Shown here: piece by piece, positions 1 to 64,000 of the stretch | Numbering within the stretch: the stretch's first letter is position 1 | Layout of the letters: each line of letters opens with the position of its first letter | Source of the DNA: Candidatus Moraniibacteriota bacterium | GTDB taxonomy: Bacteria; Patescibacteriota; Minisyncoccia; Moranbacterales; UBA1568 | NCBI GenBank assembly: GCA_030648835.1 | Contig: JAUSGT010000002.1 | Coordinates: 309,458 to 373,457, forward strand | Direction of reading: 5' to 3' | Length of the DNA stretch: 64,000 bases | The notes under the pieces: model-generated | Told to the model about the DNA's origin: nothing | What the model saw: only the letters and a program-made list of their open reading frames with translations | The model's database searches: none | Position numbers and translations under genes: made by a program

Positions 1-389
1 TTCTCGTGCGACATCCATTTCCCGGTCCCGGTCTCATTGTTCGGATTGAAGGAGAAATTACGCGCGAGAAACTCGCTATGGCGCGGCAACTCGATGGTAT
101 CTACATCGAAGAACTGCGCCGATTCGGCCTTTATCATCTGGTTTGGCAAGCCGGTGTCGTGGTGACACTATCGGAGCATACCTATACGAAAGGGGATGAT
201 GCCGGTATGGGCGTCGTGGTGATCTATTGGGCAGTGTGGAGTGTCAACGGATTTACGGCTCAAGCCGCAGAACTGCCACATGAGTTCCATAAGGTGATTC
301 AGCGACGTTTCGGTAACGAGGTATCCGGTATCGGCGCGACGGCTTATCGTACATCCAACAAGCCCTATTCCACCATCGAGTGGGGTTAG
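1..389 (+). CDS. guaA: GMP synthase, C-terminal fragment; gene starts upstream of window
   Basis: C-terminal tail ...NEVSGIGATAYRTSNKPYSTIEWG matches the conserved GuaA C-terminus (..NEVKGI..V.YDIS.KPP.TIEWE); ORF runs off 5' edge. Confidence 0.7.
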   Translation, partial: LVRHPFPGPGLIVRIEGEITREKLAMARQLDGIYIEELRRFGLYHLVWQAGVVVTLSEHTYTKGDDAGMGVVVIYWAVWSVNGFTAQAAELPHEFHKVIQRRFGNEVSGIGATAYRTSNKPYSTIEWG

Positions 390-433
390 GAAACTATTTC
401 ATATTGAAGAAAGGAGAACAACAAGCTCAAGGG

Positions 434-479
434 GGATTCAGTCGCGCGAATGTGCGTGAGTGAATCCTTTTTCTTTTTG
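434..479 (+). terminator. Rho-independent terminator after guaA
   Basis: ggattca...tgaatcc stem followed by tttttctttttgt. Confidence 0.6.
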
Positions 480-598
480 TGTAATTTCGTTGACTGTCAG
501 GAGAACTTTTGCTAGTCTGAAATATGGTCTTTAAAAATTAGCAGTTTAAGGCTTATTTAAGCCTTACTTTTTTAACCGTTTTTCCAGAGGAGGTTGCG

Positions 599-1297
599 AT
601 GAGCAGAAAATCCAAGCTGAACCTTATACTGATAGCCTCTGGACGAGGAACGGACGCGACTGCCATTATGGCTGCCTGGAGGAACGGACGGATACCGGAA
701 GTCAGTAATATCATTCTGGTAAGTACGTGCGCGGAGGCTGAGTGTCTGGAGAGGGCGGCCGAACATGGTGTGAAAGCGATCACCTTGGTGCCGCCGAATA
801 ATCCTCTGACCTCCGAAGATATGCCAATCTATCAAGACGCCCTTGCGCAGGTTGTGAAAGAGCATGATGCTGACATGATTTTCCTCGTCGGCTGCAATGT
901 GATCATGCCACTTATTATGGGCGTGCCTATGTTCAATATTCATCCGGCACATACTATCCTGCATGGTGGTTACAGAATGCATGGTCTGAGGCCGCACCTG
1001 CATGTTCTTGCTGCGATTCAGGATGAAATCAGTCGCGGGATGAAAAAGCTCGGTCGGGATACGTTTTTTACCTACCCTACGGTGCACGAGGTAACAGAAG
1101 TGGTCGATGGCGGGCCGCCGTTGCTCCAGGTACCTGTCGAAATTCCTGAGGAAATAATTCGTTGGTACGATATTTCCAAAGTGGGTGCGGCCGAACTGCT
1201 GCAGAAGCACGTGTTGCCGTTCGAGTGGGAGATGCTGCCAAAGGCTGTCAGTCTGGCAGCTGGCCAAATACTTTCCGGAAGCCGTTCCATTCCGTAA
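599..1297 (+). CDS. purN: Phosphoribosylglycinamide formyltransferase
   Basis: LILIASGRGT N-terminal motif, NIHPA motif, TVHEVTEVVDGGP catalytic Asp region; position in pur cluster. Confidence 0.85.
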   Translation: MSRKSKLNLILIASGRGTDATAIMAAWRNGRIPEVSNIILVSTCAEAECLERAAEHGVKAITLVPPNNPLTSEDMPIYQDALAQVVKEHDADMIFLVGCNVIMPLIMGVPMFNIHPAHTILHGGYRMHGLRPHLHVLAAIQDEISRGMKKLGRDTFFTYPTVHEVTEVVDGGPPLLQVPVEIPEEIIRWYDISKVGAAELLQKHVLPFEWEMLPKAVSLAAGQILSGSRSIP

Positions 1298-1332
1298 TTT
1301 TTTCTGTGTAGTCAATCGAGAAGGAAATCACC

Positions 1333-1563
1333 ATGCAATTTGCAGTCACGAGAAAGCACAGCGAGAAGGGAGCGGTTCAGCTCGTCCGTATTTTGGATAC
1401 TGCAACTATGGAAGCGGCAGCGGCAGAGCTCAATATTCCGTTTGATCGTCTCCATGAGTGCATCGGCGTGAATGATGTGCCCTTCAAGCGTGGGTTTGCG
1501 GGGGACGGAGCCTGGGCATATCATGTCGCTCACATCGATGGAGTCGTTCCGGTCGTCGTCTGA
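1333..1563 (+). CDS. Hypothetical small protein between purN and purL
   Basis: 76-aa ORF with RBS-like context; no recognisable motif (does not resemble PurS). Confidence 0.3.
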   Translation: MQFAVTRKHSEKGAVQLVRILDTATMEAAAAELNIPFDRLHECIGVNDVPFKRGFAGDGAWAYHVAHIDGVVPVVV

Positions 1564-1819
1564 TCAGCTCCACCTAATTACAAGTTTTTTGTTTCAAATC
1601 TTTGCCGTTGGCCAACTGTATTATGAATACGGCCAGCGGTTTTTCTTTTTTGCCTATTTTAAGGCATTTTGATAGACTATCAGGTCCTGCTATGGCAGGT
1701 TTAGGCTCTTTGACAACTTGTATTCTAACAAAGAGCGACACAGCATTTTAGCTTGTGGAGGCCATTTCGACCTTCACGCAGTCTTTGTAATTTAGTGTAG
1801 TCAACCAGAGGAGAAAACC

Positions 1820-4564
1820 ATGATCATCACTCGAATCATCACCGTGCCGAACAAGCCGGGAGTGACTCCGGATATTTATCGAATCATCAATCTGGAAACG
1901 AACGAGCCTATTCTGGATGTCGCGGCGCTTCACTCATTGTTTTCCGATGGCATCACGACGCGCGTTGCGGAAGCGATGCCGTCCGATCCGTCAGTGAAAT
2001 TCAAGGAAGTGATGTATCAGAACGGCGTCATCGATCCGCAGGAAACGATGATTATCGAACTCTGCGCCAAGCGGGGCGTCACAGTCGACGCGGTGAAAGT
2101 GGGCTATCGGTATTATGGAAAACGTATGGATGGCCTGTATGTGAACAAGGCCGTGCATATCGCCTACACCGCAGAGCCACAGCTTTCGACGCTCAAACCG
2201 CGCGGGGTTCGTCAGGAGACGCAGTATTATGATCTCCGCGCGATGGGCGACGCAGAGCTCACACAGTTGAGCAAAAATCGTGAGCTGCATCTTTCGCTTT
2301 CGCAGATGAAGAAGTTGGTGCAGTTTCAGGGGAGACTCGGCCTCTTTGTAGTGTCCGACGTCTATCTGGAAACATTCGCCGCTTTTTGGAGCGAACACTG
2401 CTTCCATACTTTGTGGAAAGCACTCGGTCTGTTCCAGATGCTCAAGGATGCAACGGCGAAGATCAACAATCCCAATCTGTTGTCGGCGTTTATCGACAAT
2501 GCCGGCGTGTGGGATTTTTACGATGGGTTGGCTCTCCTGTTCAAACTCGAGACGCACAATTCTCCCACGCAGTCTGAGCCTTTCGGCGGACAGATGACAA
2601 AACTGGGTGGGGTTATTCGGGACATTCTGGAAAACGGTCTCGGAGCCAAACCGATCGGCAATGTGGAACTTACCGTCATCGGTGAGCGGGTTCGCAAGCG
2701 CTACCCGAAATTGGAAGGAGCCATGTCGGCGTCCGTGATAGCTCGGGAGACCGTGCGTGCCATTGCTGGTTACGGAAACCCGATGGGTATTCCGATGGAT
2801 TTGGCGCGTATGATGAATCACCCGGACTATAGCGGCAAGCCGTTCGCGTTGGGCGGCACTGTCGGTATTACGACCCATGCCGCGGCGAAAAAAGGTACGC
2901 CGCACAAAGGCGACTTGGTAGTACTCGTCGGCGGACGAACCGGCAATGACGGATTGCACGGAGCGACTATCAGTTCTGGCGGGATCACCGAAAAAACCGA
3001 TACCGGAGACAGCACGCATGTGCAAATCGGTCTCCCGTATACGGAACAAAAAATGATGCGGGCCGGAGTCGCGCTCCGTGACGCGGGATGCTGCAGCGCG
3101 CGCAATGACTTTGGCGCGGCCGGAATCGTGTCGTGTTTTGGTGAAATGGGCAAGGGTACCGATGGAGTGGGTGGCATTATCGTCAATCTCGCCCTGGTAC
3201 CGCTCAAATGCGCCGATATGGCACGTTGGCAGATCGCTCTCTCCGAAAGCCAGGAGCGGTTCGGTCATGCGGTAAAGCCGGAAAAATACGCTGAGGCCAT
3301 GGCTATTTACGAAAAGTACGGGCTGGAAGCGACAGTCATCGGTGTGTTTACCGACAGCGGCCGATTCCAGATGTTCTCTGATCCCGGCGTCGTTCCTAGC
3401 GTCGGTATGCAGCTGTCCGGAGAAATCGATTTGGATGTGCCGTATGCGTATTTTGACGAGTGTCCCTTGCCTTCAGTCGAGGTACGGGCGCCGGCAGAGA
3501 AGACGCAGATGGCAACATACCCGGAAATCACGCTTGGGAATGTGGAAGCAATGGGACTCGCAGTCGTTGGACACTTTGATGTCTGCGATCAATCCTCGGC
3601 GACGACACAGTATGATTCCACAGTGCAGGGCATCACGTATCAGGGCCCGCTTTACGGAGAAAATTACAACGTTGCTTCGTCACTTGCGGTTCTCCGTCCG
3701 GTGTTCGGGAAACCTTACGGCGCTACGGTCAGTATCAGTTTTTCACCGTGGCATTTCGAAGCGGATCCGGTCAGCGCGGCCGTCAATACCATGATGGACG
3801 CGATCGCGACCCAAGTGGTAGCCGGTGTGCAATTGCAAGACATCGCGCTGGCTGACAACTTCTATACCGATGGTGCTGATCCGGTGTCGCTGTGGTATTT
3901 GAGGGAACAAGTGAAGGCGCTTGTTGACCTTTCACTTGCTACCGGGACGCCGTTCATTACCGGCAAAGACAGTTCGGCAGGGCGCGGGACATTCGGTGGC
4001 GTTATCGTCAAAGTACCGCCGAGTGTTGCCATTACCGCTTTGGGCAAAGTGTCTGATGCGCGCCGGCTGGTTTTGCATCGGTGGAAAGGGGTAGGCAATA
4101 TACTCGTCGCTTTGGGATCGCACGCTACGCGTCTCGATGGGTCAATTCTCTCTTCGAGCCTGGGCATTACCGGGACGAAGTTGGACCGGTTTCCTATCGA
4201 AGAAGCGCAGTGTTACCTGGAGGGGATAGGAAGATTGGCGCGTCAAGGCGTTTTCATATCGGCTGTGCCAATCAACCGGGGTGGAATTTTCCTTCGTTTA
4301 TTCGAAGGCATCGAAGCTTCGGGGTTCGGATTCGAAGCGGAGATATGTACCGAACTCTTTCCGGAAAGTTTGGGAGGGGTGCTGGTGGAAGTTTCGCTGG
4401 ATGCATTGCAGACTTATCGGGGTTTTCCGGAACTCAACCCGCGAGTGGTGGGTACCATTTTGCCGGAGCGGAGGTTCGTGGTTCAAGGGAAAGTTCTCAA
4501 TCTCAATCTGCTCCGTCAAGCGTGGCAGGGTACATTCAAGGAGGTGCTTTATGGCAACACGTAG
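1820..4564 (+). CDS. purL: FGAM synthase PurL, apparently with N-terminal PurS-like domain (PurS-PurL fusion)
   Basis: 914 aa; N-terminus MIITRIITVPNKPGVTPD resembles the PurS beta1/VLDPQG motif; PurM-superfamily motifs (GNDGLHGATISSG) follow; next gene is purQ. Confidence 0.85.
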   Translation: MIITRIITVPNKPGVTPDIYRIINLETNEPILDVAALHSLFSDGITTRVAEAMPSDPSVKFKEVMYQNGVIDPQETMIIELCAKRGVTVDAVKVGYRYYGKRMDGLYVNKAVHIAYTAEPQLSTLKPRGVRQETQYYDLRAMGDAELTQLSKNRELHLSLSQMKKLVQFQGRLGLFVVSDVYLETFAAFWSEHCFHTLWKALGLFQMLKDATAKINNPNLLSAFIDNAGVWDFYDGLALLFKLETHNSPTQSEPFGGQMTKLGGVIRDILENGLGAKPIGNVELTVIGERVRKRYPKLEGAMSASVIARETVRAIAGYGNPMGIPMDLARMMNHPDYSGKPFALGGTVGITTHAAAKKGTPHKGDLVVLVGGRTGNDGLHGATISSGGITEKTDTGDSTHVQIGLPYTEQKMMRAGVALRDAGCCSARNDFGAAGIVSCFGEMGKGTDGVGGIIVNLALVPLKCADMARWQIALSESQERFGHAVKPEKYAEAMAIYEKYGLEATVIGVFTDSGRFQMFSDPGVVPSVGMQLSGEIDLDVPYAYFDECPLPSVEVRAPAEKTQMATYPEITLGNVEAMGLAVVGHFDVCDQSSATTQYDSTVQGITYQGPLYGENYNVASSLAVLRPVFGKPYGATVSISFSPWHFEADPVSAAVNTMMDAIATQVVAGVQLQDIALADNFYTDGADPVSLWYLREQVKALVDLSLATGTPFITGKDSSAGRGTFGGVIVKVPPSVAITALGKVSDARRLVLHRWKGVGNILVALGSHATRLDGSILSSSLGITGTKLDRFPIEEAQCYLEGIGRLARQGVFISAVPINRGGIFLRLFEGIEASGFGFEAEICTELFPESLGGVLVEVSLDALQTYRGFPELNPRVVGTILPERRFVVQGKVLNLNLLRQAWQGTFKEVLYGNT

Positions 4565-5195
4565 AAGGGTGAGCGTGCTCTATGCGCCCGGAACCAACAC
4601 GGAGATAGAAACGATGGAAGCGCTTCGGCTCGCCGGCGGTGATCCTTACCTGGTTTTTTTGAAGGATATCATCAAAGGCAAAGTGCGGATTACGGACTGC
4701 AGCTGTTTCGTCGTCCCGGGTGGGTTCTCGTATGGGGACTATCCCGACACCGGCGTGGCAGTCGCGGAACTACTTCGTGAGCACCTTACTCTTCTCGCTG
4801 ACTCGGGAATTCCGATTATCGGGATTTGTAACGGTATGCAAACTTTGATTCGCGCCGGGGTGTTCTTCGGGTCAGGGCTGGCGATGGCCGAGAACGAGTC
4901 GGGTGATTTTGTCAGTCGGCCAGTTCTCCACCGTGTCGAAGATGCGGACTGTGTGTGGACTCGGGGGTTAGAGGGGCGAGTACTTGTCTTCCCCGCTGCT
5001 CACCGGTTTGGCAAGCTCGAAGGCACGGGCAGGGTGAACGTCGTTATGACGTATGAAGGCGCATCGCCGAGCGGGAGCAAAGTCGCGGCAATTTGCGACG
5101 ATACCGGCAGGGTGATGGCCATGATGGATCATCCGGAACGGCCGCCGGACAGCGAGCAAGGTCTTGCGATTTTTCGCAACGGTCTCACCGCCTGA
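4551..5195 (+). CDS. purQ: FGAM synthase glutaminase subunit
   Basis: Start ATG overlaps purL stop (MATRRRVSVLYAPGTN...); class I GATase with GICNGMQ nucleophile Cys motif and HPER near C-terminus. Confidence 0.85.
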   Translation: MATRRRVSVLYAPGTNTEIETMEALRLAGGDPYLVFLKDIIKGKVRITDCSCFVVPGGFSYGDYPDTGVAVAELLREHLTLLADSGIPIIGICNGMQTLIRAGVFFGSGLAMAENESGDFVSRPVLHRVEDADCVWTRGLEGRVLVFPAAHRFGKLEGTGRVNVVMTYEGASPSGSKVAAICDDTGRVMAMMDHPERPPDSEQGLAIFRNGLTA

Positions 5196-5226
5196 AACAG
5201 GAGGTAAAGAAAGGAGACAAACGAAG

Positions 5227-5266
5227 CCCTGCCGGTCAACTGACCAGCAGGGTTTCTTCATTTTTA
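5227..5266 (+). terminator. Rho-independent terminator after purQ
   Basis: ccctgc-loop-gcaggg hairpin followed by tttcttcatttttat. Confidence 0.6.
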
Positions 5267-5375
5267 TACATAAATTTGCCTATTTAAAGCTCTTCTGATA
5301 GGGTTTAGTCACAGGAGGCTGGGTCAGCGTACCTAGTCGTTTTTTAACAGAATTGCTTATAAAAGAGGTGATGAG

Positions 5376-6545
5376 ATGGCTGATTTTGTGCGTCCTCAGG
5401 CTGACCTGTACAAACAAGACGGAGTGAATGTCCCTCTCGGTGACATTTTCAGCAAGTTTTCCGGTACCTTGTGCCAGCAAACCTATCGGAACTGTCCGCA
5501 TCTCGTTGTTCATGATCTTTCGGATGGTCTTTTCCGCGGCCCGCGTTTTTTTGAGTCGATAGGGTTGCCGACCGGAACAGGTTTTCATCTGGCGCCCGAT
5601 GGAATCGGTACCAAGCAGATCATTACGGATGCCGCCTTTCGCCACAAGCACTCGGCGCGCGATTGGGTCGCAATGTGCGCTGGCGATGTGACGCGCTATG
5701 GGGGAAATCCTGCCTTGCTCGTCAATGACTTGAGCGTCAAGTCACTTGGCGCTGATGAAGAATCCTCGACTTTCCATGCTGCCTGCAAGCTTATGCTCGG
5801 TCTCAAGGAAGTGGCTGATGAGAACGGTTATGTGATGTACAACGGTGAGACAGCAGAGCTGGGGCCGTGCATCTCTTCGGACAACCTACAGGCTACTCTG
5901 ATGTACATCTGGTCCGGAATAGTGTTTGGGTTTTTCAACCGGAAGAACGCCATTACCGGGAAAGATGTCAGGGTAGGACAAAAGATCGTTGCATTGCGGG
6001 AATTTGGCCCGCGGAGCAATGGTGGTTCAAGTATGCGCAAAGCGTTCAATATGCGGTTTGGCAGCAACTGGTATGCGGAAAACGAGGCCCAAGCGTACAT
6101 TCAGAAGGCAGCTGAGCCGTCAGCTCTCTATGATAACTTCCTTGCCTACATGAATGGCTGGTCTTCGGATGACCTGTCCCCAATCGTGAAATCGTCGCTC
6201 ATCGTCCATCTGACAGGAGGGTCATTTCGTGGGAAGTTCTATGAAGACTTTCTAAAGCGTCATGGCTTTTCGGCCGTGCTTGACGACCTTTACGATCCGC
6301 CGGAAATCCTGCAGTTGTGTGGTAACTGGCGTGGTTTCGATTCGGCTGGCTTTTATGACACTTTCCACGGCGGTCAGGGGGTCATCGTTGTGATGGATAA
6401 GGAAGATGTCAGCGGGTATATTCGTTCTGCAATTGCAGCGGGACATGAGGCCAAGGAGTGCGGCGAAATTACAGACCGTTCTGGGGAGCCTCAACTCATC
6501 ATTGACTCCAAATTCAAGAAGGGAGAAACGGTAACGATTCCATAG
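5376..6545 (+). CDS. purM: Phosphoribosylformylglycinamidine cyclo-ligase (AIR synthase)
   Basis: N-terminal YKQDGVNVPLGD and DGIGTK motif. Confidence 0.85.
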   Translation: MADFVRPQADLYKQDGVNVPLGDIFSKFSGTLCQQTYRNCPHLVVHDLSDGLFRGPRFFESIGLPTGTGFHLAPDGIGTKQIITDAAFRHKHSARDWVAMCAGDVTRYGGNPALLVNDLSVKSLGADEESSTFHAACKLMLGLKEVADENGYVMYNGETAELGPCISSDNLQATLMYIWSGIVFGFFNRKNAITGKDVRVGQKIVALREFGPRSNGGSSMRKAFNMRFGSNWYAENEAQAYIQKAAEPSALYDNFLAYMNGWSSDDLSPIVKSSLIVHLTGGSFRGKFYEDFLKRHGFSAVLDDLYDPPEILQLCGNWRGFDSAGFYDTFHGGQGVIVVMDKEDVSGYIRSAIAAGHEAKECGEITDRSGEPQLIIDSKFKKGETVTIP

Positions 6546-6564
6546 CGGTGGCAACATTGCGGTG

Positions 6565-6618
6565 CGCTCGGTCTTGGCTGATAGTAACATCATCAGTCGG
6601 GGCCGAGCGATTTTTTTA
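6565..6618 (+). terminator. Rho-independent terminator after purM
   Basis: cgctcgg ... ccgagcg stem followed by atttttttat. Confidence 0.55.
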
Positions 6619-6695
6619 TCCACCATTTATTTTCTTGACAAGCTTTTAAGGCAGATGTATTATTCACTATGTAAGTAGGGTAAACTGTATTATTA

Positions 6696-6718
6696 CGATA
6701 TGTAGATGTTACATATCG
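6696..6718 (+). promoter_or_regulatory. Candidate LexA operator (palindrome CGATATGTA-N5-TACATATCG) upstream of lexA
   Basis: Perfect 9-bp inverted repeat 19 bp upstream of the lexA start codon; TGT-N7-ACA core. Confidence 0.4.
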
Positions 6719-6736
6719 CTGTAAACACAAAAGCAT

Positions 6737-7387
6737 ATGCAAATTTTAACTCAGAAGCAGAAGATCGTCTTGCAGGCGATCAAGACGTATTTTACCGAGA
6801 ACGGTGTAATGCCGACGGTGCGGGAAATCAAGAGCGAGACGGGAAAACTCGGGCTCAAATTGAAGAGCCTGCGTAGCTTTTTTCTCTATTTGAACGCGCT
6901 CGAGGACAAGGGGTACATCGAGCGGACGAGCGAGGACAGAGGGATACTTTTGAAGGGCGTGAATGCGGATACGTTCATCCAGGTGCCGGTGTTTGGCGCA
7001 TCGAGCGCGGGCGCGGCGACGATGTTTGCCGACCAGTACATCGAGGGTTATCTCAGGGTGTCCAAGCGTTTGGTAAAAGATCGAAACGTTTTTGCGGTGC
7101 AAGTCTCCGGGACGTCGATGAACAAGGCGAAAGTGAATGGAAAAACCATTCAGAGCGGGGATTTCATTTTGGTGGACGCGCAGACGAAGGAATATCGGAA
7201 TGGCGACCGTGTTCTCGTGGTGATCGATGGATTGGCGACGGTGAAGACGTATCGATCGCTCGATGGCAAGATGATTGCCTTGCTTCCGGAATCCACGGAC
7301 AAGATACACAAACCGATTTTTCTCACTCCCGAAGACAATTTTGTCATCAACGGCAGGGTAATCGATGTGCTCAAAATGCCGAGATAG
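6737..7387 (+). CDS. lexA: LexA repressor (S24 peptidase, winged-HTH N-terminus)
   Basis: N-terminal MPTVREI HTH region; VFGASSAG cleavage-site region; GTSM Ser nucleophile; ATVKTY Lys. Confidence 0.8.
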   Translation: MQILTQKQKIVLQAIKTYFTENGVMPTVREIKSETGKLGLKLKSLRSFFLYLNALEDKGYIERTSEDRGILLKGVNADTFIQVPVFGASSAGAATMFADQYIEGYLRVSKRLVKDRNVFAVQVSGTSMNKAKVNGKTIQSGDFILVDAQTKEYRNGDRVLVVIDGLATVKTYRSLDGKMIALLPESTDKIHKPIFLTPEDNFVINGRVIDVLKMPR

Positions 7388-7578
7388 AGCATGATTGAAC
7401 GTGGATAATTATGGCTTATAATAGCCTTTAAATTATTTTTCTCTTGCTTATTTCTTAAAAGCACTTTTATTTTGATGTATAATGAGGGTGTATAAAAAGG
7501 AATAAATCACGCAGTAAGAGTCTGCTAAAACAGGCTCCAGGGTCGATACCGGCGTTTTAAAAAATAAATGTAAAACAT

Positions 7579-7794
7579 ATGAAATTACACAATGTCACTT
7601 TTATCCTTCTGGTGGTAGGGGGACTCAATTGGTTAGCAGTAGGTTTGTTTAATTGGGATATCAGCGCAGTGCTCGGTGGTCCGGCATCGCTCGTTTCCAA
7701 AGCAGTCTACGTGCTTGTCGGCCTCTCAGCTGTTTATGAGGTGGTAGCTCATAAGGAGAACTGCAAGGCTTGTACATCGGCACCGTCGGTGTAG
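7579..7794 (+). CDS. DUF378-family small membrane protein
   Basis: VGGLNWLAVGLFNWD motif typical of DUF378. Confidence 0.6.
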   Translation: MKLHNVTFILLVVGGLNWLAVGLFNWDISAVLGGPASLVSKAVYVLVGLSAVYEVVAHKENCKACTSAPSV

Positions 7795-7932
7795 TACGAT
7801 TTTCTTTACAGAAAACACCCTGAGCCTGTTCACCTTGGTGAAAGCCTTAGCGAGACAGGTCGAAGGGTGTTTTGTTTTTGACGAAGAGACGGATTTGTGG
7901 GAGGCTGAAGGGGGTAAAGAATAAGGAACACT

Positions 7933-8460
7933 ATGGCATATCTCACTACTCCACAGCTTATATTCCCGGTGGAACAGTATAAGGTAAACGGCGTACCTTT
8001 TGGCAAGCGCTCTGTTTATGAAGGCGTTTTATGGGGTTTGCACCTCGGTGAGGACTGCGAGCTGCCGGCAGGCACCGATGTGCGTTCTTGTGGTCGCGGC
8101 AGGGTGGTATATTCGGCTCTTCATCCCGGGACGAAGGAGAAGGGCAATTGGGGGCATATTATCATCATCCGTCACAAACATATCAAAACGCGTAAGACAT
8201 TCTATTCCGTTTACGCCCATCTTGGGACGTGTTTCAAGCGTATCAATGATAGAGTGGAACTGGGCGAGCCACTGGGATTCATCGGTGAAGGCAATACTCC
8301 GGAAAACGGGTTTTGGGATGCCCATTTGCACTTCGCTATCTATGTTGGGCCTTGGAAAAACGAGGTATTGCCCGGGTACTGGAAAGAAGGGGAAAAACGC
8401 ACGCGTCCGGAGTGGTGGCGAAGCCCCAGCGAATTTATTAACAACTACAAAAATCTGTAG
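7933..8460 (+). CDS. M23 family metallopeptidase
   Basis: HLGEDCELPAGTDV (HxxxD) and HLHFAI (HxH) motifs. Confidence 0.6.
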   Translation: MAYLTTPQLIFPVEQYKVNGVPFGKRSVYEGVLWGLHLGEDCELPAGTDVRSCGRGRVVYSALHPGTKEKGNWGHIIIIRHKHIKTRKTFYSVYAHLGTCFKRINDRVELGEPLGFIGEGNTPENGFWDAHLHFAIYVGPWKNEVLPGYWKEGEKRTRPEWWRSPSEFINNYKNL

Positions 8461-8478
8461 TGGTGAAATGATATTAGG

Positions 8479-8643
8479 GTGTGCGCTCGGAGGGGATCTC
8501 CCTCGACTAAACTTTTGTCGTCACAAAAGTTTGTCTGGGCGCCGCTTCGTGATTTCGTCTGTTGACGAAATAACACTTCAGCGTTCGATTCCCTACGTAC
8601 GCCAAGCAGTTGGCGTACTCCTCGTGTGCGCTCGGAGGGGATC
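8479..8643 (-). mobile_element. tRNA-linked mini-insertion (family A): 20-bp direct repeat of the tRNA-Arg 3' end (8479-8498 and 8624-8643) flanking a 125-bp element
   Basis: gtgtgcgctcggaggggatc occurs twice; internal hairpin tcgactaaacttttgtcgtcacaaaagtttgtct; same family as 30.8 kb and 33.8 kb copies. Confidence 0.6.
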
Positions 8644-8700
8644 GAACCCCCGACCCTCTGGTTCGAAGCCAGATGCTCTAATCCACTGAGCTACGAGCGC
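8627..8700 (-). tRNA. tRNA-Arg (anticodon UCG)
   Basis: Cloverleaf: acceptor gcgctcg/cgagcgc, anticodon loop cttcgaa, T-arm ggttcgatcc; CCA not encoded. Confidence 0.8.
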
Positions 8701-8794
8701 AGATACAATACTTTTACCCTACTTTAAATACCACTCCACGTCAACAAGAGAATGGTGTATACTGGAAGCACTTTTAAGCACTAACTTTTTCAAT

Positions 8795-9562
8795 ATGACA
8801 GAGGAACAAATGAAGCAGATGAAGAGTGTGGCAGTCGTTGTGTTGGCGCTCTCGGCGGTTATTTATGTTTATCACTATGGGCGTTCCATTGATCAGGCAT
8901 ATCCGAACAAAACTTTTTCCGTTGATGGCGAGGCCAAAATGGAAACGGCTACCAATATTGCGACATTTACGGCGAGCGTCGTGACGGAAGGTGGAAAAAA
9001 TGTGGCTGATGTTCAGAAACAGAATGTGGACAAGATGAATACTATCAATGCTTTTTTGCAGGAGAAGGGTGTTGAGAAAAAAGACTTGCAGACGAGCCAG
9101 TATTCTCTGACACCGCGTTACACATATTTCCCTTGTGATGGTCGCAGTATTTGTCCGCCGGCGGTTATTTCCGGGTACACGTTGACCCAGACACTCTCTG
9201 TCAAAGTGCGCAATTTGGAATCAGTCGGTGATATCCTTTCGGGTATCGTGGAGAAGGGTGCCAACAATGTTTCTGGTATCAGTTTCACGGTAGATGACGA
9301 TACGGATGCGAAACAAGCGGCGCGGACGGAGGCTATAGCCAAAGCCAAGCTGAAGGCTGAGCAAATCGCCAAAGCCGGAAACTTTCGGATCGGAAAACTT
9401 GTTTCTTTGTATGAGGACTCCGGTGTCACTCCGGATGCCCCGACCGGTTATGGAGGCTTGGGCGGTGTCGCTATTGATGCCAAGTCGGTAGCTCCGGTAA
9501 TCGAGCCCGGTACTGCGATTGGCACGGTGCATATGAATCTCACCTACGAGATTATCAATTAA
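8795..9562 (+). CDS. SIMPL/DUF541 domain protein with N-terminal TM anchor
   Basis: Signal-anchor then SIMPL-like layout (FSVDGEAKMETATNIATFTASVV..., C-terminal GTAIGTVHMNLTYEI). Confidence 0.55.
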   Translation: MTEEQMKQMKSVAVVVLALSAVIYVYHYGRSIDQAYPNKTFSVDGEAKMETATNIATFTASVVTEGGKNVADVQKQNVDKMNTINAFLQEKGVEKKDLQTSQYSLTPRYTYFPCDGRSICPPAVISGYTLTQTLSVKVRNLESVGDILSGIVEKGANNVSGISFTVDDDTDAKQAARTEAIAKAKLKAEQIAKAGNFRIGKLVSLYEDSGVTPDAPTGYGGLGGVAIDAKSVAPVIEPGTAIGTVHMNLTYEIIN

Positions 9563-9752
9563 TCTTATATCAAGTTGTATTGACTGGTTGTAGGTCATTT
9601 GATATGCTACGACCACTGTTTGAAGTATCCTTCAAACGAGTTCTTTTTTTTGGGCACATAGCTTCCGCCCAAGGCGGACCAGCCTTGGGCTGGCAGTTGG
9701 TAGGTGTATATAATCTCGGATTCTTAAGTTATTTTTTGAAGTATAAGAATTT

Positions 9753-9825
9753 GGGCACATAGCTCAGTTGGTAGAGCAGCGGCCTCTTAAGCCGACGGTC
9801 GCAGGTTCGATCCCTGCTGTGCCCA
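9753..9825 (+). tRNA. tRNA-Lys (anticodon CUU)
   Basis: gggcaca/tgtgccc acceptor, anticodon loop ctcttaa, T-arm ggttcgatcc. Confidence 0.85.
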
Positions 9826-9829
9826 CAAA

Positions 9830-9904
9830 GCCCTCGTAGCTCAATGGATAGAGCCGCGGACTTCTAAGCCGTTAATGTTGGTTCGATTCCAACCGAGGGC
9901 ACCA
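9830..9904 (+). tRNA. tRNA-Arg (anticodon UCU), CCA encoded
   Basis: gccctcg/cgagggc acceptor, anticodon loop cttctaa, T-arm ggttcgattcc. Confidence 0.85.
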
Positions 9905-9943
9905 GCCGGGGGTAGGTAAACAAAAATTTGAAGCCCTCATAGG

Positions 9944-10016
9944 GGTGACTATCGTTCAACGGTTAGGACTGCGGTTTGTGGTACCGCTAATCTGGGTTCG
10001 ATTCCCAGTAGTCACC
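9944..10016 (+). tRNA. tRNA-His (anticodon GUG) with encoded G-1
   Basis: G-1 pairs with C73; acceptor gtgacta/tagtcac; anticodon stem gcggt/accgc with loop ttgtggt. Confidence 0.8.
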
Positions 10017-10090
10017 CCTCTGGGGGTTTTTGTTTTGCTTAAAAATTCCGAGTATATAAACTCGCAGAAAATTTATTTGTCATTGAATGA

Positions 10091-10126
10091 TTATTTTATT
10101 ATACGCGACCGCGTATAATAAAATAA
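10091..10126. repeat. Perfect 17-bp-arm palindrome (ttattttattatacgcg ac cgcgtataataaaataa)
   Basis: Read directly; lies between the convergent tRNA cluster and the GC-rich secreted-protein gene. Confidence 0.7.
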
Positions 10127-10353
10127 CAAGTATAGGAATTTAGAAAGTGGATTTTTTGAATAAAAATAAAAAAAGACCCGGAACCCCTTTAAGAGTGGAA
10201 TAGAAAAGTAAAAGCCCCCGATACCTAAAAGCAAGGTGGTACCAGGGGCAGGATGCCAGACGAGGTCTGGCGCGGAACCTCCCAGAGGGGAGGATTCGAT
10301 TGTGTTGAATCTTGTGTGGCGGATTTTCCGCTCTTATTCTACTGCAAGGTGCT

Positions 10354-10941
10354 TTACTTGTTCGGCGCGCCGCCCGACTGGCTGCTGTTGCCGATCGACA
10401 TGAAGGTGTTGCCGGCGAGCTCGAGGCCGTGAGCGTAGCGCGCGGGATAGCTGACCATGATCGCGGTCGCATTGGTCACGCCGTTTTTCTCAACGAGTGG
10501 CGCCTGGTGGCTGATGGCAGTTCTGCTTAAGCCCGGCGCGCCGATGTTGACGCTCTTCATCGCGTTGACGTCGACCATTTCTTTGCCGTTGATGTAGCCC
10601 GCACCGTCCATGTTTGCACCGAGGTTCGCCTGTTCCAGGGTGTTGGCGCCATTGAACGTGTACTTGGCAGCGAGGGAACCCAGCGCGGCAGCATCGATCC
10701 TGGTGCCGATCGTGGTAAATCCGGGCGCCATTTCTTTGGCTGCGGCGGTCAGGTTCATTTCGGCGTTGAGGGAACCCAGCTCGGCAATGTCAGGCAGCAC
10801 GGTGGCCTTTGCATCGAGCAGGCTGGCAGCGGTGAGTCCCTGGGTCGGTATCTGCGCCGGCGGTTGCAGTGCGATCGCGGGAGCGGCCAGCGCGGCGACC
10901 ATGGCAGCGGCCATCAGGGTGAAACGAAGTTTCGTTTTCAT
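10354..10941 (-). CDS. Secreted Ala/Gly-rich protein of unknown function (signal peptide MKTKLRFTLMAAAMVAALAAPAIA)
   Basis: ORF with clear signal peptide; gene region is markedly GC-rich relative to surroundings. Confidence 0.5.
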   Translation of the reverse strand: MKTKLRFTLMAAAMVAALAAPAIALQPPAQIPTQGLTAASLLDAKATVLPDIAELGSLNAEMNLTAAAKEMAPGFTTIGTRIDAAALGSLAAKYTFNGANTLEQANLGANMDGAGYINGKEMVDVNAMKSVNIGAPGLSRTAISHQAPLVEKNGVTNATAIMVSYPARYAHGLELAGNTFMSIGNSSQSGGAPNK

Positions 10942-11152
10942 CGGTGAGTCCTTTTCAGGTTGATGGTACGAAGATTGCAATCCCCGTTTAAGTGGAACAT
11001 CCTTCCTATTCCTAAACGGCAGGGTAGAGGGCATATAAATAAATTTCTAATATCTAATTCCTAATGAATGATCAGTTCATTAAATATGCTCTCCATTCTG
11101 CCGCCTCGGAATGAGGAAAACGCAGTAGAATATGTTGTTAAATGACTAAAAT

Positions 11153-11234
11153 GTCATCCTGAACGCAGTGAAGGATCTCGGTAAACAATCCGCAGCCTTT
11201 TTATAAGGGGATTCTTCGCTTTGCTCAGAATGAC
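11153..11234. repeat. Small inverted-repeat element (25-bp imperfect TIRs gtcatcctgaacgcagtgaaggatc / gattcttcgctttgctcagaatgac), copy 1
   Basis: Termini are reverse complements; second copy at 40893-40992. Confidence 0.55.
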
Positions 11235-11353
11235 AACGTACTCTTTATTTGTTTTAAATTATACGCTTTATACGATATATTTCAATTTTCTGTCAATAGT
11301 GTTAATTTTCTCGTATTTAAGCCAAATTCAAAATACTATATTCGATATTCTAA

Positions 11354-12661
11354 TTAGGGATGTATTTTCTTGTATTCGGACCACTGTTTTTCAGACCAGC
11401 CTTTGGGCTTGGTTGCAAAGACCGGTTCTTCGCCGGGATGTGGGAAAAGACTGGGGGACTTGTAGTTGCTCCAGAAGCTGTCGTTGATGAGGCTTTCGCC
11501 GGTTGCATCCGTTACCAATTGGCTGAAGACGGTTTTCATGCTCCCATCGCCGCCCCTTTGCAAAATATGCGGGCCATCGACAGTGACGGTTCGCCCATCT
11601 TTGGTACCGTAGAAACGAAATGTCAGTTCCGTGTCATTGATAGTTGATTGCATGAGAATGGCGCCGGGGGTGTTGTTGGTGAAACCGAGATCGGGCTTGG
11701 GGATGTAGACGGTAGCATCCATCCCATAAGGAGTGTAGTATTTGACGGGGTAGGCGTGGTTGCGGCGCTCCGTAATCTTCATTCCGCTATAGATGGCGGC
11801 GCGGAAAACAGTGGTGGAAACTTGGCAGATGCCGCCGCCGAATTCCGGTGTGGTCTGATTGTTCTTGATGACCAGTTCCGGGAGATAACCGTGTTCGCCG
11901 TCGACCTCGCCCAAGTATTTCACGAAAGAGAATTCCTCACCGGGCGCGATGATGACATTTTGGAATTGTTCCAAGGCACGTTTGATATTGTAGATGCGAT
12001 TCTTGGGGGAGCCTTTGAAATTGGTGCGCCCCTCACCGACGAGCTCTCTTAGCCCGAGGCGTTCGCGATCAGCGGCCACGAGTTTGGCTTGTGTCACTTC
12101 AGTGGGGAGAGTAATTCTGATTGTTTCCGTCTCAGTATTTTGGAGGGCGTTTGCGAGAAGTTCCAAACTTTCTTTTTCTTGCAGACGGCGGCCGACTTTT
12201 TCCAGCTCGGCAACAATCACTCGATCACCTTCGGCGGAAAATACGACGTCGACGGGATCCTGGTTGATTCTTTCGGCAAGTCTCACAATGAATTCTTTGA
12301 GAGCTGGAGTGTCGGTGGTGCGGAAAAGAGTATTGTGGAGATGACGCGAGGTATAACGTGAAAGAGAGAAGTCGCAGAAAAGTTTTTGGGCCGGGCAAAA
12401 AGCGGTATTTTCCACTTCGGAAAGAGCGGGGGGAGTATAGGCGAGATGAGTATCCAGTCGCGTGAAAGCGGAGATAGTGGGGGAAGAGACAGTCTCCGTG
12501 TAATCACCGGAGCGGATGACAAGAGAGTTCAATGTCACGGCGGATGTCTTGTACGGGAAGAAAATACCAACGCACACAGCGCCCAGGATGAGGGTTTTGG
12601 TGATGGGAGAGCGAGATGAATGGGGCGCCGATATTTTCATGGAACGAGAGAGAAAAAACAA
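11354..12661 (-). CDS. VanW-family protein (start codon uncertain)
   Basis: GGGICQVSTTVFRAA motif characteristic of VanW domain; N-terminal TM segment. Confidence 0.7.
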   Translation of the reverse strand: MFFLSRSMKISAPHSSRSPITKTLILGAVCVGIFFPYKTSAVTLNSLVIRSGDYTETVSSPTISAFTRLDTHLAYTPPALSEVENTAFCPAQKLFCDFSLSRYTSRHLHNTLFRTTDTPALKEFIVRLAERINQDPVDVVFSAEGDRVIVAELEKVGRRLQEKESLELLANALQNTETETIRITLPTEVTQAKLVAADRERLGLRELVGEGRTNFKGSPKNRIYNIKRALEQFQNVIIAPGEEFSFVKYLGEVDGEHGYLPELVIKNNQTTPEFGGGICQVSTTVFRAAIYSGMKITERRNHAYPVKYYTPYGMDATVYIPKPDLGFTNNTPGAILMQSTINDTELTFRFYGTKDGRTVTVDGPHILQRGGDGSMKTVFSQLVTDATGESLINDSFWSNYKSPSLFPHPGEEPVFATKPKGWSEKQWSEYKKIHP

Positions 12662-12728
12662 AGCCGATTCCAGTAGAGCGGAAACGGCAAAGTATTGAAA
12701 TATTCTGTAGAGGCGTTTCAGAGGCCCT

Positions 12729-13280
12729 TTAGAAGCCGCGTACTTGGATTTTCTTGGTTTTGGTTGTGTCAGCCTTCGGCAAACGAATAGTCAAGATACC
12801 GTTTTTGAGCGACGCGTCAGCTTTTTCCGGGAGGACATCCACCGGCAAGAGGACAGTACGGGCGAAGGAACCCCAGTAGCATTCTTGGTAATAGTAATTG
12901 CCGTTTTCTACGATCTCCTCGTTTTTCCGCTCGCCTTTGACCGTAACCATATCATTGTTGATGGAAACATCGAGGTCTTCCGGTTTGACGCCGGCGATAG
13001 TGGACTTGATGACGATATCGTTTTCAGTCTGGTAAACATCGATCGTAAGCTGTCCTTCGGCGCCATCATTTTCGTGTGGCTGGTTCGGACTGGCTGCGGC
13101 GGTAGGCGCCCAAGCTTCCTCACTATTGCGGGGAGCGGCAAAAGCAGGCGCTGGTTCACGCATAGCGACCAAGGTCTCCTCTTCCTCGGTGTAGATAGGG
13201 ACAGATTCGCGATAGTTGTTGCCCTGGACGTCTTTGGCACCCGTGAGACGCTCAAAAAAGGAGTGTTTTTGTTTTATCAT
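12729..13280 (-). CDS. Hsp20/alpha-crystallin small heat-shock protein
   Basis: C-terminal alpha-crystallin domain incl. GILTIRLPK motif. Confidence 0.8.
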   Translation of the reverse strand: MIKQKHSFFERLTGAKDVQGNNYRESVPIYTEEEETLVAMREPAPAFAAPRNSEEAWAPTAAASPNQPHENDGAEGQLTIDVYQTENDIVIKSTIAGVKPEDLDVSINNDMVTVKGERKNEEIVENGNYYYQECYWGSFARTVLLPVDVLPEKADASLKNGILTIRLPKADTTKTKKIQVRGF

Positions 13281-13389
13281 AGGGATAAAATTCTCAAGTG
13301 ATTAGATAGTAAAATATCGCTTTTAGTATAGATGATTTTGTAAAGTGGCGCAAGTCCCGTTATTTTTGTATAGCGTAAAAGGTGTTTTT

Positions 13390-13923
13390 TTAGAATAAAA
13401 GTAGGATAGCCAGGTTATAGAGCGTGTGAAAGACAAGAGCGGCGGAAATGAGGGAGAGGGATCCGAATTGACGCTTCTTTGGTTCTTGAGGAGAGGAGTT
13501 TGAAGGGGAAAAAAGAAACAGAGCAAAAGCGATACTGGTCGCTATATGTAGGCCGAGGATTCCCGGCACCGCGAAAGAGGAGTGGAGTGTGGACGTATTC
13601 AAAACGAAAAGAGTTTCCAGGATGGCAAAGCCGAGTCCGAAGAGTGTACCGAGAATAAGGGAATGGTTGAAAGAGGTTCCGCCACGGGCAAAAAAACGTA
13701 AGGAGTATTGACGAAGAAATATATATTTGGTGGTTTCCTCGATGAACGCGATGCCGAGGAGGATGAAGAAGGATTCGAGTGAAAACACCCCATCGAAAGT
13801 AAAGGGGATGGCGGTGAAAAGAGTCTGATCGGGGAGGGAGAGCAGACTCACCGAGAGAAGTTCGAGAATGAGCGCGAAGCTCGAAGCGAGAGCGCCGAAA
13901 AGAATGATGACGATGAAAGGCAT
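13390..13923 (-). CDS. CPBP/CAAX-type intramembrane protease-like membrane protein
   Basis: Polytopic membrane protein with EE..K, F..H and HxxxN motifs. Confidence 0.45.
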   Translation of the reverse strand: MPFIVIILFGALASSFALILELLSVSLLSLPDQTLFTAIPFTFDGVFSLESFFILLGIAFIEETTKYIFLRQYSLRFFARGGTSFNHSLILGTLFGLGFAILETLFVLNTSTLHSSFAVPGILGLHIATSIAFALFLFSPSNSSPQEPKKRQFGSLSLISAALVFHTLYNLAILLLF

Positions 13924-13993
13924 ATTTGAATAGTATCAAGTAGAAGGTATCAAGTATCAAGTATGGGGACGGAGGCAATGAGAAAAGAAATTT

Positions 13994-16627
13994 TTAGACG
14001 AGCGAAGCGAGGTGGTGTTCGAAATCAGCGAGCTGTTTTCTCGCCTCTTCCAACTTCAACCGCTCCGCAACAACCACGTCCGGTTTGGCGCGTTCGATAA
14101 AGTTTTTATTTGAGAGTTTTGTTTCAAGAGTCGCGATGTATTTTGCTTTTTCGGATTTTTCATTTTCGAGACGTTTTGTTTCGGCATCAAAATCAATCAC
14201 GCCTTCAAGCTCAATAAATGTCTGAAGCGATCCGCATTGCGCAAGCGCTGTATGTGGTGGGAGGGTTTCGGAAAAATGAATTTCATTGATACGGGCGAGG
14301 CGTTTGAAAATTGCTTCATTCTTCTGAATGGATTGTTGTGATTCGCCGCGGACGGTAATACTGAGTTTTGTAGCCGGATCGATTTGGTAGAAGGCTTTTA
14401 TGGCGCGAATTTCTTGAATGAGCCCGATAACGAGTTGGAAGCTTGATGCTCCGTCTACTGCAGGTTTACCCTCCGAAGCTTTGGCGAAGGAGGGCCACTG
14501 TTCGACCATGAGGAGATTTTTTGTGTTATTGCCGGATATTCCCCAAAGCGCTTCGGTGACGTATGGCATAAAGGGGTGCCACAATTTGAGAAGCGTTTCA
14601 AAAACAAAACAGAGTACAGTATCATTCTTTTCAACCTTATGAATTTCTACATACCAGTCGGCAAATTCAGTCCAAGTAAAATCACGTAGTTTTTCTCCGG
14701 CGAGAGAGAGCTGGTAGTTTTCGATGAGTCGTGTCACTTCTCCTGCCGTATCTTGTAGTCGTTTCAGTATCCAATGATCCGCATCGCTTTTTGGTATCGG
14801 AACTATCGTAGGTTGTGAATCGCTAGTCGTGAGTTGAGTTTGAACATATCGTCCGATATTCCAGAGTTTATTCGTGAAATTTCGGAAACTGATAATCTTT
14901 TCGTCGCCAACCCGAACATCATTTCCGGGGGAGGATCCGATAACCAGGGCGAGACGCAACGCATCCGCACCGTAGTCAGCAATCATATCCAGCGGATCGA
15001 TAATGTTGTCCAAACTCTTACTCATCTTGTGGCCTTGTTCATCGCGTACGAGTCCGTGGAGATACACCGTTTTGAAAGGCACAGTATCGAGGAGATAGGT
15101 GGTCATAAGAATCATACGAGCTATCCAGAAAAAGAGGATATCATAGCCGGTTTCGAGTAATGCAGTTGGATGGTATGTTTTCAAATCCTCAGTGTGTTCC
15201 GGCCAGCCCAAAGTAGAGAATGTCCACAATCCGGATGAAAACCACGTATCAAGTGTGTCTGGGTCTTGTTGCCAGTCATCGCCTTCAGGTGCTTCGATGC
15301 CGCAATATATTTCCTCGTTTTTATACCAAACGGGTATCCTATGACCGTACCAAATTTGCCGTGAAATACACCAATCACGGAGGTTGTCGATCCAGTGGAA
15401 ATATACTTTTTCAAAACGTTCGGGGAGGATTTTGATTTTTCCTGATCGCACAGCATCCTGCATGAGTGACTTGAGCGTTACCGTTTTTCCGGCACGCTCA
15501 AATTCTTTGTTGACATTGATCCACCATTGTTTTTTGACTTGGGGTTCGATAACACCCCCTCCGCGACTGTTGGTGGCTATATTATGAGCATATTGTTCGT
15601 CGACCTTTACGACGAGTCCTTTGGTCTTAAGCTTCTCGACAATTTTTTTGCGAGCCTCCTTTATTCCTTGTCCCGCAAATTCCTTCGCAATAGGCAGGAG
15701 TTTTCCTTGGTCGTCGATAATTTGCTCGATATCGAGACCGTGCCTCTTTGCGATTTCGAAGTCTATACGCGAATGAGCGGGAGTAATGGTCATAACGCCG
15801 GATCCGAATGTCATATCGCCCGCCGTGTCTTTGATAATGGTGGCCGTGATGGGCCCATTTATCCATTCCAGGTCGATTTTTTGTCCATGCTGGTATTCTT
15901 TGTAGCGTTCATCATCCGGATGCATGACCACATACTTGTCGCCGAATTTGGTTTCAGGGCGTACCGTACCGATGACGAAGGGGCCGTACTGGAAATAATA
16001 GAAAGGGCTATTTTTTTCCACGTAATCGATTTCATCGTCAGAGACGGTCGTTTGCATCTCTGGATCCCAGTTGACGATACGCTCACCGCGATAAATTATT
16101 GCCTCATCAAACATTTTTTTGAAAGCGGTACGAACGGCAAAGTTACGTTTTTCATCCAAGGTGTAGGCTTCGCGCGACCAGTCGAGCGAGGAACCTATTT
16201 TTTTTGTCTGGTGGATGATAGTGTCATGGCTTGCCTTCGCGAATGTTTCAACACGTTTCAACAGTTCCTCACGCCCCAGATCATGGCGAGTCTTTCCCTC
16301 TTCTTCGAAAATAATCTTTTCGACTTTGCTCTGGGTGGCGATAGCGGCATGATCGGTGCCGGGCAGCCAGAGGGTGCGATAACCCTGCATTCGTTTGAAA
16401 CGAACAATCAGATCCTCAATCGCCAGCATACAGGCGCTCCCGGTGTGGAGCGTCCCTGTCACATTCGGTGGGGGAAGAACAATACTGAAAGGAACGGCAT
16501 CCACTTTTGTGACGCCGGCTTCAATGCATTTGTCCGGGTTGAAAAAACCACTCTCTTCCCAAGCGTGGTAGAGCTTGTCTTCCCAATCTTTGGCATCGTA
16601 GGCTTTGGGGATTTCTTGTCCGTTCAT
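13994..16627 (-). CDS. valS: Valine--tRNA ligase
   Basis: PPPNVTGTLHTGS (HIGH-region variant), KMSKS, C-terminal coiled coil; 877 aa. Confidence 0.9.
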   Translation of the reverse strand: MNGQEIPKAYDAKDWEDKLYHAWEESGFFNPDKCIEAGVTKVDAVPFSIVLPPPNVTGTLHTGSACMLAIEDLIVRFKRMQGYRTLWLPGTDHAAIATQSKVEKIIFEEEGKTRHDLGREELLKRVETFAKASHDTIIHQTKKIGSSLDWSREAYTLDEKRNFAVRTAFKKMFDEAIIYRGERIVNWDPEMQTTVSDDEIDYVEKNSPFYYFQYGPFVIGTVRPETKFGDKYVVMHPDDERYKEYQHGQKIDLEWINGPITATIIKDTAGDMTFGSGVMTITPAHSRIDFEIAKRHGLDIEQIIDDQGKLLPIAKEFAGQGIKEARKKIVEKLKTKGLVVKVDEQYAHNIATNSRGGGVIEPQVKKQWWINVNKEFERAGKTVTLKSLMQDAVRSGKIKILPERFEKVYFHWIDNLRDWCISRQIWYGHRIPVWYKNEEIYCGIEAPEGDDWQQDPDTLDTWFSSGLWTFSTLGWPEHTEDLKTYHPTALLETGYDILFFWIARMILMTTYLLDTVPFKTVYLHGLVRDEQGHKMSKSLDNIIDPLDMIADYGADALRLALVIGSSPGNDVRVGDEKIISFRNFTNKLWNIGRYVQTQLTTSDSQPTIVPIPKSDADHWILKRLQDTAGEVTRLIENYQLSLAGEKLRDFTWTEFADWYVEIHKVEKNDTVLCFVFETLLKLWHPFMPYVTEALWGISGNNTKNLLMVEQWPSFAKASEGKPAVDGASSFQLVIGLIQEIRAIKAFYQIDPATKLSITVRGESQQSIQKNEAIFKRLARINEIHFSETLPPHTALAQCGSLQTFIELEGVIDFDAETKRLENEKSEKAKYIATLETKLSNKNFIERAKPDVVVAERLKLEEARKQLADFEHHLASLV

Positions 16628-16659
16628 ATCGTTCAGAATACCATTAGAAAGCCTTTACT

Positions 16660-17226
16660 TCAACCTTTTACATCATTCAGTATGCGGAGAAAGATTTCAT
16701 CGCCCGAGGTTTGGTCAATGAGATGTTCAGGATGGAATTGAAGTCCCCAGAGCGGGCGTGAGCTATGTTTGAATATTTCCTTGCCGTCTTCAGACTCCGC
16801 AAGGACATCGAATGACTCCGGGAGTTTTTTGATTGCCCAAGAATGGCCCTCATATACTTGAAAAGGAGAATGGATGCTGAGTATCCGTGTGCCAGTTTCT
16901 GTCGGTAAGACAGTGATGATTCCCTGTCGTTTTTTTCCGAGGAATTCAAGCTCTGCGTCAAATGCATTCGCAATAATCTGCGCTCCGAGACAAATGCCAA
17001 TGATCGGTTTTTCTGATCCGAGAATGATGCTTTTTTGGATGAGAAAAAATTCTTCGTATTCTGTGACGGACGGAACGTTCGTTCCACCGGAAAGAATGAT
17101 GAGATCACGTCCGAGCGCGTCAGTAGCAGAGAGTTTATTCCATGGCACAACAGTCGGAGTATCCGGAAGAAGTCTGCAGATTTTTTCGAGATGTTTTGTC
17201 TGGTTGTCGATGAGGAGAATGTTCAT
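16660..17226 (-). CDS. Class I glutamine amidotransferase-like protein
   Basis: GICLGAQ nucleophile elbow and QFHPE motifs. Confidence 0.65.
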   Translation of the reverse strand: MNILLIDNQTKHLEKICRLLPDTPTVVPWNKLSATDALGRDLIILSGGTNVPSVTEYEEFFLIQKSIILGSEKPIIGICLGAQIIANAFDAELEFLGKKRQGIITVLPTETGTRILSIHSPFQVYEGHSWAIKKLPESFDVLAESEDGKEIFKHSSRPLWGLQFHPEHLIDQTSGDEIFLRILNDVKG

Positions 17227-17231
17227 AATAT

Positions 17232-18419
17232 TTAAGATTTTAGATTTTGGAGTGGCAGGTTGGCATCGGGGTCGAGAGTGAGGGGAGTGTCCATAAGTTC
17301 CTTTCTCTGTTGTACACTCATATGTTCGTAACGGAAGGCGGCGGCGATGCCGATCATAGCCGCGTTATCGAGCGAGTAGGCAAATTCCGGTGTCAGAAAG
17401 GTTATCTTATCCTGATTTGGAAGCTCGGCTTCCAAATTGAGAGAATCGATGATTTTTTGCAATTGTTCGCGGAGACGTACGTTTGCGGAGACACCGCCGG
17501 CGATGACAAGCGTTTGGGGTGAATAGAGTTCAATCGCTTTTTTTGTCTTAGTCACCAACACATCGACGACGGCTTCTTGAAACTCACAACAGACTTGATC
17601 GATGAATTTCTCGTTTCTCATCCCTGCCGTATGTTTTTTCAGAAAGTAGAGAACTGCTGTTTTCAATCCGGAAAATGAGAAATTGAAATCATCGCTGTTT
17701 AACATTGGTCTCGGAAAGGTAAATTTAGTGTCATCCCGAACTTGTCGAGGGATCTCGTTTTTTGTATCAACAACTTGGGTATTACGGGATTCCTCACTAT
17801 GTTCAGAATGACGCTGTCTAAAATCATCGGCACGTTTCGCGACGATTGGTCCACCAGGGTAGGTGAGGCCGAGAAGTTTAGCTACTTTATCAAAAGCTTC
17901 GCCCGCGGCGTCATCTTGTGTTTCCCCAAGCACTTCGTATTGGAAATGACCGCGCATCAAGACAAGTTCGGTATGTCCACCGGATACAATCAGAGCAATC
18001 AAAGGAAAAATATCTTTTTGGTTTTTGGTTATTGGTGATTGGTTATTGCCAATGAAATTGGCGTATATATGTCCCTCGAGATGATTGATGCCGATAAGCG
18101 GCTTTTTCCAAATAAGCGCCAGAGTTTTGGCGGCGCTGACACCGACCAAGAGGGCCGGCATCAGTCCGGGTCCTTGGGTGACGGCGATGAAGTCAATAGT
18201 ATCCGGTTTTGTGCCGGAGCGGGTGAGTGTTTCTTCTATGACAGGAACGATGTTTTTCATATGTTCTCGTGAAGCGAGATTCGGGACCACACCACCCCAT
18301 TTTTCATGGACTGTCTGCGTGGAAACGGTATTGGCAAGCACGGTAGCTTTGGAATCGGTCCATTCTATAATAGCGGCCGCCGTGTCATCACAGGATGTTT
18401 CGATGCTCAAAATGCGCAT
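17232..18419 (-). CDS. tsaD: tRNA N6-adenosine threonylcarbamoyltransferase (Kae1/TsaD family)
   Basis: MRILSIETSCDDTAAAI N-terminus, HxEGH (NHLEGH) metal site; about 35-aa insertion relative to typical TsaD. Confidence 0.85.
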   Translation of the reverse strand: MRILSIETSCDDTAAAIIEWTDSKATVLANTVSTQTVHEKWGGVVPNLASREHMKNIVPVIEETLTRSGTKPDTIDFIAVTQGPGLMPALLVGVSAAKTLALIWKKPLIGINHLEGHIYANFIGNNQSPITKNQKDIFPLIALIVSGGHTELVLMRGHFQYEVLGETQDDAAGEAFDKVAKLLGLTYPGGPIVAKRADDFRQRHSEHSEESRNTQVVDTKNEIPRQVRDDTKFTFPRPMLNSDDFNFSFSGLKTAVLYFLKKHTAGMRNEKFIDQVCCEFQEAVVDVLVTKTKKAIELYSPQTLVIAGGVSANVRLREQLQKIIDSLNLEAELPNQDKITFLTPEFAYSLDNAAMIGIAAAFRYEHMSVQQRKELMDTPLTLDPDANLPLQNLKS

Positions 18420-18459
18420 GATTGTGTTGAATAGGATATACTGTAACTGTATCAAGCCT

Positions 18460-19095
18460 ATGACAAAGCGCAAGTATTCCAAGGAAGTTGGCAAGGATGT
18501 AACCGATGAAGAGTTGGTGGCTTTGGTACGGCGCGTTGACCCGGGCTACTATGAGGCAATAGTCACTCGTTATCGGAAGAAGTTACTCCCATATTTTTGG
18601 CGCTTGATCGGTGTCGGTGATGAAGCGGAAGATTTGCTTCAGAATGTTTTTATCAAAGTATTCGAGCACTTAGCCGACTTCGATATACAGCGGAAATTTT
18701 CCCCGTGGATTTATCGTATCGCGCACAATGAGGCGGTGAATTATCTCAAGAAAAAAAGCTATCGCCAGCTGATAGCCTGGGAAGATATCACCAGTGTCAA
18801 GGAGATGACGAGCGCCAGAGATGAGGGTGAAACACCGGAAGAAGCGCGGATGAGAGATGAGGCGCGTATCGCACTCAGAAGAGCGCTTAATACGCTCCCC
18901 AAAAAGTATCGGGAAATTCTTCAACTGCGTTATTATCTGGATAAGTCATACGCCGAGATGAGCCGGATTTTGAAGAAACCCGAGAATACGGTGGCCAGTA
19001 TGCTGAGCCGGGCGAAGAAACAACTCTTCAAAAGTCTCGGTGAACGCAATAGAGATGTTACAAGCCCATTTGATCCGGAAAGGTTTTTCTTGTAG
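18460..19095 (+). CDS. RNA polymerase sigma-70 family (ECF-type) sigma factor
   Basis: Region 2 (DLLQNVFIKVF...WIYRIAHNEAVNYLKK) and region 4 (YREILQLRYYLDKSYAEMSRIL); start chosen at first ATG not overlapping divergent tsaD. Confidence 0.75.
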   Translation: MTKRKYSKEVGKDVTDEELVALVRRVDPGYYEAIVTRYRKKLLPYFWRLIGVGDEAEDLLQNVFIKVFEHLADFDIQRKFSPWIYRIAHNEAVNYLKKKSYRQLIAWEDITSVKEMTSARDEGETPEEARMRDEARIALRRALNTLPKKYREILQLRYYLDKSYAEMSRILKKPENTVASMLSRAKKQLFKSLGERNRDVTSPFDPERFFL

Positions 19096-19609
19096 TTTTA
19101 GGAATAAATTTACTCCCCGTATATGTTTCCTTTTCCTTTAGCAATTCTTCTTGCATATGGGCAAAGTGACCAAAAAAATCATCAACAATATCCGCATCCA
19201 CGGAAGGTTTGACCACGTTTCTGGCGCCTCCGTCTATCATGCGTTGTGAGTGGATGAGTATCTTGTCAATTTTCAAAGTACGATTATAGCCTCCGTCAGT
19301 GAAAATTTCCACATCGTGACCGCCCAACGCCCCTGAAAAATGTTTCCCAACAAAACCTTTTTGGTTGAATGTTTTTCTTGATTCTGTCATCGAGAGATTT
19401 CGATACTCGTCCCTCGTAGCTTTTTCCAATACATTCTCGACCAGAGCAGCCTCCCTCGTCGTATCGATGTAATTCTCCATGGTTCTCTTCTGCTGTTTCT
19501 TCAAAGTTTTTCTTGCGGGGGCGCCGGCTTCGCCTAATGTGGCCATCGCTTCCTTCTGAGCTTTGATGAGCGCTTCATAGTCTTGCCTATCGGGTGAAAA
19601 TTCTGGCAT
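19058..19609 (-). CDS. Hypothetical protein
   Basis: 183-aa ORF convergent with the sigma factor gene; no recognisable motif. Confidence 0.35.
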   Translation of the reverse strand: MPEFSPDRQDYEALIKAQKEAMATLGEAGAPARKTLKKQQKRTMENYIDTTREAALVENVLEKATRDEYRNLSMTESRKTFNQKGFVGKHFSGALGGHDVEIFTDGGYNRTLKIDKILIHSQRMIDGGARNVVKPSVDADIVDDFFGHFAHMQEELLKEKETYTGSKFIPKTTRKTFPDQMGL

Positions 19610-19747
19610 AGAGTGGAAAGGTTAATTCTTTCTCATAGAATAACACAAAATCCTTAGAATCTGTATTCGTTACCGAGAAACGAAGAAAGCGCTTTTTACT
19701 CCAGGTAAAAAGCGCTTATTATGAGTCATCTTTTCGATACTCTCTGG

Positions 19748-19996
19748 CTAACGTCTGACAGCCTTGAGAATGGCGATGAGAACGACGGCGCCGACAAGCG
19801 CGACGACAAAGCTCGAAAGGTTGAAACCACTGACGTCCCCACCGAAGCCAAAGAAATTGAAAAGCCAGCTTCCCAAGACAGATCCGACGATGCCGACGAT
19901 GACATTGAGGAGAATGCCTTGTTGCGCGTCAGTATTCATGAGGAGTGACGCTACCCACCCGACGATGCCTCCGAAAATGATATAGACGAGAAAACT
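19748..19996 (-). CDS. GlsB/YeaQ/YmgE-family (transglycosylase-associated) membrane protein
   Basis: IIFGGIVGWVASLLM ... GSVLGSWLFNFFG pattern typical of this family. Confidence 0.6.
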   Translation of the reverse strand, partial: SFLVYIIFGGIVGWVASLLMNTDAQQGILLNVIVGIVGSVLGSWLFNFFGFGGDVSGFNLSSFVVALVGAVVLIAILKAVRR

Positions 19997-20036
19997 CATA
20001 TGTTTTGTGATAATTATTATGTATGCTTGAAGTAAA

Positions 20037-20267
20037 CTACTTCTTGATATTGACGTCGATTTTGTCAGGGACAGGGATATTGACAGTCGTTCCGGTATTT
20101 TCACTATTTGCGTTTTGGGAGCCTCGCATAGCAGGCCATCCGTAAATGACGAAAAGAAAAATGACTACGATTGCCACCAAGATGCCGACAATCATTCCCA
20201 TCCCGCTACCTCCATCCGAAGAAGCTGGTGCTGGGTTTGTAGGGGGAGTGTTGATTATAGTTGTCAT
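20037..20267 (-). CDS. Small membrane protein, hypothetical
   Basis: 76 aa with one TM helix. Confidence 0.3.
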   Translation of the reverse strand: MTTIINTPPTNPAPASSDGGSGMGMIVGILVAIVVIFLFVIYGWPAMRGSQNANSENTGTTVNIPVPDKIDVNIKK

Positions 20268-20291
20268 AAATTGTGAGTTTAAAAGTTATAC

Positions 20292-20648
20292 TTACTGGTC
20301 CTGCCGATCCAGCTTTACGGCTGCCTCCGGTGTGGAGACGGTCTTTCCCATAACGAGGAGCTTGATGATGCCGAGAGCCACTACCCAATAAACGAACATA
20401 GCCAAGATAGTCGTCCATTCGAAAACGCTGCCTTGAGCCTTTGATACTTTGAATACAGCGACGAAAGGCGCAGCAAATGGCGCTGTTACTGAATAGATGA
20501 AACTGGTGAATCCGGCCCCCGCATTGGCACCGAGCAGTTTCAATACGAGGCGGAAAGCGAGCAATACTTCCACGAGCCCTAGGATGTAATAGACTATCTG
20601 CGTTCCGCGATAGAGCGGCTTGGTGCTGCCTGATGACATGGCATCCAT
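20292..20648 (-). CDS. YggT-like membrane protein
   Basis: Two TM helices, YILGLVEVLLAFRLVLKLL pattern reminiscent of YggT/Ycf19. Confidence 0.45.
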   Translation of the reverse strand: MDAMSSGSTKPLYRGTQIVYYILGLVEVLLAFRLVLKLLGANAGAGFTSFIYSVTAPFAAPFVAVFKVSKAQGSVFEWTTILAMFVYWVVALGIIKLLVMGKTVSTPEAAVKLDRQDQ

Positions 20649-20844
20649 ATGTTTGAAGTTAATAATTATGTGTTTACGGTTTCAATAAACTGAATAGAAT
20701 CATGGTTTTATGTCGTTAATGATGATGTATTTATTGCGAACCTTTTGGTACGCATTTAAATGGCCTATTTAAAGTATACTCCTTATCTAAGTTACTTAAC
20801 ATAGTTAAATACATTATAGCAAACATCATAGCCTTGTCAAACGA

Positions 20845-21276
20845 TTAAGAGGGCTTTTTCCCAAGACTTTTTCCGTTGCGGACAATACCTGTTAAGACTT
20901 CCTTATATACTTCTATCTTTTTGGAAGGAATTCCTCGCAGTATTCTTCCAAGAATTTTTTGAATATCTTTCTCAATTTGAGCGAGCCTCTTTTTTCCCTT
21001 CACAGTAATGTCTACACATTTCACGCGTCTGTCTCGCGAGTGTTTCCCTATGACAATATTCTTCTTATACAAGAGCGTTTTGAGTGTCCGAGTAATCAGT
21101 GGCGTGCGGACAGCCAGTTTTCCTGCGATTTCCGTAACTCGAAGCTCTCCTTCGTCATGCACCAATTCCAAAAGCTTCCACTCCGTATGGGTGGTGCGGT
21201 ACTTGGCAAGAATTGGGTTGTGAAAAGCCTCAAGGGTACGATAGGCCTTCCACTGGAGCAGTCCCGTGCGGCGCAT
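20845..21276 (-). CDS. MarR-family transcriptional regulator
   Basis: Winged HTH (LRVTEIAGKLAVRTPLITRTLKTL...RRVKCVDITVKG). Confidence 0.75.
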   Translation of the reverse strand: MRRTGLLQWKAYRTLEAFHNPILAKYRTTHTEWKLLELVHDEGELRVTEIAGKLAVRTPLITRTLKTLLYKKNIVIGKHSRDRRVKCVDITVKGKKRLAQIEKDIQKILGRILRGIPSKKIEVYKEVLTGIVRNGKSLGKKPS

Positions 21277-21356
21277 AATGCTTAACTTAGTTAAATGATA
21301 TGAGTAGGATACCTCATTATCACAAACCAGTCAAGCACGTCACTGTGTTGCTTCTA

Positions 21357-21569
21357 TGTAGCCCCAAGGGGAGTTCCGCCTCGCTGTCTTTTGACAGCTT
21401 CGTTGCCCTGGGCAGCGCTGAATGCTCGCTTGCTCACATTCATCGACACTCGCCAGTCTCGCCTACGCTCGAAGGCTCGCACCTGCCCGTCCGACTCCCT
21501 AAAGAATATAAACAAAATTCCCACCCATGAAGATGAGTGGAAATTTTTGTTTGTAGCCCCAAGGGGAGT
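21357..21569 (-). mobile_element. tRNA-linked mini-insertion: perfect 18-bp direct repeat tgtagccccaaggggagt (21357-21374 and 21552-21569) flanking a 177-bp element at the tRNA-Glu 3' end
   Basis: Repeat read directly; second copy is the 3' end of tRNA-Glu. Confidence 0.6.
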
Positions 21570-21625
21570 CGGACCCCTCTTACCAGGATGAAAACCTGGT
21601 GTCCTAACCGATAGACGATGGGGCC
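21554..21625 (-). tRNA. tRNA-Glu (anticodon UUC)
   Basis: ggcccca/tggggct acceptor, anticodon stem accagg/cctggt with loop ttttcat. Confidence 0.8.
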
Positions 21626-21839
21626 CTTTTTCGCTAAAGCTTCATAAGGGCGAAGCCATATCTCTTCCTTGATATAAAGAAAAAGCAGTCTGTCAACTGC
21701 CTTGATATGGTAGCATAAAAACTTGTTTTAGCAAGAGTGAGTCGCATTGCTTTTTTATTGACAAATAAGGTGAGATTTTACATACTGGCGATGCTATCCA
21801 AATGGGTGGCACATTTCAAACAACCGGGAGTAGATACCA

Positions 21840-22139
21840 ATGTCGTTAAATAGGCACAGCCGTATCATTACCTGCTTGCAGGAGGCAGGTGGGACGCTTT
21901 CTTTCCTCGAAGTCATCAAACGTGTTAACGCTTCATCCGGGCGAGATTACACGGAATCCATGATGGCGCTGGACATGAGAGCCCTTTCCTTTGGTGGGTT
22001 GGTCTCTGTCACTGGCCAGGGTGGACAGGCGATGGTTTCCTTGACCGAGGAAGGGAAAATGAAGCAGGTGAATTTCGTTCCGAGTGCATCTGGGCGAGGA
22101 CACAGCAAACCTCACGCGGAACAGCAGACAAACATGTAA
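21840..22139 (+). CDS. Hypothetical protein
   Basis: 99-aa ORF with upstream TTGACA-like promoter element. Confidence 0.3.
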   Translation: MSLNRHSRIITCLQEAGGTLSFLEVIKRVNASSGRDYTESMMALDMRALSFGGLVSVTGQGGQAMVSLTEEGKMKQVNFVPSASGRGHSKPHAEQQTNM

Positions 22140-22201
22140 CCAGCGCGTCCAGCGCGACGCACAACACGAGCGGGAGACCTTTTGAGGAAAGGCTCCCGTT
22201 G

Positions 22202-23473
22202 TTAATTTTCCGAGGCACTATCCGGAAGTTCAAGAGCATTTTCTTTGCAGATTTTGGCGTAGGCGAGGGCACTCGGGCGGACGGTGCGTTTTTGGGTAGC
22301 ATAGTCGATTTCAATTAATCCGAAGCGCGGCCAAAAACCTTTGTCCCATTCGAAATTATCCAGGAGCGACCAATGGAGATAGCCGCGCACGTCGGCACCA
22401 CTTTGGATGGCTGTGTGGAGGGAAGCGAGCGCTTCGCGGATGAAGCGGGGGCGGAGATCGTCGTCGGCATCGGCGAGACCGTTTTCCGTAATATAAATCG
22501 GCTTTCCGTATTTTGTCAGTTCCATAACCGTTTGCCCGAGAGACTGCGGATAAAATTCCCAACCAAAATCCGTTTGGATCTCGTTTTTGTTCTTATTGTA
22601 GCCGCCGGTGATGCGGTGATGATGGTAGTGATTCAAGCCGATGAAATCCTGATGAGCGACAATTTTTTTGAGAAACCAATCATTCCAGAGAGAGTCCGCC
22701 AGTCTTTTAAGCAAGCGGTTCACGAGCGTATTGTCGGTGGCCTCGAACCAGATGTTGTGTTTCGCGACGCCTACCCGGGATTCCGGGAAAATTTTCTTTA
22801 TGACGGCGTAGGCTTTTTTGTGGGCGTCGGCTTGCCGTCGCAACGCCTTGAAGAATGAAAAAATATTTTTCTTTTGGGGCGGCCAGATGCCTTTCATATA
22901 AGCGCCACCGGCAAAGACGTCCGGCTCATTGATGGTTATCCAGTAGTGGATATGCTCTCCGAGAGCCTGGGCTACTTTTTCGGTATAGCGTTCAAAACAA
23001 TCGGGGAAATCTTTATGGAGTACACCTCCTTTTTTTGAAAGCCAGAGAGGGAGGGTGAAATGGAGAAGCGTGACGAATGGCTCGAGACCGCGTTCTCGGA
23101 GCGAGAGAAGGACAACACGGTAATGCTCGATGGCTTTTTCATCGAATCTTCCCTCTTCCGGCTCGATCCGCGACCATTCGATAGAAAAGCGGTGGGCATT
23201 GTGGCCCAGATCTTTCGCGAGATCGAAATCTTCTCGGAAACGATTATAGTGATCGCAAGCGAGGCCGGAAATATAATTTTTGGGGTTCGTCGCTTCTCCC
23301 TCAAATTCCTTCCAATGAGGATTCCAGCGGAAGTCCTTTTCCGATTCGCGCGCCAGGCGCTCGGCATTTGCTTTCTCCCATTCGCTCCAATCGTTGTGTT
23401 GCCCTCCCTCAACTTGATGGGCAGCGGTCGCCGCGCCCCAATAAAATTTTTCAGGAAATTTGAGAATCTTCAT
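22202..23473 (-). CDS. GH1 family beta-glucosidase
   Basis: WGAATAAHQVEGG, TINEPDVF (acid/base Glu), YITENGLA (nucleophile Glu). Confidence 0.85.
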   Translation of the reverse strand: MKILKFPEKFYWGAATAAHQVEGGQHNDWSEWEKANAERLARESEKDFRWNPHWKEFEGEATNPKNYISGLACDHYNRFREDFDLAKDLGHNAHRFSIEWSRIEPEEGRFDEKAIEHYRVVLLSLRERGLEPFVTLLHFTLPLWLSKKGGVLHKDFPDCFERYTEKVAQALGEHIHYWITINEPDVFAGGAYMKGIWPPQKKNIFSFFKALRRQADAHKKAYAVIKKIFPESRVGVAKHNIWFEATDNTLVNRLLKRLADSLWNDWFLKKIVAHQDFIGLNHYHHHRITGGYNKNKNEIQTDFGWEFYPQSLGQTVMELTKYGKPIYITENGLADADDDLRPRFIREALASLHTAIQSGADVRGYLHWSLLDNFEWDKGFWPRFGLIEIDYATQKRTVRPSALAYAKICKENALELPDSASEN

Positions 23474-23799
23474 ATTGTCAGTATAAAAGAATTCAAGCTG
23501 CTTGGGAATACCAGGCAGCTTGATGGGTGTGGGTTCGAGTTTGGCTTAGCCAGGATGATTCGGGTACCGAATCAGGGGTTTCCATTGCTTGCGCAAGTTA
23601 TATGCCCAGATTCAAATGCGGAACCACTATCACCAGCTTTCCCGACTTAGATTCATGAGGTAAACCCCATTTCAGTTTCGGGTGGCTGTTCCACATGCAG
23701 AAGTTTCTCTGCGTGAGGAGTCTCTTTTGATTTCCTCCAAACTCTTACTGACAGAATAGTACGATAGCCAATTTGTGTCAATAGCATTTTGTTGACTTT

Positions 23800-25527
23800 T
23801 TGGCTCAGAATAGGTATTATTTGAAACATATTATGCAACCATTTTCTTTTCCTGATCCGCGGACGACGGAACCGGCCAAAAGGCGGGCTCAGCGGGCTAT
23901 TGAGATGATTCCAGGACTTCTTACCTGGACGACGCTTTTGGGTATGGTCGTTTTTTCTTTTTTTCTGCCGGTGTGGGCGGCGATTTTTGTGATCGTTTTT
24001 GATATTTACTGGATCCACAAGGCGCTCTACATTTCTCTTTTTTCACTCGCCGGACAGCGTGATGTCGTCGAGGGGAAGCGTATCAATTGGTGGGAGCGTT
24101 GTCAGAATATTGCCCACCCGGAGGAATACAGTGAAATGCTCAAAGAGCGCATCAAAAGTCTCTATGCCGGTATGAAAGAAATGTCTTTTTTCGCCGTGCG
24201 CGATCGCTATACGATGAAGAAAGAGATTCGGCGTTTAAAAAAAATTCAGAGAGAAACGCGGGAACTTTTCTCTCTCAAAGATCAGATTTTGGATTGGCGC
24301 GATATTATTCACGTGGTACTTCTTCCGACAGCCGGGGAGCCGGCGGAAATCATCGAGCCGGCTATTCGGTCGCTGGCAGAGAGCAATTTTCCCAAAGAGC
24401 AGATGATCGTTCTTTTGGCGACGGAAGAGCGCGAGGACTCGAAAACCCGTTTGGCGAAAGTGGAATACCTGAAAAAAAAATTCGGTGGAGTATTCCGTGA
24501 TTTTCTCGTGACGACGCATATCGTGGTGGAAGGAGAATTGAAATGCAAAGCTTCCAACGCCGGATTTGCCGCCCGCGAGCTTATGAAATATCTGGATGAA
24601 CACAACATCGATTACAAGCGGGTGATTTTCTCCAACTTCGATTGTGACAGCGTGGCGCATCGGGAATATTTCGCGGCCCTGACGTACCGCTACATCACCG
24701 ATCCCAAGCGTCTCCAGCGCGCCTATCAGCCTCTCCCGACATATCACAACAATCTCTGGGATACGAACGCCTTCGTGCGTCTCGTGGTGACGGGATCATC
24801 GTTCTGGCATTTGTACCAGAGTACACGGCAGGAAATGGTGACGTTCTCCTCGCATTCGGAGCCGTTCGACACGTTGGTAAAAGTGGGTTTCTGGCCGGTG
24901 AATATGATCAGCGAAGACTCGATCATCTATTGGAAATGTCTCGCTTATTTTCACGGTGATTACAAGGTCCAGCCGATCCATTTGCCGATATCGCTGGACG
25001 CGGTGTTGGCCAGTACGTACTGGAAGACACTGGTCAATCAGTATAAGCAGAAACGGCGCTGGGCGTATGGCATCGAAAATTTTCCGGTGACGATGCGCGC
25101 CGTCTGGCCGGACAAATTGATTTGTCTCCGCACCAAATTGCGGGTGACGTTTGAGATGCTTGAGGGGCACTACTCGTGGGCGACGACGTCTTTTATCCTG
25201 ACTTTCCTAGGTTGGTTGCCGCTTCTTTTCGGTGGGGCAGCTTTTCGAGAAAGCGTGCTTGCACACAATCTTCCATTCATTACCAAAACACTAATGACAT
25301 TGGGGTTGATGGGTTTGTGTATTTCTATCCCGATGTCGCTTTTGTCGTTACCTCCGCGTCCGAAAAAATATCATTGGTCACGACATTTTCTTATGTTGTT
25401 TCAATGGATACTTATTCCGCTGGTTGGATTCCTTTCGGCCTTTCCGGCGGTCGACTCGCAGACACGTATCCTTCTCGGCAAGTACTTTGGTGAATTCTGG
25501 GTAACGGAGAAAATGCGTAAGGGCTAG
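23800..25527 (+). CDS. Processive family-2 glycosyltransferase (cellulose-synthase-like) with N- and C-terminal TM segments
   Basis: GT2 core with D..D and QKRRW (QxxRW) motif; multiple TM helices. Confidence 0.7.
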   Translation: MAQNRYYLKHIMQPFSFPDPRTTEPAKRRAQRAIEMIPGLLTWTTLLGMVVFSFFLPVWAAIFVIVFDIYWIHKALYISLFSLAGQRDVVEGKRINWWERCQNIAHPEEYSEMLKERIKSLYAGMKEMSFFAVRDRYTMKKEIRRLKKIQRETRELFSLKDQILDWRDIIHVVLLPTAGEPAEIIEPAIRSLAESNFPKEQMIVLLATEEREDSKTRLAKVEYLKKKFGGVFRDFLVTTHIVVEGELKCKASNAGFAARELMKYLDEHNIDYKRVIFSNFDCDSVAHREYFAALTYRYITDPKRLQRAYQPLPTYHNNLWDTNAFVRLVVTGSSFWHLYQSTRQEMVTFSSHSEPFDTLVKVGFWPVNMISEDSIIYWKCLAYFHGDYKVQPIHLPISLDAVLASTYWKTLVNQYKQKRRWAYGIENFPVTMRAVWPDKLICLRTKLRVTFEMLEGHYSWATTSFILTFLGWLPLLFGGAAFRESVLAHNLPFITKTLMTLGLMGLCISIPMSLLSLPPRPKKYHWSRHFLMLFQWILIPLVGFLSAFPAVDSQTRILLGKYFGEFWVTEKMRKG

Positions 25528-25686
25528 CATGAGGAAGAGAGAATCAGGAATGAAGAGAAGTGTAATGAAACGGATTGATATCCGTCTCAATATATAGTTG
25601 GTTTTTGCGGCGGGAGCCTGTTGTGAGGGTGGCTCGGGTTGTTTTTTGTGGCAAAGGAGAAAAAAGGGAGATTAATATGATATTCA

Positions 25687-26292
25687 TTGTACATGGAGAC
25701 GCTCATCGTTTTTCAAAATATTCTTATCGGCAACGCGCTTGCTTTCCTGGTGCTTATTCCGACCACTTCCTTATTTATTGATATGGGATTCGTCCTGAAG
25801 GGAGTGCTATACACAATTTCGTTTGGCGCCGTCTTTTTGGTTATGCTCGTGCGTCCATTGGCGGATATTTTTACCGAGCAGCTGTGGCTCCGCCGTCTGG
25901 TGATCTTGCGCAAAGGACTGGGCATCTTGTCGGCGTCAATCATTGTCGGTTTTATGCTCTCGGCTATCATTGCCCCGGAGTCTATTTATTCGCAATCTCT
26001 TTTTACGGTAGATTTCTATTCTTTCGATAACTATCGTTTTTTCGCGCATATCGGAGATATCTCAGGCTTCATCCTTCTCATCACATCAAACATATTTTCC
26101 CAAAAACTTCTCAAGCGGAATTGGAAGCGTATACAGAGGCTTTCCTATGTGTATTTCTATGCTGGTGGCATCTATGAGGCGTTTGCCCTCAAGAGTATGT
26201 TTGCCTTTTACGCTTTGTTAATTGTTACCGCTCTGACCACACTAGCGTGGGCTGCTAAAATCTTGCGCAGGAATCTCGTCTTGGGTAGTTAA
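25687..26292 (+). CDS. Polytopic membrane protein, hypothetical
   Basis: 201 aa, about 5 predicted TM helices. Confidence 0.35.
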   Translation: MYMETLIVFQNILIGNALAFLVLIPTTSLFIDMGFVLKGVLYTISFGAVFLVMLVRPLADIFTEQLWLRRLVILRKGLGILSASIIVGFMLSAIIAPESIYSQSLFTVDFYSFDNYRFFAHIGDISGFILLITSNIFSQKLLKRNWKRIQRLSYVYFYAGGIYEAFALKSMFAFYALLIVTALTTLAWAAKILRRNLVLGS

Positions 26293-26392
26293 AAATCAAG
26301 AAAAAGAAGAAAATCAAAACCCGCCTCTGATTGATATTCCAATCATTGGCGGGCTGGAGTTAAGAGGGACGAAAAAGTGCGCGCGTTTGTTG

Positions 26393-26752
26393 TCAGTAGC
26401 CGAATCTGGGGCGCCATGGTCGCCATTCTGGTACCGGTTCGGCGGCGATGCGCGCAAATCTTGCGGCCTCTTCTGCTTCTCTGACCTTTCTGTTTTCCGC
26501 GTTTTCTCTTTCTCGGATGCAGACAGTACAGGTGCCGGCTCCTTTGCACCGGCAGTCGCGCATCCACCCATTCGGATGTACAGGCTTTGGTTTTGGGGAG
26601 ACACCTGCCAGACTGGCGTATTTGTTCACGCTGTGATGAGTGACATTGTTATTGGATCTCTTTCTTTTTTGTCCGCTCGTGTGCCTCACTTGCGATTCGA
26701 AGGTTTTCCCGCCGCCTTTGCGCTTCTGTTGCCCCGATAGCACCTTGCTCAT
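26393..26752 (-). CDS. Possible small basic zinc-ribbon protein in GC-rich patch (uncertain; an opposing ORF of similar length also exists)
   Basis: C-x-C-x6-C-x2-C cluster; Lys/Arg-rich N-terminus. Confidence 0.2.
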   Translation of the reverse strand: MSKVLSGQQKRKGGGKTFESQVRHTSGQKRKRSNNNVTHHSVNKYASLAGVSPKPKPVHPNGWMRDCRCKGAGTCTVCIRERENAENRKVREAEEAARFARIAAEPVPEWRPWRPRFGY

Positions 26753-26934
26753 TGTTGTCCCCTCGTTGTGATGTTAACGGAAAAAAGACGAATAAATAAT
26801 TTTTTAAAAAGCAATATAGTATTGTCAGCCTTTCTTTTCAAAAAGTCAAATTTATCCAGCACCTTCTAAAATACCCCGTGGTCTTGTCACGGGGATGAAC
26901 GGGAATACAAATCCTTGCGGTGAAGATGCTGGAT

Positions 26935-29022
26935 TTACTCCAAGTGAATCTGTTCCTCGAATTTTTGGAGAGCATCTTTGAGGAGCGGGTGATCGACAAG
27001 GAGAGCATCTTCGGAAAGGATGAGCTTGGCTTCCTCACGGGCAATCTGAATAAGTTTCATATTGGTGAGGTTTTCCATCGCGATATCCGGCATGCCTGAT
27101 TGGCGCGTGCCGAAGAACGCTCCCGGACCGCGGATACCGAGATCGGCCTCGGCAATTGTGAAACCATTGGTGGTTTTTTCGAGAATTTTCAATCTTTCGT
27201 TTATCGATTGAGCTTCTTGATGTGGAAACAGGAAACAGTATGATTGGTGTTCGGCGCGACCGACGCGTCCGCGGAATTGATGTAGTTGGGCCAGTCCGAA
27301 ACGCTCGGCCTCCTCGATAATAATAATGCTGGCGTTGGGAACATTGATACCGACTTCGACGACCGCGGTGGCAACGAGAATATCGTATTTTTTCTCCTGA
27401 AAATCGCGCATTACTTCTTCTTTTTCTTTTGCCTTCAATCTGCCGTGGAGCAAGCCTATTTTCAAATGCGGAAAAACTTCTTCTTCGAGGCGTTTATGTT
27501 CCGCCACCGCCGCCTTGATTTCTTTGAGAGCCAACGATTCTTCAACGAGTGGGAAAATGATGAAAGCCTGGCGGCCTTTGGCAATTTCACTCCGCACCAG
27601 TGCGTATGTTTTTTCGCGCTCACTGTTACTTGCGGCGATGCGGGTGATAATCGGTTTGCGGTCTTTGGGGAGCTCATCGAGAAGTGAGAGATCGAGATTA
27701 CCGAAAAACGCCAGCGTTAGCGTGCGTGGGATGGGGGTGGCTGTCATACTCAAGAAATGCGGCACTATTTCTTTCGATTCATCAAGACTTGTATATGAGA
27801 GCTCTTGCAATCGCGCTCTCTGTGAGACGCCGAAGCGATGCTGTTCATCCACAACGATGAGAGCCAGGTTGTCGAAAGCGACATCGTTTTGAAGGAGGGC
27901 GTGGGTACCGACGATGATTTTTGGGATGCCGGCGCTGATGGCTTTGAGAAGGGTCGGGCGTGTCACGGTTGTGCCACCAAAGATTCGATAACTGCCGGTG
28001 AAAAGGGTGATATCATGTTGTGTCTCTCTAAAGATTTTGGAGAGGCTTTCGAAGTGTTGTCTCGCCAGGACTTCGGTCGGAGCGAGTATAGCGGTCTGTA
28101 AACCGTTTTCTGCGGCAACAAAAGCGGCTATGGCTGCGACGATAGTTTTTCCTGACCCAACATCACCATTCAAGAGTCGGTTCATCGGGCGTGTTTTTTT
28201 CAGATCGGCGAGGATTTCCGTGCTGGCTTTCTTTTGGGCATTGGTGAGAGTGAAGGGGAATGTGGCTATGAATTTTTTGAGCGCGGTTTCATCACAAGTA
28301 AGAGGATTCCCTCTGGCCGTTTCAAAAAGCGCCTTTACCTGTAAAGCTTTGAGCTGGACGAAGAACATTTCATCAAAAGCAAAGCGTTTGCGCGCCAAGA
28401 GAGCGAACTTCTCGCTTTTGGGGAAGTGAATATAGAAGAGAGCTTGTTTGAGGGAAGGTAGATGGAGACGATCAAGGATTTCTTCCGGTACGGGGTCGGG
28501 GAATTGCGCGAGTTTTTGGAAAATGCCGGTCAATTGCCAGCGAAAAAATCTGGAGGTCAGGCCGGAAGTTTCCGGATAGACAGGTACGAGGCGACCGGTG
28601 TGGGTGGCATCGCGCTCGCTTCGCTCAAAGGCGGGGTTTTGCATGATGAGTCCATCGCGGTCACGGCTCACCTTCCCGCTGACGCGGATTTGCATATCCG
28701 ATTTCAGAGTTTGCGCGACGAAGCGCTGGTTGAACCAGATGAGACGAATCTGTCCGCTTTCATCTACGAGTGTCGCTTCGGTGAGCAGCATTTTTTTCTT
28801 CCAGGTGCGACCGGCTTTGATGTCTGTCACTGTTCCGACGAGCGTGCATTTTTCGTCGGGTATGAGGGAATCGATGGGGTGGATTTCCGTGTAATCCTCG
28901 TAGCGATGCGGGAAATGATACAACATATCGCGCACGCTGAAAATTTCCAGACGCTGTAGTTTTCCGAGCGTCAGTTTTTTGATGGAAGGAATGTTCGCGA
29001 GCGGGGTATCGAAAGTAAACAT
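26935..29022 (-). CDS. recG: ATP-dependent DNA helicase RecG
   Basis: Wedge domain then GDVGSGKT (Walker A), VVDEQHRFG (DEQH), helicase C motifs. Confidence 0.9.
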   Translation of the reverse strand: MFTFDTPLANIPSIKKLTLGKLQRLEIFSVRDMLYHFPHRYEDYTEIHPIDSLIPDEKCTLVGTVTDIKAGRTWKKKMLLTEATLVDESGQIRLIWFNQRFVAQTLKSDMQIRVSGKVSRDRDGLIMQNPAFERSERDATHTGRLVPVYPETSGLTSRFFRWQLTGIFQKLAQFPDPVPEEILDRLHLPSLKQALFYIHFPKSEKFALLARKRFAFDEMFFVQLKALQVKALFETARGNPLTCDETALKKFIATFPFTLTNAQKKASTEILADLKKTRPMNRLLNGDVGSGKTIVAAIAAFVAAENGLQTAILAPTEVLARQHFESLSKIFRETQHDITLFTGSYRIFGGTTVTRPTLLKAISAGIPKIIVGTHALLQNDVAFDNLALIVVDEQHRFGVSQRARLQELSYTSLDESKEIVPHFLSMTATPIPRTLTLAFFGNLDLSLLDELPKDRKPIITRIAASNSEREKTYALVRSEIAKGRQAFIIFPLVEESLALKEIKAAVAEHKRLEEEVFPHLKIGLLHGRLKAKEKEEVMRDFQEKKYDILVATAVVEVGINVPNASIIIIEEAERFGLAQLHQFRGRVGRAEHQSYCFLFPHQEAQSINERLKILEKTTNGFTIAEADLGIRGPGAFFGTRQSGMPDIAMENLTNMKLIQIAREEAKLILSEDALLVDHPLLKDALQKFEEQIHLE

Positions 29023-29050
29023 ACGTTCAGTATACCACCTGCAAAAACCG

Positions 29051-29099
29051 TTTTTAGATAAAAAAAGCCGATACTAAACACGCGCGTGCTAGTATCGGC
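29051..29099 (-). terminator. Rho-independent terminator (minus strand) after gene 29175-29525; A-run on the other side
   Basis: gccgatacta...tagtatcggc stem followed on the minus strand by TTTTTTTATCTAAAAA. Confidence 0.6.
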
Positions 29100-29174
29100 A
29101 AATGCCAAGAAGGAGAAATTAACTTGGCAGCGAAGTTGAGGGTTTAAAGAAACGTACTGAGTTGAATCAGCGGC

Positions 29175-29525
29175 TTAACGTATGGAAGCCGGCCGCCAGC
29201 GGGTTTTTTCCAACCGGGTCATTCGAAGCGCCGTTTTCTTGGGCGGTTTGACCGGGGTAACTTCCCCAATATCGAGGTATTGCAAGTTGGCAAGAATATG
29301 AAACTCCGTCAGACCCTGGGATTTTCCCATTCTCGTTAACAGGATCCGCCGGTTTCCCACATCCAAAGCCAGATGGGGGCGATCCCGGTGTGTTGCGTTA
29401 AATTTCCGTTGAAGTGTCCGAAGAGATCCCGCATGGCCATTGATCGGCTCACGGCTCTCAACCTCAGCCACGACAGATTTTCCTTCAGGGTTTATCTTAA
29501 CTTTCTTCACGCTAAACTGAGACAT
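29175..29525 (-). CDS. Hypothetical basic protein
   Basis: 116-aa ORF with own terminator; no recognisable motif. Confidence 0.3.
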   Translation of the reverse strand: MSQFSVKKVKINPEGKSVVAEVESREPINGHAGSLRTLQRKFNATHRDRPHLALDVGNRRILLTRMGKSQGLTEFHILANLQYLDIGEVTPVKPPKKTALRMTRLEKTRWRPASIR

Positions 29526-29616
29526 GTTTTTCCTTTTGTTTGAAGTTCACCTTTTTATCTTTTAGCCCTCTTATTGTTAAACAACATTGTCTTTATATCA
29601 GTAAAGGGGTGTTCTG

Positions 29617-29766
29617 TCAACCCCGCGCCTATTTTGCCGCTATTAGCATATCTTGTGTTTACAAATACCATTCGTTTTATTGAAATGACGGTGCTGGTCC
29701 GAATAGGACCGGGCTATTCGCCCGCGCACCGTACCTAAGGCAACGGCAAAATAGGTGCGGGGTCAA
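29617..29766. mobile_element. MITE copy 1: about 150 bp with 19-bp TIRs ccccgcgcctattttgccg / cggcaaaataggtgcgggg, flanked by TCAA
   Basis: TIRs and shared internal segment cgggcgaatagcccggtcctattcggacc (present here in reverse orientation) with copy at 41619-41769. Confidence 0.7.
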
Positions 29767-29804
29767 TCCCCGCCTCAGGGGGATTATTCTACCATCAAAA
29801 GCAA

Positions 29805-30605
29805 TCAAGAATTGGGGCTACAGGGGATGATTGGGAAATTGCCTATCCACTCATGGATGGCTTTTGTATAGGTGGGAGTGACTTTGGTCAAGAAAAATTC
29901 GCGCTGGGAGTCACGAGCGAGGACCTCTTCTATTTCCGCGTGTCTGACGAGATAACTTTTTAGTTTCTCTGGAATAATTTCTTCTTGGGCCAGGATATGC
30001 AAGTCGGGGAAAGCCTCACGCAGCTTAACTTTAAGAAGCCCATAGTGGGTGCATCCCAATATGAGCGTATCCGGATGAGACGGAAGGATTTTGTTTCGGA
30101 TGAGAGCAACCGCTTCTTCCTCAGCTTTTTGAAGCAGGCTTTGTTCGATGAGCGGGACAAGGGTGGGGGTGGCAAGAGTGATGACGTTGATTTGAGAATC
30201 AAGTTTCGAGAGTTCGCGATTGTATTTATCGGAATGAATGGTACGTTCGGTACCGATGATAGCTACCGTTTTAGATTTGTTAGTGATGACCGTTTCGACG
30301 GTAGGAATAATGACACCAAGTACTTTGCGATCGGGAAAAAATTCGGGAAGAAATTCATTTTGGATACGCCTGAGCGCTGTGACGGAGGCGGTGTTGCAGG
30401 CAAAGACTACCAGCTTACAGTCATGGTCAAAAAGCATTTGAAGGCTTTTCTTAACGAGCGTATATATTTCATCATCATTTTTTGTTCCGTACGGAACATT
30501 GACGGTATCGCCGAGGAAAACATAGTGATAGGCAGGCAGTTCTTGTATGACATGTCGTAAAACAAAGAGTCCGCCCAGACCTGAATCGAAAAATCCGATA
30601 TTCAT
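29805..30605 (-). CDS. murI: Glutamate racemase
   Basis: FDSGLGGL, ACNTAS and GCTHY catalytic Cys motifs. Confidence 0.85.
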   Translation of the reverse strand: MNIGFFDSGLGGLFVLRHVIQELPAYHYVFLGDTVNVPYGTKNDDEIYTLVKKSLQMLFDHDCKLVVFACNTASVTALRRIQNEFLPEFFPDRKVLGVIIPTVETVITNKSKTVAIIGTERTIHSDKYNRELSKLDSQINVITLATPTLVPLIEQSLLQKAEEEAVALIRNKILPSHPDTLILGCTHYGLLKVKLREAFPDLHILAQEEIIPEKLKSYLVRHAEIEEVLARDSQREFFLTKVTPTYTKAIHEWIGNFPIIPCSPNS

Positions 30606-30727
30606 CCCGTTAGAGATTATTATTTACTAAGCTATGATTTACAAGTCCAAAGCATATTTCCAGAACGAATCTTAAATCGTGAAGCAATCTCTAACGGGAT
30701 TCATATCTTTTGAGAAGTTACTTGAGG

Positions 30728-30874
30728 GTGCGCTCGGCAGAGAATCGGTCACAAATATTTTTCCTGACGGAAAAGTTTTTCGACTGCAGCGTTCCGACTT
30801 TCGATGCCTGACGTAAGTGAAGCAGCTCACTTACTCCTCAGCTCACTCACTTCATTCGTGTGCGCTCGGCAGGA
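30728..30874 (-). mobile_element. tRNA-linked mini-insertion (family A): about 14-bp duplication gtgcgctcggcag of the tRNA-Arg(CCG) 3' end flanking an approx. 120-bp element
   Basis: Direct repeat at 30728-30740 and 30860-30872; element end gctcactcacttcattcg matches the 33.8 kb copy. Confidence 0.55.
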
Positions 30875-30932
30875 ATCGAACCTGCATTTCATCCTTCGGA
30901 GGGATGTGTCTTATCCATTATACGACGAGCGC
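30861..30932 (-). tRNA. tRNA-Arg (anticodon CCG)
   Basis: gcgctcg/cgagcgc acceptor, anticodon stem catcc/ggatg with loop ctccgaa, T-arm ggttcgattcc. Confidence 0.75.
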
Positions 30933-31037
30933 GTAGCTTTCTTATACTAGCAATAAAAACCATTTAGGCAAAAGAAATGGGCCACGAGCAGGAATGTTGC
31001 CTGCAAGAGCCCAGTGTGATGAGTGGCGTGTGGTTCG

Positions 31038-31541
31038 TCATTGTTCTCTCACAAAGATGTTATAGCTGATTATGACGTTACCTCGTTTCAATCCTGTCAC
31101 CATGAGGTGAGCAAACTTTTTTTCTTTTTGACAGCGATATTTGACAAAAAAGGGAGTGTTGAAAAAACCGGGGCCTTTGTACGAAAGACAAATTGTCTCG
31201 CTGAGTGCTTTTTCTATGTGTGGTATCACCTCATTTTGCGAAAGTTCGACTATCTTGTCATTGCGTCCTGCGAAGCAGCTCCCGCCTAGGTTTGAGGCCA
31301 TGCTTTTTATTTCTACCTTAAATCCAGTGATGGAGCTGAGGAAAACCTCAAAAGTTTGGCGGTTCAGGCGTGATGTCGTGGTAGCGGGCCCGTAAATCAT
31401 CTCATCAGGATTCACTTTGTATTCCTTTGTTAAAGAGTGTGTATTCCCCCAATTATTTCTCGAGAAAGATTTCTTTGTGCGCTTGGCCCTCCTTCGTAAA
31501 ACTTCGGACGGGCGGGCAGGAAATTTCTTTGACAACTTCAA
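31038..31541 (-). CDS. Hypothetical protein
   Basis: 167-aa ORF in AT-rich segment; no motif recognised. Confidence 0.3.
   Translation of the reverse strand: MKLSKKFPARPSEVLRRRAKRTKKSFSRNNWGNTHSLTKEYKVNPDEMIYGPATTTSRLNRQTFEVFLSSITGFKVEIKSMASNLGGSCFAGRNDKIVELSQNEVIPHIEKALSETICLSYKGPGFFNTPFFVKYRCQKEKKFAHLMVTGLKRGNVIISYNIFVREQ
31477..31523. repeat. Repeat gtgcgcttggccctccttcgtaaaacttcggacgggcgggcaggaaa (copy 1)
   Basis: Direct copy (partly tandemly duplicated) at 32737-32813; the two bracket two small membrane-protein genes. Confidence 0.6.
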
Positions 31542-31575
31542 GTTTTTCTTTAGCGGCGCTATAAATCAGAAATAT

Positions 31576-32061
31576 TTATGTTGGATAAATTATTTGTTTT
31601 GCCAGAAAAAGATTTCGTGTACAGATATAAATGAGAGCAAAATCAAAGCCAATTGCCGTAGCATAATTGAAATAGTTCCAATAATTGGAATGGGAAAAAT
31701 AGTCAAATAGTTTTAAATTTGAATCAAAAAGAAATGGGTGGAAATTATTTGTCAGAGAAATTACTACGAAGAAGCCAATAAGGATCGCGTAATATTTATT
31801 GCGAGGGAAATTAATAATCAGATGAAAAATATAAACCAAAACCAATAATGTACTAAAAGCTGACAAGATTCCATATGGCATTCCGTATCCGGTGTAAAAA
31901 ATGGTGTGTATGATAGCCAAAAAGAAAGTGTTACCATTAATAGCCATTGACAAGCCAAAAACGGTTAGTAGGCCTCCCAAAAAAATCCATAGAGAATGTA
32001 AAACATAAATTGAAGCAATAATGCTCACTGCGACATCAGTTATCATTAAGATTTTTTTCAT
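31576..32061 (-). CDS. Polytopic membrane protein, hypothetical
   Basis: 161 aa, about 5 TM helices, AT-rich. Confidence 0.35.
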   Translation of the reverse strand: MKKILMITDVAVSIIASIYVLHSLWIFLGGLLTVFGLSMAINGNTFFLAIIHTIFYTGYGMPYGILSAFSTLLVLVYIFHLIINFPRNKYYAILIGFFVVISLTNNFHPFLFDSNLKLFDYFSHSNYWNYFNYATAIGFDFALIYICTRNLFLAKQIIYPT

Positions 32062-32170
32062 AATTTTATATTCTTAATTTATAAAAAACAACTTCGATTC
32101 TATGGTTAAAAGTTTTTCCCCTTAAAGTTAAAAAATATGGCCTGAGCGTGCGGAGTGCATACCCGCTCTT

Positions 32171-32713
32171 TTACAATTTAGATTGCCTTTTAGCTGCAAA
32201 ATATTCTATAGCACCTTTGATAAGTAGGACGATCCCCAATGGAATAGAAATAAATGATACGAAGAAAATTATTGTGCCTATAAACTCGAATAGGGAATTA
32301 ACTAAAGATGTCGGCTCAACGGAGTAAGTTGGAGGTGCTGAAAGTAAAGAAAGAATGGTCATCAAGAGATCAGGGACAAATATTAATGCAACACTAGGCC
32401 AAATGATACGCTTTGCTTGTTTGGGGTCATAGACAGTATCGGTGTCCGTCCCCTCTTTCTTCGAGAAAAGAAAACTTATAGCAGCAACCGCGGCGACTGT
32501 TAGACCTATAGGAAACGTAAAGAACACCATGAATGATATGTCTTGTTCTTGAAATAATAATTCTCGCAAGAACGGCCAGAATGCAAAAAGAAATCCACCA
32601 TAAACCCACATTCTTCGAGTCATAAAGAGTAGGTGATAAGTAATTTTGTAATTGTATGCATAAAAAATGTTCTCCCCACAAAATGTGAAACCACCAATTC
32701 GTTTTTGTCTCAA
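32171..32713 (-). CDS. Polytopic membrane protein, hypothetical
   Basis: 180 aa, 4-5 TM helices. Confidence 0.35.
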   Translation of the reverse strand: MRQKRIGGFTFCGENIFYAYNYKITYHLLFMTRRMWVYGGFLFAFWPFLRELLFQEQDISFMVFFTFPIGLTVAAVAAISFLFSKKEGTDTDTVYDPKQAKRIIWPSVALIFVPDLLMTILSLLSAPPTYSVEPTSLVNSLFEFIGTIIFFVSFISIPLGIVLLIKGAIEYFAAKRQSKL

Positions 32714-32736
32714 AACCCTTTAACTTTTCCTCTTTG

Positions 32737-32835
32737 GTGCGTTTGGCCCTCCTCCGTAAGACTTCGGACTGGTAAACCCTCCTTCGTAAAACTTCGGACG
32801 GGCGGGCAAGAAACTCCCTCGACTAAACTTCTGTC
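32737..32835. repeat. Composite repeat: 1.5 tandem copies of the 31477-type repeat followed by a truncated family-A element head (ctccctcgactaaacttctgtc) next to tRNA-Ser
   Basis: Read directly; shares gtcgactaaactt motif with tRNA-linked elements. Confidence 0.5.
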
Positions 32836-32873
32836 ATTCGTGTTGGCTTCTGCTTCTTTCGTTCGTTAACGTT

Positions 32874-32962
32874 GGCGGAGGCGGAAGGATTCGAACCTTC
32901 GATACCCTTTCGGGCATAACAGTTTTCAAGACTGTCTGTTTCAACCACTCACACACGCCTCC
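32874..32962 (-). tRNA. tRNA-Ser (anticodon UGA), long variable arm, CCA encoded
   Basis: ggaggcg/cgcctcc acceptor, anticodon stem acagt/actgt with loop cttgaaa, long extra arm. Confidence 0.75.
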
Positions 32963-33099
32963 TCTAAACACATTTTCCCTAAATACTTGCCATTTCATCC
33001 TAGCAAGTCGAACACGCTTTGTACAGACTTTTTTCCTCTCAAAAAAACACTGTTTTATGAAAAAATATGCTATAGTAAATAAGAATTAATGCCTTTCAT

Positions 33100-33621
33100 A
33101 TGCCACAAGATTTTTCCTCTGAAATGCCTCAACAAGAACACAACCTCTCTCCCGCCTATGGCGAGGTACTGCTTCATTGGCAAGCTCCGGAACACGAGCC
33201 CTTGGAACTCGGCCCCCGTTCGCGCATCATCGTTACAATTCTCCTTATCGCCATCATCGCCTATGCTCTCTACACCAACAGCCCGCTCATGGCTATCACC
33301 TTCATCCTGATTGGCGTCGTTGGTTACCTCTCGCTTTATCGTGAACCGCGCATTCTTTCTTTTTTTGTTACTGCCAAGGGCATCATTGCCGGTAATGAAT
33401 TCTATGAATTTGACACGCTCCAATCCTTTTTTATCTATACCGATCCGCCATTTGAAAATATCTTGAGCATCCAGACCGCGGGCAAACTTGTCCCCTATGT
33501 GCATATTCCGGCTATGACAGTCGATATCGATGTATTGCGTGATACGCTCGATGAGTTTATCCCCGAAGAAAAGCACGATCCCGGCTTAGTTGACACATTG
33601 GAGAAATTACTGCATATTTAA
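33100..33621 (+). CDS. Membrane protein, hypothetical
   Basis: 173 aa, two central TM helices. Confidence 0.4.
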   Translation: MPQDFSSEMPQQEHNLSPAYGEVLLHWQAPEHEPLELGPRSRIIVTILLIAIIAYALYTNSPLMAITFILIGVVGYLSLYREPRILSFFVTAKGIIAGNEFYEFDTLQSFFIYTDPPFENILSIQTAGKLVPYVHIPAMTVDIDVLRDTLDEFIPEEKHDPGLVDTLEKLLHI

Positions 33622-33625
33622 AAAT

Positions 33626-33655
33626 GCCTTCCAGAGGAAGGCTTTTGGTTTTAAA
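33626..33655 (+). terminator. Rho-independent terminator
   Basis: gccttcc aga ggaaggc stem then ttttggtttt. Confidence 0.6.
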
Positions 33656-33656
33656 T

Positions 33657-33729
33657 GCGCTTGTAGCTCAGTGGATAGAGCATCTGGTTGCGGTCCAGAG
33701 GGTCGCAGGTTCGATTCCTGCCAAGCGCA
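33657..33729 (+). tRNA. tRNA-Arg (anticodon read as GCG; unusual, ACG expected)
   Basis: gcgcttg/caagcgc acceptor, anticodon stem tctgg/ccaga with loop ttgcggt. Confidence 0.65.
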
Positions 33730-33894
33730 CACGAACGAAGTGAGTGAGCCGAAGAGCGAGTGAACTGTTTCACTCGCGCCAGGAATCGAACGCCGGAGTG
33801 TTATTTCGTCAGGAGACGAAATCACGAGGCGGTGCCTAGACAAACTTTTATGTCGACAAAAGTTTAGTCGAAGGAGTTTCCTGCCAAGCGCACA
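33715..33894 (+). mobile_element. tRNA-linked mini-insertion (family A): 17-bp direct repeat ttcctgccaagcgcaca (33715-33731 and 33878-33894) flanking a 146-bp element
   Basis: Element is about 85% identical (reverse complement) to the 8.5 kb copy, incl. hairpin gtcgacaaaagtttagtcga. Confidence 0.65.
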
Positions 33895-33907
33895 TTTCAA
33901 AAACTTT

Positions 33908-34252
33908 ATGGGCCAAATAACGGGGGATGATTTTGAGAAAGTGGATATTCGCGTCGGAAAGATTATTGAGGTTTTGGATTTTCCGGAGGCGCGTAAGCCG
34001 GCGTATAAGCTGAAAGTTGATTTCGGATCTGAAGTCGGCATCAAACAATCAAGCGTCCAAGCCGTCGGTGCGCACACGAAGGAGGAGCTTCTCGGATCGC
34101 TCGTGTGTTGCGTGGTCAACTTTCCGTCCAAACAGATAGGCCCGTTCACGTCCGAAGTCTTGACACTGGGTTTCAGAAACAACGCAGGCGAGGGATGGAT
34201 TCTTATTGAGCCCAAGAAAACTGCTGTCGATCTCGGTAGCAGACTTGCCTAG
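33908..34252 (+). CDS. tRNA-binding protein (CsaA/Trbp111-like EMAP domain)
   Basis: VDIRVGKIIEV...KPAYKLKVDFG motif of the tRNA-binding OB fold. Confidence 0.7.
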   Translation: MGQITGDDFEKVDIRVGKIIEVLDFPEARKPAYKLKVDFGSEVGIKQSSVQAVGAHTKEELLGSLVCCVVNFPSKQIGPFTSEVLTLGFRNNAGEGWILIEPKKTAVDLGSRLA

Positions 34253-34276
34253 AGGAATAGAAAAACTATTCACCGT

Positions 34277-35233
34277 TTGAACGAATTTCCAATATTGTTT
34301 TTTGCTTCCATGAAAGATTATTTTCCAATCAGAACCTCATCAGCTTTCGGCGTGCTGGAGCTGGTGTTGGCTTCTCTCATTCGCGGCTTTCAGGGGTTTT
34401 TCGTGCGTGTTACGGAGTGGACTCCGAATCATATCATTCCACTTGCTTTTTTTCGTTTATCTGTACCAGCAGCATTAATATATGTTTACCTATTCCTTAC
34501 TGGTAGACGAATACGAGGGATTTTTACCAAAGAAAAGCTGCCTCTGCATCTTATCTCGCTTCTTACAGCCATCAGGATGAGTTTTTTCTTTCTTGGCTAC
34601 GCCTACGCGGATTTGTCGAGTGCGACGCTTATATTTTTTGCCTCTGGGATTTTTATCACTCTTCTGGAGCCATTTTTTTTGAAAGAAAAGTTTTCTCGGC
34701 AAACACTGTGGCTGGCTCTTTTGGGATTTGTTGGTATCGCTTTTGTTTTTCTTGATCAAACCATATCGCTAAAAAGCGCGGGTTTTATCGGATTGGTCTT
34801 TATGGGCATTTCTTGTTTTTTGGTGATTTTTGAAAATATATGTAAGAAGAGTTTCATTGGACGAGCCTCAAATTTCGAGTGGGTCTTTTACCAGGGTTTT
34901 GTCAGCTCTCTTTTTCTTTCTGTCACTCTTTTCTTTTTTCCGCTTCCGGATGCCAGGGCATTTTTGTGGATTATGGCATTTGCTCTCATAATAGGGATAG
35001 GCGCTTTCGTGCTGGATATGTCTGCTATCCGTAAAGTACGGATTTCCGATTTATCCGTTGTCCGTTACGTCGAGCCGATTGCGACCATGTGTGTCGGATT
35101 CTTCCTGTATAACGAGGCGATAACTATGAACAAGTTGATCGGAGCGGTCCTTATTTTTTCATCCGTATACTTTGTTTTTAAGAAGCAGTCTATCCAGCGT
35201 ATGGAGCAAGAAATGAGTAATGTACCGCGCTAA
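34277..35233 (+). CDS. DMT/EamA-like permease
   Basis: 318 aa, about 10 TM helices in 5+5 arrangement. Confidence 0.45.
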   Translation: MNEFPILFFASMKDYFPIRTSSAFGVLELVLASLIRGFQGFFVRVTEWTPNHIIPLAFFRLSVPAALIYVYLFLTGRRIRGIFTKEKLPLHLISLLTAIRMSFFFLGYAYADLSSATLIFFASGIFITLLEPFFLKEKFSRQTLWLALLGFVGIAFVFLDQTISLKSAGFIGLVFMGISCFLVIFENICKKSFIGRASNFEWVFYQGFVSSLFLSVTLFFFPLPDARAFLWIMAFALIIGIGAFVLDMSAIRKVRISDLSVVRYVEPIATMCVGFFLYNEAITMNKLIGAVLIFSSVYFVFKKQSIQRMEQEMSNVPR

Positions 35234-36098
35234 TTGTTTTTTTATGGAGTTTTCTTGGTTTCCATTTTCTCTTGTTGCCACATTGTTTTTTGGTGTGGCA
35301 ATGGCTTTTTATAAACTCCCTTCAGCAAAAAATCACAATCGGTTTGTGGTCACTTTCTGGTCAATGACAATTCCGACTGTTTTAGCTTTTGCGTTTTTCC
35401 ATTCATATCTTTTTTTGAGTACGGGAGAGATGGTGGGGACGGCGCTTTTATGGGGAGTTACATTTGCTTGTATCGTCCTTCTCCAGATGTATGCGCTTCA
35501 CCATATTGATACCAATGTCTTGTTTCCTATTACCACGACTGCAAGCCTCATTATCACCGTTCTTATAGGAATACTTTTCTTTGGTGAACATATTTCTTCT
35601 ATTCAAACTCTTGGCGTCATTCTCGCAATCGTTACAATACTTTTGTTTCTTTACAAAGGCGGAAAACTTCAGTATTCTCGACTCCTCATTGGCGTCGGTT
35701 CCGGCATTGTTTTCATATCCGCCTTCAATAAAGTCTTGCAAAAAATCGTTGCTGACAGATTTGATATTCATGCTTTTCAAATTTATCAATATCTTTTCGC
35801 AGCAATATTTTCTTTACTGGTTTATTTGATTCTTCATCGGCGAGATTGGAAAACTCATATTTTTTCCGGCGGACTCGGCATCGGAAGCTTGATAGGTGTC
35901 TTTAGTTTTTTTGGTGGCTACTCGCTTTATCTAGCTCTCACAAAAGGCCCATTCTCACTGATTACTTCCATCCACTCACTTTATATTTTGATAACGGCAT
36001 TGACCGCGTATTTTCTTTTTCAGGAAAAGTTGACCCTTAAAAAGATTTTACTTCTCTTTCTTGCTATCGTTGCTGTGGTTCTCATTCGTATCGGATAA
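35220..36098 (+). CDS. DMT/EamA-like permease
   Basis: 292 aa, about 10 TM helices; overlaps upstream gene by 14 nt. Confidence 0.45.
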   Translation: MYRANCFFMEFSWFPFSLVATLFFGVAMAFYKLPSAKNHNRFVVTFWSMTIPTVLAFAFFHSYLFLSTGEMVGTALLWGVTFACIVLLQMYALHHIDTNVLFPITTTASLIITVLIGILFFGEHISSIQTLGVILAIVTILLFLYKGGKLQYSRLLIGVGSGIVFISAFNKVLQKIVADRFDIHAFQIYQYLFAAIFSLLVYLILHRRDWKTHIFSGGLGIGSLIGVFSFFGGYSLYLALTKGPFSLITSIHSLYILITALTAYFLFQEKLTLKKILLLFLAIVAVVLIRIG

Positions 36099-36118
36099 AT
36101 GTTGTTACAAATGAAGGT

Positions 36119-36850
36119 ATGAAAAAATTGTTGCTTATCATAATCGGCATCTTGATACTTGGAGTGGTTGGTTTTGTGTTGTTTGGGAAGAAACAGCCAG
36201 TGCAGGTCGGATGTACGATGGAGGCCAAGGTTTGTCCGGATGGGTCGGCGGTGGGACGCAGTGGTCCAACTTGCGAATTTGCACCGTGTCCCGATGTCTC
36301 GACGAAAACACCAACGGATGCGTCATCAAAAATAAGCGCACCGGAATTTGTGGCACCCCTTGAGAGAGCAGGAGAGCGTGTGACGAAAAAACCATTTGGC
36401 ATTTTTATCGATCCCAAGACGTCGCCGATCCAACCGGAGAAATTTCGAGGCTACCATACCGGAACAGATTTTGAGACTTTTCCGGAAGAAGCGAAGAGTG
36501 ATGTCCCTGTCCGTGCGATTTGTAGTGGTTCGCTTGAAACAAAACGCAGTGCGACAGGATATGGCGGAGTGGTTGTACAAAAATGCGAATTCAAAAATGA
36601 ACTAATCACAGTCATTTATGGGCATATGCGACTGACAAGCGTCGAAGCAGCTATCGGAAAAGATATAGCGGCCGGCGATATTATTGGTGTCTTGGGTACA
36701 GGTGGGAGCAAGGAGACCGATGGCGAGCGCAAGCATTTACATCTGGGGATTCACAAAGGGAACATGGTGAATATCCGCGGCTATATCGCTTCAAAATCAG
36801 AGCTCAGTGAGTGGCTCGATGCCTGCCAGCTTTTCAGCTGTTCTTTGTAG
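36119..36850 (+). CDS. Membrane-anchored M23 metallopeptidase
   Basis: N-terminal TM, YHTGTDF (HxxxD) and HLHLGIH (HxH). Confidence 0.7.
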   Translation: MKKLLLIIIGILILGVVGFVLFGKKQPVQVGCTMEAKVCPDGSAVGRSGPTCEFAPCPDVSTKTPTDASSKISAPEFVAPLERAGERVTKKPFGIFIDPKTSPIQPEKFRGYHTGTDFETFPEEAKSDVPVRAICSGSLETKRSATGYGGVVVQKCEFKNELITVIYGHMRLTSVEAAIGKDIAAGDIIGVLGTGGSKETDGERKHLHLGIHKGNMVNIRGYIASKSELSEWLDACQLFSCSL

Positions 36851-37210
36851 ACGAAAGCCTTTTAAAAATGCAGCGAGGGGGAAGTAAGTATACTCCCGCC
36901 CTCTAATTTCTGCTTAGTAGCGCCACCAGTGAGCGAAGTCGCTTTGCGTTTCTTGCCACCAGTTGATGACGATTCTCCGAAAGCAGAAACGCATGTGTCT
37001 GAACTCGCGGCGCGCTTTTTCGAAGGTCGTTACCTTTCGTAACGAATTGTATTTCATCTCTTTCTCCTCTCGCGGTCGGATTGCTGATAATGCTATTATA
37101 GCATGTCAGGGAGGGACCGAAGGAAATCGAGAGTACCTTTTTTGACTACAGTCAAGTAAAAAAATAGTGGTGTATAATAAATTTGTAAGAAAGATCTTAT
37201 AAATAGAAAT

Positions 37211-37798
37211 ATGGAGATACAGAGACCGCTATCAAGACAGCCGATACCGGATGACGCGAAATGCGTGTTCAAAGGTACGATGTTTGATGTGTATCAGTGG
37301 GAGCAGAGATTATTTAATGGGAGCAAAGCAATTTTTGAAAAAGTGAAACGTCCTGATACCGTCGTCGTTTTTCCTATCCTTCCGGATGGAAAAATTCTTC
37401 TGACGGAGCAGGAGCAGCCGGGCAAAGAGCCTTTCATCGGTGCGACGGGTGGGCGCGTGGACGAAGGCGAGGATGTTATGGCAGCAGCCAAGAGGGAATT
37501 ACTGGAAGAAAGCGGCTACGAGGCAGAGCAGTATATCTTGTGGCACGCGGAGCAGCCGGTAAGCAAGATGGAATGGGCGGTCTATGTTTTTATCGCGAAA
37601 GGATTGAAAAAAGTGGCAGGCCTTGATCTTGATGGGGGAGAGAAAATCACTCTGAAGCCCGTGACCTTCGACGAATTCATCGATCTTGGTACGCAGGAGA
37701 ATTTTTCGGAAAAAGAAATCGTTTTCAAGTTGTTGGAGGCTAAAGTCTACCCGGAAAAGAAAGAGGAACTACAAAAATTATTTGATGCAATCTTATGA
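37211..37798 (+). CDS. NUDIX hydrolase
   Basis: Nudix box GGRVDEGEDVMAAAKRELLEESG. Confidence 0.75.
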   Translation: MEIQRPLSRQPIPDDAKCVFKGTMFDVYQWEQRLFNGSKAIFEKVKRPDTVVVFPILPDGKILLTEQEQPGKEPFIGATGGRVDEGEDVMAAAKRELLEESGYEAEQYILWHAEQPVSKMEWAVYVFIAKGLKKVAGLDLDGGEKITLKPVTFDEFIDLGTQENFSEKEIVFKLLEAKVYPEKKEELQKLFDAIL

Positions 37799-38178
37799 AA
37801 ACGATCCTTGCCGATGCGGTGTATGCGTTCGTATCGGATAAAGGAGAAATATTTCAGCCGTTGTTTGAGCTGATGGAAAAATACCCGAATCGGAAAATTA
37901 TCTTGACGGGAGCCGACGACGAGCAGCACAAGGCATTTGGTTTGGACAAGATGCCGTATGAAGTTTTTACCTTGAAGCATAATCCGGAGAAGACCGATCC
38001 GGCGTATTACGAGAAGATGCTGCAGCGCTTCGGTTTAGGGAAAGAGAATGTTGTTTATTTTGAACACAATTTGGATGCGGTAAAAAGCGCCCAGTCCGTC
38101 GGCATCAAATCGTATCATTACGATCAGGAGAAAAAAGATTTGGTTGGTCTGAAAAATTTTCTGGATGAAAATCTCTAG
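37795..38178 (+). CDS. HAD-like hydrolase fragment/short form
   Basis: TGADDEQ motif; only 127 aa. Confidence 0.3.
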   Translation: MKTILADAVYAFVSDKGEIFQPLFELMEKYPNRKIILTGADDEQHKAFGLDKMPYEVFTLKHNPEKTDPAYYEKMLQRFGLGKENVVYFEHNLDAVKSAQSVGIKSYHYDQEKKDLVGLKNFLDENL

Positions 38179-38527
38179 CGCTATGCCGAAAGATGAATCG
38201 TTTCATGAGTACGTCGTTGATCTGCTTCGGAATTTTCCCGGGATTACCAGCCGAGGAATGTTTAGCGGATGGGCGCTGTATCAGGATGGTATAGTCTTCG
38301 CTCTCATTGCCGAGGGCGAGCTGTATTTCAAGTCGGATAAAAGTATTCAAATTTACTTTGAACAGGCGGACAGCCACCCGTTTGTTTATATGCGGAAAGA
38401 TTCCAAACCAATCACTCTAGCGTATTGGTCAGTGCCGGAGGAAGTATTGGAAGATGAAGAGGCACTTTCGTTGTGGACAGAGCGTTCGGTAGAAGCGAGT
38501 AAACGAGCCGGGAAAACCAAGGAGTAA
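38165..38527 (+). CDS. TfoX N-terminal domain protein
   Basis: GMFSGWALYQDGIVFALIAEGELYFK matches the TfoX_N core. Confidence 0.55.
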   Translation: MKISSAMPKDESFHEYVVDLLRNFPGITSRGMFSGWALYQDGIVFALIAEGELYFKSDKSIQIYFEQADSHPFVYMRKDSKPITLAYWSVPEEVLEDEEALSLWTERSVEASKRAGKTKE

Positions 38528-38615
38528 GAAAGGAAGAAAGGCGGCTTCCAAAGAACAGCTTTTTGCTGTATACTAGGGAGGTTCTTTTTTTAATCATTTT
38601 TAATACTACAAACCT

Positions 38616-39137
38616 ATGGAAAAAATATCCATGTACAATGTGACGGTGCCAAACTTTGTGAGAGTGCTCGGAAATCTGAAAAATATTTTGGTGAAGGCAC
38701 AAGCTTGGGCCGAAGAAAAGAAGATCGACGAAACGACTCTTTTGGGCGCGCGCTTGGCGTTGGATCAGTTTTCTTTCGTGAAACAGGTGCAGGTCGCGTC
38801 GGACAATGCCAAAGGCACGGCCGCCCGGCTCATCGGAGCCGAATCACCGATGATGGAGGATAACGAACAAACCATTGCCGCACTTGTGGAACGTATCGAA
38901 AAAACCATTGCCTATTTACAGACACTCAAACCCGAGCAATTCGAGGGGAGTGAGGAACGCCAGGTGACGCTCAAATATTTTCCGGGCAAGTACATACTCG
39001 GTTTGGACTACGTGAACGGATACGGACTGCCGAATTTTTATTTCCACGTGAATGTCGCTTATTCAATCCTTAGACACTACGGATTGTCCATCGGCAAGGC
39101 GGACTATATTGGAGACCTGCCTTTCAAGAATTTGTAA
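38616..39137 (+). CDS. DUF1993-family protein
   Basis: N-terminal YNVTVPNFVRVLGNLKNILVKA pattern. Confidence 0.5.
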   Translation: MEKISMYNVTVPNFVRVLGNLKNILVKAQAWAEEKKIDETTLLGARLALDQFSFVKQVQVASDNAKGTAARLIGAESPMMEDNEQTIAALVERIEKTIAYLQTLKPEQFEGSEERQVTLKYFPGKYILGLDYVNGYGLPNFYFHVNVAYSILRHYGLSIGKADYIGDLPFKNL

Positions 39138-39139
39138 TA

Positions 39140-40069
39140 TTGTCTGTTATGCCAGCGGCTTTGTCGGTGAAACAACTGAGAAAGGTTTACCCCAATGGCG
39201 TGGTAGCGCTCAAGGGGATTGATTTGGTGGTGCCGGAAGGGGAATTTTTCGGTCTGCTCGGGCCCAACGGCGCCGGCAAGACAACCATCATTGGTATCGT
39301 CGTTGGTCTGGTCAACAAGACGAGCGGGACGGTGGAAGTGCTGGGACACGATGTGGACACGGAAACCAGTCAGGCCCGAGCGAGCGTCGGTATCGTCCCG
39401 CAGGAATTCAATTTCAGTATCTTTGAAAAAGTGATCAATATCGTGGTGGATCAAGCGGGGTATTATGGTATTCCTCGGAGTGTCGCGTTGCCTCGGGCAG
39501 AGAAATATTTGAAGCAATTGGGGTTGTGGGAAAAAAGGAATTCCGCAGCACGTATGCTTTCCGGCGGGATGAAGCGGCGCCTCATGATCGTGCGCGCTCT
39601 CATTCATGAGCCGAAACTGCTTATCTTGGATGAACCGACGGCCGGTGTGGATATCGAGCTCAGGCGGGAGATGTGGGTATTCTTGAAAGAACTCAACACG
39701 GCGGGGCGGACGATTATCCTCACGACGCATTATTTGGAAGAAGCGGAACAGCTTTGTCGGAGCGTGGCCATCATCCATCAGGGCGAAATAGTCGAGCAGG
39801 GTCTCGTCAAAGATCTCTTGAGTCAGATGCACATTGAGACATTCGTTTTTGATTTGGAAGCGCCGCTCACTTCTGAGGTGGAAAAATTGCTTGCGAACTT
39901 CGGCGTTCAAAAAGTAGATAGTCATACCATAGAGATGAGCCTCGGAAAAGATGAAACGCTTAATGATGCCATCGCGGCGCTCAATCGTCTGGATATCCGG
40001 GTCAGGAGTATGCGCAATAAGGCCAACCGTCTGGAAGAGCTCTTTCTCCATTTAACCAAAAAGATATGA
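39140..40069 (+). CDS. ABC transporter ATP-binding protein
   Basis: Walker A GPNGAGKTT, signature LSGGMKRR, Walker B LILDEPT. Confidence 0.85.
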   Translation: MSVMPAALSVKQLRKVYPNGVVALKGIDLVVPEGEFFGLLGPNGAGKTTIIGIVVGLVNKTSGTVEVLGHDVDTETSQARASVGIVPQEFNFSIFEKVINIVVDQAGYYGIPRSVALPRAEKYLKQLGLWEKRNSAARMLSGGMKRRLMIVRALIHEPKLLILDEPTAGVDIELRREMWVFLKELNTAGRTIILTTHYLEEAEQLCRSVAIIHQGEIVEQGLVKDLLSQMHIETFVFDLEAPLTSEVEKLLANFGVQKVDSHTIEMSLGKDETLNDAIAALNRLDIRVRSMRNKANRLEELFLHLTKKI

Positions 40070-40839
40070 CAACGAGAGAAATGTGGGTAGCTTATATGAC
40101 GATCGTGCGCAAAGAGAGCGTGCGGTTTTTGCGTATCTGGCCGCAAACGCTTCTGCCTTCGGTAGTGACGACGACTTTGTATTATGTGGTGTTCGGCACC
40201 TTTATCGGTTCGCAGATCAGAGGGTTCGGCGATTTCAGCTATATCCAATTCATCGTGCCGGGACTGGTGATGATGGCGGTCATTACCAATTCCTTTTCCA
40301 ACGTGGCCGGGTCATTCTTCGGTTCCAAGTTTCAGAAGTCGATAGAAGAATTGCTCGTTTCACCGATCACACCCTTTCTCGTGGTGGCAGGTTACGTGAC
40401 CGGTGGAATACTCCGGGGGCTCATCACGGGGGTTCTGGTCTTGAGCGTGTCGCTTTTCTTCACTCATTTGACGATCCATAGCCTCATTTTGACAGTGGTG
40501 TTTATTTTTCTCACGTCGCTTCTTTTCGCTCTGGCGGGACTCTTGAATGGCATCTATGCCAAAGATTTCGATGGCGTGTCTATCGTTCCGACATTCGTTC
40601 TGACTCCGCTCACCTACCTGGGCGGCGTGTTCTATTCCATCAGCGCCCTGCCGCCCATCTGGCAGAAAATTTCCTTGTGGAATCCCATCCTCTATATGGT
40701 CAACGGCTTCCGCTACGGCTTTTTGGGAGTATCGGATGTCGGCGTCGGTGAAAGTCTCTTTATATTAATGAGCTTAAGTGTGGCACTTCTTTTTGCCAAT
40801 ATCTATCTTTTCAAGACGGGGCGGGGATTGAGGACGTGA
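40066..40839 (+). CDS. ABC-2 type transporter permease
   Basis: 6 TM helices, overlaps ATPase gene stop (atga). Confidence 0.7.
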   Translation: MTTREMWVAYMTIVRKESVRFLRIWPQTLLPSVVTTTLYYVVFGTFIGSQIRGFGDFSYIQFIVPGLVMMAVITNSFSNVAGSFFGSKFQKSIEELLVSPITPFLVVAGYVTGGILRGLITGVLVLSVSLFFTHLTIHSLILTVVFIFLTSLLFALAGLLNGIYAKDFDGVSIVPTFVLTPLTYLGGVFYSISALPPIWQKISLWNPILYMVNGFRYGFLGVSDVGVGESLFILMSLSVALLFANIYLFKTGRGLRT

Positions 40840-40892
40840 GGGGGAAAAGAATAGTGAATTGTGAGTCAAGAATTAGGCGTTTCGCTACTCTT

Positions 40893-40992
40893 GTCATTCT
40901 GAGTGAAGCGAAGAATCCCATTGTTCTTAGATGATTTTTTGAAAGAGATCCCTGCCTACCGGCAGGCAGGCTTCGACTGTGCTCAGGATGAC
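40893..40992. repeat. Small inverted-repeat element copy 2 (TIRs gtcattctgagtgaagcgaagaatc / ...gctcaggatgac)
   Basis: Termini match copy at 11153-11234; inner palindrome cctgcctaccggcaggcagg. Confidence 0.55.
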
Positions 40993-41064
40993 ATTAAGAA
41001 ATGTCAAAAGTTTCCTAAAAATAATACGAGGCAGCTTGCGCGGTTGCACAAACTGCCTTGAGGT

Positions 41065-41310
41065 TCAGTGACTTGAAGCGTGGTGGGTGGAGAGGGTTTT
41101 TCTGGTCCGTTTCTGTGGTGCTGTTTTGAAGTACTCGTAGCAACCGCCGCAGATGGCAAGGAGCAGGAGCGCCTGACCGAGTATGACCAGGTCGTTTTTG
41201 AAAAACTCTGGAGCAATCTCGGCATATTGGATGGCGCCGAGGACAGCGCTAACGATGGCGCTGGCAATCATTATCGCGAGCGGAACTTCTTTACCTGACT
41301 GAATTTTCAT
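41065..41310 (-). CDS. Small membrane protein, hypothetical
   Basis: About 80 aa, two TM helices. Confidence 0.3.
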   Translation of the reverse strand: MKIQSGKEVPLAIMIASAIVSAVLGAIQYAEIAPEFFKNDLVILGQALLLLAICGGCYEYFKTAPQKRTRKTLSTHHASSH

Positions 41311-41618
41311 GGTTATCTCTCTGAGATGAAGGGTTGGAGGAGCAGGATTAGTGCTGGCCTGCGAGCTTTGCAAGGCTTTCCAGCAGGTCGGGAATGGCAG
41401 GGGGCTGATTGAGCGGTATGCTTCTGATATTGACTGTATACCGTCTCCGGCTCATTTTGTAAGGTCGAGTTTTGCGATCAGAAAAGCGAGCAGGACGATC
41501 CATAGGTATCACCGGTAATTGGGAGTTGTACCAAGATTGCATCACAGCCTCCTTGACTAGGTTGATCGGGTTGGGAACGAACAACAACCGTGTATGATAG
41601 CACAAAAACGGTGAAAAG

Positions 41619-41769
41619 TCAACCCCGCACCTATTTTGCCGTTCTCTCGGGTGCGACGCGCGGGCGAATAGCCCGGTCCTATTCGGACCAGCGTCGCTAT
41701 TTCAAAGAAGTATAAAGTGATTGAAAACATAAAACGTTATTAATGATGGCAAAATAGGTGCGGGGTCAA
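41619..41769. mobile_element. MITE copy 2: perfect 18/19-bp TIRs ccccgcacctattttgcc(g) / ggcaaaataggtgcgggg flanked by TCAA
   Basis: Same TIR and internal core as copy at 29617-29766; internal region in opposite orientation. Confidence 0.7.
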
Positions 41770-41966
41770 TAGTACAGGTAGCGGGGTTGCCATTTTTTCT
41801 GCTTTCTGCTACTGTAGAAGCGTTGTAAGTTTTTCTTTCTGGAGTAACGCTCGACAGACAGAGGTTGCCAAATCTCGGATGTTCGTAGTAGGGCCAGGCG
41901 GAGCTCTTTTAAATGAGCTCTAGGGAAAGGTCACCTTACACGGTAATCAAGTTAGTAGATTCGAAT

Positions 41967-42314
41967 ATGGCAACCAAATTGTATGTTGGTGGCGTGTCCT
42001 ACGGTACGACCGAGGATAGCTTGCGTGAGGCTTTTGCCCAGGCAGGCAATGTCGTTTCTGCCAAGATCATTATCGACAAAATGACAGGCCGCTCACGCGG
42101 TTTCGCATTCGTCGAAATGGGTTCGGAGGAAGATGCCCAAAAGGCTATCGCCCTCTGGAATGGCAAGGAACTGGACGGACGCACCCTCACTGTCAATGAA
42201 GCTCGTCCTTTGGAAGAGCGTGCTCCTCGCACTGGTGGTTCCGGCGGATTTCGTGGTGGCAATGGTGGCAACCGCGATTACGGTTCGGGCAACCAAGGCG
42301 GAAGCCGTTGGTAA
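41967..42314 (+). CDS. RRM-type RNA-binding protein with Gly-rich tail
   Basis: RNP2 LYVGGV, RNP1 RGFAFVEM, C-terminal GGSGGFRGGNGG. Confidence 0.8.
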   Translation: MATKLYVGGVSYGTTEDSLREAFAQAGNVVSAKIIIDKMTGRSRGFAFVEMGSEEDAQKAIALWNGKELDGRTLTVNEARPLEERAPRTGGSGGFRGGNGGNRDYGSGNQGGSRW

Positions 42315-42329
42315 GTGAAAAACAAAAAA

Positions 42330-42362
42330 ACACCCTCTCGCTTGTCGAAGGGTGTTTTTTGT
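42330..42362. terminator. Bidirectional rho-independent terminator between RRM gene and tag
   Basis: acaccct...agggtgt stem with A-run upstream and T-run downstream. Confidence 0.65.
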
Positions 42363-42874
42363 TACCTGCGTTTTTTGAAGAGGAAACAGTCGAGGCTATG
42401 ATCGTTTATTATACCAACGGCCTGTATGTAGGCATGGCAGATAGTGGGGCCGAAGAACCGGAATCCGCGTTTTCGCATATCGGCGGAAAGCAATTTGGCA
42501 TCCTGGTCTTTCCATGACCACACATATTCGGAAAATGATCCATATTCTTTTTGGAGAGTGATAAATATCTGGGCATTGCTGATGGCCGCTTCGATTTTGA
42601 GGCGGTTGCGGATAATGCCGGCATTTTGCATCAGTTTTTTGACATCGTGTTTGGTAAACTGTGCCACTTTCTTGACATTGAAGTTGGCAAAAGCTTTTTT
42701 GTAGGCCGCACGTTTTTTGAGCACGGTTTCCCATGACAGTCCGGCCTGGGCGCTTTCCAAAATGAGGAATTCAAAGAGGACACAATCATCGTGAATCGGC
42801 CTGCCCCATTCTTCATCGTGATATTTTTCGTAGAGTGCGTTGCCTTTCGGCACCCACTGACAACGTCTTTTCAT
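42362..42874 (-). CDS. tag: DNA-3-methyladenine glycosylase I
   Basis: CQWV...LYEKYHDEEWGRPIHDD N-terminus typical of Tag. Confidence 0.85.
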   Translation of the reverse strand: MKRRCQWVPKGNALYEKYHDEEWGRPIHDDCVLFEFLILESAQAGLSWETVLKKRAAYKKAFANFNVKKVAQFTKHDVKKLMQNAGIIRNRLKIEAAISNAQIFITLQKEYGSFSEYVWSWKDQDAKLLSADMRKRGFRFFGPTICHAYIQAVGIINDHSLDCFLFKKRR

Positions 42875-42984
42875 AAGTTTTTGAGCTTTCCATTTATTCT
42901 ATCATGCGTACTTGATTTCATGGTTAATAGTTGCTAGGCTTAGGCAGCGTATGAGAAAGACGTTGTTTTTTCTTATTCAAGCAA

Positions 42985-43075
42985 GGAGAGGTGGCTGAGC
43001 GGCTGAAAGCGGCAGGTTGCTAACCTGTTATAGGACCTTAAAATCCTATCGAGGGTTCGAATCCCTCCCTCTCCG
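42985..43075 (+). tRNA. tRNA-Ser (anticodon GCU), long variable arm; left boundary of island
   Basis: ggagagg/cctctcc acceptor, anticodon stem cagg/cctg with loop ttgctaa, long extra arm. Confidence 0.75.
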
Positions 43076-43123
43076 CATCAAGCATTTAGTATCGAGAGAG
43101 ACCCGAGAGCCTCGAGTTAATGT

Positions 43124-43834
43124 ATGAAAAATCAAGCACAGCACAGCCCCCTGGCTTTAACAACAAATGGCCTAATTGTGCCAGTTGGTTTTCCCGTAGC
43201 TTCATACGAATCAATCCACAGTATTGTAAGCACTGCTCAAGCGAGTCATTTATTGTATGAACACTACGCGGGAGCTTGGAATGCTTTAGCTTATCGTTTT
43301 AGGGCATCAATGGATCATGGTGATGCCTTCGTACTTCTGTTCAATAGTAATGGTCCTACACCTCCACCAGAAGAGCGGTACATGCAAGAGAAAGCCCTAT
43401 TTGATTTCTTTAGTGCAGGATTTTCGGTTTTTGAATCAACATTTTATGGTTTATATGTGATAGGCGCCTTTTTATCGCCCACTCTATTTTCTCTCTCATC
43501 CCAAAAAGAGCAACAGCAAATTACTCCAAACCGAACTAGAGATACATTTACCCGCGCATTTCCTTCCGATCCAATTTTGAATACCTTTTCAGCGCTGTTT
43601 ATGGATCCCGAATACCAAAAGTGGCGGGAAATTCGAAATGTACTTACGCATCGTACTGCGCCAGGTCGTCGAATATATGTAAGTATCGGAAGTGATGATG
43701 CACCACCTACAGAATGGAAGCTTAATAATAGCGTACTTGATGCTTCAATTGTGACAAATGGGAAAAGTGAACTTTCCCGTCTCTTAACTTGTTTATTAGA
43801 GGGCAGTGCAAAGTTTGTGGCAACACGATTATAA
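43124..43834 (+). CDS. Hypothetical protein (island cargo)
   Basis: 236-aa ORF, no motif recognised. Confidence 0.4.
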   Translation: MKNQAQHSPLALTTNGLIVPVGFPVASYESIHSIVSTAQASHLLYEHYAGAWNALAYRFRASMDHGDAFVLLFNSNGPTPPPEERYMQEKALFDFFSAGFSVFESTFYGLYVIGAFLSPTLFSLSSQKEQQQITPNRTRDTFTRAFPSDPILNTFSALFMDPEYQKWREIRNVLTHRTAPGRRIYVSIGSDDAPPTEWKLNNSVLDASIVTNGKSELSRLLTCLLEGSAKFVATRL

Positions 43835-43848
43835 AAATATTGATAAGT

Positions 43849-44823
43849 ATGGCAAAACGTAACCTAATAAAAATTCCTCAAGTAATACTTGAACGTATTC
43901 GCACCTTTGATCAAGATGATATTGTGGTTGCTTGCGCTAAACTTCTCCGCCCGGAAGATATTTCGCGGTATGCTCATTTAGGGTTGGCGTTAGTGGATGG
44001 AAAATTGATCATCCCGTCACCTGCCATACCGAATCCAGACGCCGGTCGATATTCTAAAGCAAATGTTGAGGGGTATGAAAAGATTCGAAAGGATTTACCA
44101 AAAGTGCCTAAGGAATTTTCGTTTGAAGCACCGGATTGGGGAGATTGGTCGAATGGATCTCATACAGTTGCATGGACACGCAACGTTTACCGGAGAGACT
44201 TTTATCCTCCTAAGGAAGTTGAACTTTCGATTACGTTAGTTGAGGAAAAAAGCACAGGTTTTGTTGTGAAGTTTGCAATTGATCAAGTGATGAATCGAAG
44301 AACTGAAAACTTTGAACAAGAATTATTTTACAACCTTAATCTTCTCCAAGAAAATGTTGGTGCGGCAGATGTTTTCCGATATACGGCATCTTTAGCTGAT
44401 TACGCAGCTACAATACGAGTAGACTGGGTAATTTTACCACCCGGTACCGTTGATGAGGTAATACGCGGAATGCTCAAAGGGAAGAGTAAAATTACTCCTG
44501 CGCAAGAGGCTACTATGAAGGAAAGGGTGACGTTGATGTCTCGGCTTGAACCGGAAGTATATATTGCTGGTAGTGACGGTTTTCTGCGATACTTTGGTGC
44601 GAAATTTGGTGACGATTTTGTAGCCTTTGAAAATATTCGCTATGGCAATGCAATTTATGTTATGTACGATTCATGGGAAGAGCTAAGTAAAAAGAGTCGA
44701 ATTGACCTTTTAAGTGGTCCGCGTGACAGTTTCGATCGCATCGAACATAGGGATGGATGGGAAGAACGATTTAGTGCGATGGTTCAGGGATACCGTGATA
44801 AGAAAAAAAATAAGAAGTCTTGA
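43849..44823 (+). CDS. Hypothetical protein (island cargo)
   Basis: 324 aa from MAKRNLIKIPQ; no motif recognised. Confidence 0.4.
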   Translation: MAKRNLIKIPQVILERIRTFDQDDIVVACAKLLRPEDISRYAHLGLALVDGKLIIPSPAIPNPDAGRYSKANVEGYEKIRKDLPKVPKEFSFEAPDWGDWSNGSHTVAWTRNVYRRDFYPPKEVELSITLVEEKSTGFVVKFAIDQVMNRRTENFEQELFYNLNLLQENVGAADVFRYTASLADYAATIRVDWVILPPGTVDEVIRGMLKGKSKITPAQEATMKERVTLMSRLEPEVYIAGSDGFLRYFGAKFGDDFVAFENIRYGNAIYVMYDSWEELSKKSRIDLLSGPRDSFDRIEHRDGWEERFSAMVQGYRDKKKNKKS

Positions 44824-44897
44824 ATCTGGTCCGAGAGCCTCGAAATGAGCAATAAAAAAAACAGCAGTTTTTACCGCTGTTTTTTTATTGTTTAATT

Positions 44898-46247
44898 TTA
44901 TGACAAAGCAGTTTCATATTTCCTGAGGATTAATTTTTTCTCTTTTGTCAGAATGAGTCGACTTTTGAGACTAGCGAGCAATTCCCGCTTTTCAATCATC
45001 TTTCCCTCTTTGAGAATATATTTAGCATACGTGCGTATATCAAAGGCCTCTTTCTTATCGACATCACTTTCTTTGCCATCCATTCTAAGAACCGTATGTT
45101 GGAACTTGTTGTAGCGATCGACCTCTTCTTCAAATTGTTTCTTCAGTCCGATTTCATTGATATCAATCTCATCGATAACATGGAGCATTTGTAAGATGAG
45201 TGCCTCTTCCCGCAAATAACCAAGCTTGCAAGTAAGATCTCTTGAGCGAGTGCATCCGTAGTAGATATACTTTGTTGTGCTGCCGTTTTTCAGTTTCTTG
45301 TATTTTTCATCAGCCGTAATGCCTGATCCGCAGAGTTCGCAGGTGAGGAGTTTGGTGAAGGCGAACTCTTTGCTGTCCCGTGTTATGCGATCGCGCTTCA
45401 GTTGCTCTTGGGTAAGTTCGAAAAGCTCTTTAGTAATAATGGGTTCGTGCTTGCCTTCATACCATTTACCACTCCCTCTTGGAAATTCAAAGGGGCCAGA
45501 GTAGAAAGATGTCTGGAGTATGCGATAAATGTTCCCGAGTGAAAGATTTTTGTTACCTTTAGACTTGAAGTTGATATCAAATTTGAGCCAGTGATAAACT
45601 TTCCGCCCGCTCCAGCGTTCGTAAGCCACTCTTTCAAACATTTTTCTGATGACTGGTCCGCGCTCAGGATCAACAATGACTTGGCCTCTACGATCAGGCG
45701 AGGTGACATTGAGATACCCGGTTGGCGCGCACGTTGGCCACATGCCCATCTCACAGCGCATACGGAGACCACGCTTCACATTCACGCCTCGATTATCATT
45801 TTCCAGTTTCGCTTGTGAGCCGAGAATCATCAGAAGAAACTTCTCATTGGGAGAATTTGTGAAAGATTGTCCGAAGGTACGAATTTCTTTGAGCTGTTTG
45901 GAATCCATCAGATCCACCAGTGATCCGAGGTCACCAGCATTTCTGCTCAATCGATCCGGCGCCCAGGTAAGGATGCCATTGAATCGATCTTTCCTGATGT
46001 CCTCAATGAGTTCGTTGTATACTGGCCGTTGTCCTGAGTTTTTGGCTGAATGGCTTTCCCTTCGAATCTCTATAATCTCTAGTCCATCTCGCTCAGCGAT
46101 CTGGAGCATTTCCTTTACTTGAGAATCTATGGAAAGCACCTGTCTTTCCTCTGATTCACTGCTCTTTCGAGCGTAGAGGCAGTACCTCGTTTTTAGTGGT
46201 ATTTCTGCCTCTACAGCTATTCGATTGGCCGGACTGTGTATATTCAT
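44898..46247 (-). CDS. Large serine recombinase
   Basis: YARKSS catalytic Ser region, recombinase domain, Cys4 zinc ribbon (CELCGS...YYGCTRSRD), C-terminal coiled coil. Confidence 0.85.
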   Translation of the reverse strand: MNIHSPANRIAVEAEIPLKTRYCLYARKSSESEERQVLSIDSQVKEMLQIAERDGLEIIEIRRESHSAKNSGQRPVYNELIEDIRKDRFNGILTWAPDRLSRNAGDLGSLVDLMDSKQLKEIRTFGQSFTNSPNEKFLLMILGSQAKLENDNRGVNVKRGLRMRCEMGMWPTCAPTGYLNVTSPDRRGQVIVDPERGPVIRKMFERVAYERWSGRKVYHWLKFDINFKSKGNKNLSLGNIYRILQTSFYSGPFEFPRGSGKWYEGKHEPIITKELFELTQEQLKRDRITRDSKEFAFTKLLTCELCGSGITADEKYKKLKNGSTTKYIYYGCTRSRDLTCKLGYLREEALILQMLHVIDEIDINEIGLKKQFEEEVDRYNKFQHTVLRMDGKESDVDKKEAFDIRTYAKYILKEGKMIEKRELLASLKSRLILTKEKKLILRKYETALS

Positions 46248-46363
46248 AGGTTTGTTCTTTACCCAATGAATGACGCAGACCGATGAACTAGTCCAGACCC
46301 CTCAAAAAGCCCTCAAACTGCCTATAATTTCACATTTTTGACAGAATGGAAGTGCACAAACAA

Positions 46364-47830
46364 TCATATAATCCATATCCTTGGTATGATCGGCGGATCT
46401 TCCATAGTGCTTAAAACGACGTTTGAAAACGCATCAGCAAGATCATCGTGAGCCTCAACACCGAAATGCACGATCTGATTAATTAACTCCTCGCATCCTT
46501 CTCGTGGAAAGAGTATTTTTCCGCTCTTGACTGCATAGGCTGTCAGTATGAGTCGCGTGCGCTTATCTTGATTTCCTGGTCTCGTTGTTTTGACCTTTCT
46601 GATACCCTCGCTTTGCAACTGTTGCGGTAGAGACCTCTGATACGCAACATCTTCAATAACAAATATAGGATGTTTGTCATTCTCTTTAAAGTAGGAACTA
46701 TCTATTGCTTTGCACATGTCCACTGTTTCTGGGAAATCCATCTTCCTATTTACTATTTGTGGCAAGATATATACCCTCAAATCTTTCCCGTCGCCATACA
46801 GCATTGCCGGTACCATGGCCGTATAATCCGCTGTGTCCTTTTTTGAGATCGCCAGGTCAACCCCGATACGCACTTCAACGTGTTTGTCATACCCTTGGCA
46901 ATCCTTTTCGCCATGCGGTAACTCATCATAAAATTGGATCCATTCTCGGTGAATAGCTTGTTCTTCATCGGCAACGATGTGAAGCATATATTCTCGCTCC
47001 CAAGCAAATTCGTTTCCCGCTTTTCTTTTTTCACTTTCAATATCTTCCATAGAAAGATATTTTCCAGGCCATAAAATCTCCTGACCTCTTATGATGGGGA
47101 ATTCTTTGAATACGCCATCGATTCTTTCTTTTTCTACATCTTCCTTGATTCGCATAAGAAGCGAATCTTCGTGAAGCAGATTCCCAACGATAACCAGTCT
47201 CGTATTGCGATCTCCTGTAGGAATAACTTCTGCGGTCAGCCACTGATATGTCTTATTTCTTCCTTCGCGAGTCTTGGTAGAAGCCATGTCTTCCACATCG
47301 TCACAGATAATAAGGTCTGGTCGATGTTGATTGTGCCGCAAACCACGGATACTTTGTTCGCGAGAAGCAGCTGTAATTCGGGCATTGAGTTGAGAAAATA
47401 CAAGAGACGATGAACCCCATTCATCGGACTCCTCACGAAATGGCCCAAGATCATTCTTGAGAGTCGCGTTATTCTCTAGCTCTTGCCGGAGGTTCATCAT
47501 ATGTTGCTTCGCCTGTGATTGAGTCTGGCAAAGGATGAGCGCAAATTTTTTCTGTTGTCTGCCAAGAATCGCCCAGATTGGGTAGGAGGTGGTAAGTATC
47601 GTAGATTTTCCGCTGCCTCGGAAAGCGACAACGAAGAAATTACCAGCATTTTCGTTTTCCGAAAGATCAAACATCTCTGCTTGGAACTGAGCGGTCGGGT
47701 ATTTAACGTAATGGGCGAAGTAAAAATGGAAAAAGTGCCAGTGGCTTTCTTTAATGATTGCCACTCTGACTTTTCGATCCCTGATCATCGCCTCCGCTAA
47801 CCCCGGGGTTATTGTCCTTCTGTTGTTCAT
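46364..47830 (-). CDS. Phage terminase large subunit
   Basis: Walker A AFRGSGKST, Walker B ICDDVED, C-terminal RNaseH-like nuclease (IGVDLAISKKDTADYT). Confidence 0.8.
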   Translation of the reverse strand: MNNRRTITPGLAEAMIRDRKVRVAIIKESHWHFFHFYFAHYVKYPTAQFQAEMFDLSENENAGNFFVVAFRGSGKSTILTTSYPIWAILGRQQKKFALILCQTQSQAKQHMMNLRQELENNATLKNDLGPFREESDEWGSSSLVFSQLNARITAASREQSIRGLRHNQHRPDLIICDDVEDMASTKTREGRNKTYQWLTAEVIPTGDRNTRLVIVGNLLHEDSLLMRIKEDVEKERIDGVFKEFPIIRGQEILWPGKYLSMEDIESEKRKAGNEFAWEREYMLHIVADEEQAIHREWIQFYDELPHGEKDCQGYDKHVEVRIGVDLAISKKDTADYTAMVPAMLYGDGKDLRVYILPQIVNRKMDFPETVDMCKAIDSSYFKENDKHPIFVIEDVAYQRSLPQQLQSEGIRKVKTTRPGNQDKRTRLILTAYAVKSGKILFPREGCEELINQIVHFGVEAHDDLADAFSNVVLSTMEDPPIIPRIWII

Positions 47831-48221
47831 AAGATTGTGTCGTTATTTGATTTACTGAAGATAATCGCAGTGCTTCGCGAACGATCTCTTCCTGCTCTGG
47901 AGTAAGCACATCCTGAGACTGAATGTTGGCCGTTACTTCTACGCGCTCACGGAATTTCTGATGTCGGTGCCGGAGCCAGAAGCTGATCGCTTGATAACTC
48001 TTATCTCTGATAAGCGAAATGAGCTGAGATTCAGACATGTCGTTGATAAGCGCCTCGCCTTCGCTCAAAGCTTCTTCGAGTGATTGGCGAAACTTCTCGT
48101 CCTCATCTCGCCAGCGGTAGACGGAAGAACGCGCGACACCGACCTTTTCGCACGCCACCTGGATAATGGGAATCTTGCGGAGTTGCTCGAGAAATAAAAT
48201 CTTGGCTCGATCCTTTTTCAT
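47751..48221 (-). CDS. Terminase small subunit-like HTH protein
   Basis: N-terminal HTH VGVARSSVYRWRDE; immediately upstream of and overlapping terL. Confidence 0.5.
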   Translation of the reverse strand: MKKDRAKILFLEQLRKIPIIQVACEKVGVARSSVYRWRDEDEKFRQSLEEALSEGEALINDMSESQLISLIRDKSYQAISFWLRHRHQKFRERVEVTANIQSQDVLTPEQEEIVREALRLSSVNQITTQSYEQQKDNNPGVSGGDDQGSKSQSGNH

Positions 48222-49549
48222 AAGATTTTTTTCGGCTTTAATCCGGTTAATTTCGACCAGCGATTCAGAATCACCTCAGCGTAGATGGGGCTTTTTTCCA
48301 TCAGAAAACACTTGCGCTGCATTTTCACCGCTGCAATCAAAGTCGAACCGCTTCCACCATAGGGCTCAAAGATGAGATCGCCTCGCTTGGTCAGTATCTT
48401 GATGTAGGGAATAAGTATTTCCAGAGGTTTCGTGCCGAAAATAATTCCCTGTCCGGAAGATTTTTCATCGGCAGCGATATGCTCAATAAAATCAGTTGGG
48501 CAATACTTCTTGCCTTTGCCATAAGATTCCCAGTGGGGACTGCCCGAGGTTGCGAAAAGCGCCGTTTCGTATTCGGTTTGAAGCAATGCATCCGATTCTG
48601 GTTCAACGTTCAGCTCAACCTTGCCCGAAGTGCCGACCATTGCGAAGTCATGCTTATTGAAGAATTTATATTTGGCGCTAAATCCTTGAACGCGATTGGG
48701 GATATGCCAAATAATTGTATTTCTGTATTTCCAATGTTTTTCTAACTCATTCCAGATAGTCCGAAGATTTTTTGGATTCTCATAGACGATGATCGAAAAG
48801 TCTGGCTCCTGAATCTTGGCGACATTGTTCATCCAGAGTTCGGTAAAGTTGTCCGGGAGTGTTTCAGTGCCTAGATACACTCGATCGCGTTTTAACCCGA
48901 AGCCTTTGGTTACATTGCCGTTTTTCTTTTTCTTACCCTTGAGGTAATCCAGAAGATACGGAGGGTCCGTGAAGCACATATGCGCCTTATGTCCGTCAAA
49001 AAGTGTTAGAACATTTGCTTCAATTGTGGAATCCCCAATCATTACTCTGCTACCGTTTAGGTCGTATACTTCGCCGCTCTTTACTTTGATTTTTGTTATG
49101 TCTAACTTCGCCAGTTCTTTCTCTAAATCAAATACTTCTGGCGTTTCATCAATTCCAAAAATTTCGTCCATTTCTTCGCTCGAGAACCCAACGCTCCCGA
49201 GGAACTGTTCGCTGAAGTTGGAAAGAATATCCCAATCGAACTCGCCGGTGTTTTTATTCAGGCGAATATTCAGTTCCTTTTCTTTTTCCAAATCAGGAAT
49301 AGAAATGTATACCACTGGTACCTCTTTGATGCCGAGCTTCTTGGCCATAGCCAGGCGGAAGTGGCCACCGATGAGAATGTTCATTCGTTCCGATGCCGAA
49401 TTTACTACGAACGGGTCGACCAACCCGAATCGTTTGATACTTTCCTGAAGCTGGGTTTCTGCCTCCTTGCTCCATTTGCGCGGATTATATTCTGACGCCT
49501 TGAGGAGCGTGACGTCGACGTACTGCACCTGCAATTTTTCTTTTGGCAT
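48218..49549 (-). CDS. ParB-like nuclease domain fused to N4/N6 DNA methyltransferase (phage-type orphan MTase)
   Basis: N-terminal ParB/Srx motif (YNPRKWS...GGHFRL), MTase motif IV TDPPY and motif I FEPYGGSGST. Confidence 0.8.
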   Translation of the reverse strand: MPKEKLQVQYVDVTLLKASEYNPRKWSKEAETQLQESIKRFGLVDPFVVNSASERMNILIGGHFRLAMAKKLGIKEVPVVYISIPDLEKEKELNIRLNKNTGEFDWDILSNFSEQFLGSVGFSSEEMDEIFGIDETPEVFDLEKELAKLDITKIKVKSGEVYDLNGSRVMIGDSTIEANVLTLFDGHKAHMCFTDPPYLLDYLKGKKKKNGNVTKGFGLKRDRVYLGTETLPDNFTELWMNNVAKIQEPDFSIIVYENPKNLRTIWNELEKHWKYRNTIIWHIPNRVQGFSAKYKFFNKHDFAMVGTSGKVELNVEPESDALLQTEYETALFATSGSPHWESYGKGKKYCPTDFIEHIAADEKSSGQGIIFGTKPLEILIPYIKILTKRGDLIFEPYGGSGSTLIAAVKMQRKCFLMEKSPIYAEVILNRWSKLTGLKPKKIL

Positions 49550-49708
49550 AATGTTTGCCTTAATGTTTATCAGGCACTCCTGCCTGTCAGGCTATATGCT
49601 GAAATTTCAGCCACTAAGAAACCTTTGCTTTATATGAAGCAATAAAATATTTTGCATAAAGAAAAAAGCCCGCTGTAATTTCAGTGGGCTACTAATAATC
49701 AGATTGGG

Positions 49709-50686
49709 TTAGTATGAATCTTCGTTTGGCTGAGGGTCTTCTTTGAATCCTTTCTTTTTCCGGGTAATAAACGTTTCCCCGCTACCCCTTAGACCAACGG
49801 GTGGTATAAGGATAAATCTAGAATGATAGTATCCATATTCTGAATAATTGAAAAACGGTTCTTCGTCTATACCGAATACCTGCCTCAGATGCTTTGATAG
49901 TATACTCTTAGTCGCATGAAGAGCATCCTTTTGTTTGAAATGTTCGTTACCAAGTAAATTATTTACCGTTGGTTGCTCACCTTTCCCCAGCTTAAAAGCC
50001 GAGAGTAAAAGGAGGAGAGTCCAGGCTTTGTTCGGAGTTTTATCTTTAGTGTTTGTTTTTACAAACCGAAGAACTTCTCGATCGAAACGACCGATAAATT
50101 TTTTCCCACATCGGATTTCTACCTCAATGTCGCTGGTAAATGCGAAGGTGATGTCTTCCCATCGGGTACCTGATGGCAATGTTACTATGGCTGTTCCTGA
50201 AAGGAGTTTTTGTGCTCTCTCCTTTGCTCGTTCCTCGACTTTCTCAAGAACTCTATTGGTTATAGTCTCAACGAGATCATCCTGGTGTAGGACTACTTCT
50301 CGCGTCTGTGGTCTTATCGGTCGAGTGGCGATAACTTCCGTTGGGATGTTGGGGACAAAGCGATTCCAAGAATCAACTATCTGACTGACGGATAGTACGA
50401 TCCGCTCCCGTTCTTTTTGAGCCCTTTGGATTTGTTCCTGCAGGTTGCCAAAGACTTCAAATGCATGTCTGTAGGTTTCGACAGCATAGTTCATCTGTTT
50501 TGCTAGGTTTTGCAAAGCCCCCGCTTGTTGCTGGAAGAACTGGTGGAGCAGAACCCGTTGTCTGAGAAACGGCTCTATATTGAAGGCAATCTCTTTTTGG
50601 ATGGCTAAAACATTAAACATAGGCACTAAGGCCATTTGTTGTGTGCTTTTTCCTTTTGGATTGGACGCTTTACTTTTGACTTTCAT
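49709..50686 (-). CDS. Hypothetical protein
   Basis: 325-aa ORF divergent from defence operon. Confidence 0.4.
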   Translation of the reverse strand: MKVKSKASNPKGKSTQQMALVPMFNVLAIQKEIAFNIEPFLRQRVLLHQFFQQQAGALQNLAKQMNYAVETYRHAFEVFGNLQEQIQRAQKERERIVLSVSQIVDSWNRFVPNIPTEVIATRPIRPQTREVVLHQDDLVETITNRVLEKVEERAKERAQKLLSGTAIVTLPSGTRWEDITFAFTSDIEVEIRCGKKFIGRFDREVLRFVKTNTKDKTPNKAWTLLLLLSAFKLGKGEQPTVNNLLGNEHFKQKDALHATKSILSKHLRQVFGIDEEPFFNYSEYGYYHSRFILIPPVGLRGSGETFITRKKKGFKEDPQPNEDSY

Positions 50687-50715
50687 AGTTGTAAACTAAT
50701 AGTAACTCATATCTT

Positions 50716-50916
50716 ATGAAGAATCAAACGAAGAAAATCGAGGAATACCCGGAGATTTTGACGCTCCAGGAAGCTTGTGAGGTTTTGAATTGCCACCCAA
50801 ATACGCTTCGGAATTGGGATAACAAAGGCATCCTCAAGGCAATTCGGTTTGGCACGAGGAAGGACAGAAGGTACAAAAAGGAGGATGTGTTGAAAGTTAT
50901 CAATAAAGGCCACTAA
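50716..50916 (+). CDS. Excisionase/MerR-family HTH DNA-binding protein (possible controller or Xis)
   Basis: 66 aa; LTLQEACEVLNCHPNTLRNWDNKGIL HTH; 3 nt upstream of the SNF2 gene. Confidence 0.6.
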   Translation: MKNQTKKIEEYPEILTLQEACEVLNCHPNTLRNWDNKGILKAIRFGTRKDRRYKKEDVLKVINKGH

Positions 50917-50919
50917 AGT

Positions 50920-53862
50920 ATGGCGAAAATTACTTCCTATCATGCAAAATATTTTGCCCACGAGCTAACTAAGCGGTGTTCTTCGGATAGCTTAGAAAAA
51001 CTATCCTCAACACTTTCTAACGCTCAAGTTGATCTGAACCCTCATCAGATTGAGGCGGCACTTTTTGCATTTAAATCGCCGCTTTCTAAGGGAGCAATTC
51101 TGGCTGACGAAGTTGGTTTAGGGAAAACAATTGAAGCCGGCTTGGTGCTGTCTCAAAAATGGGCGGAACGAAAAAGAAAGATTTTATTAATAGTGCCGTC
51201 TAGTCTTAGAAAGCAGTGGAACTCAGAACTTCGAGAAAAGTTTTTTTTGCCATCAATAATTTTAGAAGCAAAATCTTTTAATCAAACTGTCAAAGAAGGT
51301 AATCTCAACCCTTTTAATCAGGATAACGCAATTATCATTTGTTCTTATCACTTCGCTAGAGCCAAATCATCCTATATCAAACAAACCCCTTTTGATTTAG
51401 TGGTTATTGATGAAGCACATCGTCTGCGTAATGTTTATAAAACGAGTAGTAAAATTGCCCGAGAAATAAAAGATGCCATTCAAGAATATCCTAAGCTACT
51501 TCTCACTGCCACTCCTTTGCAAAATTCTTTACTCGAGCTATACGGATTAACCAGTATTATTGACGACCATATTTTTGGGGATCTCAGTAGTTTTAAGGCG
51601 AATTATGCCAAAGTTTCACGAGAGCAGGATATTTACGAAAACGAGCTTGGTTTAGTTGAGCCGAGACAAGAAATGTTTGCTGATTTGCGTAATAGACTAA
51701 AGCCAATTTGTATTCGTACACTGCGTCGCCAGGTTTTGGAATATATTAATTATCGCGATCGCAAACCAATCACTCAGGACTATGTACCGACTGAGCAAGA
51801 AATTGAACTTTATGATGGGATGACTGAGTATCTTCAACGCCCACGTCTTTATGCTTTGCCGTTTAGCCAGCGTCAGCTTATGACGCTTATTTTACGCAAA
51901 CTTTTAGCCTCGTCATCATTTGCTATTGCCAGTACGCTCAATGGATTGGTCTATAAGTTAGAAAAATTGGAAGAAGAAATAAGAAAAAAATCAGCGGTGT
52001 TAGACGAAACACTTCCTTTAGGGATTGAAGAAAATTATGAGGCTTTTGAAACTACAGCTGATGAATGGATTGACGATGAGGAAGAAGAGATTGATGACAA
52101 GATAAAAGAAAAGAAAAAGTATACACTCGAAGATATTCCTTTGATTCAATCAGAAAAAACAGACCTAGAAAAATTTAGAGACTTAGCAAGAGCCATTTTC
52201 AAAAATTCCAAAGGAGAATCCTTGCTCATTGCTTTAGAAAAAGGTTTCGAAATGACTGCAACGCTTGGTGCTCAGAAAAAAGCAGTTATTTTTACAGAAT
52301 CAAGAATCACTCAGGATTATCTCTGGAAACTACTTTCGGATAGTGGTTACAAAGACAAAATGCTCTTATTCAATGGTTCTAATAATGATCAAAAGTCAAA
52401 AGATATTTATGCTGAATGGTTGAAGAAAAATAAAGACACTGACAACATAACAGACTCGAAGACCGCAGACCTTCGTGCCGCACTGGTGGACTACTTCAAG
52501 TCGGATGCCGAGATTATGATTGCTACTGAAGCGGCTGCTGAAGGCATCAACCTACAATTCTGTTCACTTGTTATCAACTATGATCTCCCATGGAATCCTC
52601 AAAGAATTGAGCAGAGAATTGGCCGTTGTCATCGTTATGGACAAAAACATGATGTAGTTGTGGTCAACTTTGTAAATCGAAAAAACGCTGCTGATCAGCG
52701 CGTTTATGAACTGCTTGATCAAAAGTTCAAACTTTTCAAAGGCGTTTTTGGGGTAAGCGATGAAGTGCTTGGTAGTATTGAGTCAGGGGTTGATTTTGAA
52801 AAACGTATTGCAGCTATTTACCAATCCTGTCGCACCGAGGAGGAAATCAACAATGCTTTTGACACCTTACAGACAGAAATGGACGATTCGATTCAGGAAG
52901 GCATGCGCGGAGCGAAAGAAAAACTTCTGGAAAATTTTGACGCGGATGTACATGAAAAACTCAAGATAAATTTGCGTGAGAGCAAGGGATATTTAGAAAC
53001 TTATGAAAAGTGGCTCTGGGATATCTCTCAGTACTTTCTAGGTGACAAAGCGGTTTATGCTGAAGATGAATATTCTTTTACACTTAAACGCAATCCATTT
53101 CCTGATGAAGATATTGATGAAGGTCCTTATAAAATTGGTAAAAATATTGATGATGCTCACATTTACCGTCCAGGACATCCTCTGGCTGAGAGAATTTTGC
53201 GTGAGGTAAAAGCACAGTCGTTATCAAGCGCTGAAATAGTTTTTGATTATTCCAATCACGGAAATATTATTTCTCCAATTAAAGAGTTGGTTGGTACTAG
53301 CGGTATTTTACAAGTATCAGAATTGACTATTGACTCGTTTGAAACCGAAGACAATATTCTGGTGACAGCAATAAAAAACAATAGCGAAGTAATTGAAGAA
53401 GATGTCGCAAAAAAACTTTTCTTACTCAGTGCTGAGGTGAAGGGAGATACTATCAAAACAGTAAGCGAAGAGGTTCAACAAAGAGAGCAGGAAAAGGTAA
53501 ATATTCTTACTGCAAGCATTGCCGGACGTAACAGCGAATTTTTTGATGATGAGGTAGACAAGCTTGATAAGTGGGCTGAAGATGTGAAAAAGAGTATGGA
53601 AATAGAACTCAAGCGTATGGATATTGATATTAAAACAATGAAAACGAACGCCAAAAAAGTCTTGAATTTAGGAGAAAAGGTAAAACTTCAACGAGAAATA
53701 AAGGATTTAGAAAAGAAACGAAACGATATGCGTCAGAAACTTTATAAGGCACAAGACGAAGTAGATGTGAAGAAAGAGAATTTACTGGAGAAAGTAGAAG
53801 CACAGCTGAAACAAAAAATGACGCTTGCACCATTATTTACAATACGATTTAAGGTGATATAA
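50920..53862 (+). CDS. SNF2-family helicase/ATPase with about 380-aa C-terminal coiled-coil extension
   Basis: Motif I DEVGLGKTIEAG, II DEAHRLRN, III LLLTATPLQNSLLELY, VI NPQRIEQRIGRCHRYGQ. Confidence 0.85.
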   Translation: MAKITSYHAKYFAHELTKRCSSDSLEKLSSTLSNAQVDLNPHQIEAALFAFKSPLSKGAILADEVGLGKTIEAGLVLSQKWAERKRKILLIVPSSLRKQWNSELREKFFLPSIILEAKSFNQTVKEGNLNPFNQDNAIIICSYHFARAKSSYIKQTPFDLVVIDEAHRLRNVYKTSSKIAREIKDAIQEYPKLLLTATPLQNSLLELYGLTSIIDDHIFGDLSSFKANYAKVSREQDIYENELGLVEPRQEMFADLRNRLKPICIRTLRRQVLEYINYRDRKPITQDYVPTEQEIELYDGMTEYLQRPRLYALPFSQRQLMTLILRKLLASSSFAIASTLNGLVYKLEKLEEEIRKKSAVLDETLPLGIEENYEAFETTADEWIDDEEEEIDDKIKEKKKYTLEDIPLIQSEKTDLEKFRDLARAIFKNSKGESLLIALEKGFEMTATLGAQKKAVIFTESRITQDYLWKLLSDSGYKDKMLLFNGSNNDQKSKDIYAEWLKKNKDTDNITDSKTADLRAALVDYFKSDAEIMIATEAAAEGINLQFCSLVINYDLPWNPQRIEQRIGRCHRYGQKHDVVVVNFVNRKNAADQRVYELLDQKFKLFKGVFGVSDEVLGSIESGVDFEKRIAAIYQSCRTEEEINNAFDTLQTEMDDSIQEGMRGAKEKLLENFDADVHEKLKINLRESKGYLETYEKWLWDISQYFLGDKAVYAEDEYSFTLKRNPFPDEDIDEGPYKIGKNIDDAHIYRPGHPLAERILREVKAQSLSSAEIVFDYSNHGNIISPIKELVGTSGILQVSELTIDSFETEDNILVTAIKNNSEVIEEDVAKKLFLLSAEVKGDTIKTVSEEVQQREQEKVNILTASIAGRNSEFFDDEVDKLDKWAEDVKKSMEIELKRMDIDIKTMKTNAKKVLNLGEKVKLQREIKDLEKKRNDMRQKLYKAQDEVDVKKENLLEKVEAQLKQKMTLAPLFTIRFKVI

Positions 53863-53866
53863 AAAT

Positions 53867-55570
53867 ATGAGCAATAACAAACAAAAACTAGAGCTCACGT
53901 GGATCGGGAAAAATAACCCCGAGTATGATATCTCCAACATTGAACCGCGCATCTTGGAAGAGCGGACTGATTTGTCATATGGTGATAAGGAGAGTGAGAA
54001 CATGATCATCCATGGTGACAACCTCCTCGCACTCAAGGCGCTTCTACCTGAATATGAGGGCAAAATAAAATGTATCTATATTGACCCACCATACAATACA
54101 GGTAATGCCTTTGAACATTACGACGATAGCGTGGAACACTCAACATGGCTCTCACTAATGAAGCCGCGGTTGGAACTTTTAAGAATGCTATTGAGTGAAG
54201 ATGGTGTTATTTTTATTCAAATAGACAATTCGGAGCAAGCGTATTTGAAAGTTCTATTAGACGAGGTTTTCCAAAGAAACAACTTTATTACGTCGTTTAT
54301 TCTTAAAGTTAGACATTCGGAACGAATGCTAAAAGGAGATAAAGATATTCATGATGTTGCTGAATACGTGCACTGTTATCAAAAATCAAATCAATTTAAA
54401 ATCTCAAAGAGAAAACAGGTAGTCGCAGATGATCCATACGAAGATTATCAGTGGGCAGTAAAAACAATTGGAACTGGAAAAACACTTGTATTGGGAAATA
54501 AAGAGTGCCGTGTTTTTAAGCCCGGTGAATATGAATTAACACGTTTAGACGGAAATAAAAGCGGGTTCAAAAAGATCAACATTCGTGGCGGACTAAGAGA
54601 AGGAAATAGTAGTGGTAGATTTTATGTTGCTCATATTGAACAAAGACTTCAGAATGATGGTTATAACGTTTTATACGAGGTACCTAATATTGGTGATGAT
54701 GGGACAGGACGCAGATATTTTCTTTTACCAGAAAATATGAAAAAGAAAAATGGTAATTATTTTCAGGGAGTACCACAAACACGAACTTCATCAAAAGATC
54801 TTCCATACCCATCTTTCTTCGATGTCTCTGCAGCTTTTAACCGTGTCGGCTACGAAGGAGTTGTCGAATTTCGAAATTCTAAAAAGCCGGAATCACTCAT
54901 TAAGACTTTTTTTGAAATAGCAAATTTGTCTAGCAACGATTGGATTTTAGATTCATTTCTTGGTTCTGGTACCACGGCTGCAGTAGCCCACAAAATGAAT
55001 TTTAATTATATCGGCATAGAAATGGGCAACCATGCTTATTCTCATGTCCATAAACGAATGAAAGCCGTTATTGATGGCGAGGATCATAGTGGAATCAGCG
55101 AAGCTGTGAACTGGCACGGAGGAGGAGGATTTAAATTTTATGAGCTTGCACCGAGTTTTATTGTGAAAGACGAATTTGGGAATCCTGTGATTGATAGTTT
55201 TTATAATGACGCTAAACTTATTAAAGCCATGTGTAAGCTGATGAACTTTACATATCAGCCAAGTCAAACAGAATATTGGAAGCACGGCGTGGGTCAAGGA
55301 AAGAACTATCTTTATGTTACTACTCAGCTTTTGACAAGCGGGATGATTCAGCAGATTGCAGGACATCTTACTGAGGGTGAGTCTTTGATAGTTTGTCCGA
55401 AGAAGTTTGAACCTGGTGCGGATAAAATTGATAGCCGTATTACTATTAAAAAAATACCGCAGTCGGTTCTGAAAGCTTGTCACTTTGGCAAAAAGGAATA
55501 TCTACTTCCAATCAAGGAATCCGCTCTGGAAGAGATAGAGGATGAATCACTAGAAGATGATAACGAATAA
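53867..55570 (+). CDS. N6-adenine DNA methyltransferase, beta-class (type III Mod-like)
   Basis: Motif IV IYIDPPYNTGN precedes motif I DSFLGSGTTAAVA; EHSTWLSLMKPRLELL region typical of Mod; 4 nt after SNF2 stop. Confidence 0.85.
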   Translation: MSNNKQKLELTWIGKNNPEYDISNIEPRILEERTDLSYGDKESENMIIHGDNLLALKALLPEYEGKIKCIYIDPPYNTGNAFEHYDDSVEHSTWLSLMKPRLELLRMLLSEDGVIFIQIDNSEQAYLKVLLDEVFQRNNFITSFILKVRHSERMLKGDKDIHDVAEYVHCYQKSNQFKISKRKQVVADDPYEDYQWAVKTIGTGKTLVLGNKECRVFKPGEYELTRLDGNKSGFKKINIRGGLREGNSSGRFYVAHIEQRLQNDGYNVLYEVPNIGDDGTGRRYFLLPENMKKKNGNYFQGVPQTRTSSKDLPYPSFFDVSAAFNRVGYEGVVEFRNSKKPESLIKTFFEIANLSSNDWILDSFLGSGTTAAVAHKMNFNYIGIEMGNHAYSHVHKRMKAVIDGEDHSGISEAVNWHGGGGFKFYELAPSFIVKDEFGNPVIDSFYNDAKLIKAMCKLMNFTYQPSQTEYWKHGVGQGKNYLYVTTQLLTSGMIQQIAGHLTEGESLIVCPKKFEPGADKIDSRITIKKIPQSVLKACHFGKKEYLLPIKESALEEIEDESLEDDNE

Positions 55571-55575
55571 ATACT

Positions 55576-58401
55576 ATGAGACCTGAGGAAGCGCTCAAAT
55601 ACCTCAATGGCGCGATGAGTTTGCACGCTCCGCAAGTAAAGAGTCTGGAGCTTTTTGCTCATTATTTGCAGTCACCAGCTGGGCAAAAATTGTTGTTACG
55701 CATGAAAAAAGAAGTGCGTGGCAATACAGCTGAGATATTAGCAGAAAGCAAAGCATACTTCAGTACTGTTCCCGAAGCACGCGAGTTTGAGGAATATGAA
55801 AGAGCGTTCCCGGCTTACACCTTTGCACTCGCTACCGGCGTAGGCAAAACCAGGTTGATGGGTGCTTTCGTAGCATATTTGTATTTGGTATATAATATTC
55901 AGCACTTTTTGATTGTTGCACCAAACCTGACTATTTATCGCAAGCTCTATGATGATTTTAGTAAGGCAAATAATCCTAAGTATGTTTTTAAGGGTATTCA
56001 AGAAGTAAATACAAATACGGTAAAAGTCATTACCACAGAAAATTACGCTAACTATAGACAGCAATCACTCTTTCTTAATCAGATTGAAATCAATATTTTT
56101 AATATCCAACAGTTCGCACAGAGGGATATGACCAGTGAGCGCGGTATTACGAAAGCGTGGGAAACCGCTGGGGAGTCCTATTTTGACTATTTAAAAGCGC
56201 ATGATGATTTAGTGGTGATGTTAGATGAAGCCCACCACTACCATGCGGATGCGGCCCTTGGCGCACTCGATTTGATGGATCCTCTATTTGGACTAGAAAT
56301 GACTGCTACACCATACCTTGGGACTCAAGGTACGGGCAGAAATGCAAGACAAATCAGAATGAAAAATGTTTTGTATTCCTATAACCTTGGTGATGCTATC
56401 CGAGGCAAGCTTGTCAAAGATCCATGGATAGGCACTGAAGCAGATGTGGATTTCAGTCAATTTGATCCTGACTCTATTGATACTGACGCGCGCAAATTGC
56501 AACTGGCGGCTTTTTTTCACGAACGTGCTAAAAATGCACTGAAGGAGTATGCGTTGGAAAATAATAAGCCGATTGTAAAACCGGTTATGTTGGTGGTAGC
56601 AAAAGACACAACACACGCAGGAGAGTTACGCGCTTTGATTGATAGCGATAATTTTCGTGGTGGAGAATTTAAGGGAAAGGTTATTGAGATACACACTAAA
56701 CTTCGTGGAGATGAGGCAGATGAAAATATTGATAAATTAATTTCACTTGAACACCCCGATAATCCAGTGGAGATTGTGATTCACGTCAATATGCTCAAGG
56801 AAGGTTGGGATGTGACAAATGTGTATACCATTGCGCCTTTGCGTGAGGCAGCTGCCGCGATTTTGACCGAGCAGACAATCGGGCGTGGTTTACGCTTACC
56901 TTACGGAGAACGCACCGGCATACCTTTGGTAGACAGACTGGTGCTCGTTGCTCACGAACAGTTTGCTAAAGTTGTGGCACTTGCTAAAGACTCACCACTT
57001 ATTCAAGGACAGGTTGAACAAATTTCAGAGAGAGAAGCTAAAGAAGTTAAAGTGTTCACCGAAGTTCAGTCCGTTGCTCTTGATGCCGTTAAAGATGCAA
57101 TAACGCAAAATGAAGTGGTGATGCAAGAGGTTGAAAAACAAGTTGAAGAAGAGATTGCTAAAATGCCGCAAGCAGATTTAATGGATGAATCAGTAAAAGG
57201 AAAAATGAAAGAAACCAAGACAGATGAAAAAGTAACTGGCTTATCAAAAATTGTATGTGGAATTAATACATTTTCTAGTTATCACGGGCAAAAACTGAGT
57301 GTTTCACCAGAGCTGTCCTTTGGAACTGATACATTGTTTGGATTTTTCAGTGATGAAGCAAAAGGTGAGCTCTCAAGGATTGCAAAAAAATCTGGAGAGG
57401 CAATGGAAGAAAGAAATATACCAATTCCGCGTTTGATGCTTACCCCGCACTTTGGTGAACTTTTGATAGAACAATTTGATTTGGATACGAGTGTATTACG
57501 TACATATACTAATGAGCGAGCTATTCTTGAAGAACAATTACAAAATGATCGTGAGAAAAATTTATTTGATGAAGAAGTTCCAGGACGTCGAATGACTGAA
57601 GTAACAAGAATAAGCAGTTTTGGTGCGCATACGAGACAGACTCCACAAAGCACTATAATTGCTTCGCTTCTTGATTTTCCGTTGGTTGATTATGATGATC
57701 CTTCGCAAAAACCATTGCTTCTGAGATTAGCAGAGCAAGCTGTCATACATTATCGAGAAAAGGCGATTGATGAAGATAATCTTGCCCTGATTGTTGAAAG
57801 TAACGCGCGTACAATTGCCGAAGATATTTATCAGCAGATTTTGACACATAAAGAATTGAAGTCTGAGGGATATCTTGAGTCCGATGTGCGTGAACCGAAA
57901 CCATATTTGGAACAGTATAATATTTCCTTGTTGTTTGGAGAAAAACCTGTTTCTCTTGAATCACAGCTAAATACTTTTAGTGCCAAACTTGTCTATGGAC
58001 AGTTTCAAAAGGCCTGCCACTCAATGTATCGTTTTGATTCTTCAGATGAAGTACGTCTAGCGTATTTATTAGATCGTGAAGATTCAGTTGAAGATTGGTT
58101 ACGCCCAGCCCCTAATCAATTTGAGGGCTTGTATTGGCGTGATATAGAAGGAGAGTCTCATCATCGCTACGAACCAGATTTTGTTGTTGAATTTGAAAAT
58201 GAGATAGTAATGATAGAAGTGAAGCCGGAATTAGAAATCCAAGCTCTAAGCGTACAGGCAAAAAAACAAACCGCAGAAAAATACTGTGAGGTAGTGAATA
58301 AAAATATTGGAAAGTTTGGTATCATAAAGCCATGGCGGTATGTGATTGTTCCCACAGAAAAAATAACAATAAGTTCTACGATAGATGGATTGTTGAGTTG
58401 A
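55576..58401 (+). CDS. Type III restriction Res-like subunit: DEAH helicase + C-terminal PD-(D/E)xK nuclease
   Basis: Walker A ATGVGKT, motif II VVMLDEAHHY, III EMTATPY, VI QTIGRGLRLPYG; C-terminal EPDFVVEFENEIVMIEVKPE. Confidence 0.8.
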   Translation: MRPEEALKYLNGAMSLHAPQVKSLELFAHYLQSPAGQKLLLRMKKEVRGNTAEILAESKAYFSTVPEAREFEEYERAFPAYTFALATGVGKTRLMGAFVAYLYLVYNIQHFLIVAPNLTIYRKLYDDFSKANNPKYVFKGIQEVNTNTVKVITTENYANYRQQSLFLNQIEINIFNIQQFAQRDMTSERGITKAWETAGESYFDYLKAHDDLVVMLDEAHHYHADAALGALDLMDPLFGLEMTATPYLGTQGTGRNARQIRMKNVLYSYNLGDAIRGKLVKDPWIGTEADVDFSQFDPDSIDTDARKLQLAAFFHERAKNALKEYALENNKPIVKPVMLVVAKDTTHAGELRALIDSDNFRGGEFKGKVIEIHTKLRGDEADENIDKLISLEHPDNPVEIVIHVNMLKEGWDVTNVYTIAPLREAAAAILTEQTIGRGLRLPYGERTGIPLVDRLVLVAHEQFAKVVALAKDSPLIQGQVEQISEREAKEVKVFTEVQSVALDAVKDAITQNEVVMQEVEKQVEEEIAKMPQADLMDESVKGKMKETKTDEKVTGLSKIVCGINTFSSYHGQKLSVSPELSFGTDTLFGFFSDEAKGELSRIAKKSGEAMEERNIPIPRLMLTPHFGELLIEQFDLDTSVLRTYTNERAILEEQLQNDREKNLFDEEVPGRRMTEVTRISSFGAHTRQTPQSTIIASLLDFPLVDYDDPSQKPLLLRLAEQAVIHYREKAIDEDNLALIVESNARTIAEDIYQQILTHKELKSEGYLESDVREPKPYLEQYNISLLFGEKPVSLESQLNTFSAKLVYGQFQKACHSMYRFDSSDEVRLAYLLDREDSVEDWLRPAPNQFEGLYWRDIEGESHHRYEPDFVVEFENEIVMIEVKPELEIQALSVQAKKQTAEKYCEVVNKNIGKFGIIKPWRYVIVPTEKITISSTIDGLLS

Positions 58402-58467
58402 ACTGAAGGCTTGATACTTTAGGGGCGAAGATGATAATTGAAAGAGTAATAGATTTGATTAAAAAAT

Positions 58468-58830
58468 ATGGAAATTGATGATAAAAAAATTGGACAAATA
58501 CTTGGAAATTTAGAATCTGCGATTGGAAAAATTATTAGAATAGATATGTGGTTGCCTGAAGCTATAGATTATGCTATAAATGGCCATCGTGGAACTTTGG
58601 ATCGAGCGGATATTGATAGAGCGACCAGGGAGAAAAAGGAGGATAATAAAATTCAAATAGAAATTGACAGTTTGCGTAGTCAAGTTGAAGAATCACAAAA
58701 ACAAACCCAAGAAATAAAGAAGCAGACGCGCTACTTATTGTATGCATTCATTATCGCTATTTTTAGTTTTTCATTAAATGCCATTTTGCAAATAAGCCCG
58801 AATCTGTTTGGCCTACTAAATACAAAATAA
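58468..58830 (+). CDS. Hypothetical coiled-coil protein with C-terminal TM helix
   Basis: 120-aa ORF in AT-rich defence block. Confidence 0.35.
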   Translation: MEIDDKKIGQILGNLESAIGKIIRIDMWLPEAIDYAINGHRGTLDRADIDRATREKKEDNKIQIEIDSLRSQVEESQKQTQEIKKQTRYLLYAFIIAIFSFSLNAILQISPNLFGLLNTK

Positions 58831-58913
58831 AGAAGATGCCAACTTGTTTATAAACTCTACGATCTCACCCCAGAAGAAATTGAAATTATAGAAAATTCAA
58901 GTAAGAAATAATC

Positions 58914-59516
58914 ATGCTTTCACTTGATCAAAAAGAGATAGAAGCCAAGCTGGATACATTTAATTGGAATTTTAAAGTTGGGGATAATATAAAACACAAC
59001 ATTGAAGAAGTGTTTTTCTTGTACAAAATAAAAGAAGAAAATTGTTCATATACTAGGGAAAAACAATTTATAAATAAACATATATCAATAACCCTAGTTG
59101 CTATTATTGAAGGAATTTTACACGACTTTGTTGTAAGACTAAGCGAAGCCACAAACCACTTTCCGTTAATCATTGATGATAAGAAAAAGAAGGATATCAA
59201 AAAATATATTTCAGAGCAAAAAGTACCTTTTAAGTATAAAAAACTTGAGGGTAGAATACTCAGAGTCAAAAACTATTCATTCGCTCAGATTCTCAAGTTG
59301 CTTCAAAACTTCGAGCTGTTAGAGTCAAAAAATAGCCCAATCTACAATACGTTAGAGGCCGCCACTCATTTTAGAAATCGCATCCATATTTATAATTGGT
59401 TTAATAACTTTGAGACCGACGAGAGGGATGTTTTTACGGATAAACGGTTAGAAGTTCTCGAGTGGTTAGTTATTTACATCTTAACTACAATGGAGGCCAA
59501 GTACTCACGGCCTTGA
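58914..59516 (+). CDS. Hypothetical protein with HEPN-like R-N-x-I-H motif (paralog of 59766-60389)
   Basis: TLEAATHFRNRIHIYNW aligns with EIAEEIRIARNKIHVSG of the next protein. Confidence 0.4.
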   Translation: MLSLDQKEIEAKLDTFNWNFKVGDNIKHNIEEVFFLYKIKEENCSYTREKQFINKHISITLVAIIEGILHDFVVRLSEATNHFPLIIDDKKKKDIKKYISEQKVPFKYKKLEGRILRVKNYSFAQILKLLQNFELLESKNSPIYNTLEAATHFRNRIHIYNWFNNFETDERDVFTDKRLEVLEWLVIYILTTMEAKYSRP

Positions 59517-59765
59517 GAAGAGGGTTGTGAGGGAGTATCTGTTCAAAGAAGGTTTGTGGATTATGAATTTGGACTAGCAACCTAGTGGAATGGCGTATTT
59601 TTTGCTACAATAAAAACATGTCAAAACAGATTAGAAAAAAGAGAGAAGATACTAAGATTGGGACCATAGAAAAAAAATATGATCGTGATTTTGGTGTGCG
59701 ATCAGATAAGAAACTAGGAAACTATCTTAAGGAACAAGGGTTTCCATCGTTAAGTAAGCTTCTCG

Positions 59766-60389
59766 ATGAAACAAAGCGAGGAAAAAAGTGATGAGGTTAT
59801 TGATGAGTTGATGCCAAAAGAAACCTTTGAGAAAAGGTTCTCTTTTATTACAAACGATACTCTAAAAAAGAATATCGCGATTGCTTTTGAATATATTGTT
59901 TTTCTAATTGATACTGCAGGAAAGGAAAATCATAAGCAATTGATTAGAAGTTCTCTTTATAAGGATGCGACCGTTTATACAGGGACTATTGTTGAGGCCT
60001 GTCTTTGTCATGTACTTATGAAATATTTCTCAGTAAACAAATTACAAAAAACAAAAGTTTTGACTCCAGAATGGAAAGAAGAAGCACAAGGGTTTATACA
60101 CGAGTTTAGTAAAAAAAAGAGGATCCGTTATGTTATTGAGCATATAAGCTACGAAGATATTAGAGATTCATCAAACTTTATCGAAATAAATCGTGCTTGT
60201 CTTCGTGGCAGGATACTTTCTAAAAAAGAATACGAAATTGCAGAAGAAATAAGAATAGCTAGGAATAAAATTCACGTATCTGGATTAAAGGAAATAGATA
60301 ATTCATACAGCAAAGAGAAGCTTGATGAAATCTTTTCTAAAGCAAATAAAATTATTAGAAAAGTAGAAAAGAAACTTTTGAAGCTTTAG
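59766..60389 (+). CDS. Hypothetical protein with HEPN-like Rx6H motif (RIARNKIH)
   Basis: Motif as above; possibly fused by frameshift to upstream 68-aa ORF 59585-59791. Confidence 0.4.
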   Translation: MKQSEEKSDEVIDELMPKETFEKRFSFITNDTLKKNIAIAFEYIVFLIDTAGKENHKQLIRSSLYKDATVYTGTIVEACLCHVLMKYFSVNKLQKTKVLTPEWKEEAQGFIHEFSKKKRIRYVIEHISYEDIRDSSNFIEINRACLRGRILSKKEYEIAEEIRIARNKIHVSGLKEIDNSYSKEKLDEIFSKANKIIRKVEKKLLKL

Positions 60390-60673
60390 GGGGTTTTTTT
60401 TCAGAGAGTAAAAAAATAGTCAGGTACCATTTTGGTAGGAATTTTCTCAGCCCTGGTTCGTTTTTAGTGGCTTGATTTATTCTTCAAAAAGAGTAGGATA
60501 CAAGCACAACTGAATAGTGAATTATCTAGAGAGTGGCGAGAGCACTGGCTCACTGACCCACCGGCAACCCTTGGCAACAAGAAGGTGCCCCATCCAGCCC
60601 TGGAAAGGGAAAGATATCGGTCGATTCTTTCTCTGTCTCTGGACAGAGTTTTTGATTTTCTAACGATAATACT

Positions 60674-61099
60674 ATGAAAAATATCTACTATAAAGCAAAA
60701 GAAGAAGATGAGACTCCTCTCCATATGTCTGGATTTGTTCCGTTCCGTTTGGAACTTAAAAATTTCCCAAAATATGACAATTTTCCATACAATATTTTGT
60801 TCGCAGGAGATGCCAACATAGACGGAGTGGACATGTCCGGCAGTGCTCTGTATTTTCCCGATTTTTCAACGTTTCAGGAAAGTGAGAAAAAACAGTCTAT
60901 GACTTATTTTAACCAATATAGTCGCGAATGGACGGTGGTGATTGAGTATGACAAGCAAAGGGGTTCGTGGGAAGGATCAAAATATTACAAAGGTGAATTC
61001 AAAGGCGGTGGCGGTGGTACAGAGTGGAGAATGGCTTTTGCACATCTGACTATGGCTGGATTGGCGAATGGTGAAAGGGTGGAATTTGAAAAGATTTGA
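60674..61099 (+). CDS. Hypothetical protein
   Basis: 141-aa ORF; stop overlaps next start (atga). Confidence 0.35.
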   Translation: MKNIYYKAKEEDETPLHMSGFVPFRLELKNFPKYDNFPYNILFAGDANIDGVDMSGSALYFPDFSTFQESEKKQSMTYFNQYSREWTVVIEYDKQRGSWEGSKYYKGEFKGGGGGTEWRMAFAHLTMAGLANGERVEFEKI

Positions 61100-61542
61100 A
61101 AAGTTTTTTTAACGCTAAAATCATGAAAAATATGGACAACAATCAAAACAGGGAATCGCTTTCCCAGGTTAAGGTAAAAGAAGTAGCTTCGCGCTACATT
61201 AGCGGATGTGATAAGTGGTATAGAATGTATGCTGGCATTGCTTCGAATCTAGAAAGATATGAAAGCGGTATTATGTATCTGCGGATAGAAAATACCGAGA
61301 AAACAAAACCTTCAAGCTATGAAACGGCCGTTGAGTTCGCTCGCAAATGGGTGGGATACAATGCAGAATTAAAAGACGCGAAAGGGTTCGTTGTTTCGTT
61401 CTATACCAGCGGGGCGACTGGTTTTGTATTGAATGGTGCCACTGATAAAGGTATTGCTAGCGATTTGGTTCAGCAATTCATAAGGGCTTCGCAGCAAGAA
61501 AAAAAACTAGTGAATATTTTTTCTGGAGAGTTGAAAGTTTGA
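61096..61542 (+). CDS. Hypothetical protein
   Basis: 148-aa ORF translationally coupled to previous. Confidence 0.35.
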   Translation: MKSFFNAKIMKNMDNNQNRESLSQVKVKEVASRYISGCDKWYRMYAGIASNLERYESGIMYLRIENTEKTKPSSYETAVEFARKWVGYNAELKDAKGFVVSFYTSGATGFVLNGATDKGIASDLVQQFIRASQQEKKLVNIFSGELKV

Positions 61543-61589
61543 AAGAAAAGATGCAAAGCAGACAGTAATATCTTTTTTACCAAGTTCTA

Positions 61590-62930
61590 TTAGTCGAGCT
61601 CTGTTGAAAAAGTTGGTATCCCAACTCTCTTTCGACTTGTTTCACCTTTGAAGAGGTGATTTTTTCTTTCTGGTACTCTACCTCGTTCTCCTGAGTGCTG
61701 AGTAAATTGGTGTGCAAGAAAGGAAGCGCCAAAGTGAATAGTGTGTTTCCCATACTTGGCTCTTACTTCATCGATTTTTTCATAAAGTCTGCGAAAACCG
61801 TCAATTTTCAGTGAAGACCCAAACAAATCTGGCTGCAGATTCGGTTCTTGAAGTTCAATCAAGCCGATCATAGTTGCTCGATAGAGTACCCCTTTTTTAA
61901 ACAAATTATCAAACTCAGGTTTTAATAAATCAATCAGTTCATGAGCGAAGTTTGTCGGTCGAGAAAGCTTTACTTCAGTCGAATGGTGTTCGTAGTTCTG
62001 GGTGCGGAGGAGAATATATACTTTTTTGGCTTCCAGTTTATAGCCTCTCGCTTTCATGCAAGCGGATTCGATGTTCTTACAGAGCTGAGCAAAGACAAAA
62101 CGAGGATCATTGGATGGAGGAGTGAACGTCTTCATCTTCTGGATAGAATAGTGATCTGCGCGAGGCTCTATCTGTAGTGGCATGACGCTTTCTCCTCTGA
62201 GCTCTGACCAGATTTCTTGGATCGGTTTTGGAAAATATTTTTGTACCCACTCCTTATCTCTGCGGACGAAATCCAAACAGGTATGAACTCCGTATTTTTG
62301 AAGCAGTGAAGATGTTTGCGGTCCAATACCCCAGGGCTTACCAATAGGCAGATTTTCTAGATAAAGATGAATCTTTCTGTTGGGGATAGCTGTCAGGCCA
62401 TTGGGCTTATTCCATTTAGAACCAAGCTTAGCTAGTACCTTCGTAGAAGCAAGGCCGATAGAGAAGGTAAAACCAAGTTCTTTGGTCAGATCATCTTGGA
62501 GCTTCTCTGCAATCTTCGTATAGCTCATGTGAAACGGCCTCTGCCAGCCTGTTAGGTCGGCAAAGCACTCGTCTATCCCATATTCTTCTACGTCTGGCGT
62601 ATAACGCCTCACAATATCAAAGAAACGTTTGGAAAGAAGGGAATAAGTCTCATAGTCAGAAGGGAGAATAATAGCTTCAGGGCAGAGCTTTTTAATCTCA
62701 GAGAGTCTCATGGCTCTCGTTACTCCCTTGGCTTTAGCTTCGTAGCTCATGGAAGCGGCGATGCCTCGTTCTTTGCCGGTGATGACTGGCTTACCTCGCA
62801 GTTCTGGGTTTCTGGCTTGTTCACAAGAGGCAAAGAAAGCATCTCCGTCGATATGGAGGATGGCGCGGGGAAACTTACCAAGAGCAATAGGGGCAGACAT
62901 ACTAGTACTTTCTGATGATAGCTGTGACAA
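61590..62930 (-). CDS. Y-family DNA polymerase (DinB/UmuC-like)
   Basis: ILHIDGDAFFASCE and GIDECFADLTG catalytic motifs. Confidence 0.85.
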   Translation of the reverse strand: MSQLSSESTSMSAPIALGKFPRAILHIDGDAFFASCEQARNPELRGKPVITGKERGIAASMSYEAKAKGVTRAMRLSEIKKLCPEAIILPSDYETYSLLSKRFFDIVRRYTPDVEEYGIDECFADLTGWQRPFHMSYTKIAEKLQDDLTKELGFTFSIGLASTKVLAKLGSKWNKPNGLTAIPNRKIHLYLENLPIGKPWGIGPQTSSLLQKYGVHTCLDFVRRDKEWVQKYFPKPIQEIWSELRGESVMPLQIEPRADHYSIQKMKTFTPPSNDPRFVFAQLCKNIESACMKARGYKLEAKKVYILLRTQNYEHHSTEVKLSRPTNFAHELIDLLKPEFDNLFKKGVLYRATMIGLIELQEPNLQPDLFGSSLKIDGFRRLYEKIDEVRAKYGKHTIHFGASFLAHQFTQHSGERGRVPERKNHLFKGETSRKRVGIPTFSTELD

Positions 62931-63477
62931 TAGCCTCTATTCGCAATTCTTCTTTGGGATAGATAGTAGGAAACTTCGGATTGGCTGGCACCAAGACAAT
63001 TTTTTTACCGGGAAGAATATGGTAATATTTCATCGTCCATTTTCCATCGACACAGGCAATGACAATGTCACCATGTTTTGGTTGTTTTCCTCGTTCTACA
63101 AGAGCAGTGTCTCCGGGACGAATACCAGCATTGATCATTGATTGGCCCTTCACTTCGAGCATATAGGTGGCTTCCCGTCTTTGGATAAGCCATTCATCAA
63201 GAGTCATGGTATCTAGGAGCTCTTCTTCAGCCGGGGAAGGAAAACCAGCTTCAACAAAACCAAGCTTCTTTACGCTGGTGAAAAGGTTAGTAGGAGTTAA
63301 CTTTCCTTTTTTGTCTCGTCTCAAAACACCTTCATCCACGAGAGCGTCTACGAGCTCTTTTGTTTTCCTCATGGATTTTGTACGAATTATTCTATCTCTA
63401 ATTTCTCGTACTGATGGCATACGCTTGTTATCCTCGTAAAATGCCTGAATTTTTTGATAGAGTATAATAGAATCCAT
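62902..63477 (-). CDS. LexA-like repressor paralog (HTH + S24 peptidase), co-operonic with Y-family polymerase
   Basis: MPSVREIRDRI HTH similar to chromosomal lexA; GQSM Ser and MKYY Lys; overlaps polymerase gene start. Confidence 0.75.
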   Translation of the reverse strand: MDSIILYQKIQAFYEDNKRMPSVREIRDRIIRTKSMRKTKELVDALVDEGVLRRDKKGKLTPTNLFTSVKKLGFVEAGFPSPAEEELLDTMTLDEWLIQRREATYMLEVKGQSMINAGIRPGDTALVERGKQPKHGDIVIACVDGKWTMKYYHILPGKKIVLVPANPKFPTIYPKEELRIEAIVTAIIRKY

Positions 63478-63516
63478 AGGTATAAAGGGGCGTTAATAGT
63501 ACGATATACACTATAT

Positions 63517-63532
63517 GGGAACAAACGTTCCC
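63517..63532. promoter_or_regulatory. Cheo-type SOS box GGGAACAAACGTTCCC upstream of the lexA-like/polymerase operon
   Basis: Perfect GAAC-N4-GTTC palindrome 40 bp upstream of the lexA-like start. Confidence 0.6.
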
Positions 63533-63603
63533 AAGTCAAGTAAAATAACCATATGTGCGGACGTTATCTAAAAAGAGTATGCTTTGTGTAATATAAGAAA
63601 TCT

Positions 63604-64000
63604 ATGATTGCCACGATTGATATAAAAAGCAGACCATTGAAACTTGCCTTTTTGGTAGACCCTAAAAAGCAAAGAGAAATTTTAACTGCTATAGAACTTA
63701 GTTGTTCTTTATGGGGTGGTGCTTTTAACCCTATAATTCCTTTCTATACAAGTGTTCCAGAAAATTGGGATAAAATGCCTTACTCTAAAAAAAGAAAAGA
63801 AAAGCCTAGCAATATAGTTAATGGGTATATTAAAACTTTTGATCCGGACGTATTGGTGATTTGTAGCGATAGAGCTCTTCCTAAAGAAGTAGATACTTTT
63901 GGGCTTCGTGTGATCAAATCCGATGAATTATGGAAAAGTTTTTTGAGTAACGGAGAAGGTCAGCCTGATTATGGAATAGGGATTTTTGAAATCCTAAATG
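63604..64000 (+). CDS. Hypothetical protein, 5' part only (runs off window)
   Basis: Open frame from ATG at 63604 to window end in AT-rich DNA. Confidence 0.3.
   Translation, partial: MIATIDIKSRPLKLAFLVDPKKQREILTAIELSCSLWGGAFNPIIPFYTSVPENWDKMPYSKKRKEKPSNIVNGYIKTFDPDVLVICSDRALPKEVDTFGLRVIKSDELWKSFLSNGEGQPDYGIGIFEILN

What the first reader, a model, noticed from the sequence alone, without database searches (positions are those of the whole stretch)
42985..64000. About 20-kb island next to tRNA-Ser(GCU): large serine recombinase + terminase small/large + ParB-MTase but no structural phage genes
Immediately 3' of tRNA-Ser the gene content switches to mobile-element functions. These are a large serine recombinase, TerS-like HTH, TerL with ATPase and nuclease domains, and a ParB-domain N4/N6 methyltransferase. 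They are followed by a compositionally distinct AT-rich defence block (about 35% vs about 48% GC) and then an SOS-polymerase cassette. No capsid, portal or tail genes are seen. This suggests a decayed prophage or a satellite-like element that retains packaging/recognition genes and carries defence cargo. The two unknown genes between the tRNA and the recombinase (43124-44823) occupy a classic hotspot position and may be another defence or toxin pair.
Basis: partly seen in the sequence, partly recalled or inferred. Interest (0 to 1): 0.6.

Follow-up and report, generated by a model that had tools for sequence, protein, structure and literature searches.

The report
Capsid-less terminase island in CPR bacterium
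Next to a serine tRNA gene of an ultra-small (CPR, Moranbacteria) bacterium sits a mobile island that carries its own complete DNA-packaging enzyme but no virus shell genes; it belongs to a large, previously undescribed family of such islands that ferry anti-phage defence genes, and it most likely spreads by stealing the capsids of a helper phage.

Summary
tRNA-Ser(GCU) at 42985-43076 is followed by a large serine recombinase, TerL, TerS and a ParB-methyltransferase. Then come an AT-rich block (HTH_17, a DrmD-like SNF2 helicase, Type III Mod/Res), small unknown genes and an S24/UmuC pair. No structural genes occur. The foreign DNA runs past the window to at least 67.2 kb, so the island is at least 24 kb.

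It is not a decayed prophage. The module MTase-TerS-TerL-(cargo)-serine recombinase recurs in over 100 metagenomic loci, down to 38% TerL identity. Core genes are under strong purifying selection (TerL dN/dS 0.05) and TerL catalytic motifs are invariant. Island terminases form one clade about 40% identical to the nearest true phage terminases. Four relatives delimited by direct repeats are 15-17 kb and lack head, tail or lysis genes.

A 13-bp dyad-symmetric core (CCGAGAGCCTCGA) is the att core. It flanks the closest relative's whole element at the same tRNA. In the window it brackets a two-gene cassette inserted exactly at the junction. A syntenic Moraniibacteriota genome lacks the island.

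Best reading: a new capsid-less family of satellite-like integrative elements in CPR bacteria that carry their own terminase and defence cargo. Integration, conservation and cargo are shown. Packaging into helper capsids is inferred.

The parts
42985..43076 (+). tRNA-Ser(GCU); its 3' flank is the integration site
   Evidence: ARAGORN and Rfam tRNA at 60.2 bits. The same tRNA borders the closest relative L177/L184.
43103..43115 (+). att core copy 1 (attL side), CCGAGAGCCTCGA, with dyad symmetry CGAG-AGC-CTCG; lies 26 nt after the tRNA
   Evidence: Exact 13-mer found twice in the window; 0 of 100 shuffles gave two copies. Homology to L177 stops exactly at its outer edge.
43124..43834 (+). Cassette gene 1, 236 aa, unknown function; conserved partner of gene 2
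   Evidence: No Pfam, PHROG, PADLOC or PDB hit. It is 50% identical to the partner gene in Sphingomonas mesophila.
43849..44823 (+). Cassette gene 2, 324 aa (the ORF is open from 43789), unknown function; a widespread family with no Pfam annotation
   Evidence: 965 homologues at 60-75% identity across phyla. The pair is conserved next to Type I R-M or DUF499 genes. The AF2 model has pLDDT 82 but Foldseek finds no PDB match.
44831..44852 (+). att core copy 2 (internal junction) plus the conserved element-side arm AATGAGCAA
   Evidence: The arm plus core is identical to the uninterrupted junction in L177.
44843..44897 (.). Terminator-like hairpin after the recombinase gene
   Evidence: Inverted repeat I10, visible in the sequence.
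44898..46247 (-). Large serine recombinase (integrase), 449 aa
   Evidence: Pfam Resolvase, Recombinase and Zn_ribbon_recom; PHROG 95 integrase at 3e-59. It is 95% identical to L177's, which uses the same att site; dN/dS 0.020.
46364..47830 (-). Terminase large subunit, 488 aa (474 aa by another gene call)
   Evidence: PHROG 38 at 1e-76; Terminase_6C. Walker A/B and nuclease acidic residues are invariant in 82 relatives; dN/dS 0.049.
47751..48221 (-). Terminase small subunit, 156 aa
   Evidence: PHROG TerS families, best 1.7e-12. Conserved upstream of TerL in the family; dN/dS 0.12.
48218..49549 (-). ParB_N-N6/N4 DNA methyltransferase fusion, 443 aa
   Evidence: Pfam and PHROG 498. Present in 78 of 89 family loci directly upstream of TerS.
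49709..50686 (-). First gene of the core operon, 303-325 aa, fast-evolving, function unknown
   Evidence: No family hits. Only 3 close homologues exist. Other elements have variable genes at this position.
50716..50916 (+). HTH_17 (excisionase/MerR-type) small DNA-binding protein, 66 aa, heading the divergent cargo operon; candidate regulator or recombination directionality factor
   Evidence: ORF read. It is 97% and 89% identical to genes that carry a precomputed Pfam HTH_17 hit in L176 and L177.
50920..53862 (+). SNF2-family helicase, 980 aa (DrmD-like)
   Evidence: Pfam SNF2-rel_dom and Helicase_C. PADLOC DrmD at 4.5e-204. It is 90% identical in L176 and 75% in L089.
53867..55570 (+). Type III R-M methyltransferase (Mod), 567 aa
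   Evidence: Pfam N6_N4_Mtase; PADLOC MTase_III at 2.7e-133.
55576..58401 (+). Type III restriction enzyme (Res), 941 aa, with a TnsA-like endonuclease C-terminus
   Evidence: Pfam ResIII and Tn7_TnsA-like_N; PADLOC REase_III at 8.3e-122.
58468..60389 (+). Three small AT-rich unknown genes (120, 200 and 207 aa); the last has a weak HEPN_Swt1 match
   Evidence: GC 0.31-0.33.
60519..60648 (+). SAM-I riboswitch aptamer plus intrinsic terminator
   Evidence: Rfam RF00162 at 53.8 bits (gathering score 44.4). Terminator at 60631-60648.
60674..61542 (+). Two unknown genes (141 and 148 aa) downstream of the riboswitch
   Evidence: No family or PDB hits. The AF2 single-sequence model was unusable.
61590..63477 (-). 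S24 peptidase (LexA/UmuD-like, 191 aa, with an N-terminal DNA-binding-like region) plus a Y-family polymerase (UmuC-like)
   Evidence: Pfam Peptidase_S24, IMS, IMS_C. The S24 protein is 25% identical to the LexA-like repressor of L084.
63604..64000 (+). Start of an 804-aa unknown gene that runs off the window; AT-rich foreign DNA continues to at least position 67203
   Evidence: Logan contig L001. GC is 0.33-0.36. No Pfam, PDB or phage hit.

Best explanation
The region is an integrated mobile element of a large, conserved family found (wherever the host is named) in CPR/Patescibacteria. The family's fixed core is one operon: a variable small gene, a ParB-DNA methyltransferase, TerS, TerL, and a large serine recombinase downstream. 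It faces a divergently transcribed regulator (an HTH_17 protein here, a LexA/CI-like S24 repressor in many relatives). Variable cargo sits on both sides of the core.

SHOWN. The recombinase end abuts a 13-bp dyad-symmetric core 26 nt past tRNA-Ser(GCU). That core flanks the entire 16.65-kb element of the closest relative at the same tRNA. A syntenic genome lacks the island. Recombinase identity tracks the integration site, while the terminase module recombines independently. Core genes are under strong purifying selection and TerL has intact ATPase and nuclease motifs. No member has head, tail or lysis genes. Cargo is mostly defence: here SNF2 + Type III R-M; elsewhere Type I/IIG/III R-M, CBASS, TIR/Thoeris-like proteins, GmrSD, and also DGRs. 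In the window a recombinase-less two-gene cassette flanked by the same core has accreted between the tRNA and the element, in the manner of a cis-mobilisable element.

INFERRED. On induction (SOS or helper infection, acting through the S24 or HTH_17 regulators) the recombinase excises the element. The methyltransferase marks its DNA. Its own TerS/TerL recognise it and package it, probably headful and as concatemers given the 15-17 kb size, into procapsids supplied by a helper phage. That helper would belong to the related lineage whose TerL is about 40% identical and is followed by a 700-aa portal and an HK97-type capsid gene. In short, it would be a phage satellite that brings its own motor but no shell.
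For: Family and architecture. The core recurs in 9 viral loci, 80 metagenome loci and further viral loci. SerRec lies downstream on the same strand in 37 of 51 loci with at least 3 kb of room, at gaps of 41-9296 bp. The plan is kept at 38% TerL identity. The TerL clade has 449 representative clusters at E<=1e-30.

Function retained. dN/dS is 0.049 for TerL, 0.12 for TerS and 0.020 for SerRec, and 121 TerL positions are invariant, including Walker A/B and the nuclease Asp/Glu residues.

Single origin. 91 of 93 island-type TerLs fall in one phage-free clade. The nearest phage-type relatives are 39-41% identical and are followed by portal and major capsid genes.

No structural genes. This holds for the window and its extension and for the delimited relatives L084 (15.3 kb), L102 (15.1 kb), L170 (15.3 kb) and L184 (16.65 kb).

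att site.. L084 has an analogous 13-nt dyad repeat at both ends.

Mobility. A near-identical core (TerL 89%, SNF2 90%, HTH_17 97%) sits at a different chromosomal site in another Moranbacteria MAG. Different tRNAs (Glu, Asp, Ser-CGA, Trp) border other members. An empty syntenic site exists in L003, and a different insert in L004.

Host. A Candidatus Moranbacteria MAG; another member is labelled Patescibacteria.

Literature. Among described satellite families only cfPICI carry terL, always with capsid and connector genes (PMC10085698). No paper in the library links satellites with CPR.
Against: No helper phage, excised circle, concatemer or virion-associated copy was observed. None of the fetched contigs has terminal overlaps. 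No replication module was recognised in any member, although most satellites replicate; only a Dda/RecD-like helicase was seen, in L170. The window element's far boundary was not reached and no third core copy lies within 67.2 kb. This copy may therefore be larger than its relatives, composite, or fixed in place. Several core-adjacent genes are unknown and fast-evolving. A cryptic function, including a very divergent structural one, cannot be strictly excluded for small proteins. Host assignment of most family members is unknown.
Confidence: 0.5

Rival explanations
1. Integrative defence island whose terminase is not a transfer device. TerS/TerL (with the ParB-methyltransferase) would act against infecting phages, for example by competing for or blocking their procapsids or cutting their concatemers. 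The island itself would spread by other routes such as natural transformation or vesicles.
For: Cargo is overwhelmingly defence-related. No replication module or helper was found. CPR genomes commonly carry competence genes; dprA was seen next to L176. Interference with helper packaging is a known satellite activity (established knowledge, not tested here).
Against: A complete, catalytically intact TerS+TerL pair has been kept with an integrase and a self-methylase across more than 60% sequence divergence. That is what a self-packaging element needs. Interference alone usually needs only a small protein or a TerS. No known defence system consists of TerS+TerL, and PADLOC gave no hit to these genes as a system (one search covers only the MTase).
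Confidence: 0.2
2. In-situ packaging element (GTA-like or lateral-transduction-like). The terminase starts packaging from the integrated element and drives adjacent chromosomal DNA into capsids encoded elsewhere in the genome or by a phage.
For: TerS->TerL->recombinase->att all point outward toward the flanking chromosome. The closest cultured-phage TerL relatives (about 25% identity) include transposable Mu-like phages that package from the integrated state. The Terminase_6C family is typical of headful packaging.
Against: The 25% identity says little about mechanism. The elements carry a dedicated recombinase with conserved att cores, occupy different sites and are mosaic, all of which indicates that they excise and move as units. 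No capsid genes are linked to them.
Confidence: 0.1
3. Complete prophage whose structural genes lie further right, beyond the reachable sequence.
For: The right boundary is unresolved and AT-rich foreign DNA continues past 67.2 kb.
Against: In four delimited relatives the whole element is 15-17 kb with no structural gene. In phages with the nearest terminases the portal immediately follows TerL, whereas here the recombinase does. The 3.2 kb past the window holds an 804-aa protein with no phage homologue.
Confidence: 0.05
4. Decayed (cryptic) prophage remnant that happens to retain packaging genes.
For: Phage-derived genes are present without a virion module.
Against: The same gene set and order recur in over 100 loci, with dN/dS of 0.02-0.12 and invariant catalytic residues. 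The TerL clade is monophyletic and distinct from phages. Complete elements are flanked by intact att repeats.
Confidence: 0.05

Closest known systems
Capsid-forming PICIs (cfPICI)
   Same: Chromosomally integrated, phage-dependent islands that encode their own TerS and TerL and carry accessory or defence cargo (PMC10085698).
   Different: cfPICIs also encode a major capsid protein, portal, protease and head-tail adaptor/connector, and steal only tails. None of these is present here or in the complete relatives. The integrase here is a large serine recombinase, the host is CPR, and no primase-replicase was found.
Classical PICIs/SaPIs and PICMIs/VEIMEs
   Same: Small (about 5-19 kb) integrative satellites with an integrase, a repressor or AlpA-type regulator and often TerS. 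Some package concatemers into helper capsids (as summarised in PMC12822802). They carry defence cargo in hotspots.
   Different: They rely on the helper's TerL. This family keeps its own TerL together with a ParB-methyltransferase. No pri-rep or capsid-size-redirection genes were detected.
PLE of Vibrio cholerae
   Same: About 18 kb, integrated by a large serine recombinase, with no capsid genes; a satellite with anti-phage effect (from established knowledge and PMC10085698).
   Different: PLE has no TerL, has its own replication initiator, and is restricted to V. cholerae/ICP1. No sequence relationship was found here.
Dehalococcoides ssrA genomic islands (serine-recombinase integrative mobilisable elements)
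   Same: A large serine recombinase sits next to attL, and the integration module includes a ParB-domain protein and a DNA-modification gene. They insert at the 3' end of a tRNA-like gene with a short (20-bp) direct repeat. They form tandem arrays that include recombinase-less 'cis-mobilisable' islands (accretion). Their transfer route is unknown and possibly phage-borne (PMC3146451).
   Different: They have no terminase genes, their cargo is reductive dehalogenases, and they use a second small recombinase (DsiA).
Type III restriction-modification / DISARM
   Same: The cargo block contains Mod and Res with strong Type III HMM matches, plus an SNF2 helicase whose best PADLOC match is DISARM DrmD.
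   Different: No DrmA, DrmB (DUF1998) or DrmC is present, so it is not DISARM. It is a Type III R-M accompanied by an SNF2 helicase and a small HTH_17 gene. This combination recurs as cargo in L176, L089 and L182.

Membership tests
Complete tailed prophage | Portal, major capsid, tail and lysis genes within the integrated element | tested here: not met
   Pfam and PHROGs scans of the window ORFs found none. Complete relatives of 15-17 kb have none. Positive control: portal and MCP were found at once in the phage fragment L195. The window's own far end was not reached.
Decayed/cryptic prophage | Relaxed selection, disrupted genes, idiosyncratic gene content | tested here: not met
   dN/dS is 0.02-0.12, 121 TerL positions are invariant, and the architecture is the same in over 100 loci.
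Phage satellite (general) | Integrase plus att sites; a mobile, delimited element smaller than a phage | tested here: met
   Large serine recombinase; 13-bp core at both ends of L184 (16.65 kb); L084, L102 and L170 are about 15 kb; different insertion sites; an empty site in L003.
Phage satellite (general) | Lacks virion genes and depends on a helper phage for particles | not testable with these tools
   Absence of virion genes is shown. Helper dependence and encapsidation need experiments or virome read data.
cfPICI | TerS and TerL present | tested here: met
cfPICI | Own capsid, portal, protease and head-tail adaptor/connector genes | tested here: not met
   None found in the window or in delimited relatives.
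PICI/SaPI | Primase-replicase module and reliance on the helper's TerL | tested here: not met
   No pri-rep domain in any scanned protein; the element's own TerL is present.
Large-serine-recombinase integrative element | Resolvase catalytic domain + Recombinase domain + zinc ribbon; gene adjacent to one att end | tested here: met
   Pfam. The stop codon lies 54 nt from core copy 2. A 95%-identical recombinase uses the same tRNA-Ser(GCU) core in L177/L184.
Large-serine-recombinase integrative element | Recombination activity on attP x attB carrying the 13-bp core | not testable with these tools
   Needs an in vitro or in vivo recombination assay.
Cis-mobilisable element (accretion cassette) | Flanked by the att sites of a neighbouring integrative element and has no recombinase of its own | tested here: met
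   Exact 13-mers at 43103 and 44831. L177 shows the uninterrupted junction. The two genes have no recombinase domain.
DISARM | DrmA helicase + DrmB (DUF1998), with DrmD/DrmMI (class 1) or DrmE/DrmMII (class 2) and usually DrmC | tested here: not met
   Only a DrmD-like SNF2 protein is present. Its neighbours score as Type III Mod and Res.
Type III restriction-modification | Adjacent Mod (N6/N4 MTase) and Res (ResIII helicase-nuclease) genes | tested here: met
   PADLOC MTase_III at 2.7e-133 and REase_III at 8.3e-122. Activity was not tested.

The most novel reading that the evidence does not exclude
These are the first phage satellites of CPR/Patescibacteria and a new satellite class. They are capsid-less islands that carry a complete terminase (TerS+TerL) and a self-methylase, and they integrate with a large serine recombinase. 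They would hijack only the empty procapsids and tails of a related helper phage lineage, and they would be a main vehicle for moving defence systems and diversity-generating retroelements between these ultra-small, host-dependent bacteria.
Probability: 0.4. Interest if true: 0.8.

Novelty: new variant of a known kind. Interest (0 to 1): 0.66.

Why it matters
Phage biology and horizontal gene transfer in CPR bacteria are almost unknown, and no satellite has been described for them. This family is abundant: 449 TerL clusters at 50% identity and hundreds of metagenomic loci. It is old and cleanly defined. It has a fixed four-gene core, a readable att core and variable slots loaded with defence systems (Type I/IIG/III R-M, CBASS, TIR proteins, GmrSD, SNF2 helicases) and DGRs.

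If it is a satellite, it fills a gap in the known strategies. PICIs bring only TerS, and cfPICIs bring a terminase plus a capsid. This family would bring the whole motor and no shell. It would also explain how DGRs and defence genes spread among CPR lineages that lack conjugation machinery.

In practical terms, it supplies a family of compact large serine integrases with naturally varied, tRNA-proximal target sites. It also gives a marker (the island TerL clade) that virus-prediction pipelines currently mislabel as viral contigs.

Tried and rejected
(1) The genome-collection scan with the flanking Tag protein found no close relative (best 56-60% identity). It was salvaged later, because L003/L004 turned out to be syntenic.

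(2) The window's own NCBI contig (635,596 bp) could not be reached with the look-up of encoding contigs. Only a Logan contig adding 3.2 kb was available, so the right boundary stays open.

(3) The search for a third att core or a displaced tRNA fragment through 67.2 kb found only chance 3-mismatch hits inside genes.

(4) A systematic search for flanking direct repeats gave mostly chance-level 12-16-mers. Only L084, L102, L170 (and later L184) are convincing. L109, L143 and L175 are merely candidates.

(5) No circular or terminally redundant contig was found among about 170 fetched loci.

(6) The six loci without a recombinase within 10 kb after TerL were suspected to be phages. Their genes are cargo (kinase-, epimerase-, helicase- and HsdR-like), not structural.

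(7) DISARM was considered for the SNF2 block and rejected, because DrmA and DrmB are absent.

(9) The 325-aa core-operon protein has only three homologues, too few for a useful model.

(10) The single-sequence model of the riboswitch-controlled 141-aa protein has pLDDT 42 and is unusable.

(11) The 19-nt inverted match between 43160-43178 and 50624-50642 (I3) was judged chance-level among 18 similar pairs.

(12) Paul et al. 2017 on CPR DGRs could not be read because it is not held. I therefore cannot exclude that it mentions this neighbourhood.

Full report
SOURCE AND OBSERVATION. The window comes from a 635,596-bp contig of a Candidatus Moranbacteria MAG (CPR/Patescibacteria). Its ValS, RecG, recombinase, TerL and SNF2 proteins are MDO8566064, -078, -099, -100 and -105. 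The left 43 kb is ordinary chromosome: PurL/M-like genes, ValS, TsaD, RecG, an ABC transporter, an RRM protein and Tag. ARAGORN and Rfam confirm tRNA-Ser(GCU) at 42985-43076.

To its right lie two unknown genes, then four minus-strand genes. These are a large serine recombinase (44898-46247), TerL (46364-47830), TerS (47751-48221) and a ParB_N-N6/N4 methyltransferase (48218-49549), followed by an unknown 303-325-aa gene. Divergently transcribed from these are a 66-aa HTH_17 gene (50716-50916; the 84-aa minus-strand ORF there is spurious), a DrmD-like SNF2 helicase, and a Type III Mod and Res. After them come small AT-rich unknown genes and an S24-peptidase/Y-family polymerase pair.

GC falls from 0.476 in the host flank to 0.433 over the core and 0.378 over the cargo block. 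No structural phage gene was detected. A Logan contig extends the sequence to position 67203, and the DNA there is still AT-rich (GC 0.33-0.36). It encodes an 804-aa protein with no Pfam, PDB or phage match. The island is thus at least 24 kb and its right end was not reached.

A CONSERVED FAMILY, NOT A ONE-OFF. A TerL scan of IMG/VR returned nine contigs at 48-60% identity. All keep MTase-TerS-TerL, and all with enough sequence after TerL have a recombinase orthologue (50-69%) downstream on the same strand. The metagenome scan found 351 relatives. The best 80 (62-84% identity) show the same plan, many on chromosomal contigs of up to 746 kb, and some come from 0.1-um groundwater filtrates.

Of 51 loci with at least 3 kb after TerL, 37 show the recombinase. 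The gap ranges from 41 to 9296 bp (median 1252), which indicates a variable cargo slot. Clustering 1137 ORFs from 89 loci gave 593 clusters. Only TerL (87 loci), the MTase (78), TerS and the recombinase are widespread. An S24/LexA-like repressor gene lies divergently upstream in 16 loci. A member with only 38% TerL identity keeps the same order: small gene, ParB-MTase, TerS, TerL, recombinase, with divergent SNF2/Eco57I cargo. An exhaustive search found 449 representative clusters (50% identity) at E<=1e-30.

FUNCTIONAL, NOT DECAYING. Between the window and its near relatives, dN/dS is 0.049 for TerL, 0.12 for TerS and 0.020 for the recombinase, with synonymous sites near saturation. Across 82 TerLs, 121 positions are invariant. 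They include Walker A (AFRGSGKS), Walker B (DLIICDDVED) and the nuclease acidic residues D325, E393 and D462/D463/D466.

In a neighbour-joining tree of 162 TerLs, 91 of 93 island-type sequences form one clade free of phage-type sequences. The nearest phage-type terminases are 39-41% identical. In those contigs TerL is followed at once by a roughly 700-aa portal and an HK97-type capsid gene, with no MTase or recombinase. This also serves as a positive control that structural genes are detectable when present. Cultured-phage TerLs reach only about 25% identity.

COMPLETE ELEMENTS ARE 15-17 KB AND CAPSID-LESS.
- L084 is bounded by a 13-nt dyad-symmetric direct repeat (GACCCTTGTCGAG) 15.3 kb apart. 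The left copy lies just past ftsA-ftsZ-trxB and tRNA-Ser(CGA), and the right copy lies between the recombinase and tRNA-Glu. It contains an 8xMP membrane protein, two ThsB-like TIR proteins, a LexA-like repressor, the core, a DGR, Type III Res/Mod and the recombinase.
- L102 (15.1 kb; about 226 bp of direct repeat; next to tRNA-Trp) and L170 (15.3 kb; 26-nt repeat) follow the same plan. Their cargo includes a SAVED-HNH effector, a Dda/RecD-like helicase and a DGR. PHROGs found no structural protein.
- L184/L177 is described below.

Recurrent cargo across the family includes Type I, IIG and III R-M, CBASS, GmrSD, SNase and Sie-like proteins. DGRs are also frequent: the RT occurs in 16 loci and bAvd in 14.

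THE ATT SITE AND THE TWO-GENE CASSETTE. The window holds two exact copies of CCGAGAGCCTCGA, at 43103-43115 and 44831-44843 (0 of 100 shuffles gave two). The first lies 26 nt after the tRNA. The second lies 54 nt from the recombinase stop codon, across a terminator hairpin.

L177/L184 has a recombinase 95% identical in protein. It shows the uninterrupted junction: terminator, TTGCTCATT, the 13-mer, GTC..., then the tRNA-Ser(GCU) 3' end. Homology to the window stops exactly at the outer edge of the 13-mer. At the far end of that element a second core copy (CCGAGAGCCTCAA) sits in the gap after the last cargo gene. Beyond it GC rises, and host genes follow (a membrane protein, Tag, GH130). This delimits a 16.65-kb element carrying Type I R-M, S24 and CBASS. 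The 13-mer is therefore the att core.

In the window, the 1,715-bp cassette (236-aa and 324-aa genes) is inserted precisely between two copies of this core and has no recombinase of its own. This is the arrangement described as accretion of a cis-mobilisable element in other integrative elements, including the serine-recombinase ssrA islands of Dehalococcoides (PMC3146451).

The cassette's gene pair is itself widespread. The 324-aa protein has 965 homologues at 60-75% identity across phyla. The pair occurs as a unit after a Type I R-M operon in Sphingomonas mesophila, and after a DUF499 gene near a relaxase in another contig. A confident model (pLDDT 82) has no PDB match. Its function remains unknown; a defence or toxin role is plausible from context only.

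MOBILITY AND THE EMPTY SITE. L176, from another Moranbacteria MAG, has TerL 89%, SNF2 90% and HTH_17 97% identical to the window's. Its recombinase is only 76% identical, and it sits at a different site near pyrE/pyrF/dprA/topA. L177 has the 95%-identical recombinase at the same tRNA, but its TerL is only 59% identical. The elements are therefore mosaic, and recombinase identity tracks site choice. Other members abut tRNA-Glu, -Asp, -Ser(CGA) and -Trp.

L003 is a 767-kb Moraniibacteriota contig that is syntenic with the window's left flank: ABC ATPase 60%, a 257-aa gene 58%, RRM 94%, Tag 55%, and tRNA-Ser(GCU). After the tRNA it runs directly into normal-GC genes that have no match in window positions 43-67 kb. 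L004 has a different AT-rich insert of about 4.7 kb at the same place, followed by the same 249-aa and 826/833-aa flank genes. It also predicts what the window's right flank should look like. No homologue of those flank genes occurs by 67.2 kb.

MECHANISM. The following is shown from sequence:
- a site-specifically integrated, delimited, mosaic element family;
- a conserved and selected TerS/TerL/MTase/recombinase core;
- divergent regulators (HTH_17 or an S24 repressor);
- defence-rich variable cargo;
- no virion genes.

The rest is inferred. After induction the recombinase excises the element, the MTase modifies its DNA, and its own terminase packages it into procapsids of a helper phage from the related TerL/portal lineage. 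Packaging is probably headful (Terminase_6C family) and of concatemers, given the element's size.

I put this at about 0.5. The main reservations are that no helper, excised form or particle evidence exists, and that no replication module was recognised. The rivals are as follows:
- a defence island whose terminase interferes with phage packaging rather than moving the island (0.2);
- a GTA-like or lateral-transduction-like in-situ packaging element (0.1);
- a complete prophage with structural genes further right (0.05);
- a decayed prophage (0.05).

COMPARISON WITH KNOWN SYSTEMS. Among described satellite families only cfPICI carry terL, and always with capsid, portal and connector genes (PMC10085698). 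PICIs, PICMIs and PLE lack TerL. PLE shares the large serine recombinase and the size, but nothing else. The Dehalococcoides ssrA islands share the integration logic: a serine recombinase next to attL, a ParB-domain protein, a DNA-modification gene, a short direct repeat at a tRNA-like gene and tandem accretion. They have no terminase.

The SNF2 block is a Type III R-M with an accessory SNF2 helicase, not DISARM. No paper in the searchable library links satellites or terminase-bearing islands with CPR bacteria. The key CPR DGR paper could not be read.

VERDICT. Interest is 0.66. The family is abundant, cleanly defined, apparently undescribed, and directly testable with virome and read-level data, but its transfer mechanism is still an inference.

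Noticed in passing
window 60519-60648 (+), with genes at 60674-61099 and 61096-61542: A complete SAM-I riboswitch sits inside the AT-rich cargo. It comprises an aptamer (53.8 bits, gathering score 44.4; GC 0.55) and an intrinsic terminator. It controls two unknown, unrelated small genes (141 and 148 aa), just downstream of a SAM-dependent Type III R-M system. It was not found in any related element.
   Followed up: partly
L084 9579-12490 (VR 10398-10523, TR 10898-11026); RT in 16 and bAvd in 14 of 89 family loci: Diversity-generating retroelements are recurrent cargo, usually between TerL and the recombinase (after the recombinase in L170). In L084 the target gene directly follows TerL, and all 24 VR/TR substitutions lie at template adenines. 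These elements may be vehicles for the horizontal DGR transfer reported in CPR.
   Followed up: partly
window 43124-44823; L178 4307-5972; L179 4283-5969: The two-gene cassette (about 230 aa + about 323 aa, no Pfam family) is a widespread unit. It is 60-75% identical across distant phyla and lies next to Type I R-M or DUF499 genes in integrase- or relaxase-bearing islands. It is a candidate uncharacterised defence or toxin pair, and its fold has no PDB match.
   Followed up: partly
L184 16865-17458 versus window 42362-42874: In the closest relative at the same tRNA-Ser(GCU), tag lies on the far side of the element, downstream of the tRNA. In the window and in L003/L004, tag lies upstream of the tRNA and divergent from it. 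So tag neighbours the tRNA in all of them but on opposite sides, which suggests a local rearrangement around this site.
   Followed up: no
L004 4543-8908: A different AT-rich insert of about 4.7 kb (seven small genes, GC 0.32-0.40, no recombinase detected) occupies the same tRNA-Ser(GCU) 3' flank in another Moraniibacteriota MAG. The site is therefore a general insertion hotspot.
   Followed up: no
IMGVR_UViG_3300033402_000781 (L090 = 1-20406, L088 = 27012-39337): One 39-kb contig carries two copies of the core cassette 28 kb apart. Each has a second, distant (about 24% identical) 537-aa serine recombinase on the opposite strand about 7 kb upstream of TerL. This could be tandem elements or a two-recombinase subtype.
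   Followed up: no
P0143, P0144, P0146, P0147, P0149, P0150: Several close TerL representatives (48-55% identical) are 690-760 aa long. They carry an extra segment of about 220 aa at the C- or N-terminus whose nature is unknown.
   Followed up: no
window 31000-33000 and 35000-36000: Further low-GC patches (0.39-0.40) lie next to tRNA-Arg(CCG) 30860-30932, tRNA-Ser(UGA) 32873-32962 and tRNA-Arg(GCG) 33657-33730. They may be other small insertions.
   Followed up: no
IMG/VR contigs L083-L091 and L185-L193: Chromosomal islands of this family are catalogued as viral genomes (UViGs), presumably because of TerL/TerS, even though flanking genes such as ftsZ and trxB are cellular. This is a source of false 'CPR virus' calls.
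   Followed up: partly
window 59766-60389: The 207-aa AT-rich gene has a weak Swt1-like HEPN match (E = 0.004, below the Pfam threshold). Together with the preceding 200-aa gene it could be a small toxin-type module.
   Followed up: no

Follow-up and report, generated by a model that had tools for sequence, protein, structure and literature searches.

A type III restriction-modification pair preceded by a DrmD-like SNF2 ATPase in a mobile element from Candidatus Moranbacteria

What does an SNF2 motor protein do next to a type III restriction-modification (R-M) system, and do the two belong to one machine? We know of no established role for the SNF2 ATPases of DISARM (DrmD), BREX type 3, ARMADA, and Dpd. 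In the 64-kb window analyzed here (a stretch of 64,000 nucleotides), a motor of this sort accompanies Mod and Res of type III, which are among the best-understood restriction machines, and this association offers a simple three-gene setting for dissecting SNF2 function. The cassette is an intact type III pair (Mod and Res), preceded by a motor protein resembling DrmD of DISARM and by a small helix-turn-helix (HTH) protein, and it is carried on a mobile element in a Candidatus Moranbacteria genome. We put at roughly two in three the probability that it constitutes a mobile-element-borne type III R-M system with a dedicated accessory SNF2 ATPase and a small HTH_17 regulator, an estimate that covers both composition and functional coupling. 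The cassette presumably acts against phages.

The four open reading frames (ORFs) all lie on the plus strand and span positions 50716 to 58401. They encode a 66-aa HTH_17/MerR-like (excisionase-family) DNA-binding protein (50716 to 50916), a 980-aa RapA/DrmD-like SNF2-family ATPase (50920 to 53862), a 567-aa type III Mod, i.e., a beta-class N6-adenine (or N4-cytosine) DNA methyltransferase (53867 to 55570), and a 941-aa type III Res whose SF2 helicase-like ATPase is followed by a PD-(D/E)xK nuclease at the C terminus (55576 to 58401). Only 3 nt separate the stop codon of the HTH gene from the SNF2 start, followed by gaps of 4 nt between SNF2 and mod and 5 nt between mod and res. The sequence-only reading had described four tightly spaced same-strand genes in an AT-rich block, and both observations held: the ORF positions were exact, and the GC content is 0.34 to 0.43 across 51 to 61 kb, compared with 0.45 to 0.56 over most of the window. 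Promoter and terminator scans at the operon gave results no better than chance, so that the single-operon structure is read from gene spacing alone.

Mod matches N6_N4_Mtase (PF01555, 1.2e-34) and, as its top PADLOC model, MTase_III (PDLC03636, 444 bits), and DPPY73 precedes FLGSGTT364, which is the beta-class motif order that had been claimed for it (DPPY before FxGSGTT). Its central target-recognition domain, at approximately residues 121 to 360, is variable: relative to close homologs, residues 1 to 120 and 361 to 560 are 70 to 98% identical, whereas residues 121 to 360 are 0 to 50% identical. This pattern shows swapping of target-recognition domains, as is seen in working R-M systems. Res was assigned by ResIII (1.1e-19) and by REase_III (PDLC03648, 406 bits), its top PADLOC match. 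The Walker A motif GVGKT88, DEAH217, TAT243, QTIGRGLR433, and the nuclease signature P867-D868...E881-V-K883 are all in place, in agreement with the Res-like identity first proposed, and a weak Tn7_TnsA-like_N match (residues 852 to 905, 3.3e-5) lies just under the Pfam cutoff. The locus thus holds a beta-class Mod, a Res with SF2 and PD-(D/E)xK domains, and mod directly upstream of res, all of them features of type III R-M.

The protein encoded ahead of this pair matches Pfam SNF2-rel_dom (1.4e-33) and Helicase_C (6e-20), and its translation contains GLGKT66, DEAH164, TAT196, and QRIGRCHR565; with it, all four genes belong to the families originally named for them (excisionase/MerR-family HTH, SNF2 ATPase, beta-class N6A Mod, and Res-like helicase-nuclease), with intact motifs. 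A helicase core (approximately residues 30 to 700) is followed by a beta-rich domain (approximately 711 to 841) and a coiled-coil hairpin (850 to 963); the long coiled-coil tail noticed in the sequence takes the form of a helical hairpin in the AlphaFold model, with a pLDDT of 70 to 89. Neither the Pfam scan nor the AlphaFold model revealed a nuclease or other effector domain, and the C-terminal region yielded no reader or docking domain. Among solved structures, Foldseek ranks RapA from E. coli first, with a match that covers almost the entire protein (8spg, 1.9e-19; 6bog), and a score of 172 bits was obtained with the NCBIfam RapA model. Low confidence of the AlphaFold model in the helicase core (mean pLDDT, 61.7) makes for a poor superposition on RapA (TM about 0.3), and the RapA analogy thus draws on Foldseek E values and profile matches rather than on a confident superposition. 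The top-scoring profiles are DrmD from PADLOC (PDLC02619, 678 bits) and DISARM_DrmD_b from NCBIfam (684.7 bits, below its cutoff of 950). Identity to a genuine DISARM DrmD reaches 40% in residues 31 to 698 only, and identity to the SNF2 protein of a type-C locus (see below) is 44% over the full length. All SNF2 proteins tested from loci with the SNF2-Mod-Res trio behave alike, scoring 667 to 711 bits against the DrmD_b model (cutoff, 950), mostly over model positions 22 to 657, and they have in common C-terminal 280 residues that are distinct from those of DrmD and absent from the genuine protein. Judged by these sequence, profile, and structure comparisons, the SNF2 protein is closest to DrmD and RapA.

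Of 80 independent loci that have a full-length homolog of SNF2 and at least 9 kb of sequence downstream, 72 encode Mod and Res downstream of SNF2 on the same strand and in the same mod-res order as here. These trio loci come from many phyla and from plasmids, fall into three Mod/Res subtypes (40 in A, 18 in B, and 14 in C), of which A has a TnsA-like and B an RE_endonuc (PF19778) nuclease region in Res, and remain syntenic down to 37 to 45% SNF2 identity. The adjacency of SNF2 to Mod and Res is therefore more than chance, as had been supposed. The supposed four-gene order survives in part: SNF2-Mod-Res is conserved, but the HTH gene is found in a minority of loci, and most have none. An HTH_17 gene lies directly 5' of SNF2 in 10 loci, and three others have an XRE-type HTH there instead. 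The HTH is a recurrent but optional component of the system.

This HTH protein matches Pfam HTH_17 (1.5e-11) and MerR_1 (1.7e-7), the NCBIfam model TIGR01764 "excise" (2e-7), and the PADLOC model mad1 (4e-10). It is probably a transcriptional controller, and in the manner of a C protein it would most likely control transcription of the operon upon entry of the element into a new host. The HTH family also includes excisionases and recombinase genes lie nearby, which counts against the controller role.

Those recombinase genes are part of a mobile-element module, outside the system itself, that Pfam and PHROG place at positions 44898 to 49549 of the minus strand. It consists of a large serine recombinase (44898 to 46247; Pfam Resolvase, Recombinase, and Zn_ribbon_recom), a terminase large subunit (46364 to 47830; Pfam Terminase_6C; PHROG, 1.2e-76), a small-terminase-like HTH protein (47751 to 48221; PHROG small subunit, 1.7e-12), and a ParB-N6 methyltransferase (48218 to 49549; Pfam ParB_N and N6_N4_Mtase). 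The same recombinase-terminase-ParB methyltransferase module also adjoins the trio in four other loci. The SNF2 module is common: a scan of the genomes representing 185,579 species gave 444 relatives, and SNF2 is also carried by 50 plasmids, 32 of them conjugative, including conjugative plasmids of Salmonella, Klebsiella, and Providencia. Its presence extends to the genome-reduced Patescibacteria, which are largely without CRISPR. Current annotation divides the module into "RM type III" and an orphan "SNF2-related protein," so that censuses of defense systems miss the SNF2-Mod-Res association.

How closely the SNF2 protein is tied to its neighbors can be read from identity covariation, which is strong between Mod and Res (rho, 0.86) and weak between SNF2 and either Res (0.29) or Mod (0.31). 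By this measure of sequence divergence, Mod and Res coevolve tightly and SNF2 recombines independently. In addition, of 19 IMG/VR loci retrieved with Res as the query and having approximately 8 kb or more of upstream sequence, 12 contain SNF2 and 7 have a Mod-Res pair of the same subfamily without it. Because SNF2 recombines independently and pairs without SNF2 exist, it looks like a portable accessory module. Weak covariation, frequent insertions, and SNF2-less pairs are, however, also expected for neighboring separate systems, that is, for an ordinary two-gene type III R-M system and a stand-alone SNF2 defense or maintenance gene that share an island hot spot with no functional coupling. Single-gene SNF2 defenses are indeed known, HmaA being one (PMC11232893), and more than 400 nt separate SNF2 from Mod in 34 of the 72 trio loci, usually with other defense genes in between (known or candidate: AAA_13/PDC-S06, RhuM/PDC-S05, Schlafen AlbA_2, an AAA_15 ATPase, and Abi). 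Yet the SNF2 gene stands upstream on the same strand in 72 of 80 loci, a fixed order shared by three Mod/Res subfamilies, many phyla, and plasmids; its gap to Mod is no more than 60 nt in 35 of the 72 and amounts to 4 nt or an overlap in many; the embedded genes give the trio a defense context and are typical of multigene systems that function as one, among them type I R-M, BREX, and DISARM (bioRxiv 10.1101/2024.01.29.577857); and the SNF2 protein itself shows no nuclease or other effector domain. Two uncoupled units are thus an unlikely explanation.

If the genes form one system, its restriction core can be outlined by homology. Mod would mark host DNA at a short asymmetric site. By analogy to EcoP15I-type enzymes, Res would join a Mod dimer and be switched by ATP to sliding along the DNA, and unmethylated DNA would be cut when two complexes meet. 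Type III cleavage is ATP dependent and takes two unmethylated sites in inverse orientation, with methylation confined to one strand. SNF2, in which the ATPase motifs are intact and no nuclease was detected, is probably a RapA/DrmD-like translocase on double-stranded DNA, functionally coupled to Mod-Res via the DNA rather than via a tightly coevolving protein interface. RapA evicts post-termination RNA polymerase. The role that we tentatively prefer for SNF2 is similar: ATP-driven translocation would clear roadblocks (RNA polymerase, phage DNA-binding proteins, or anti-restriction proteins) off invading DNA, and SNF2 may also evict stalled Mod-Res complexes in a RapA-like manner. Either activity would make cutting more efficient for a restriction enzyme that relies on unobstructed one-dimensional sliding. 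A second possibility, to which we give less weight, is that SNF2 and Mod form a DISARM-like second arm that would block unmethylated DNA without cleavage. In class 1 DISARM, deletion of drmD and drmMI nearly abolished protection against phage Nami, and protection against T1 and M13 remained after deletion of drmABC (bioRxiv 10.1101/2021.12.28.474362), which suggests that a module of SNF2 and methylase can contribute independently of DrmABC.

Alternatively, SNF2 might serve the host or the element rather than restriction, through restriction alleviation or self-protection, e.g., by displacing Mod-Res from host sites that lack modification, following DNA damage or upon arrival in a new host, or by aiding processive methylation of the genome by Mod. 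Type III enzymes of the EcoP15I kind, however, already spare hemimethylated host DNA by virtue of their two-site rule. In DISARM, BREX type 3, ARMADA, and Dpd, moreover, the SNF2 partner is generally counted as part of the restricting machinery (PMC12458937, PMC12839542). We therefore consider a service role improbable, even though RapA-like proteins clear stalled complexes from DNA (RapA structures 8t0l and 4s20), the conjugative plasmids and phage-like elements that carry the system need methylation in place ahead of restriction whenever they enter a new host, an HTH regulator often accompanies it, and SNF2 is under strong purifying selection (73 to 88% identity in more than 100 clusters).

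Returning to the type III system with an accessory SNF2 ATPase, a bolder version can also be put forward. Five composite loci have Mod, a Res-like gene, DrmA, and DrmB downstream of a genuine DrmD_b, and one further locus combines a genuine DrmD_b with DrmABC. The SNF2 module is portable and joins no fewer than three type III subfamilies as well as the DrmABC core of DISARM, and an evolutionary bridge is documented that leads from Mod-Res via SNF2-Mod-Res and DrmD-Mod-Res-DrmA-DrmB to DISARM. It is tempting to speculate that SNF2 ATPases of the DrmD family are a portable, self-contained "motor" that upgrades these methylation-based restriction cores and changes the rules of type III restriction, although we regard this as rather doubtful. 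Active translocation might then let Mod-Res cut DNA with a single site or with sites in one orientation only, or act on protein-coated or modified phage DNA. Were this true, known escape routes from type III enzymes would be closed, the trio would represent an R-M class that is both new and widespread ("SNF2-assisted type III"), and DrmD would gain its first concrete function.

The likeness to DISARM seen at the outset is real, given that the best families for SNF2 are DrmD and that composite loci exist. As in class 1 DISARM, the genes for an N6-adenine methylase and a large helicase follow directly on that for an SNF2 ATPase. Class 1 DISARM, however, has DrmA (a YprA-like helicase, pfam00271), DrmB (DUF1998), and DrmC (PLD), and the cassette has none of them: tblastn of the window with genuine proteins returned only E values of >2 for DrmA and >0.6 for DrmB and DrmC, and no DUF1998 (pfam09369) or PLD (pfam13091) domain was found in the window ORFs scanned, in line with the initial report that both were missing. 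The fourth gene, called Res-like rather than DrmA from the start, has REase_III as its top PADLOC match and no DrmA match, and canonical DISARM was rejected. The methylases differ as well (PF01555 in the cassette); DrmMI of class 1 is a pfam13659-type adenine methylase (bioRxiv 10.1101/2021.12.28.474362), and no DrmMI model is among the best 25 PADLOC matches of Mod. SNF2 itself departs from DrmD in its C-terminal domain (beta-domain and coiled coil) and in its score below the DrmD_b cutoff. A reduced class 1-like system of the DrmD_b type that lost DrmA, DrmB, and DrmC and kept DrmD, a methylase, and a Res-like helicase, as the best SNF2 profile and the five composite loci might suggest, is very unlikely, given that the window holds no DrmABC remnant, that 72 loci with the trio but without DrmABC indicate a stable architecture and not decay, and that the trio-linked SNF2 proteins (with their own C-terminal 280 residues and subcutoff scores) and the PF01555-type Mod differ from DrmD and DrmMI.

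Classical type III systems consist of two genes. The cassette shares with the EcoP15I/EcoP1I type the mod-then-res order, a beta-class Mod with a variable central target-recognition domain, and a Res with SF2 motifs I to VI and a C-terminal PD-(D/E)xK nuclease, but it departs from the Mod-plus-Res composition through the conserved SNF2 gene before mod (72 of 80 loci) and, in a minority of loci, the HTH gene. The view that it is neither plain type III R-M nor canonical DISARM thus stands. In RapA and in BrxHII of BREX type 3, an SNF2 core is likewise followed by C-terminal alpha+beta domains (PMC12839542), whereas the cassette SNF2 has a long C-terminal coiled coil, lacks the N-terminal Tudor domains of RapA (its helicase begins at approximately residue 30), and shows no link to RNA polymerase genes, PglX, or PglZ. 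It matches the BrxHI and BrxHII models weakly (203 and 147 bits), and BREX and BREX-related systems were rejected because no PglX or PglZ match occurs among the eight proteins scanned against PADLOC. MADS, with eight genes (mad1 to mad8), was rejected too, as the HTH protein alone matches mad1 and no other mad model was found in the operon or its neighbors. Hma also places an SNF2 helicase beside a methylase, often with embedded defense genes (PMC8565338; bioRxiv 10.1101/2024.01.29.577857), and HmaA is an SNF2 helicase with a NOV_C nuclease domain (PMC11232893). An exact match to Hma, which would have undone the proposal, was not obtained: the HmaA model reaches 170 bits versus 678 for DrmD, Pfam detects no NOV_C, and the operon has Res in place of an HmaC ATPase gene.

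The SNF2-Mod-Res arrangement, which recurs across many phyla and on Salmonella and Klebsiella plasmids, has no name and no known mechanism, and a literature search of limited scope found no description of the trio. The nearest designs are ARMADA type II and BREX-related systems, which likewise combine an SNF2/RapA-like ATPase, an N6-adenine methylase, and a helicase/nuclease effector in codirectional genes on mobile elements (PMC12458937, PMC12839542). Their methylase is PglX/YeeA-like and their effector a YprA-like helicase or HKD nuclease, in contrast to the type III Mod and Res of the cassette, and the PADLOC profile search found no sequence-level membership in either. Every part of the cassette belongs to a known family, and designs that join SNF2, a methylase, and a helicase-nuclease are already known from DISARM class 1, ARMADA, and BREX-related systems.

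Four closely spaced genes on the plus strand, with intergenic gaps of 3, 4, and 5 nt, make up the cassette at 50716-58401. Profile searches identified a 66-aa HTH_17/MerR_1/"excise" protein (ORF1, 50716-50916), a 980-aa protein with SNF2-rel_dom and Helicase_C domains (ORF2 or SNF2, 50920-53862), a 567-aa N6_N4_Mtase that scores 444 bits against the PADLOC type III methyltransferase (ORF3 or Mod, 53867-55570), and a 941-aa ResIII protein that scores 406 bits against the PADLOC type III restriction enzyme and has a weak TnsA-like PD-(D/E)xK match at residues 852-905 (ORF4 or Res, 55576-58401). The sequence-only reading had placed all four ORFs at exactly these positions, on one strand, and its gene-by-gene family calls agree with the Pfam, PADLOC, and NCBIfam results. 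Catalytic motifs are complete in the three large translations: GLGKT66, DEAH164, and QRIGRCHR565 in SNF2; DPPY73 N-terminal to FLGSGTT364, which is the beta-class order, in Mod; and GVGKT88, DEAH217, QTIGRGLR433, and PD867-868...EVK881-883 in Res. The GC content is 0.34-0.43 over 51-61 kb, compared with 0.45-0.56 over most of the window. A Candidatus Moranbacteria MAG has an identical SNF2 protein on record. The 9-kb region had no megablast match in complete E. coli genomes or among PLSDB plasmids, and only protein-level searches were productive, since the DNA is too divergent. A promoter and terminator scan was uninformative, because sites were no more numerous than in shuffled sequence.

Scanning one genome per species (185,579 species) yielded 444 relatives of the window SNF2. 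The best 80 of these 444 define loci at 51-88% identity, hosted by Patescibacteria, Ignavibacteria, Syntrophaceae, Omnitrophota, Bacteroidota (including the isolates Sunxiuqinia dokdonensis DH1 and Pedobacter sp. CG_S7), Verrucomicrobiota, Acidobacteriota, Planctomycetota, and others, and a second scan with a diverse SNF2 alignment against IMG/VR added loci down to about 37% identity. From the pooled and de-duplicated loci, those in which SNF2 matched over its full length and 9 kb or more of downstream DNA was available were taken as a census sample (n = 80). Type III Mod and Res genes follow SNF2 on the same strand in 72 of the 80; three loci have Mod alone, although in two of them the retrieved DNA ends within Res, and five have neither on that strand, one of which (locus L156) carries both on the opposite strand. 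The SNF2-Mod-Res order is thus kept in 72/80 homologous loci, a conservation that the sequence-only reading had proposed to check, and this synteny rules out chance adjacency of SNF2 and Mod/Res. The first two neighborhoods inspected already had the trio at equal spacing in unrelated surroundings. Three Mod/Res subtypes occur: subtype A, exemplified by the window (MTase_III PDLC03636/REase_III PDLC03648; 40 loci); subtype B, exemplified by locus L077 (PDLC03634/PDLC03647, the latter at 1000 bits with an RE_endonuc domain; 18 loci); and subtype C, exemplified by locus L131 (PDLC03646 at 1128 bits/PDLC03654 at 1538 bits; 14 loci). MAGs placed in very different phyla, namely Ignavibacteria (P0053 in locus L003), Syntrophaceae (L011 and L019), and Gammaproteobacteria (L031), have SNF2 proteins that share 83-87% identity with that of the Moranbacteria window, which points either to very recent cross-phylum transfer of the cassette or to mis-binned contigs of Patescibacteria or mobile elements.

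The SNF2 family is large (3,137 clusters at 50% identity and E ≤ 1e-30), and its conservation within Patescibacteria is striking: over 100 clusters there are 73-88% identical. The top profiles of the window protein are PADLOC DrmD (PDLC02619, 678 bits) and NCBIfam DISARM_DrmD_b, where its 684.7 bits fall under the 950-bit cut-off; BrxH, HmaA, DpdE, and RapA match more weakly. Nine further trio-linked SNF2s from subtype A and B loci score 667-711 bits against DrmD_b, and a distant cluster representative of unknown genomic context scores 513 bits, all below the cut-off; most of these ten align to model positions 22-657 of 868. Compared with the DrmD of a genuine DISARM locus (L166), the window SNF2 is 40% identical over residues 31-698, with no detectable similarity in its last 280 residues. 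Against the SNF2 of a subtype C locus, identity is 44% and extends over the whole of the window protein, beta-domain and coiled coil included. Given the low DrmD_b scores, the restriction of DrmD similarity to the core, and the C-terminal region shared with subtype C, we take the type-III-linked SNF2s to be a sister group of DrmD_b with a C-terminal region of their own. In an AlphaFold model, this region forms a beta-rich domain (residues ~711-841) followed by a helical hairpin (850-963), both at pLDDT 70-89, the hairpin corresponding to the "coiled-coil tail" noticed in the translation. The helicase core is modeled poorly (mean pLDDT 61.7) from a shallow alignment (73-88% identity), so that we used only the C-terminal region and the ranking of the nearest solved structures, in which E. 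coli RapA (8spg, 1.9e-19; 6bog) comes before ISWI, Chd1, and Snf2; the low TM-scores of these matches reflect the weak model.

How the three genes vary together separates SNF2 from its neighbors. Mod residues 1-120 and 361-560 are 70-98% identical to close homologues, whereas residues 121-360 are merely 0-50% identical to the same proteins, so the target-recognition domain has been exchanged repeatedly, and in this respect the protein resembles a functioning type III Mod. Across pairwise identities of 31 subtype A loci, Spearman's rho was 0.86 for the conserved parts of Mod with Res, 0.29 for SNF2 with Res, and 0.31 for SNF2 with Mod. Individual loci are discordant in both directions, with 85% identity in SNF2 and 38% in Res in one (L006), and 71% and 81%, respectively, in another (L030). 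In a reverse search of IMG/VR with Res as the query, 19 of the loci extended roughly 8 kb or further upstream; SNF2 was present in 12 of these 19, the other seven having Mod-Res without SNF2. Taken together, these results indicate that Mod-Res is a self-contained, co-evolving pair and that SNF2 is a module exchanged separately from it, found upstream in very many loci though not in all.

The junction between SNF2 and Mod is an insertion hot spot, as is that between Mod and Res in Rhizobium: the SNF2-Mod gap is at most 60 nt in 35 of the 72 loci and exceeds 400 nt in 34. The inserts are known or candidate defense genes, encoding an AAA_13 PrrC-like ATPase (PDC-S06), RhuM (PDC-S05), a Schlafen AlbA_2 protein, or an AAA_15/SMC-like ATPase and, in plasmid loci, an Abi protein (Salmonella) or DUF262 (Rhizobium); IS256 is also found among them. 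Inserts lie at 13132-15408 in L018, 10550-12016 in L031, 3884-6181 in L062, 12981-14027 in L034, 9400-11567 in the Salmonella plasmid locus L184, and 12899-14170 in the Rhizobium plasmid locus L185. Same-strand embedded genes of this kind are typical of systems with several genes, type I R-M, BREX, DISARM, and Hma among them (bioRxiv 10.1101/2024.01.29.577857).

An HTH gene touching or overlapping the SNF2 start is recurrent, not universal. HTH_17 occupies this position in the window, in eight related loci (L013, L024, L029, L047, L069, L080, L087, and L107), and on the Salmonella IncFIB and Rhizobium plasmids; an XRE-type HTH takes its place in three loci (L003, L089, and L095), and in about 70 of 82 loci no credible small gene precedes SNF2. 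The positional HTH_17 proteins have diverged beyond detection by BLAST between them and yet keep their place, which fits an operon regulator, by analogy with C proteins, better than a chance neighbor. A less likely reading is that HTH_17 is the excisionase of a neighboring serine-recombinase element: 17 of 97 loci do have serine recombinase genes in the 8 kb upstream, but HTH_17 genes adjoin or overlap the start of SNF2 also where the recombinases differ or are absent. A divergent 325-aa ORF (49709-50686, minus strand), with no family in any profile library, starts 29 nt from the HTH gene; given this spacing, any promoter of the defense operon must overlap its 5' end.

The low-GC stretch with the cassette begins after a tRNA-Ser gene (42985-43076). 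Upstream of the cassette, a minus-strand module at 44898-49549 encodes a large serine recombinase, a terminase large subunit (PHROG, 1.2e-76), a small-terminase-like HTH protein, and a ParB-N6 methyltransferase. The serine recombinase/terminase/ParB-methyltransferase module also adjoins the trio on four unrelated contigs (L013, L029, L086, and L123), and this recurrence suggests a phage-like or satellite-like mobile element with the defense cassette as cargo. A search for direct and inverted repeats as att sites or element ends returned only short repeats, of a kind flagged as often due to chance. Between the tRNA-Ser and serine recombinase genes, the 13-nt exact direct repeat CCGAGAGCCTCGA occurs at 43103-43115 and 44831-44843 and encloses two ORFs that match no family (43124-43834 and 43789-44823); it may be what is left of an attachment site, or a chance match. 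Still within the low-GC block, Res is followed directly by six small plus-strand ORFs (120, 200, 68, 207, 141, and 148 aa; 58468-61542). Pfam, PADLOC, NCBIfam, and PHROG assign them to no family, the sole signal being a weak Swt1-like HEPN match (E = 0.004, 59766-60389); they may be further island cargo. On the minus strand at 61590-63477, a gene for a UmuC-like Y-family polymerase (IMS, 1e-47) overlaps one for an S24 LexA/UmuD-like peptidase. Such pairs are frequent on mobile elements, and this one may lie at the island's distal boundary. Elsewhere, the window has housekeeping genes, e.g., for ValRS, RecG, TsaD, and tRNAs. Beyond this island, a protein-level search found SNF2 homologues (~45% identity) on 50 PLSDB plasmids, 32 of them conjugative, from Salmonella (15), Klebsiella (11), Providencia (5), and other hosts. 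At least two plasmids carry HTH_17-SNF2-Mod-Res, one being the conjugative IncFIB plasmid pR18.1595_113k of Salmonella enterica (NZ_CP100694.1, 6232-16247) and the other plasmid p7 of Rhizobium sp. NLR16a (NZ_CP072872.1). RefSeq names are generic ("SNF2-related protein," "site-specific DNA-methyltransferase," and "DEAD/DEAH box helicase family protein"). Such plasmid-borne copies offer ready-made experimental models.

In the established type III mechanism, self DNA is marked by Mod, which methylates an asymmetric site on one strand, and Mod2-Res recognizes unmethylated sites, is switched to sliding by ATP, and cleaves when complexes collide. By homology, the window Mod would likewise place a one-strand self mark on an asymmetric site, and Mod2-Res would slide after the ATP switch, collide, and cut with its PD-(D/E)xK domain. 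SNF2 would be a dsDNA translocase that is powered by ATP and lacks an effector domain; since it pairs with three Mod/Res subfamilies as well as with DrmABC and co-varies weakly, it probably works on the DNA substrate and not via a specific co-evolving interface. Its role in the cassette is a conjecture. We favor a role in clearing roadblocks and recycling complexes that would boost restriction, because RapA provides a precedent by evicting stalled RNA polymerase and type III enzymes rely on unobstructed one-dimensional diffusion. Alternatively, SNF2 might provide a DISARM-like non-cleaving block on unmethylated DNA, or it might have a host-protective role. For class 1 DISARM, published genetics indicate a contribution of the drmD-drmMI pair to protection that is separate from drmABC (bioRxiv 10.1101/2021.12.28.474362), and this is consistent with SNF2 and the methylase forming a functional unit.

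The sequence-only reading had set the cassette apart from canonical DISARM, and the searches agree. No DrmA-, DrmB-, or DrmC-like sequence was found across the 64-kb window, and the methylase belongs to PF01555, whereas class 1 DISARM is defined by a DrmMI of the pfam13659 type (bioRxiv 10.1101/2021.12.28.474362); for both reasons the cassette cannot be filed as DISARM. Hma, MADS, and BREX were rejected on profile scores and missing components. In the genuine DISARM locus from IMG/VR (L166), an 871-aa SNF2 spans the PADLOC DrmD model (1410 bits) and is followed by DrmA (1051 bits), DrmB (286 bits), and DrmC (315 bits). Five composite IMG/VR loci (L162, L165, L168, L170, and L175) encode, in order, a genuine 871-aa DrmD_b-type SNF2 (45-69% identical to that of L166 over its full length), a subtype A Mod, a Res-like ResIII protein, DrmA, and DrmB, in a stretch at ~9.9-21.9 kb in each. 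In the DrmD_b variety of DISARM, DrmMI seems to be replaced by a type III R-M pair. With these five loci standing between the trio and DISARM, the architectures form a graded series: Mod-Res, SNF2-Mod-Res, DrmD-Mod-Res-DrmA-DrmB, and DrmD-DrmA-DrmB-DrmC.

The cassette is therefore best called a type III R-M system to which an accessory SNF2 resembling DrmD is attached, an architecture that is real, conserved, and widespread, and the earlier interpretation of an SNF2 protein added to a type III-like core with an HTH gene is upheld. Bacterial SWI2/SNF2 genes in R-M contexts have long been remarked on in comparative-genomics work, and a literature search of incomplete coverage found no description of an SNF2-Mod-Res system. 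All component families are already known, and related three-part designs exist: kindred arrangements with other methylases or effectors are found in DISARM class 1, ARMADA (PMC12458937), and BREX-related systems (PMC12839542).

Follow-up and report, generated by a model that had tools for sequence, protein, structure and literature searches.

Two genes lie in tandem on the minus strand of the window, the 64-kb stretch of DNA from a Candidatus Moranbacteria genome that we analysed as a whole. The upstream gene (62902-63477, minus strand; 191 amino acids plus stop) encodes a UmuD-like autoproteolytic repressor with LexA architecture, and the downstream gene (61590-62900, minus strand; 436 amino acids plus stop) encodes a Y-family DNA polymerase. 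The TAG stop codon of the repressor gene (62902-62904) is followed by one base and then by the ATG of the polymerase gene (62898-62900), which we took as the polymerase start because homologues align from there. The overlap between a LexA paralog and the polymerase start that had been described in a sequence-only reading of this locus arises only with a mechanically assigned TTG start at 62930; the two genes are tightly coupled and non-overlapping. A promoter scan found a -35 hexamer, TTGACT (63534-63539, minus strand), and a -10 hexamer, TATAGT (63510-63515, minus strand), separated by 18 nucleotides; with 10 of 12 matches, this is the best promoter in 61300-63800. The 18-nucleotide spacer is filled by a palindrome, GGGAAC-N4-GTTCCC (GGGAACAAACGTTCCC; GGGAACGTTTGTTCCC on the coding strand; 63517-63532), a putative operator by its conservation across loci. 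The perfect GAAC-N4-GTTC box that the earlier reading had placed about 40 bp upstream is therefore present, 39 nucleotides from the repressor ATG, with its core at 63519-63530 and GGG/CCC flanks. This core is that of the operator type of Gram-positive LexA regulons (the Cheo box).

We then examined what kind of repressor the upstream gene encodes. Pfam places a Peptidase_S24 domain at residues 73-184, and the cleavage site A77-G78 (63244-63249, minus strand) and the catalytic residues Ser113 (63139-63141, minus strand) and Lys150 (63028-63030, minus strand) are invariant among 22 homologues. The winged HTH at approximately residues 1-62 (63292-63477, minus strand) went undetected by Pfam in the protein itself, with no match to PF01726, and PF01726 is precomputed for the homologues P0108 and P0117. 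The protein aligned with the canonical LexA alignment over its full length, from residue 3, at 99.2% in hhalign. AlphaFold2 predicted an N terminus of three helices (3-17, 23-31 and 36-48) and a β-hairpin, with pLDDT of 84-89, and the top Foldseek matches were LexA structures 3k2z and 3jso, both full-length. Profile alignment and structural model thus agree on homology between the N-terminal domain and the winged HTH of LexA. The C-terminal domain resembles UmuD. Its best sequence match among solved structures was Escherichia coli UmuD (1.5e-17), in which C24-G25 aligns with A77-G78; the cleavage-site motif GFPSPA is present; Foldseek TM scores against UmuD and UmuD' were 0.83-0.88; and the best plasmid matches of the protein, at approximately 40% identity, are annotated umuD. 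In NCBIfam, the 191-residue protein scored 109.3 bits against UmuD model PRK10276, only 0.7 bit short of the cutoff of 110, and 97.4 bits against lexA model TIGR00498 (aligned residues 8-190), below the cutoff of 110.95. Unlike the short tail of UmuD, the region before the cleavage site spans 76 residues and contains the winged HTH. By these matches, the C-terminal domain is UmuD-type. The description of the protein as a LexA paralog therefore holds for its architecture and its Ser/Lys dyad, but it is not a plain paralog.

The polymerase matches Pfam IMS (162 bits) and IMS_C and has conserved acidic residues of the catalytic core (D18, D20, D110 and E111). Against the DinB models of NCBIfam its best score was 216 bits (cutoffs 256-399) and against UmuC it was 138 bits (cutoff 431), and NCBIfam and solved-structure scores agree that the core is DinB-like. 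Further along the protein are an internal clamp-type motif, QPDLF (residues 356-360; 61821-61835, minus strand), and a RecA-NT-like motif (approximately residues 372-392; 61725-61787, minus strand). The latter, of the form kyGKHt..lgsS, and a tail of the form qH.g.Rg..p.R...l.kGEt.R.rlgiP are conserved across 66 polymerases; DUF4113 was matched weakly (E 0.0074), and the best plasmid matches of the polymerase are approximately 30% identical. [quoted passage not shown]

By itself the cassette box is not significant: GAAC-N4-GTTC occurs twice in the window, compared with 1.03 occurrences expected, and at least two were found in 26 of 100 shuffles. Its significance comes from conservation across homologous loci. 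We found G[AT]AC-N4-GT[AT]C within 230 nucleotides upstream of 60 of 75 long-form cassettes, compared with 12 of 1,783 control windows (0.7%), and most of the remaining long-form cassettes had a promoter and box at -208 to -348. In 68 homologous loci, hexamers resembling TTGACA and TATAAT flank a 6-N4-6 palindrome. Conservation of the box upstream of homologous cassettes had been named in advance as a test of the sequence-only reading, and because the box does precede homologous cassettes, the objection that it is not conserved falls away. The gene order is kept as well: in nearly all of 80 related loci a Y-family polymerase gene lies directly downstream of the S24 gene. There is no conserved third gene among them: L016, L043 and L078 have genes inserted between the cassette pair, but these are mutually unrelated. 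The persistence of the pairing, together with the conserved box, supports the proposal of a cassette, conserved as a unit of two genes and following a regulatory logic of its own.

The window also contains the canonical chromosomal lexA (6737-7387, plus strand; 216 amino acids), which scored 115.1 bits with TIGR00498, above its cutoff, and matched Pfam LexA_DNA_bind and S24. This LexA is 73-100% identical across Moranbacteria and its gene has housekeeping neighbours. Immediately downstream of its promoter, TTGACA-17-TATTAT (6635-6663, plus strand), lies a direct-repeat-like candidate operator, TGTAAGTAGGGTAAAC (TGTAA-N5-GTAAAC; 6670-6685, plus strand), which was found in 22 of 28 orthologous lexA promoters, compared with a background of 0.4%, and is unique in the window. 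It seems to fit the direct-repeat motif whose recognition by LexA is credited, as cited in PMC7739468, to a study of the SOS response in Patescibacteria by Sanchez-Osuna et al. 2017 (PMID 28618189). A different palindrome, CGATATGTA-N5-TACATATCG, had been noted before this gene. It is present (6696-6718, plus strand), but it lies inside an insertion of approximately 41 bp (6686-6726) that is lineage-specific. Its standing as the canonical LexA operator is unsupported: it is confined to the window and L084-86, which represent one other distinct lexA promoter and carry a compensatory change, and it is absent at L081, where LexA is 99% identical. Across the orthologous promoters it is TGTAA-N5-GTAAAC that is conserved. 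Folded as an RNA hairpin, this palindrome has an energy of -12.6 kcal/mol (z -1.9).

The upstream regions of the two genes had been said to share an ACGATAT(G/A) segment, and cross-talk had been thought possible. The segment is present in both regions, but on opposite strands relative to the genes, and neither homologous cassette promoters nor homologous lexA promoters have it, so we discarded it as a cross-talk site; by our estimate, a 7-mer common to two regions of approximately 130 nucleotides is expected by chance. We found no canonical-type LexA motif at the cassette promoter. Ahead of the divergent gene there is a canonical-type site with two mismatches (63587-63602), which by itself lacks significance. 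Cross-talk between the two LexA proteins thus has no support at the cassette promoter, and the two LexA-type proteins are associated with distinct conserved elements, GGGAAC-N4-GTTCCC and TGTAA-N5-GTAAAC, in support of the proposal that they may recognize different operators.

To ask which protein reads the box, we compared it across the family. The half-sites GTGAAC, GGGAAC, TAGAAC, GCGTAC, GTGTAC and GTGTCC are each paired with a distinct recognition-helix sequence, a pairing that was judged by eye and is confounded by shared ancestry; Actinomycetota-labelled loci, for example, have GCGTAC-N4-GTACGC instead of the GAAC type. Close relatives of the cassette also include short forms of approximately 130 amino acids, approximately 80% identical, which are without the HTH and keep the cleavage site and the orthologous polymerase. 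In a fast distance method, these short forms made up a single clade (100% bootstrap) inside that of the long forms, and the polymerase of the window was sister to the short-form polymerases (84% bootstrap). At the promoters of these short forms the box is decayed, one example being GGGACTCATATTTCCC, and a canonical-type LexA motif has been acquired. Among 29 distinct canonical lexA upstream regions, whose sequences we read by eye, there was no GAAC-type box. The covariation of half-site and helix, the decay of the box together with the loss of the HTH and its absence from lexA promoters all indicate that the cassette is regulated by the repressor it encodes.

It could instead be that the box is an operator of canonical LexA and that the N-terminal region of the cassette protein does not bind DNA. 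Host LexA does repress umuDC-type operons in many bacteria (PMC8565304). This arrangement would nevertheless leave the host protein reading a box not seen at the promoters of its own gene, 22 of 28 of which have TGTAA-N5-GTAAAC, and would require the box to decay, and a canonical-type motif to be gained, exactly where the cassette protein loses its HTH. It is also at odds with half-sites that change with the cassette's own helix and with an N-terminal domain homologous to the LexA DNA-binding domain, and we consider it very improbable. Alternatively, the cassette protein might be a second global SOS regulator, with boxes before other damage-inducible genes, as would be in keeping with a core that matches the Gram-positive LexA operator type. 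The contig is at least 635 kb long, and our scan covered 64 kb, approximately 10% of it. Within that scope, the sole other GAAC-N4-GTTC (17073) lies inside an open reading frame (16660-17226), and GGGAAC-N4-GTTCCC was found neither elsewhere in the window nor outside cassette promoters in 127 loci. The N-terminal domain and the operator diverge fast, as in a regulator with one target; in a regulator of many sites, divergence should be slower. A wider regulon, the two-regulon idea of the sequence-only reading, is therefore unlikely by a good margin. Across the window and the 127 loci, control through the box seems confined to the cassette instead of extending to a second SOS regulon.

We think it probable that the cassette is a self-contained, self-repressed, damage-inducible module for translesion synthesis. 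Comparative evidence suggests that a dimer of the 191-residue protein would bind the 16-bp GGGAAC-N4-GTTCCC, and because this site takes up the spacer of the cassette's own promoter, binding would block RNA polymerase. Upon DNA damage, RecA filaments would stimulate self-cleavage at A77-G78, as the conserved catalytic and cleavage residues imply; cleavage would part the HTH from the dimerizing C-terminal domain and derepress both genes. Regulation of the cassette would then be orthogonal to that by canonical LexA, itself associated with the direct-repeat-like operator. The 114-residue cleavage product may in addition assist the co-transcribed polymerase as a UmuD'-like accessory subunit. We propose this role because the UmuD-type C-terminal domain and orthologous polymerases persist after HTH loss, and we put its chance at slightly under even.

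A simpler explanation is that the protein is a repressor only, in which the C-terminal domain serves dimerization and RecA-dependent cleavage and the DinB-type polymerase works alone, much as in UmuDAb or the lexA-polymerase operons of Geobacter. DinB enzymes generally need no UmuD' subunit, both kinds of score class the polymerase core as DinB-like, and all the operator evidence is equally compatible with this explanation. There is also a precedent in UmuDAb, which represses error-prone polymerase genes without having UmuD function (PMC4807011). On the other hand, HTH-less versions at approximately 80% identity still have a cleavage site and are still paired with the polymerase, so that the C-terminal domain has some function without DNA binding, and the polymerase has a RecA-NT-like motif and conserved C-terminal tail. 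The two domains also differ in conservation, unlike those of canonical LexA. In the cassette family, conservation is much higher in the C-terminal than in the N-terminal domain (0.66 versus 0.39 overall and 0.81 versus 0.56 in the Moranbacteria clade), whereas the two domains of canonical LexA are equal (0.80 and 0.81). The C-terminal domain thus appears to have an extra role, and a repressor-only protein seems to us unlikely. More tentatively still than the subunit role, the protein may be a bifunctional LexA/UmuD, repressing the operon until damage occurs and then, once cleaved under RecA, serving the formerly repressed polymerase as its UmuD'-like subunit. The Moranbacteria lineage also seems to record how such a protein turned into a plain UmuD: in the nested sub-clade, loss of the HTH, decay of the box and gain of a host operator of the TGAAA-N5-TAAAAC type would amount to a hand-over from the private repressor to global LexA.

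The surroundings of the cassette are island-like in this genome. A tRNA-Ser gene (42985-43076) is followed by a low-GC region, with a GC content of 34-44%, compared with approximately 48% in the core. The low-GC region encodes a large serine recombinase, a terminase-like gene, a ParB-methylase, a type III restriction-modification system and a DrmD-like helicase. Its far boundary lies beyond the window, and an overlapping contig of 10.8 kb stops short of the far end; the only candidate att-site repeat was a 36-nucleotide imperfect repeat adjoining the tRNA. The divergent neighbour of the cassette is an 804-residue ORFan with no family match. The idea of an island-borne cassette fits this location, but relatives occur in ordinary chromosomal contexts, so the cassette is not intrinsically island-borne. 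IMG/VR yielded no relatives of the cassette. Phage and plasmid collections yielded no close (long-form) relative, the best matches being approximately 30-41% identical, mostly umuD and mainly to the C-terminal domain. The cassette has spread patchily, through Patescibacteria, Nitrospirota, Actinomycetota and other phyla, some of the MAG taxonomic labels among related loci looking unreliable.

Error-prone polymerases must stay silent until they are needed, and here the switch appears to come with the cassette itself. It could therefore work in any host, whatever the specificity of the host LexA, which would explain its patchy spread across phyla. Across the family, repressor helices and operators vary in matched pairs, a natural series in which the evolution of LexA-type specificity can be followed, and these variants would be useful as orthogonal damage-inducible switches. 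If the C-terminal fragment serves the polymerase, one protein would couple transcriptional and post-translational control of mutagenesis, and the HTH-less sub-clade would document how a UmuD can arise from a LexA-like ancestor; on the bifunctional reading, the family would be a living intermediate for the LexA-UmuD relationship. The cassette also indicates that even very small genomes, those of the Candidate Phyla Radiation (CPR, Patescibacteria), can maintain two LexA-type circuits that are orthogonal to each other.

Cassettes of this kind are already known, in UmuDAb and in lexA-polymerase operons. UmuDAb of Acinetobacter (PMC4807011, PMC11332147) likewise joins a UmuD-type S24 domain to an N-terminal LexA-like HTH and is an autoproteolytic repressor that serves error-prone polymerase genes specifically and not a broad SOS regulon, as the cassette protein would. 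UmuDAb is, however, a stand-alone gene divergent from ddrR and needs the corepressor DdrR (PMC11332147), whereas the cassette repressor gene is co-transcribed with the polymerase and its divergent neighbour is the ORFan. The UmuDAb operator is unusually large, with a critical 5-bp core, unlike the simple 6-N4-6 palindrome in the promoter spacer described here, and UmuDAb replaces a missing LexA whereas the cassette coexists with a canonical one. UmuDAb was shown not to act as UmuD (PMC4807011), in contrast to the accessory role that we propose for the cassette protein. With the Cheo-type LexA of Gram-positive bacteria the protein has in common its domain architecture, cleavage and catalytic residues, autoregulation and the GAAC-N4-GTTC core. 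It nevertheless falls below the NCBIfam LexA cutoff, and its C-terminal domain is nearer to UmuD than to any solved LexA. The Cheo box has C/G flanks (CGAAC...GTTCG), recurs upstream of SOS genes and is regulon-wide, whereas the cassette site has GGG/CCC flanks and, in the window and related loci, appears single and private, and the operator of the cassette family varies between clades to include GTAC and GTCC cores.

The Pol V operons umuDC, mucAB and rumAB are similar in layout, with an S24 autoprotease gene upstream of a Y-family polymerase gene, an aligned cleavage site and polymerases that share the internal clamp motif, RecA-NT-like motif and C-terminal tail. UmuD has no DNA-binding domain and is repressed through host LexA, whereas the cassette protein has its own HTH, and the cassette polymerase falls short of a UmuC equivalog (138 bits; cutoff 431) and has a DinB-like core. 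The lexA2-imuA-imuB-dnaE2 cassettes are operons of an extra lexA and a polymerase. [quoted passage not shown] HdiR of Streptococcaceae and the COG2932 regulators of Bacteroidetes (PMC8565304) are likewise non-canonical S24 repressors of small, translesion-centred SOS-like networks, but their HTH is like that of phage CI, whereas the DNA-binding domain of the cassette protein is homologous to the winged HTH of LexA.

The cassette comprises a gene for a 191-aa S24 peptidase (62902-63477, minus strand) and one for a 436-aa Y-family polymerase (61590-62900, minus strand), and a check of the sequence confirmed the positions that the sequence-only reading had given for both genes, for the GGGAAC-N4-GTTCCC box (63517-63532) and for the palindrome near the chromosomal lexA gene (6696-6718). 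The gene overlap that it had described was not borne out: the polymerase starts at ATG 62900 and not at TTG 62930, and every homologue aligns from the ATG 62900 methionine. The TAG stop codon of the S24 gene (62902-62904) is one base apart from this ATG, and the two non-overlapping genes are predicted to be translationally coupled. A promoter scan found that the box occupies exactly the 18-nt spacer of TTGACT-N18-TATAGT, the best sigma-70-like promoter of the region. By itself, the core GAAC-N4-GTTC was not significant in the window (2 copies versus 1.03 expected), and the second copy, at 17073, falls within an ORF listed at 16660-17226.

We aligned the long homologues, which carry an HTH as the 191-aa protein does, together with HTH-less short ones, and collected 80 related loci, all from species-representative genomes; relatives are encoded in at least 531 genomes. 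The S24 gene is followed by a Y-family polymerase gene in nearly all of these loci, and in 68 of them a 6-N4-6 palindrome, for example TTGACAGGTGAACATTTGTTCACTATACT, lies between TTGACA-like and TATAAT-like hexamers. The earlier proposal hinged on conservation of the box upstream of homologous cassettes, and there it is clearly conserved: of 75 long-form loci, 60 have G[AT]AC-N4-GT[AT]C no farther than 230 nt upstream, compared with 12 of 1,783 control windows from the same loci. In most of the seeming exceptions, this promoter and box lie at -208 to -348; six loci (L008, L010, L016, L025, L051 and L080) have them 208-348 nt before the S24 start codon and thus have long leaders. At three loci an extra gene separates the S24 gene from the polymerase (L016:3549-3923, 124 aa; L043:3570-4388, 272 aa; L078:3549-3968, 139 aa). 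These inserts have no obvious mutual similarity, which suggests that the junction of the cassette's two genes can accommodate cargo.

The box is probably bound by the cassette's own protein, as four kinds of evidence indicate. Across homologous loci, the half-site varies together with the recognition helix, as judged by eye and confounded by shared ancestry: GTGAAC occurs with KS[KT]NAV.KLV, GGGAAC with SM[RK]Q (the Moranbacteria clade, including the window), TAGAAC with an aromatic residue where other helices have lysine, GCGTAC with SKG[TS]T and GTGTCC with RTAAR. Close relatives encode HTH-less 130-aa proteins that begin approximately 15 residues before the cleavage site, and their promoters have either a spacer with only a decayed box (for example GGGACTCATATTTCCC or GAGACTGTTTTTCTC) or no box. 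No GAAC-type box was seen by eye in 29 distinct upstream regions of canonical Moranbacteria lexA genes. Finally, GGGAAC-N4-GTTCCC is present exactly once in each long-form locus of the Moranbacteria clade, always in the cassette promoter, and was not found away from cassette promoters in 127 loci. The box thus appears to be private to the cassette.

The 191-aa protein has LexA architecture. It aligned with the canonical LexA alignment in hhalign (99.2%, residues 3-189), and AlphaFold2 predicted a three-helix region with a beta-hairpin (pLDDT 84-89), then a low-confidence linker and a beta-rich domain; the top Foldseek matches were full-length Thermotoga LexA and the E. coli LexA-DNA complex. 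A77-G78, S113 and K150 are invariant in the homologue alignment. Its C-terminal domain is UmuD-type: the best sequence match among solved structures is E. coli UmuD, and UmuD' starts exactly at the residue aligned with G78. The NCBIfam UmuD model scored 109.3 bits (cutoff 110) across 114 residues and the LexA model 97.4 bits (cutoff 110.95) across the entire protein, and umuD genes are the best matches among annotated plasmid relatives.

We also fetched 35 loci with orthologues of the canonical 216-aa LexA (6737-7387, plus strand). The conserved promoter element is TG[TA]AA-N4-5-[GTA]TAAA, directly past the -10 hexamer, found in 22 of 28 distinct lexA promoters versus 0.4% of 80-nt background windows; within the window it occurs only at 6670-6685. 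The palindrome that had been taken for the lexA operator is instead confined to an insertion of approximately 41 bp in the leader (6686-6726), where it is accompanied by second copies of TGTATTAT and GTAAAC. This insertion is absent at a locus encoding a 99%-identical LexA and recurs only in loci L084-86, with a compensatory arm change from GTA/TAC to GCA/TGC. It folds into a modest RNA hairpin (-12.6 kcal/mol, z -1.9) and may be an extra operator or a leader hairpin. The conserved element looks like a direct repeat, in line with PMC7739468, according to which a study of Patescibacteria reported a direct-repeat LexA motif.

The proposal that the two LexA-type proteins recognize different operators agrees with these comparisons, which predict GGGAAC-N4-GTTCCC at the cassette and TG[TA]AA-N4-5-[GTA]TAAA at lexA promoters. 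The suggested cross-talk finds no support in them: a canonical-type motif, TGAAA-N5-TAAAAC, lies approximately 20 nt before the start codon in three of five short-form promoters, with one mismatch in the other two, but in none of the long-form cassette promoters scanned, and the 29 lexA upstream regions read by eye lack the GAAC-type box. The two circuits therefore look orthogonal, and the host LexA seems to have taken over control when the private repressor domain disappeared. This genome is not alone in its two-LexA arrangement: another Moraniibacteriota MAG has canonical lexA 7 kb from a long-form cassette, among purine-synthesis genes.

We think that the C-terminal domain may do more than regulate. 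In the cassette family it is much more conserved than the N-terminal domain (0.66 versus 0.39 overall; 0.81 versus 0.56 in the Moranbacteria clade), whereas the two domains of canonical LexA are equally conserved (0.80 and 0.81). The cleavage site persists in the short forms, whose orthologous polymerase shares 81-82% identity with the one in the window. Neighbour-joining analysis of the polymerases makes the short forms monophyletic (100%) and nests them in the long-form Moranbacteria clade, with the window's polymerase as their sister (84%; next node 92%). The simplest reading is that the HTH was lost once, from a long-form ancestor, and that the remaining domain still had a job with the polymerase. 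UmuDAb is a warning against such an extra role, because it failed to provide UmuD function (PMC4807011). Short-form UmuD-like/polymerase operons (L116-L122, for example L116:1242-4702) share a conserved neighbourhood, with a divergent PIF1-like helicase and a YdjM-family protein, Fic and SAICAR synthase nearby, that resembles a small SOS locus on the chromosome, controlled through a canonical-type operator.

The polymerase has a DinB-like catalytic core with intact acidic residues, is not an equivalog of any named subfamily by NCBIfam curated cutoffs and is approximately 30% identical to its best plasmid matches. Three features are conserved in 66 orthologues: a clamp-type motif, Q.dLF, inside the protein; a RecA-NT-like motif, kyGKHt..lgsS, with a weak DUF4113 match; and a C-terminal tail. 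This architecture is associated with Pol V-like enzymes binding RecA as well as an accessory subunit (PMC6511836).

An 'S24 family peptidase' entry at NCBI, on a 635-kb contig of a Candidatus Moranbacteria (Patescibacteria/CPR) MAG, matches the 191-aa protein at 100% identity, and a 'transcriptional repressor LexA' entry on the same contig is identical to the 216-aa LexA. The first 43 kb of the window are housekeeping (ValRS, TsaD, RecG and nine tRNA genes; GC approximately 48%). Past tRNA-Ser (42985-43076), GC drops to 34-44% and an integrated element follows (region 42985-58401). The element contains an imperfect direct repeat of 36 nt (at 43103 and 44831) and genes for a large serine recombinase (44898-46247), a terminase-like protein (46364-47830) and a ParB-N6/N4 methylase (48218-49549). 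Next comes a DrmD-like SNF2 helicase (50920-53862), which scored 678 bits to PADLOC DrmD and is fused into a type III restriction-modification operon with a methyltransferase (53867-55570) and a restriction enzyme whose C terminus has a TnsA-like nuclease match (55576-58401). Small low-GC ORFans (58468-61542), one with a weak Swt1-like HEPN match (59766-60389; E 0.004), precede the cassette and may be further defence or toxin-antitoxin genes. In the present genome, 'island-borne' is therefore a fair description. The far boundary of the island falls outside the window, and an overlapping 10.8-kb contig adds only an 804-aa ORFan, without a match in Pfam or PADLOC, and two genes. Directly before the ATG (63604) of this divergent ORFan, TGTAATATAAGAAATC (63587-63602) follows a TATGCT -10-like hexamer and shares 14 of 16 positions with the motif of the canonical lexA type, a match not significant alone, with approximately 15 such two-mismatch sites expected per window.

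The cassette occurs in many Patescibacteria classes and also on large contigs that bear the labels Nitrospirales (2.09 Mb), Syntrophorhabdus, Terriglobia and Actinomycetes, and its neighbours vary even inside Moranbacteria. This range, the variable neighbours and the self-contained regulation fit horizontal spread. No relatives, however, turned up in IMG/VR, and phage and plasmid collections gave only distant UmuD-type matches. Some MAG labels are probably wrong; one example is 'Bdellovibrionales', with 75% identity to Moranbacteria.

The cassette itself would not surprise an SOS specialist, and a 2017 paper on Patescibacteria may have covered parts of the system already. Informative and directly testable are the private, co-varying operator, the two apparently orthogonal LexA-type circuits side by side in a CPR genome and the nested HTH loss with apparent operator hand-over. 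By curated cutoffs, the cassette proteins are not equivalogs of LexA, UmuD, DinB or UmuC. UmuDAb similarly joins a UmuD-type protein to a LexA-like HTH and represses error-prone polymerase genes, as the cassette protein would by analogy, but the cassette has no divergent ddrR and a different operator type and so is not a member of that system. It also resembles the lexA2-imuA-imuB-dnaE2 cassettes and the autoregulated lexA-polymerase operons of Geobacter.
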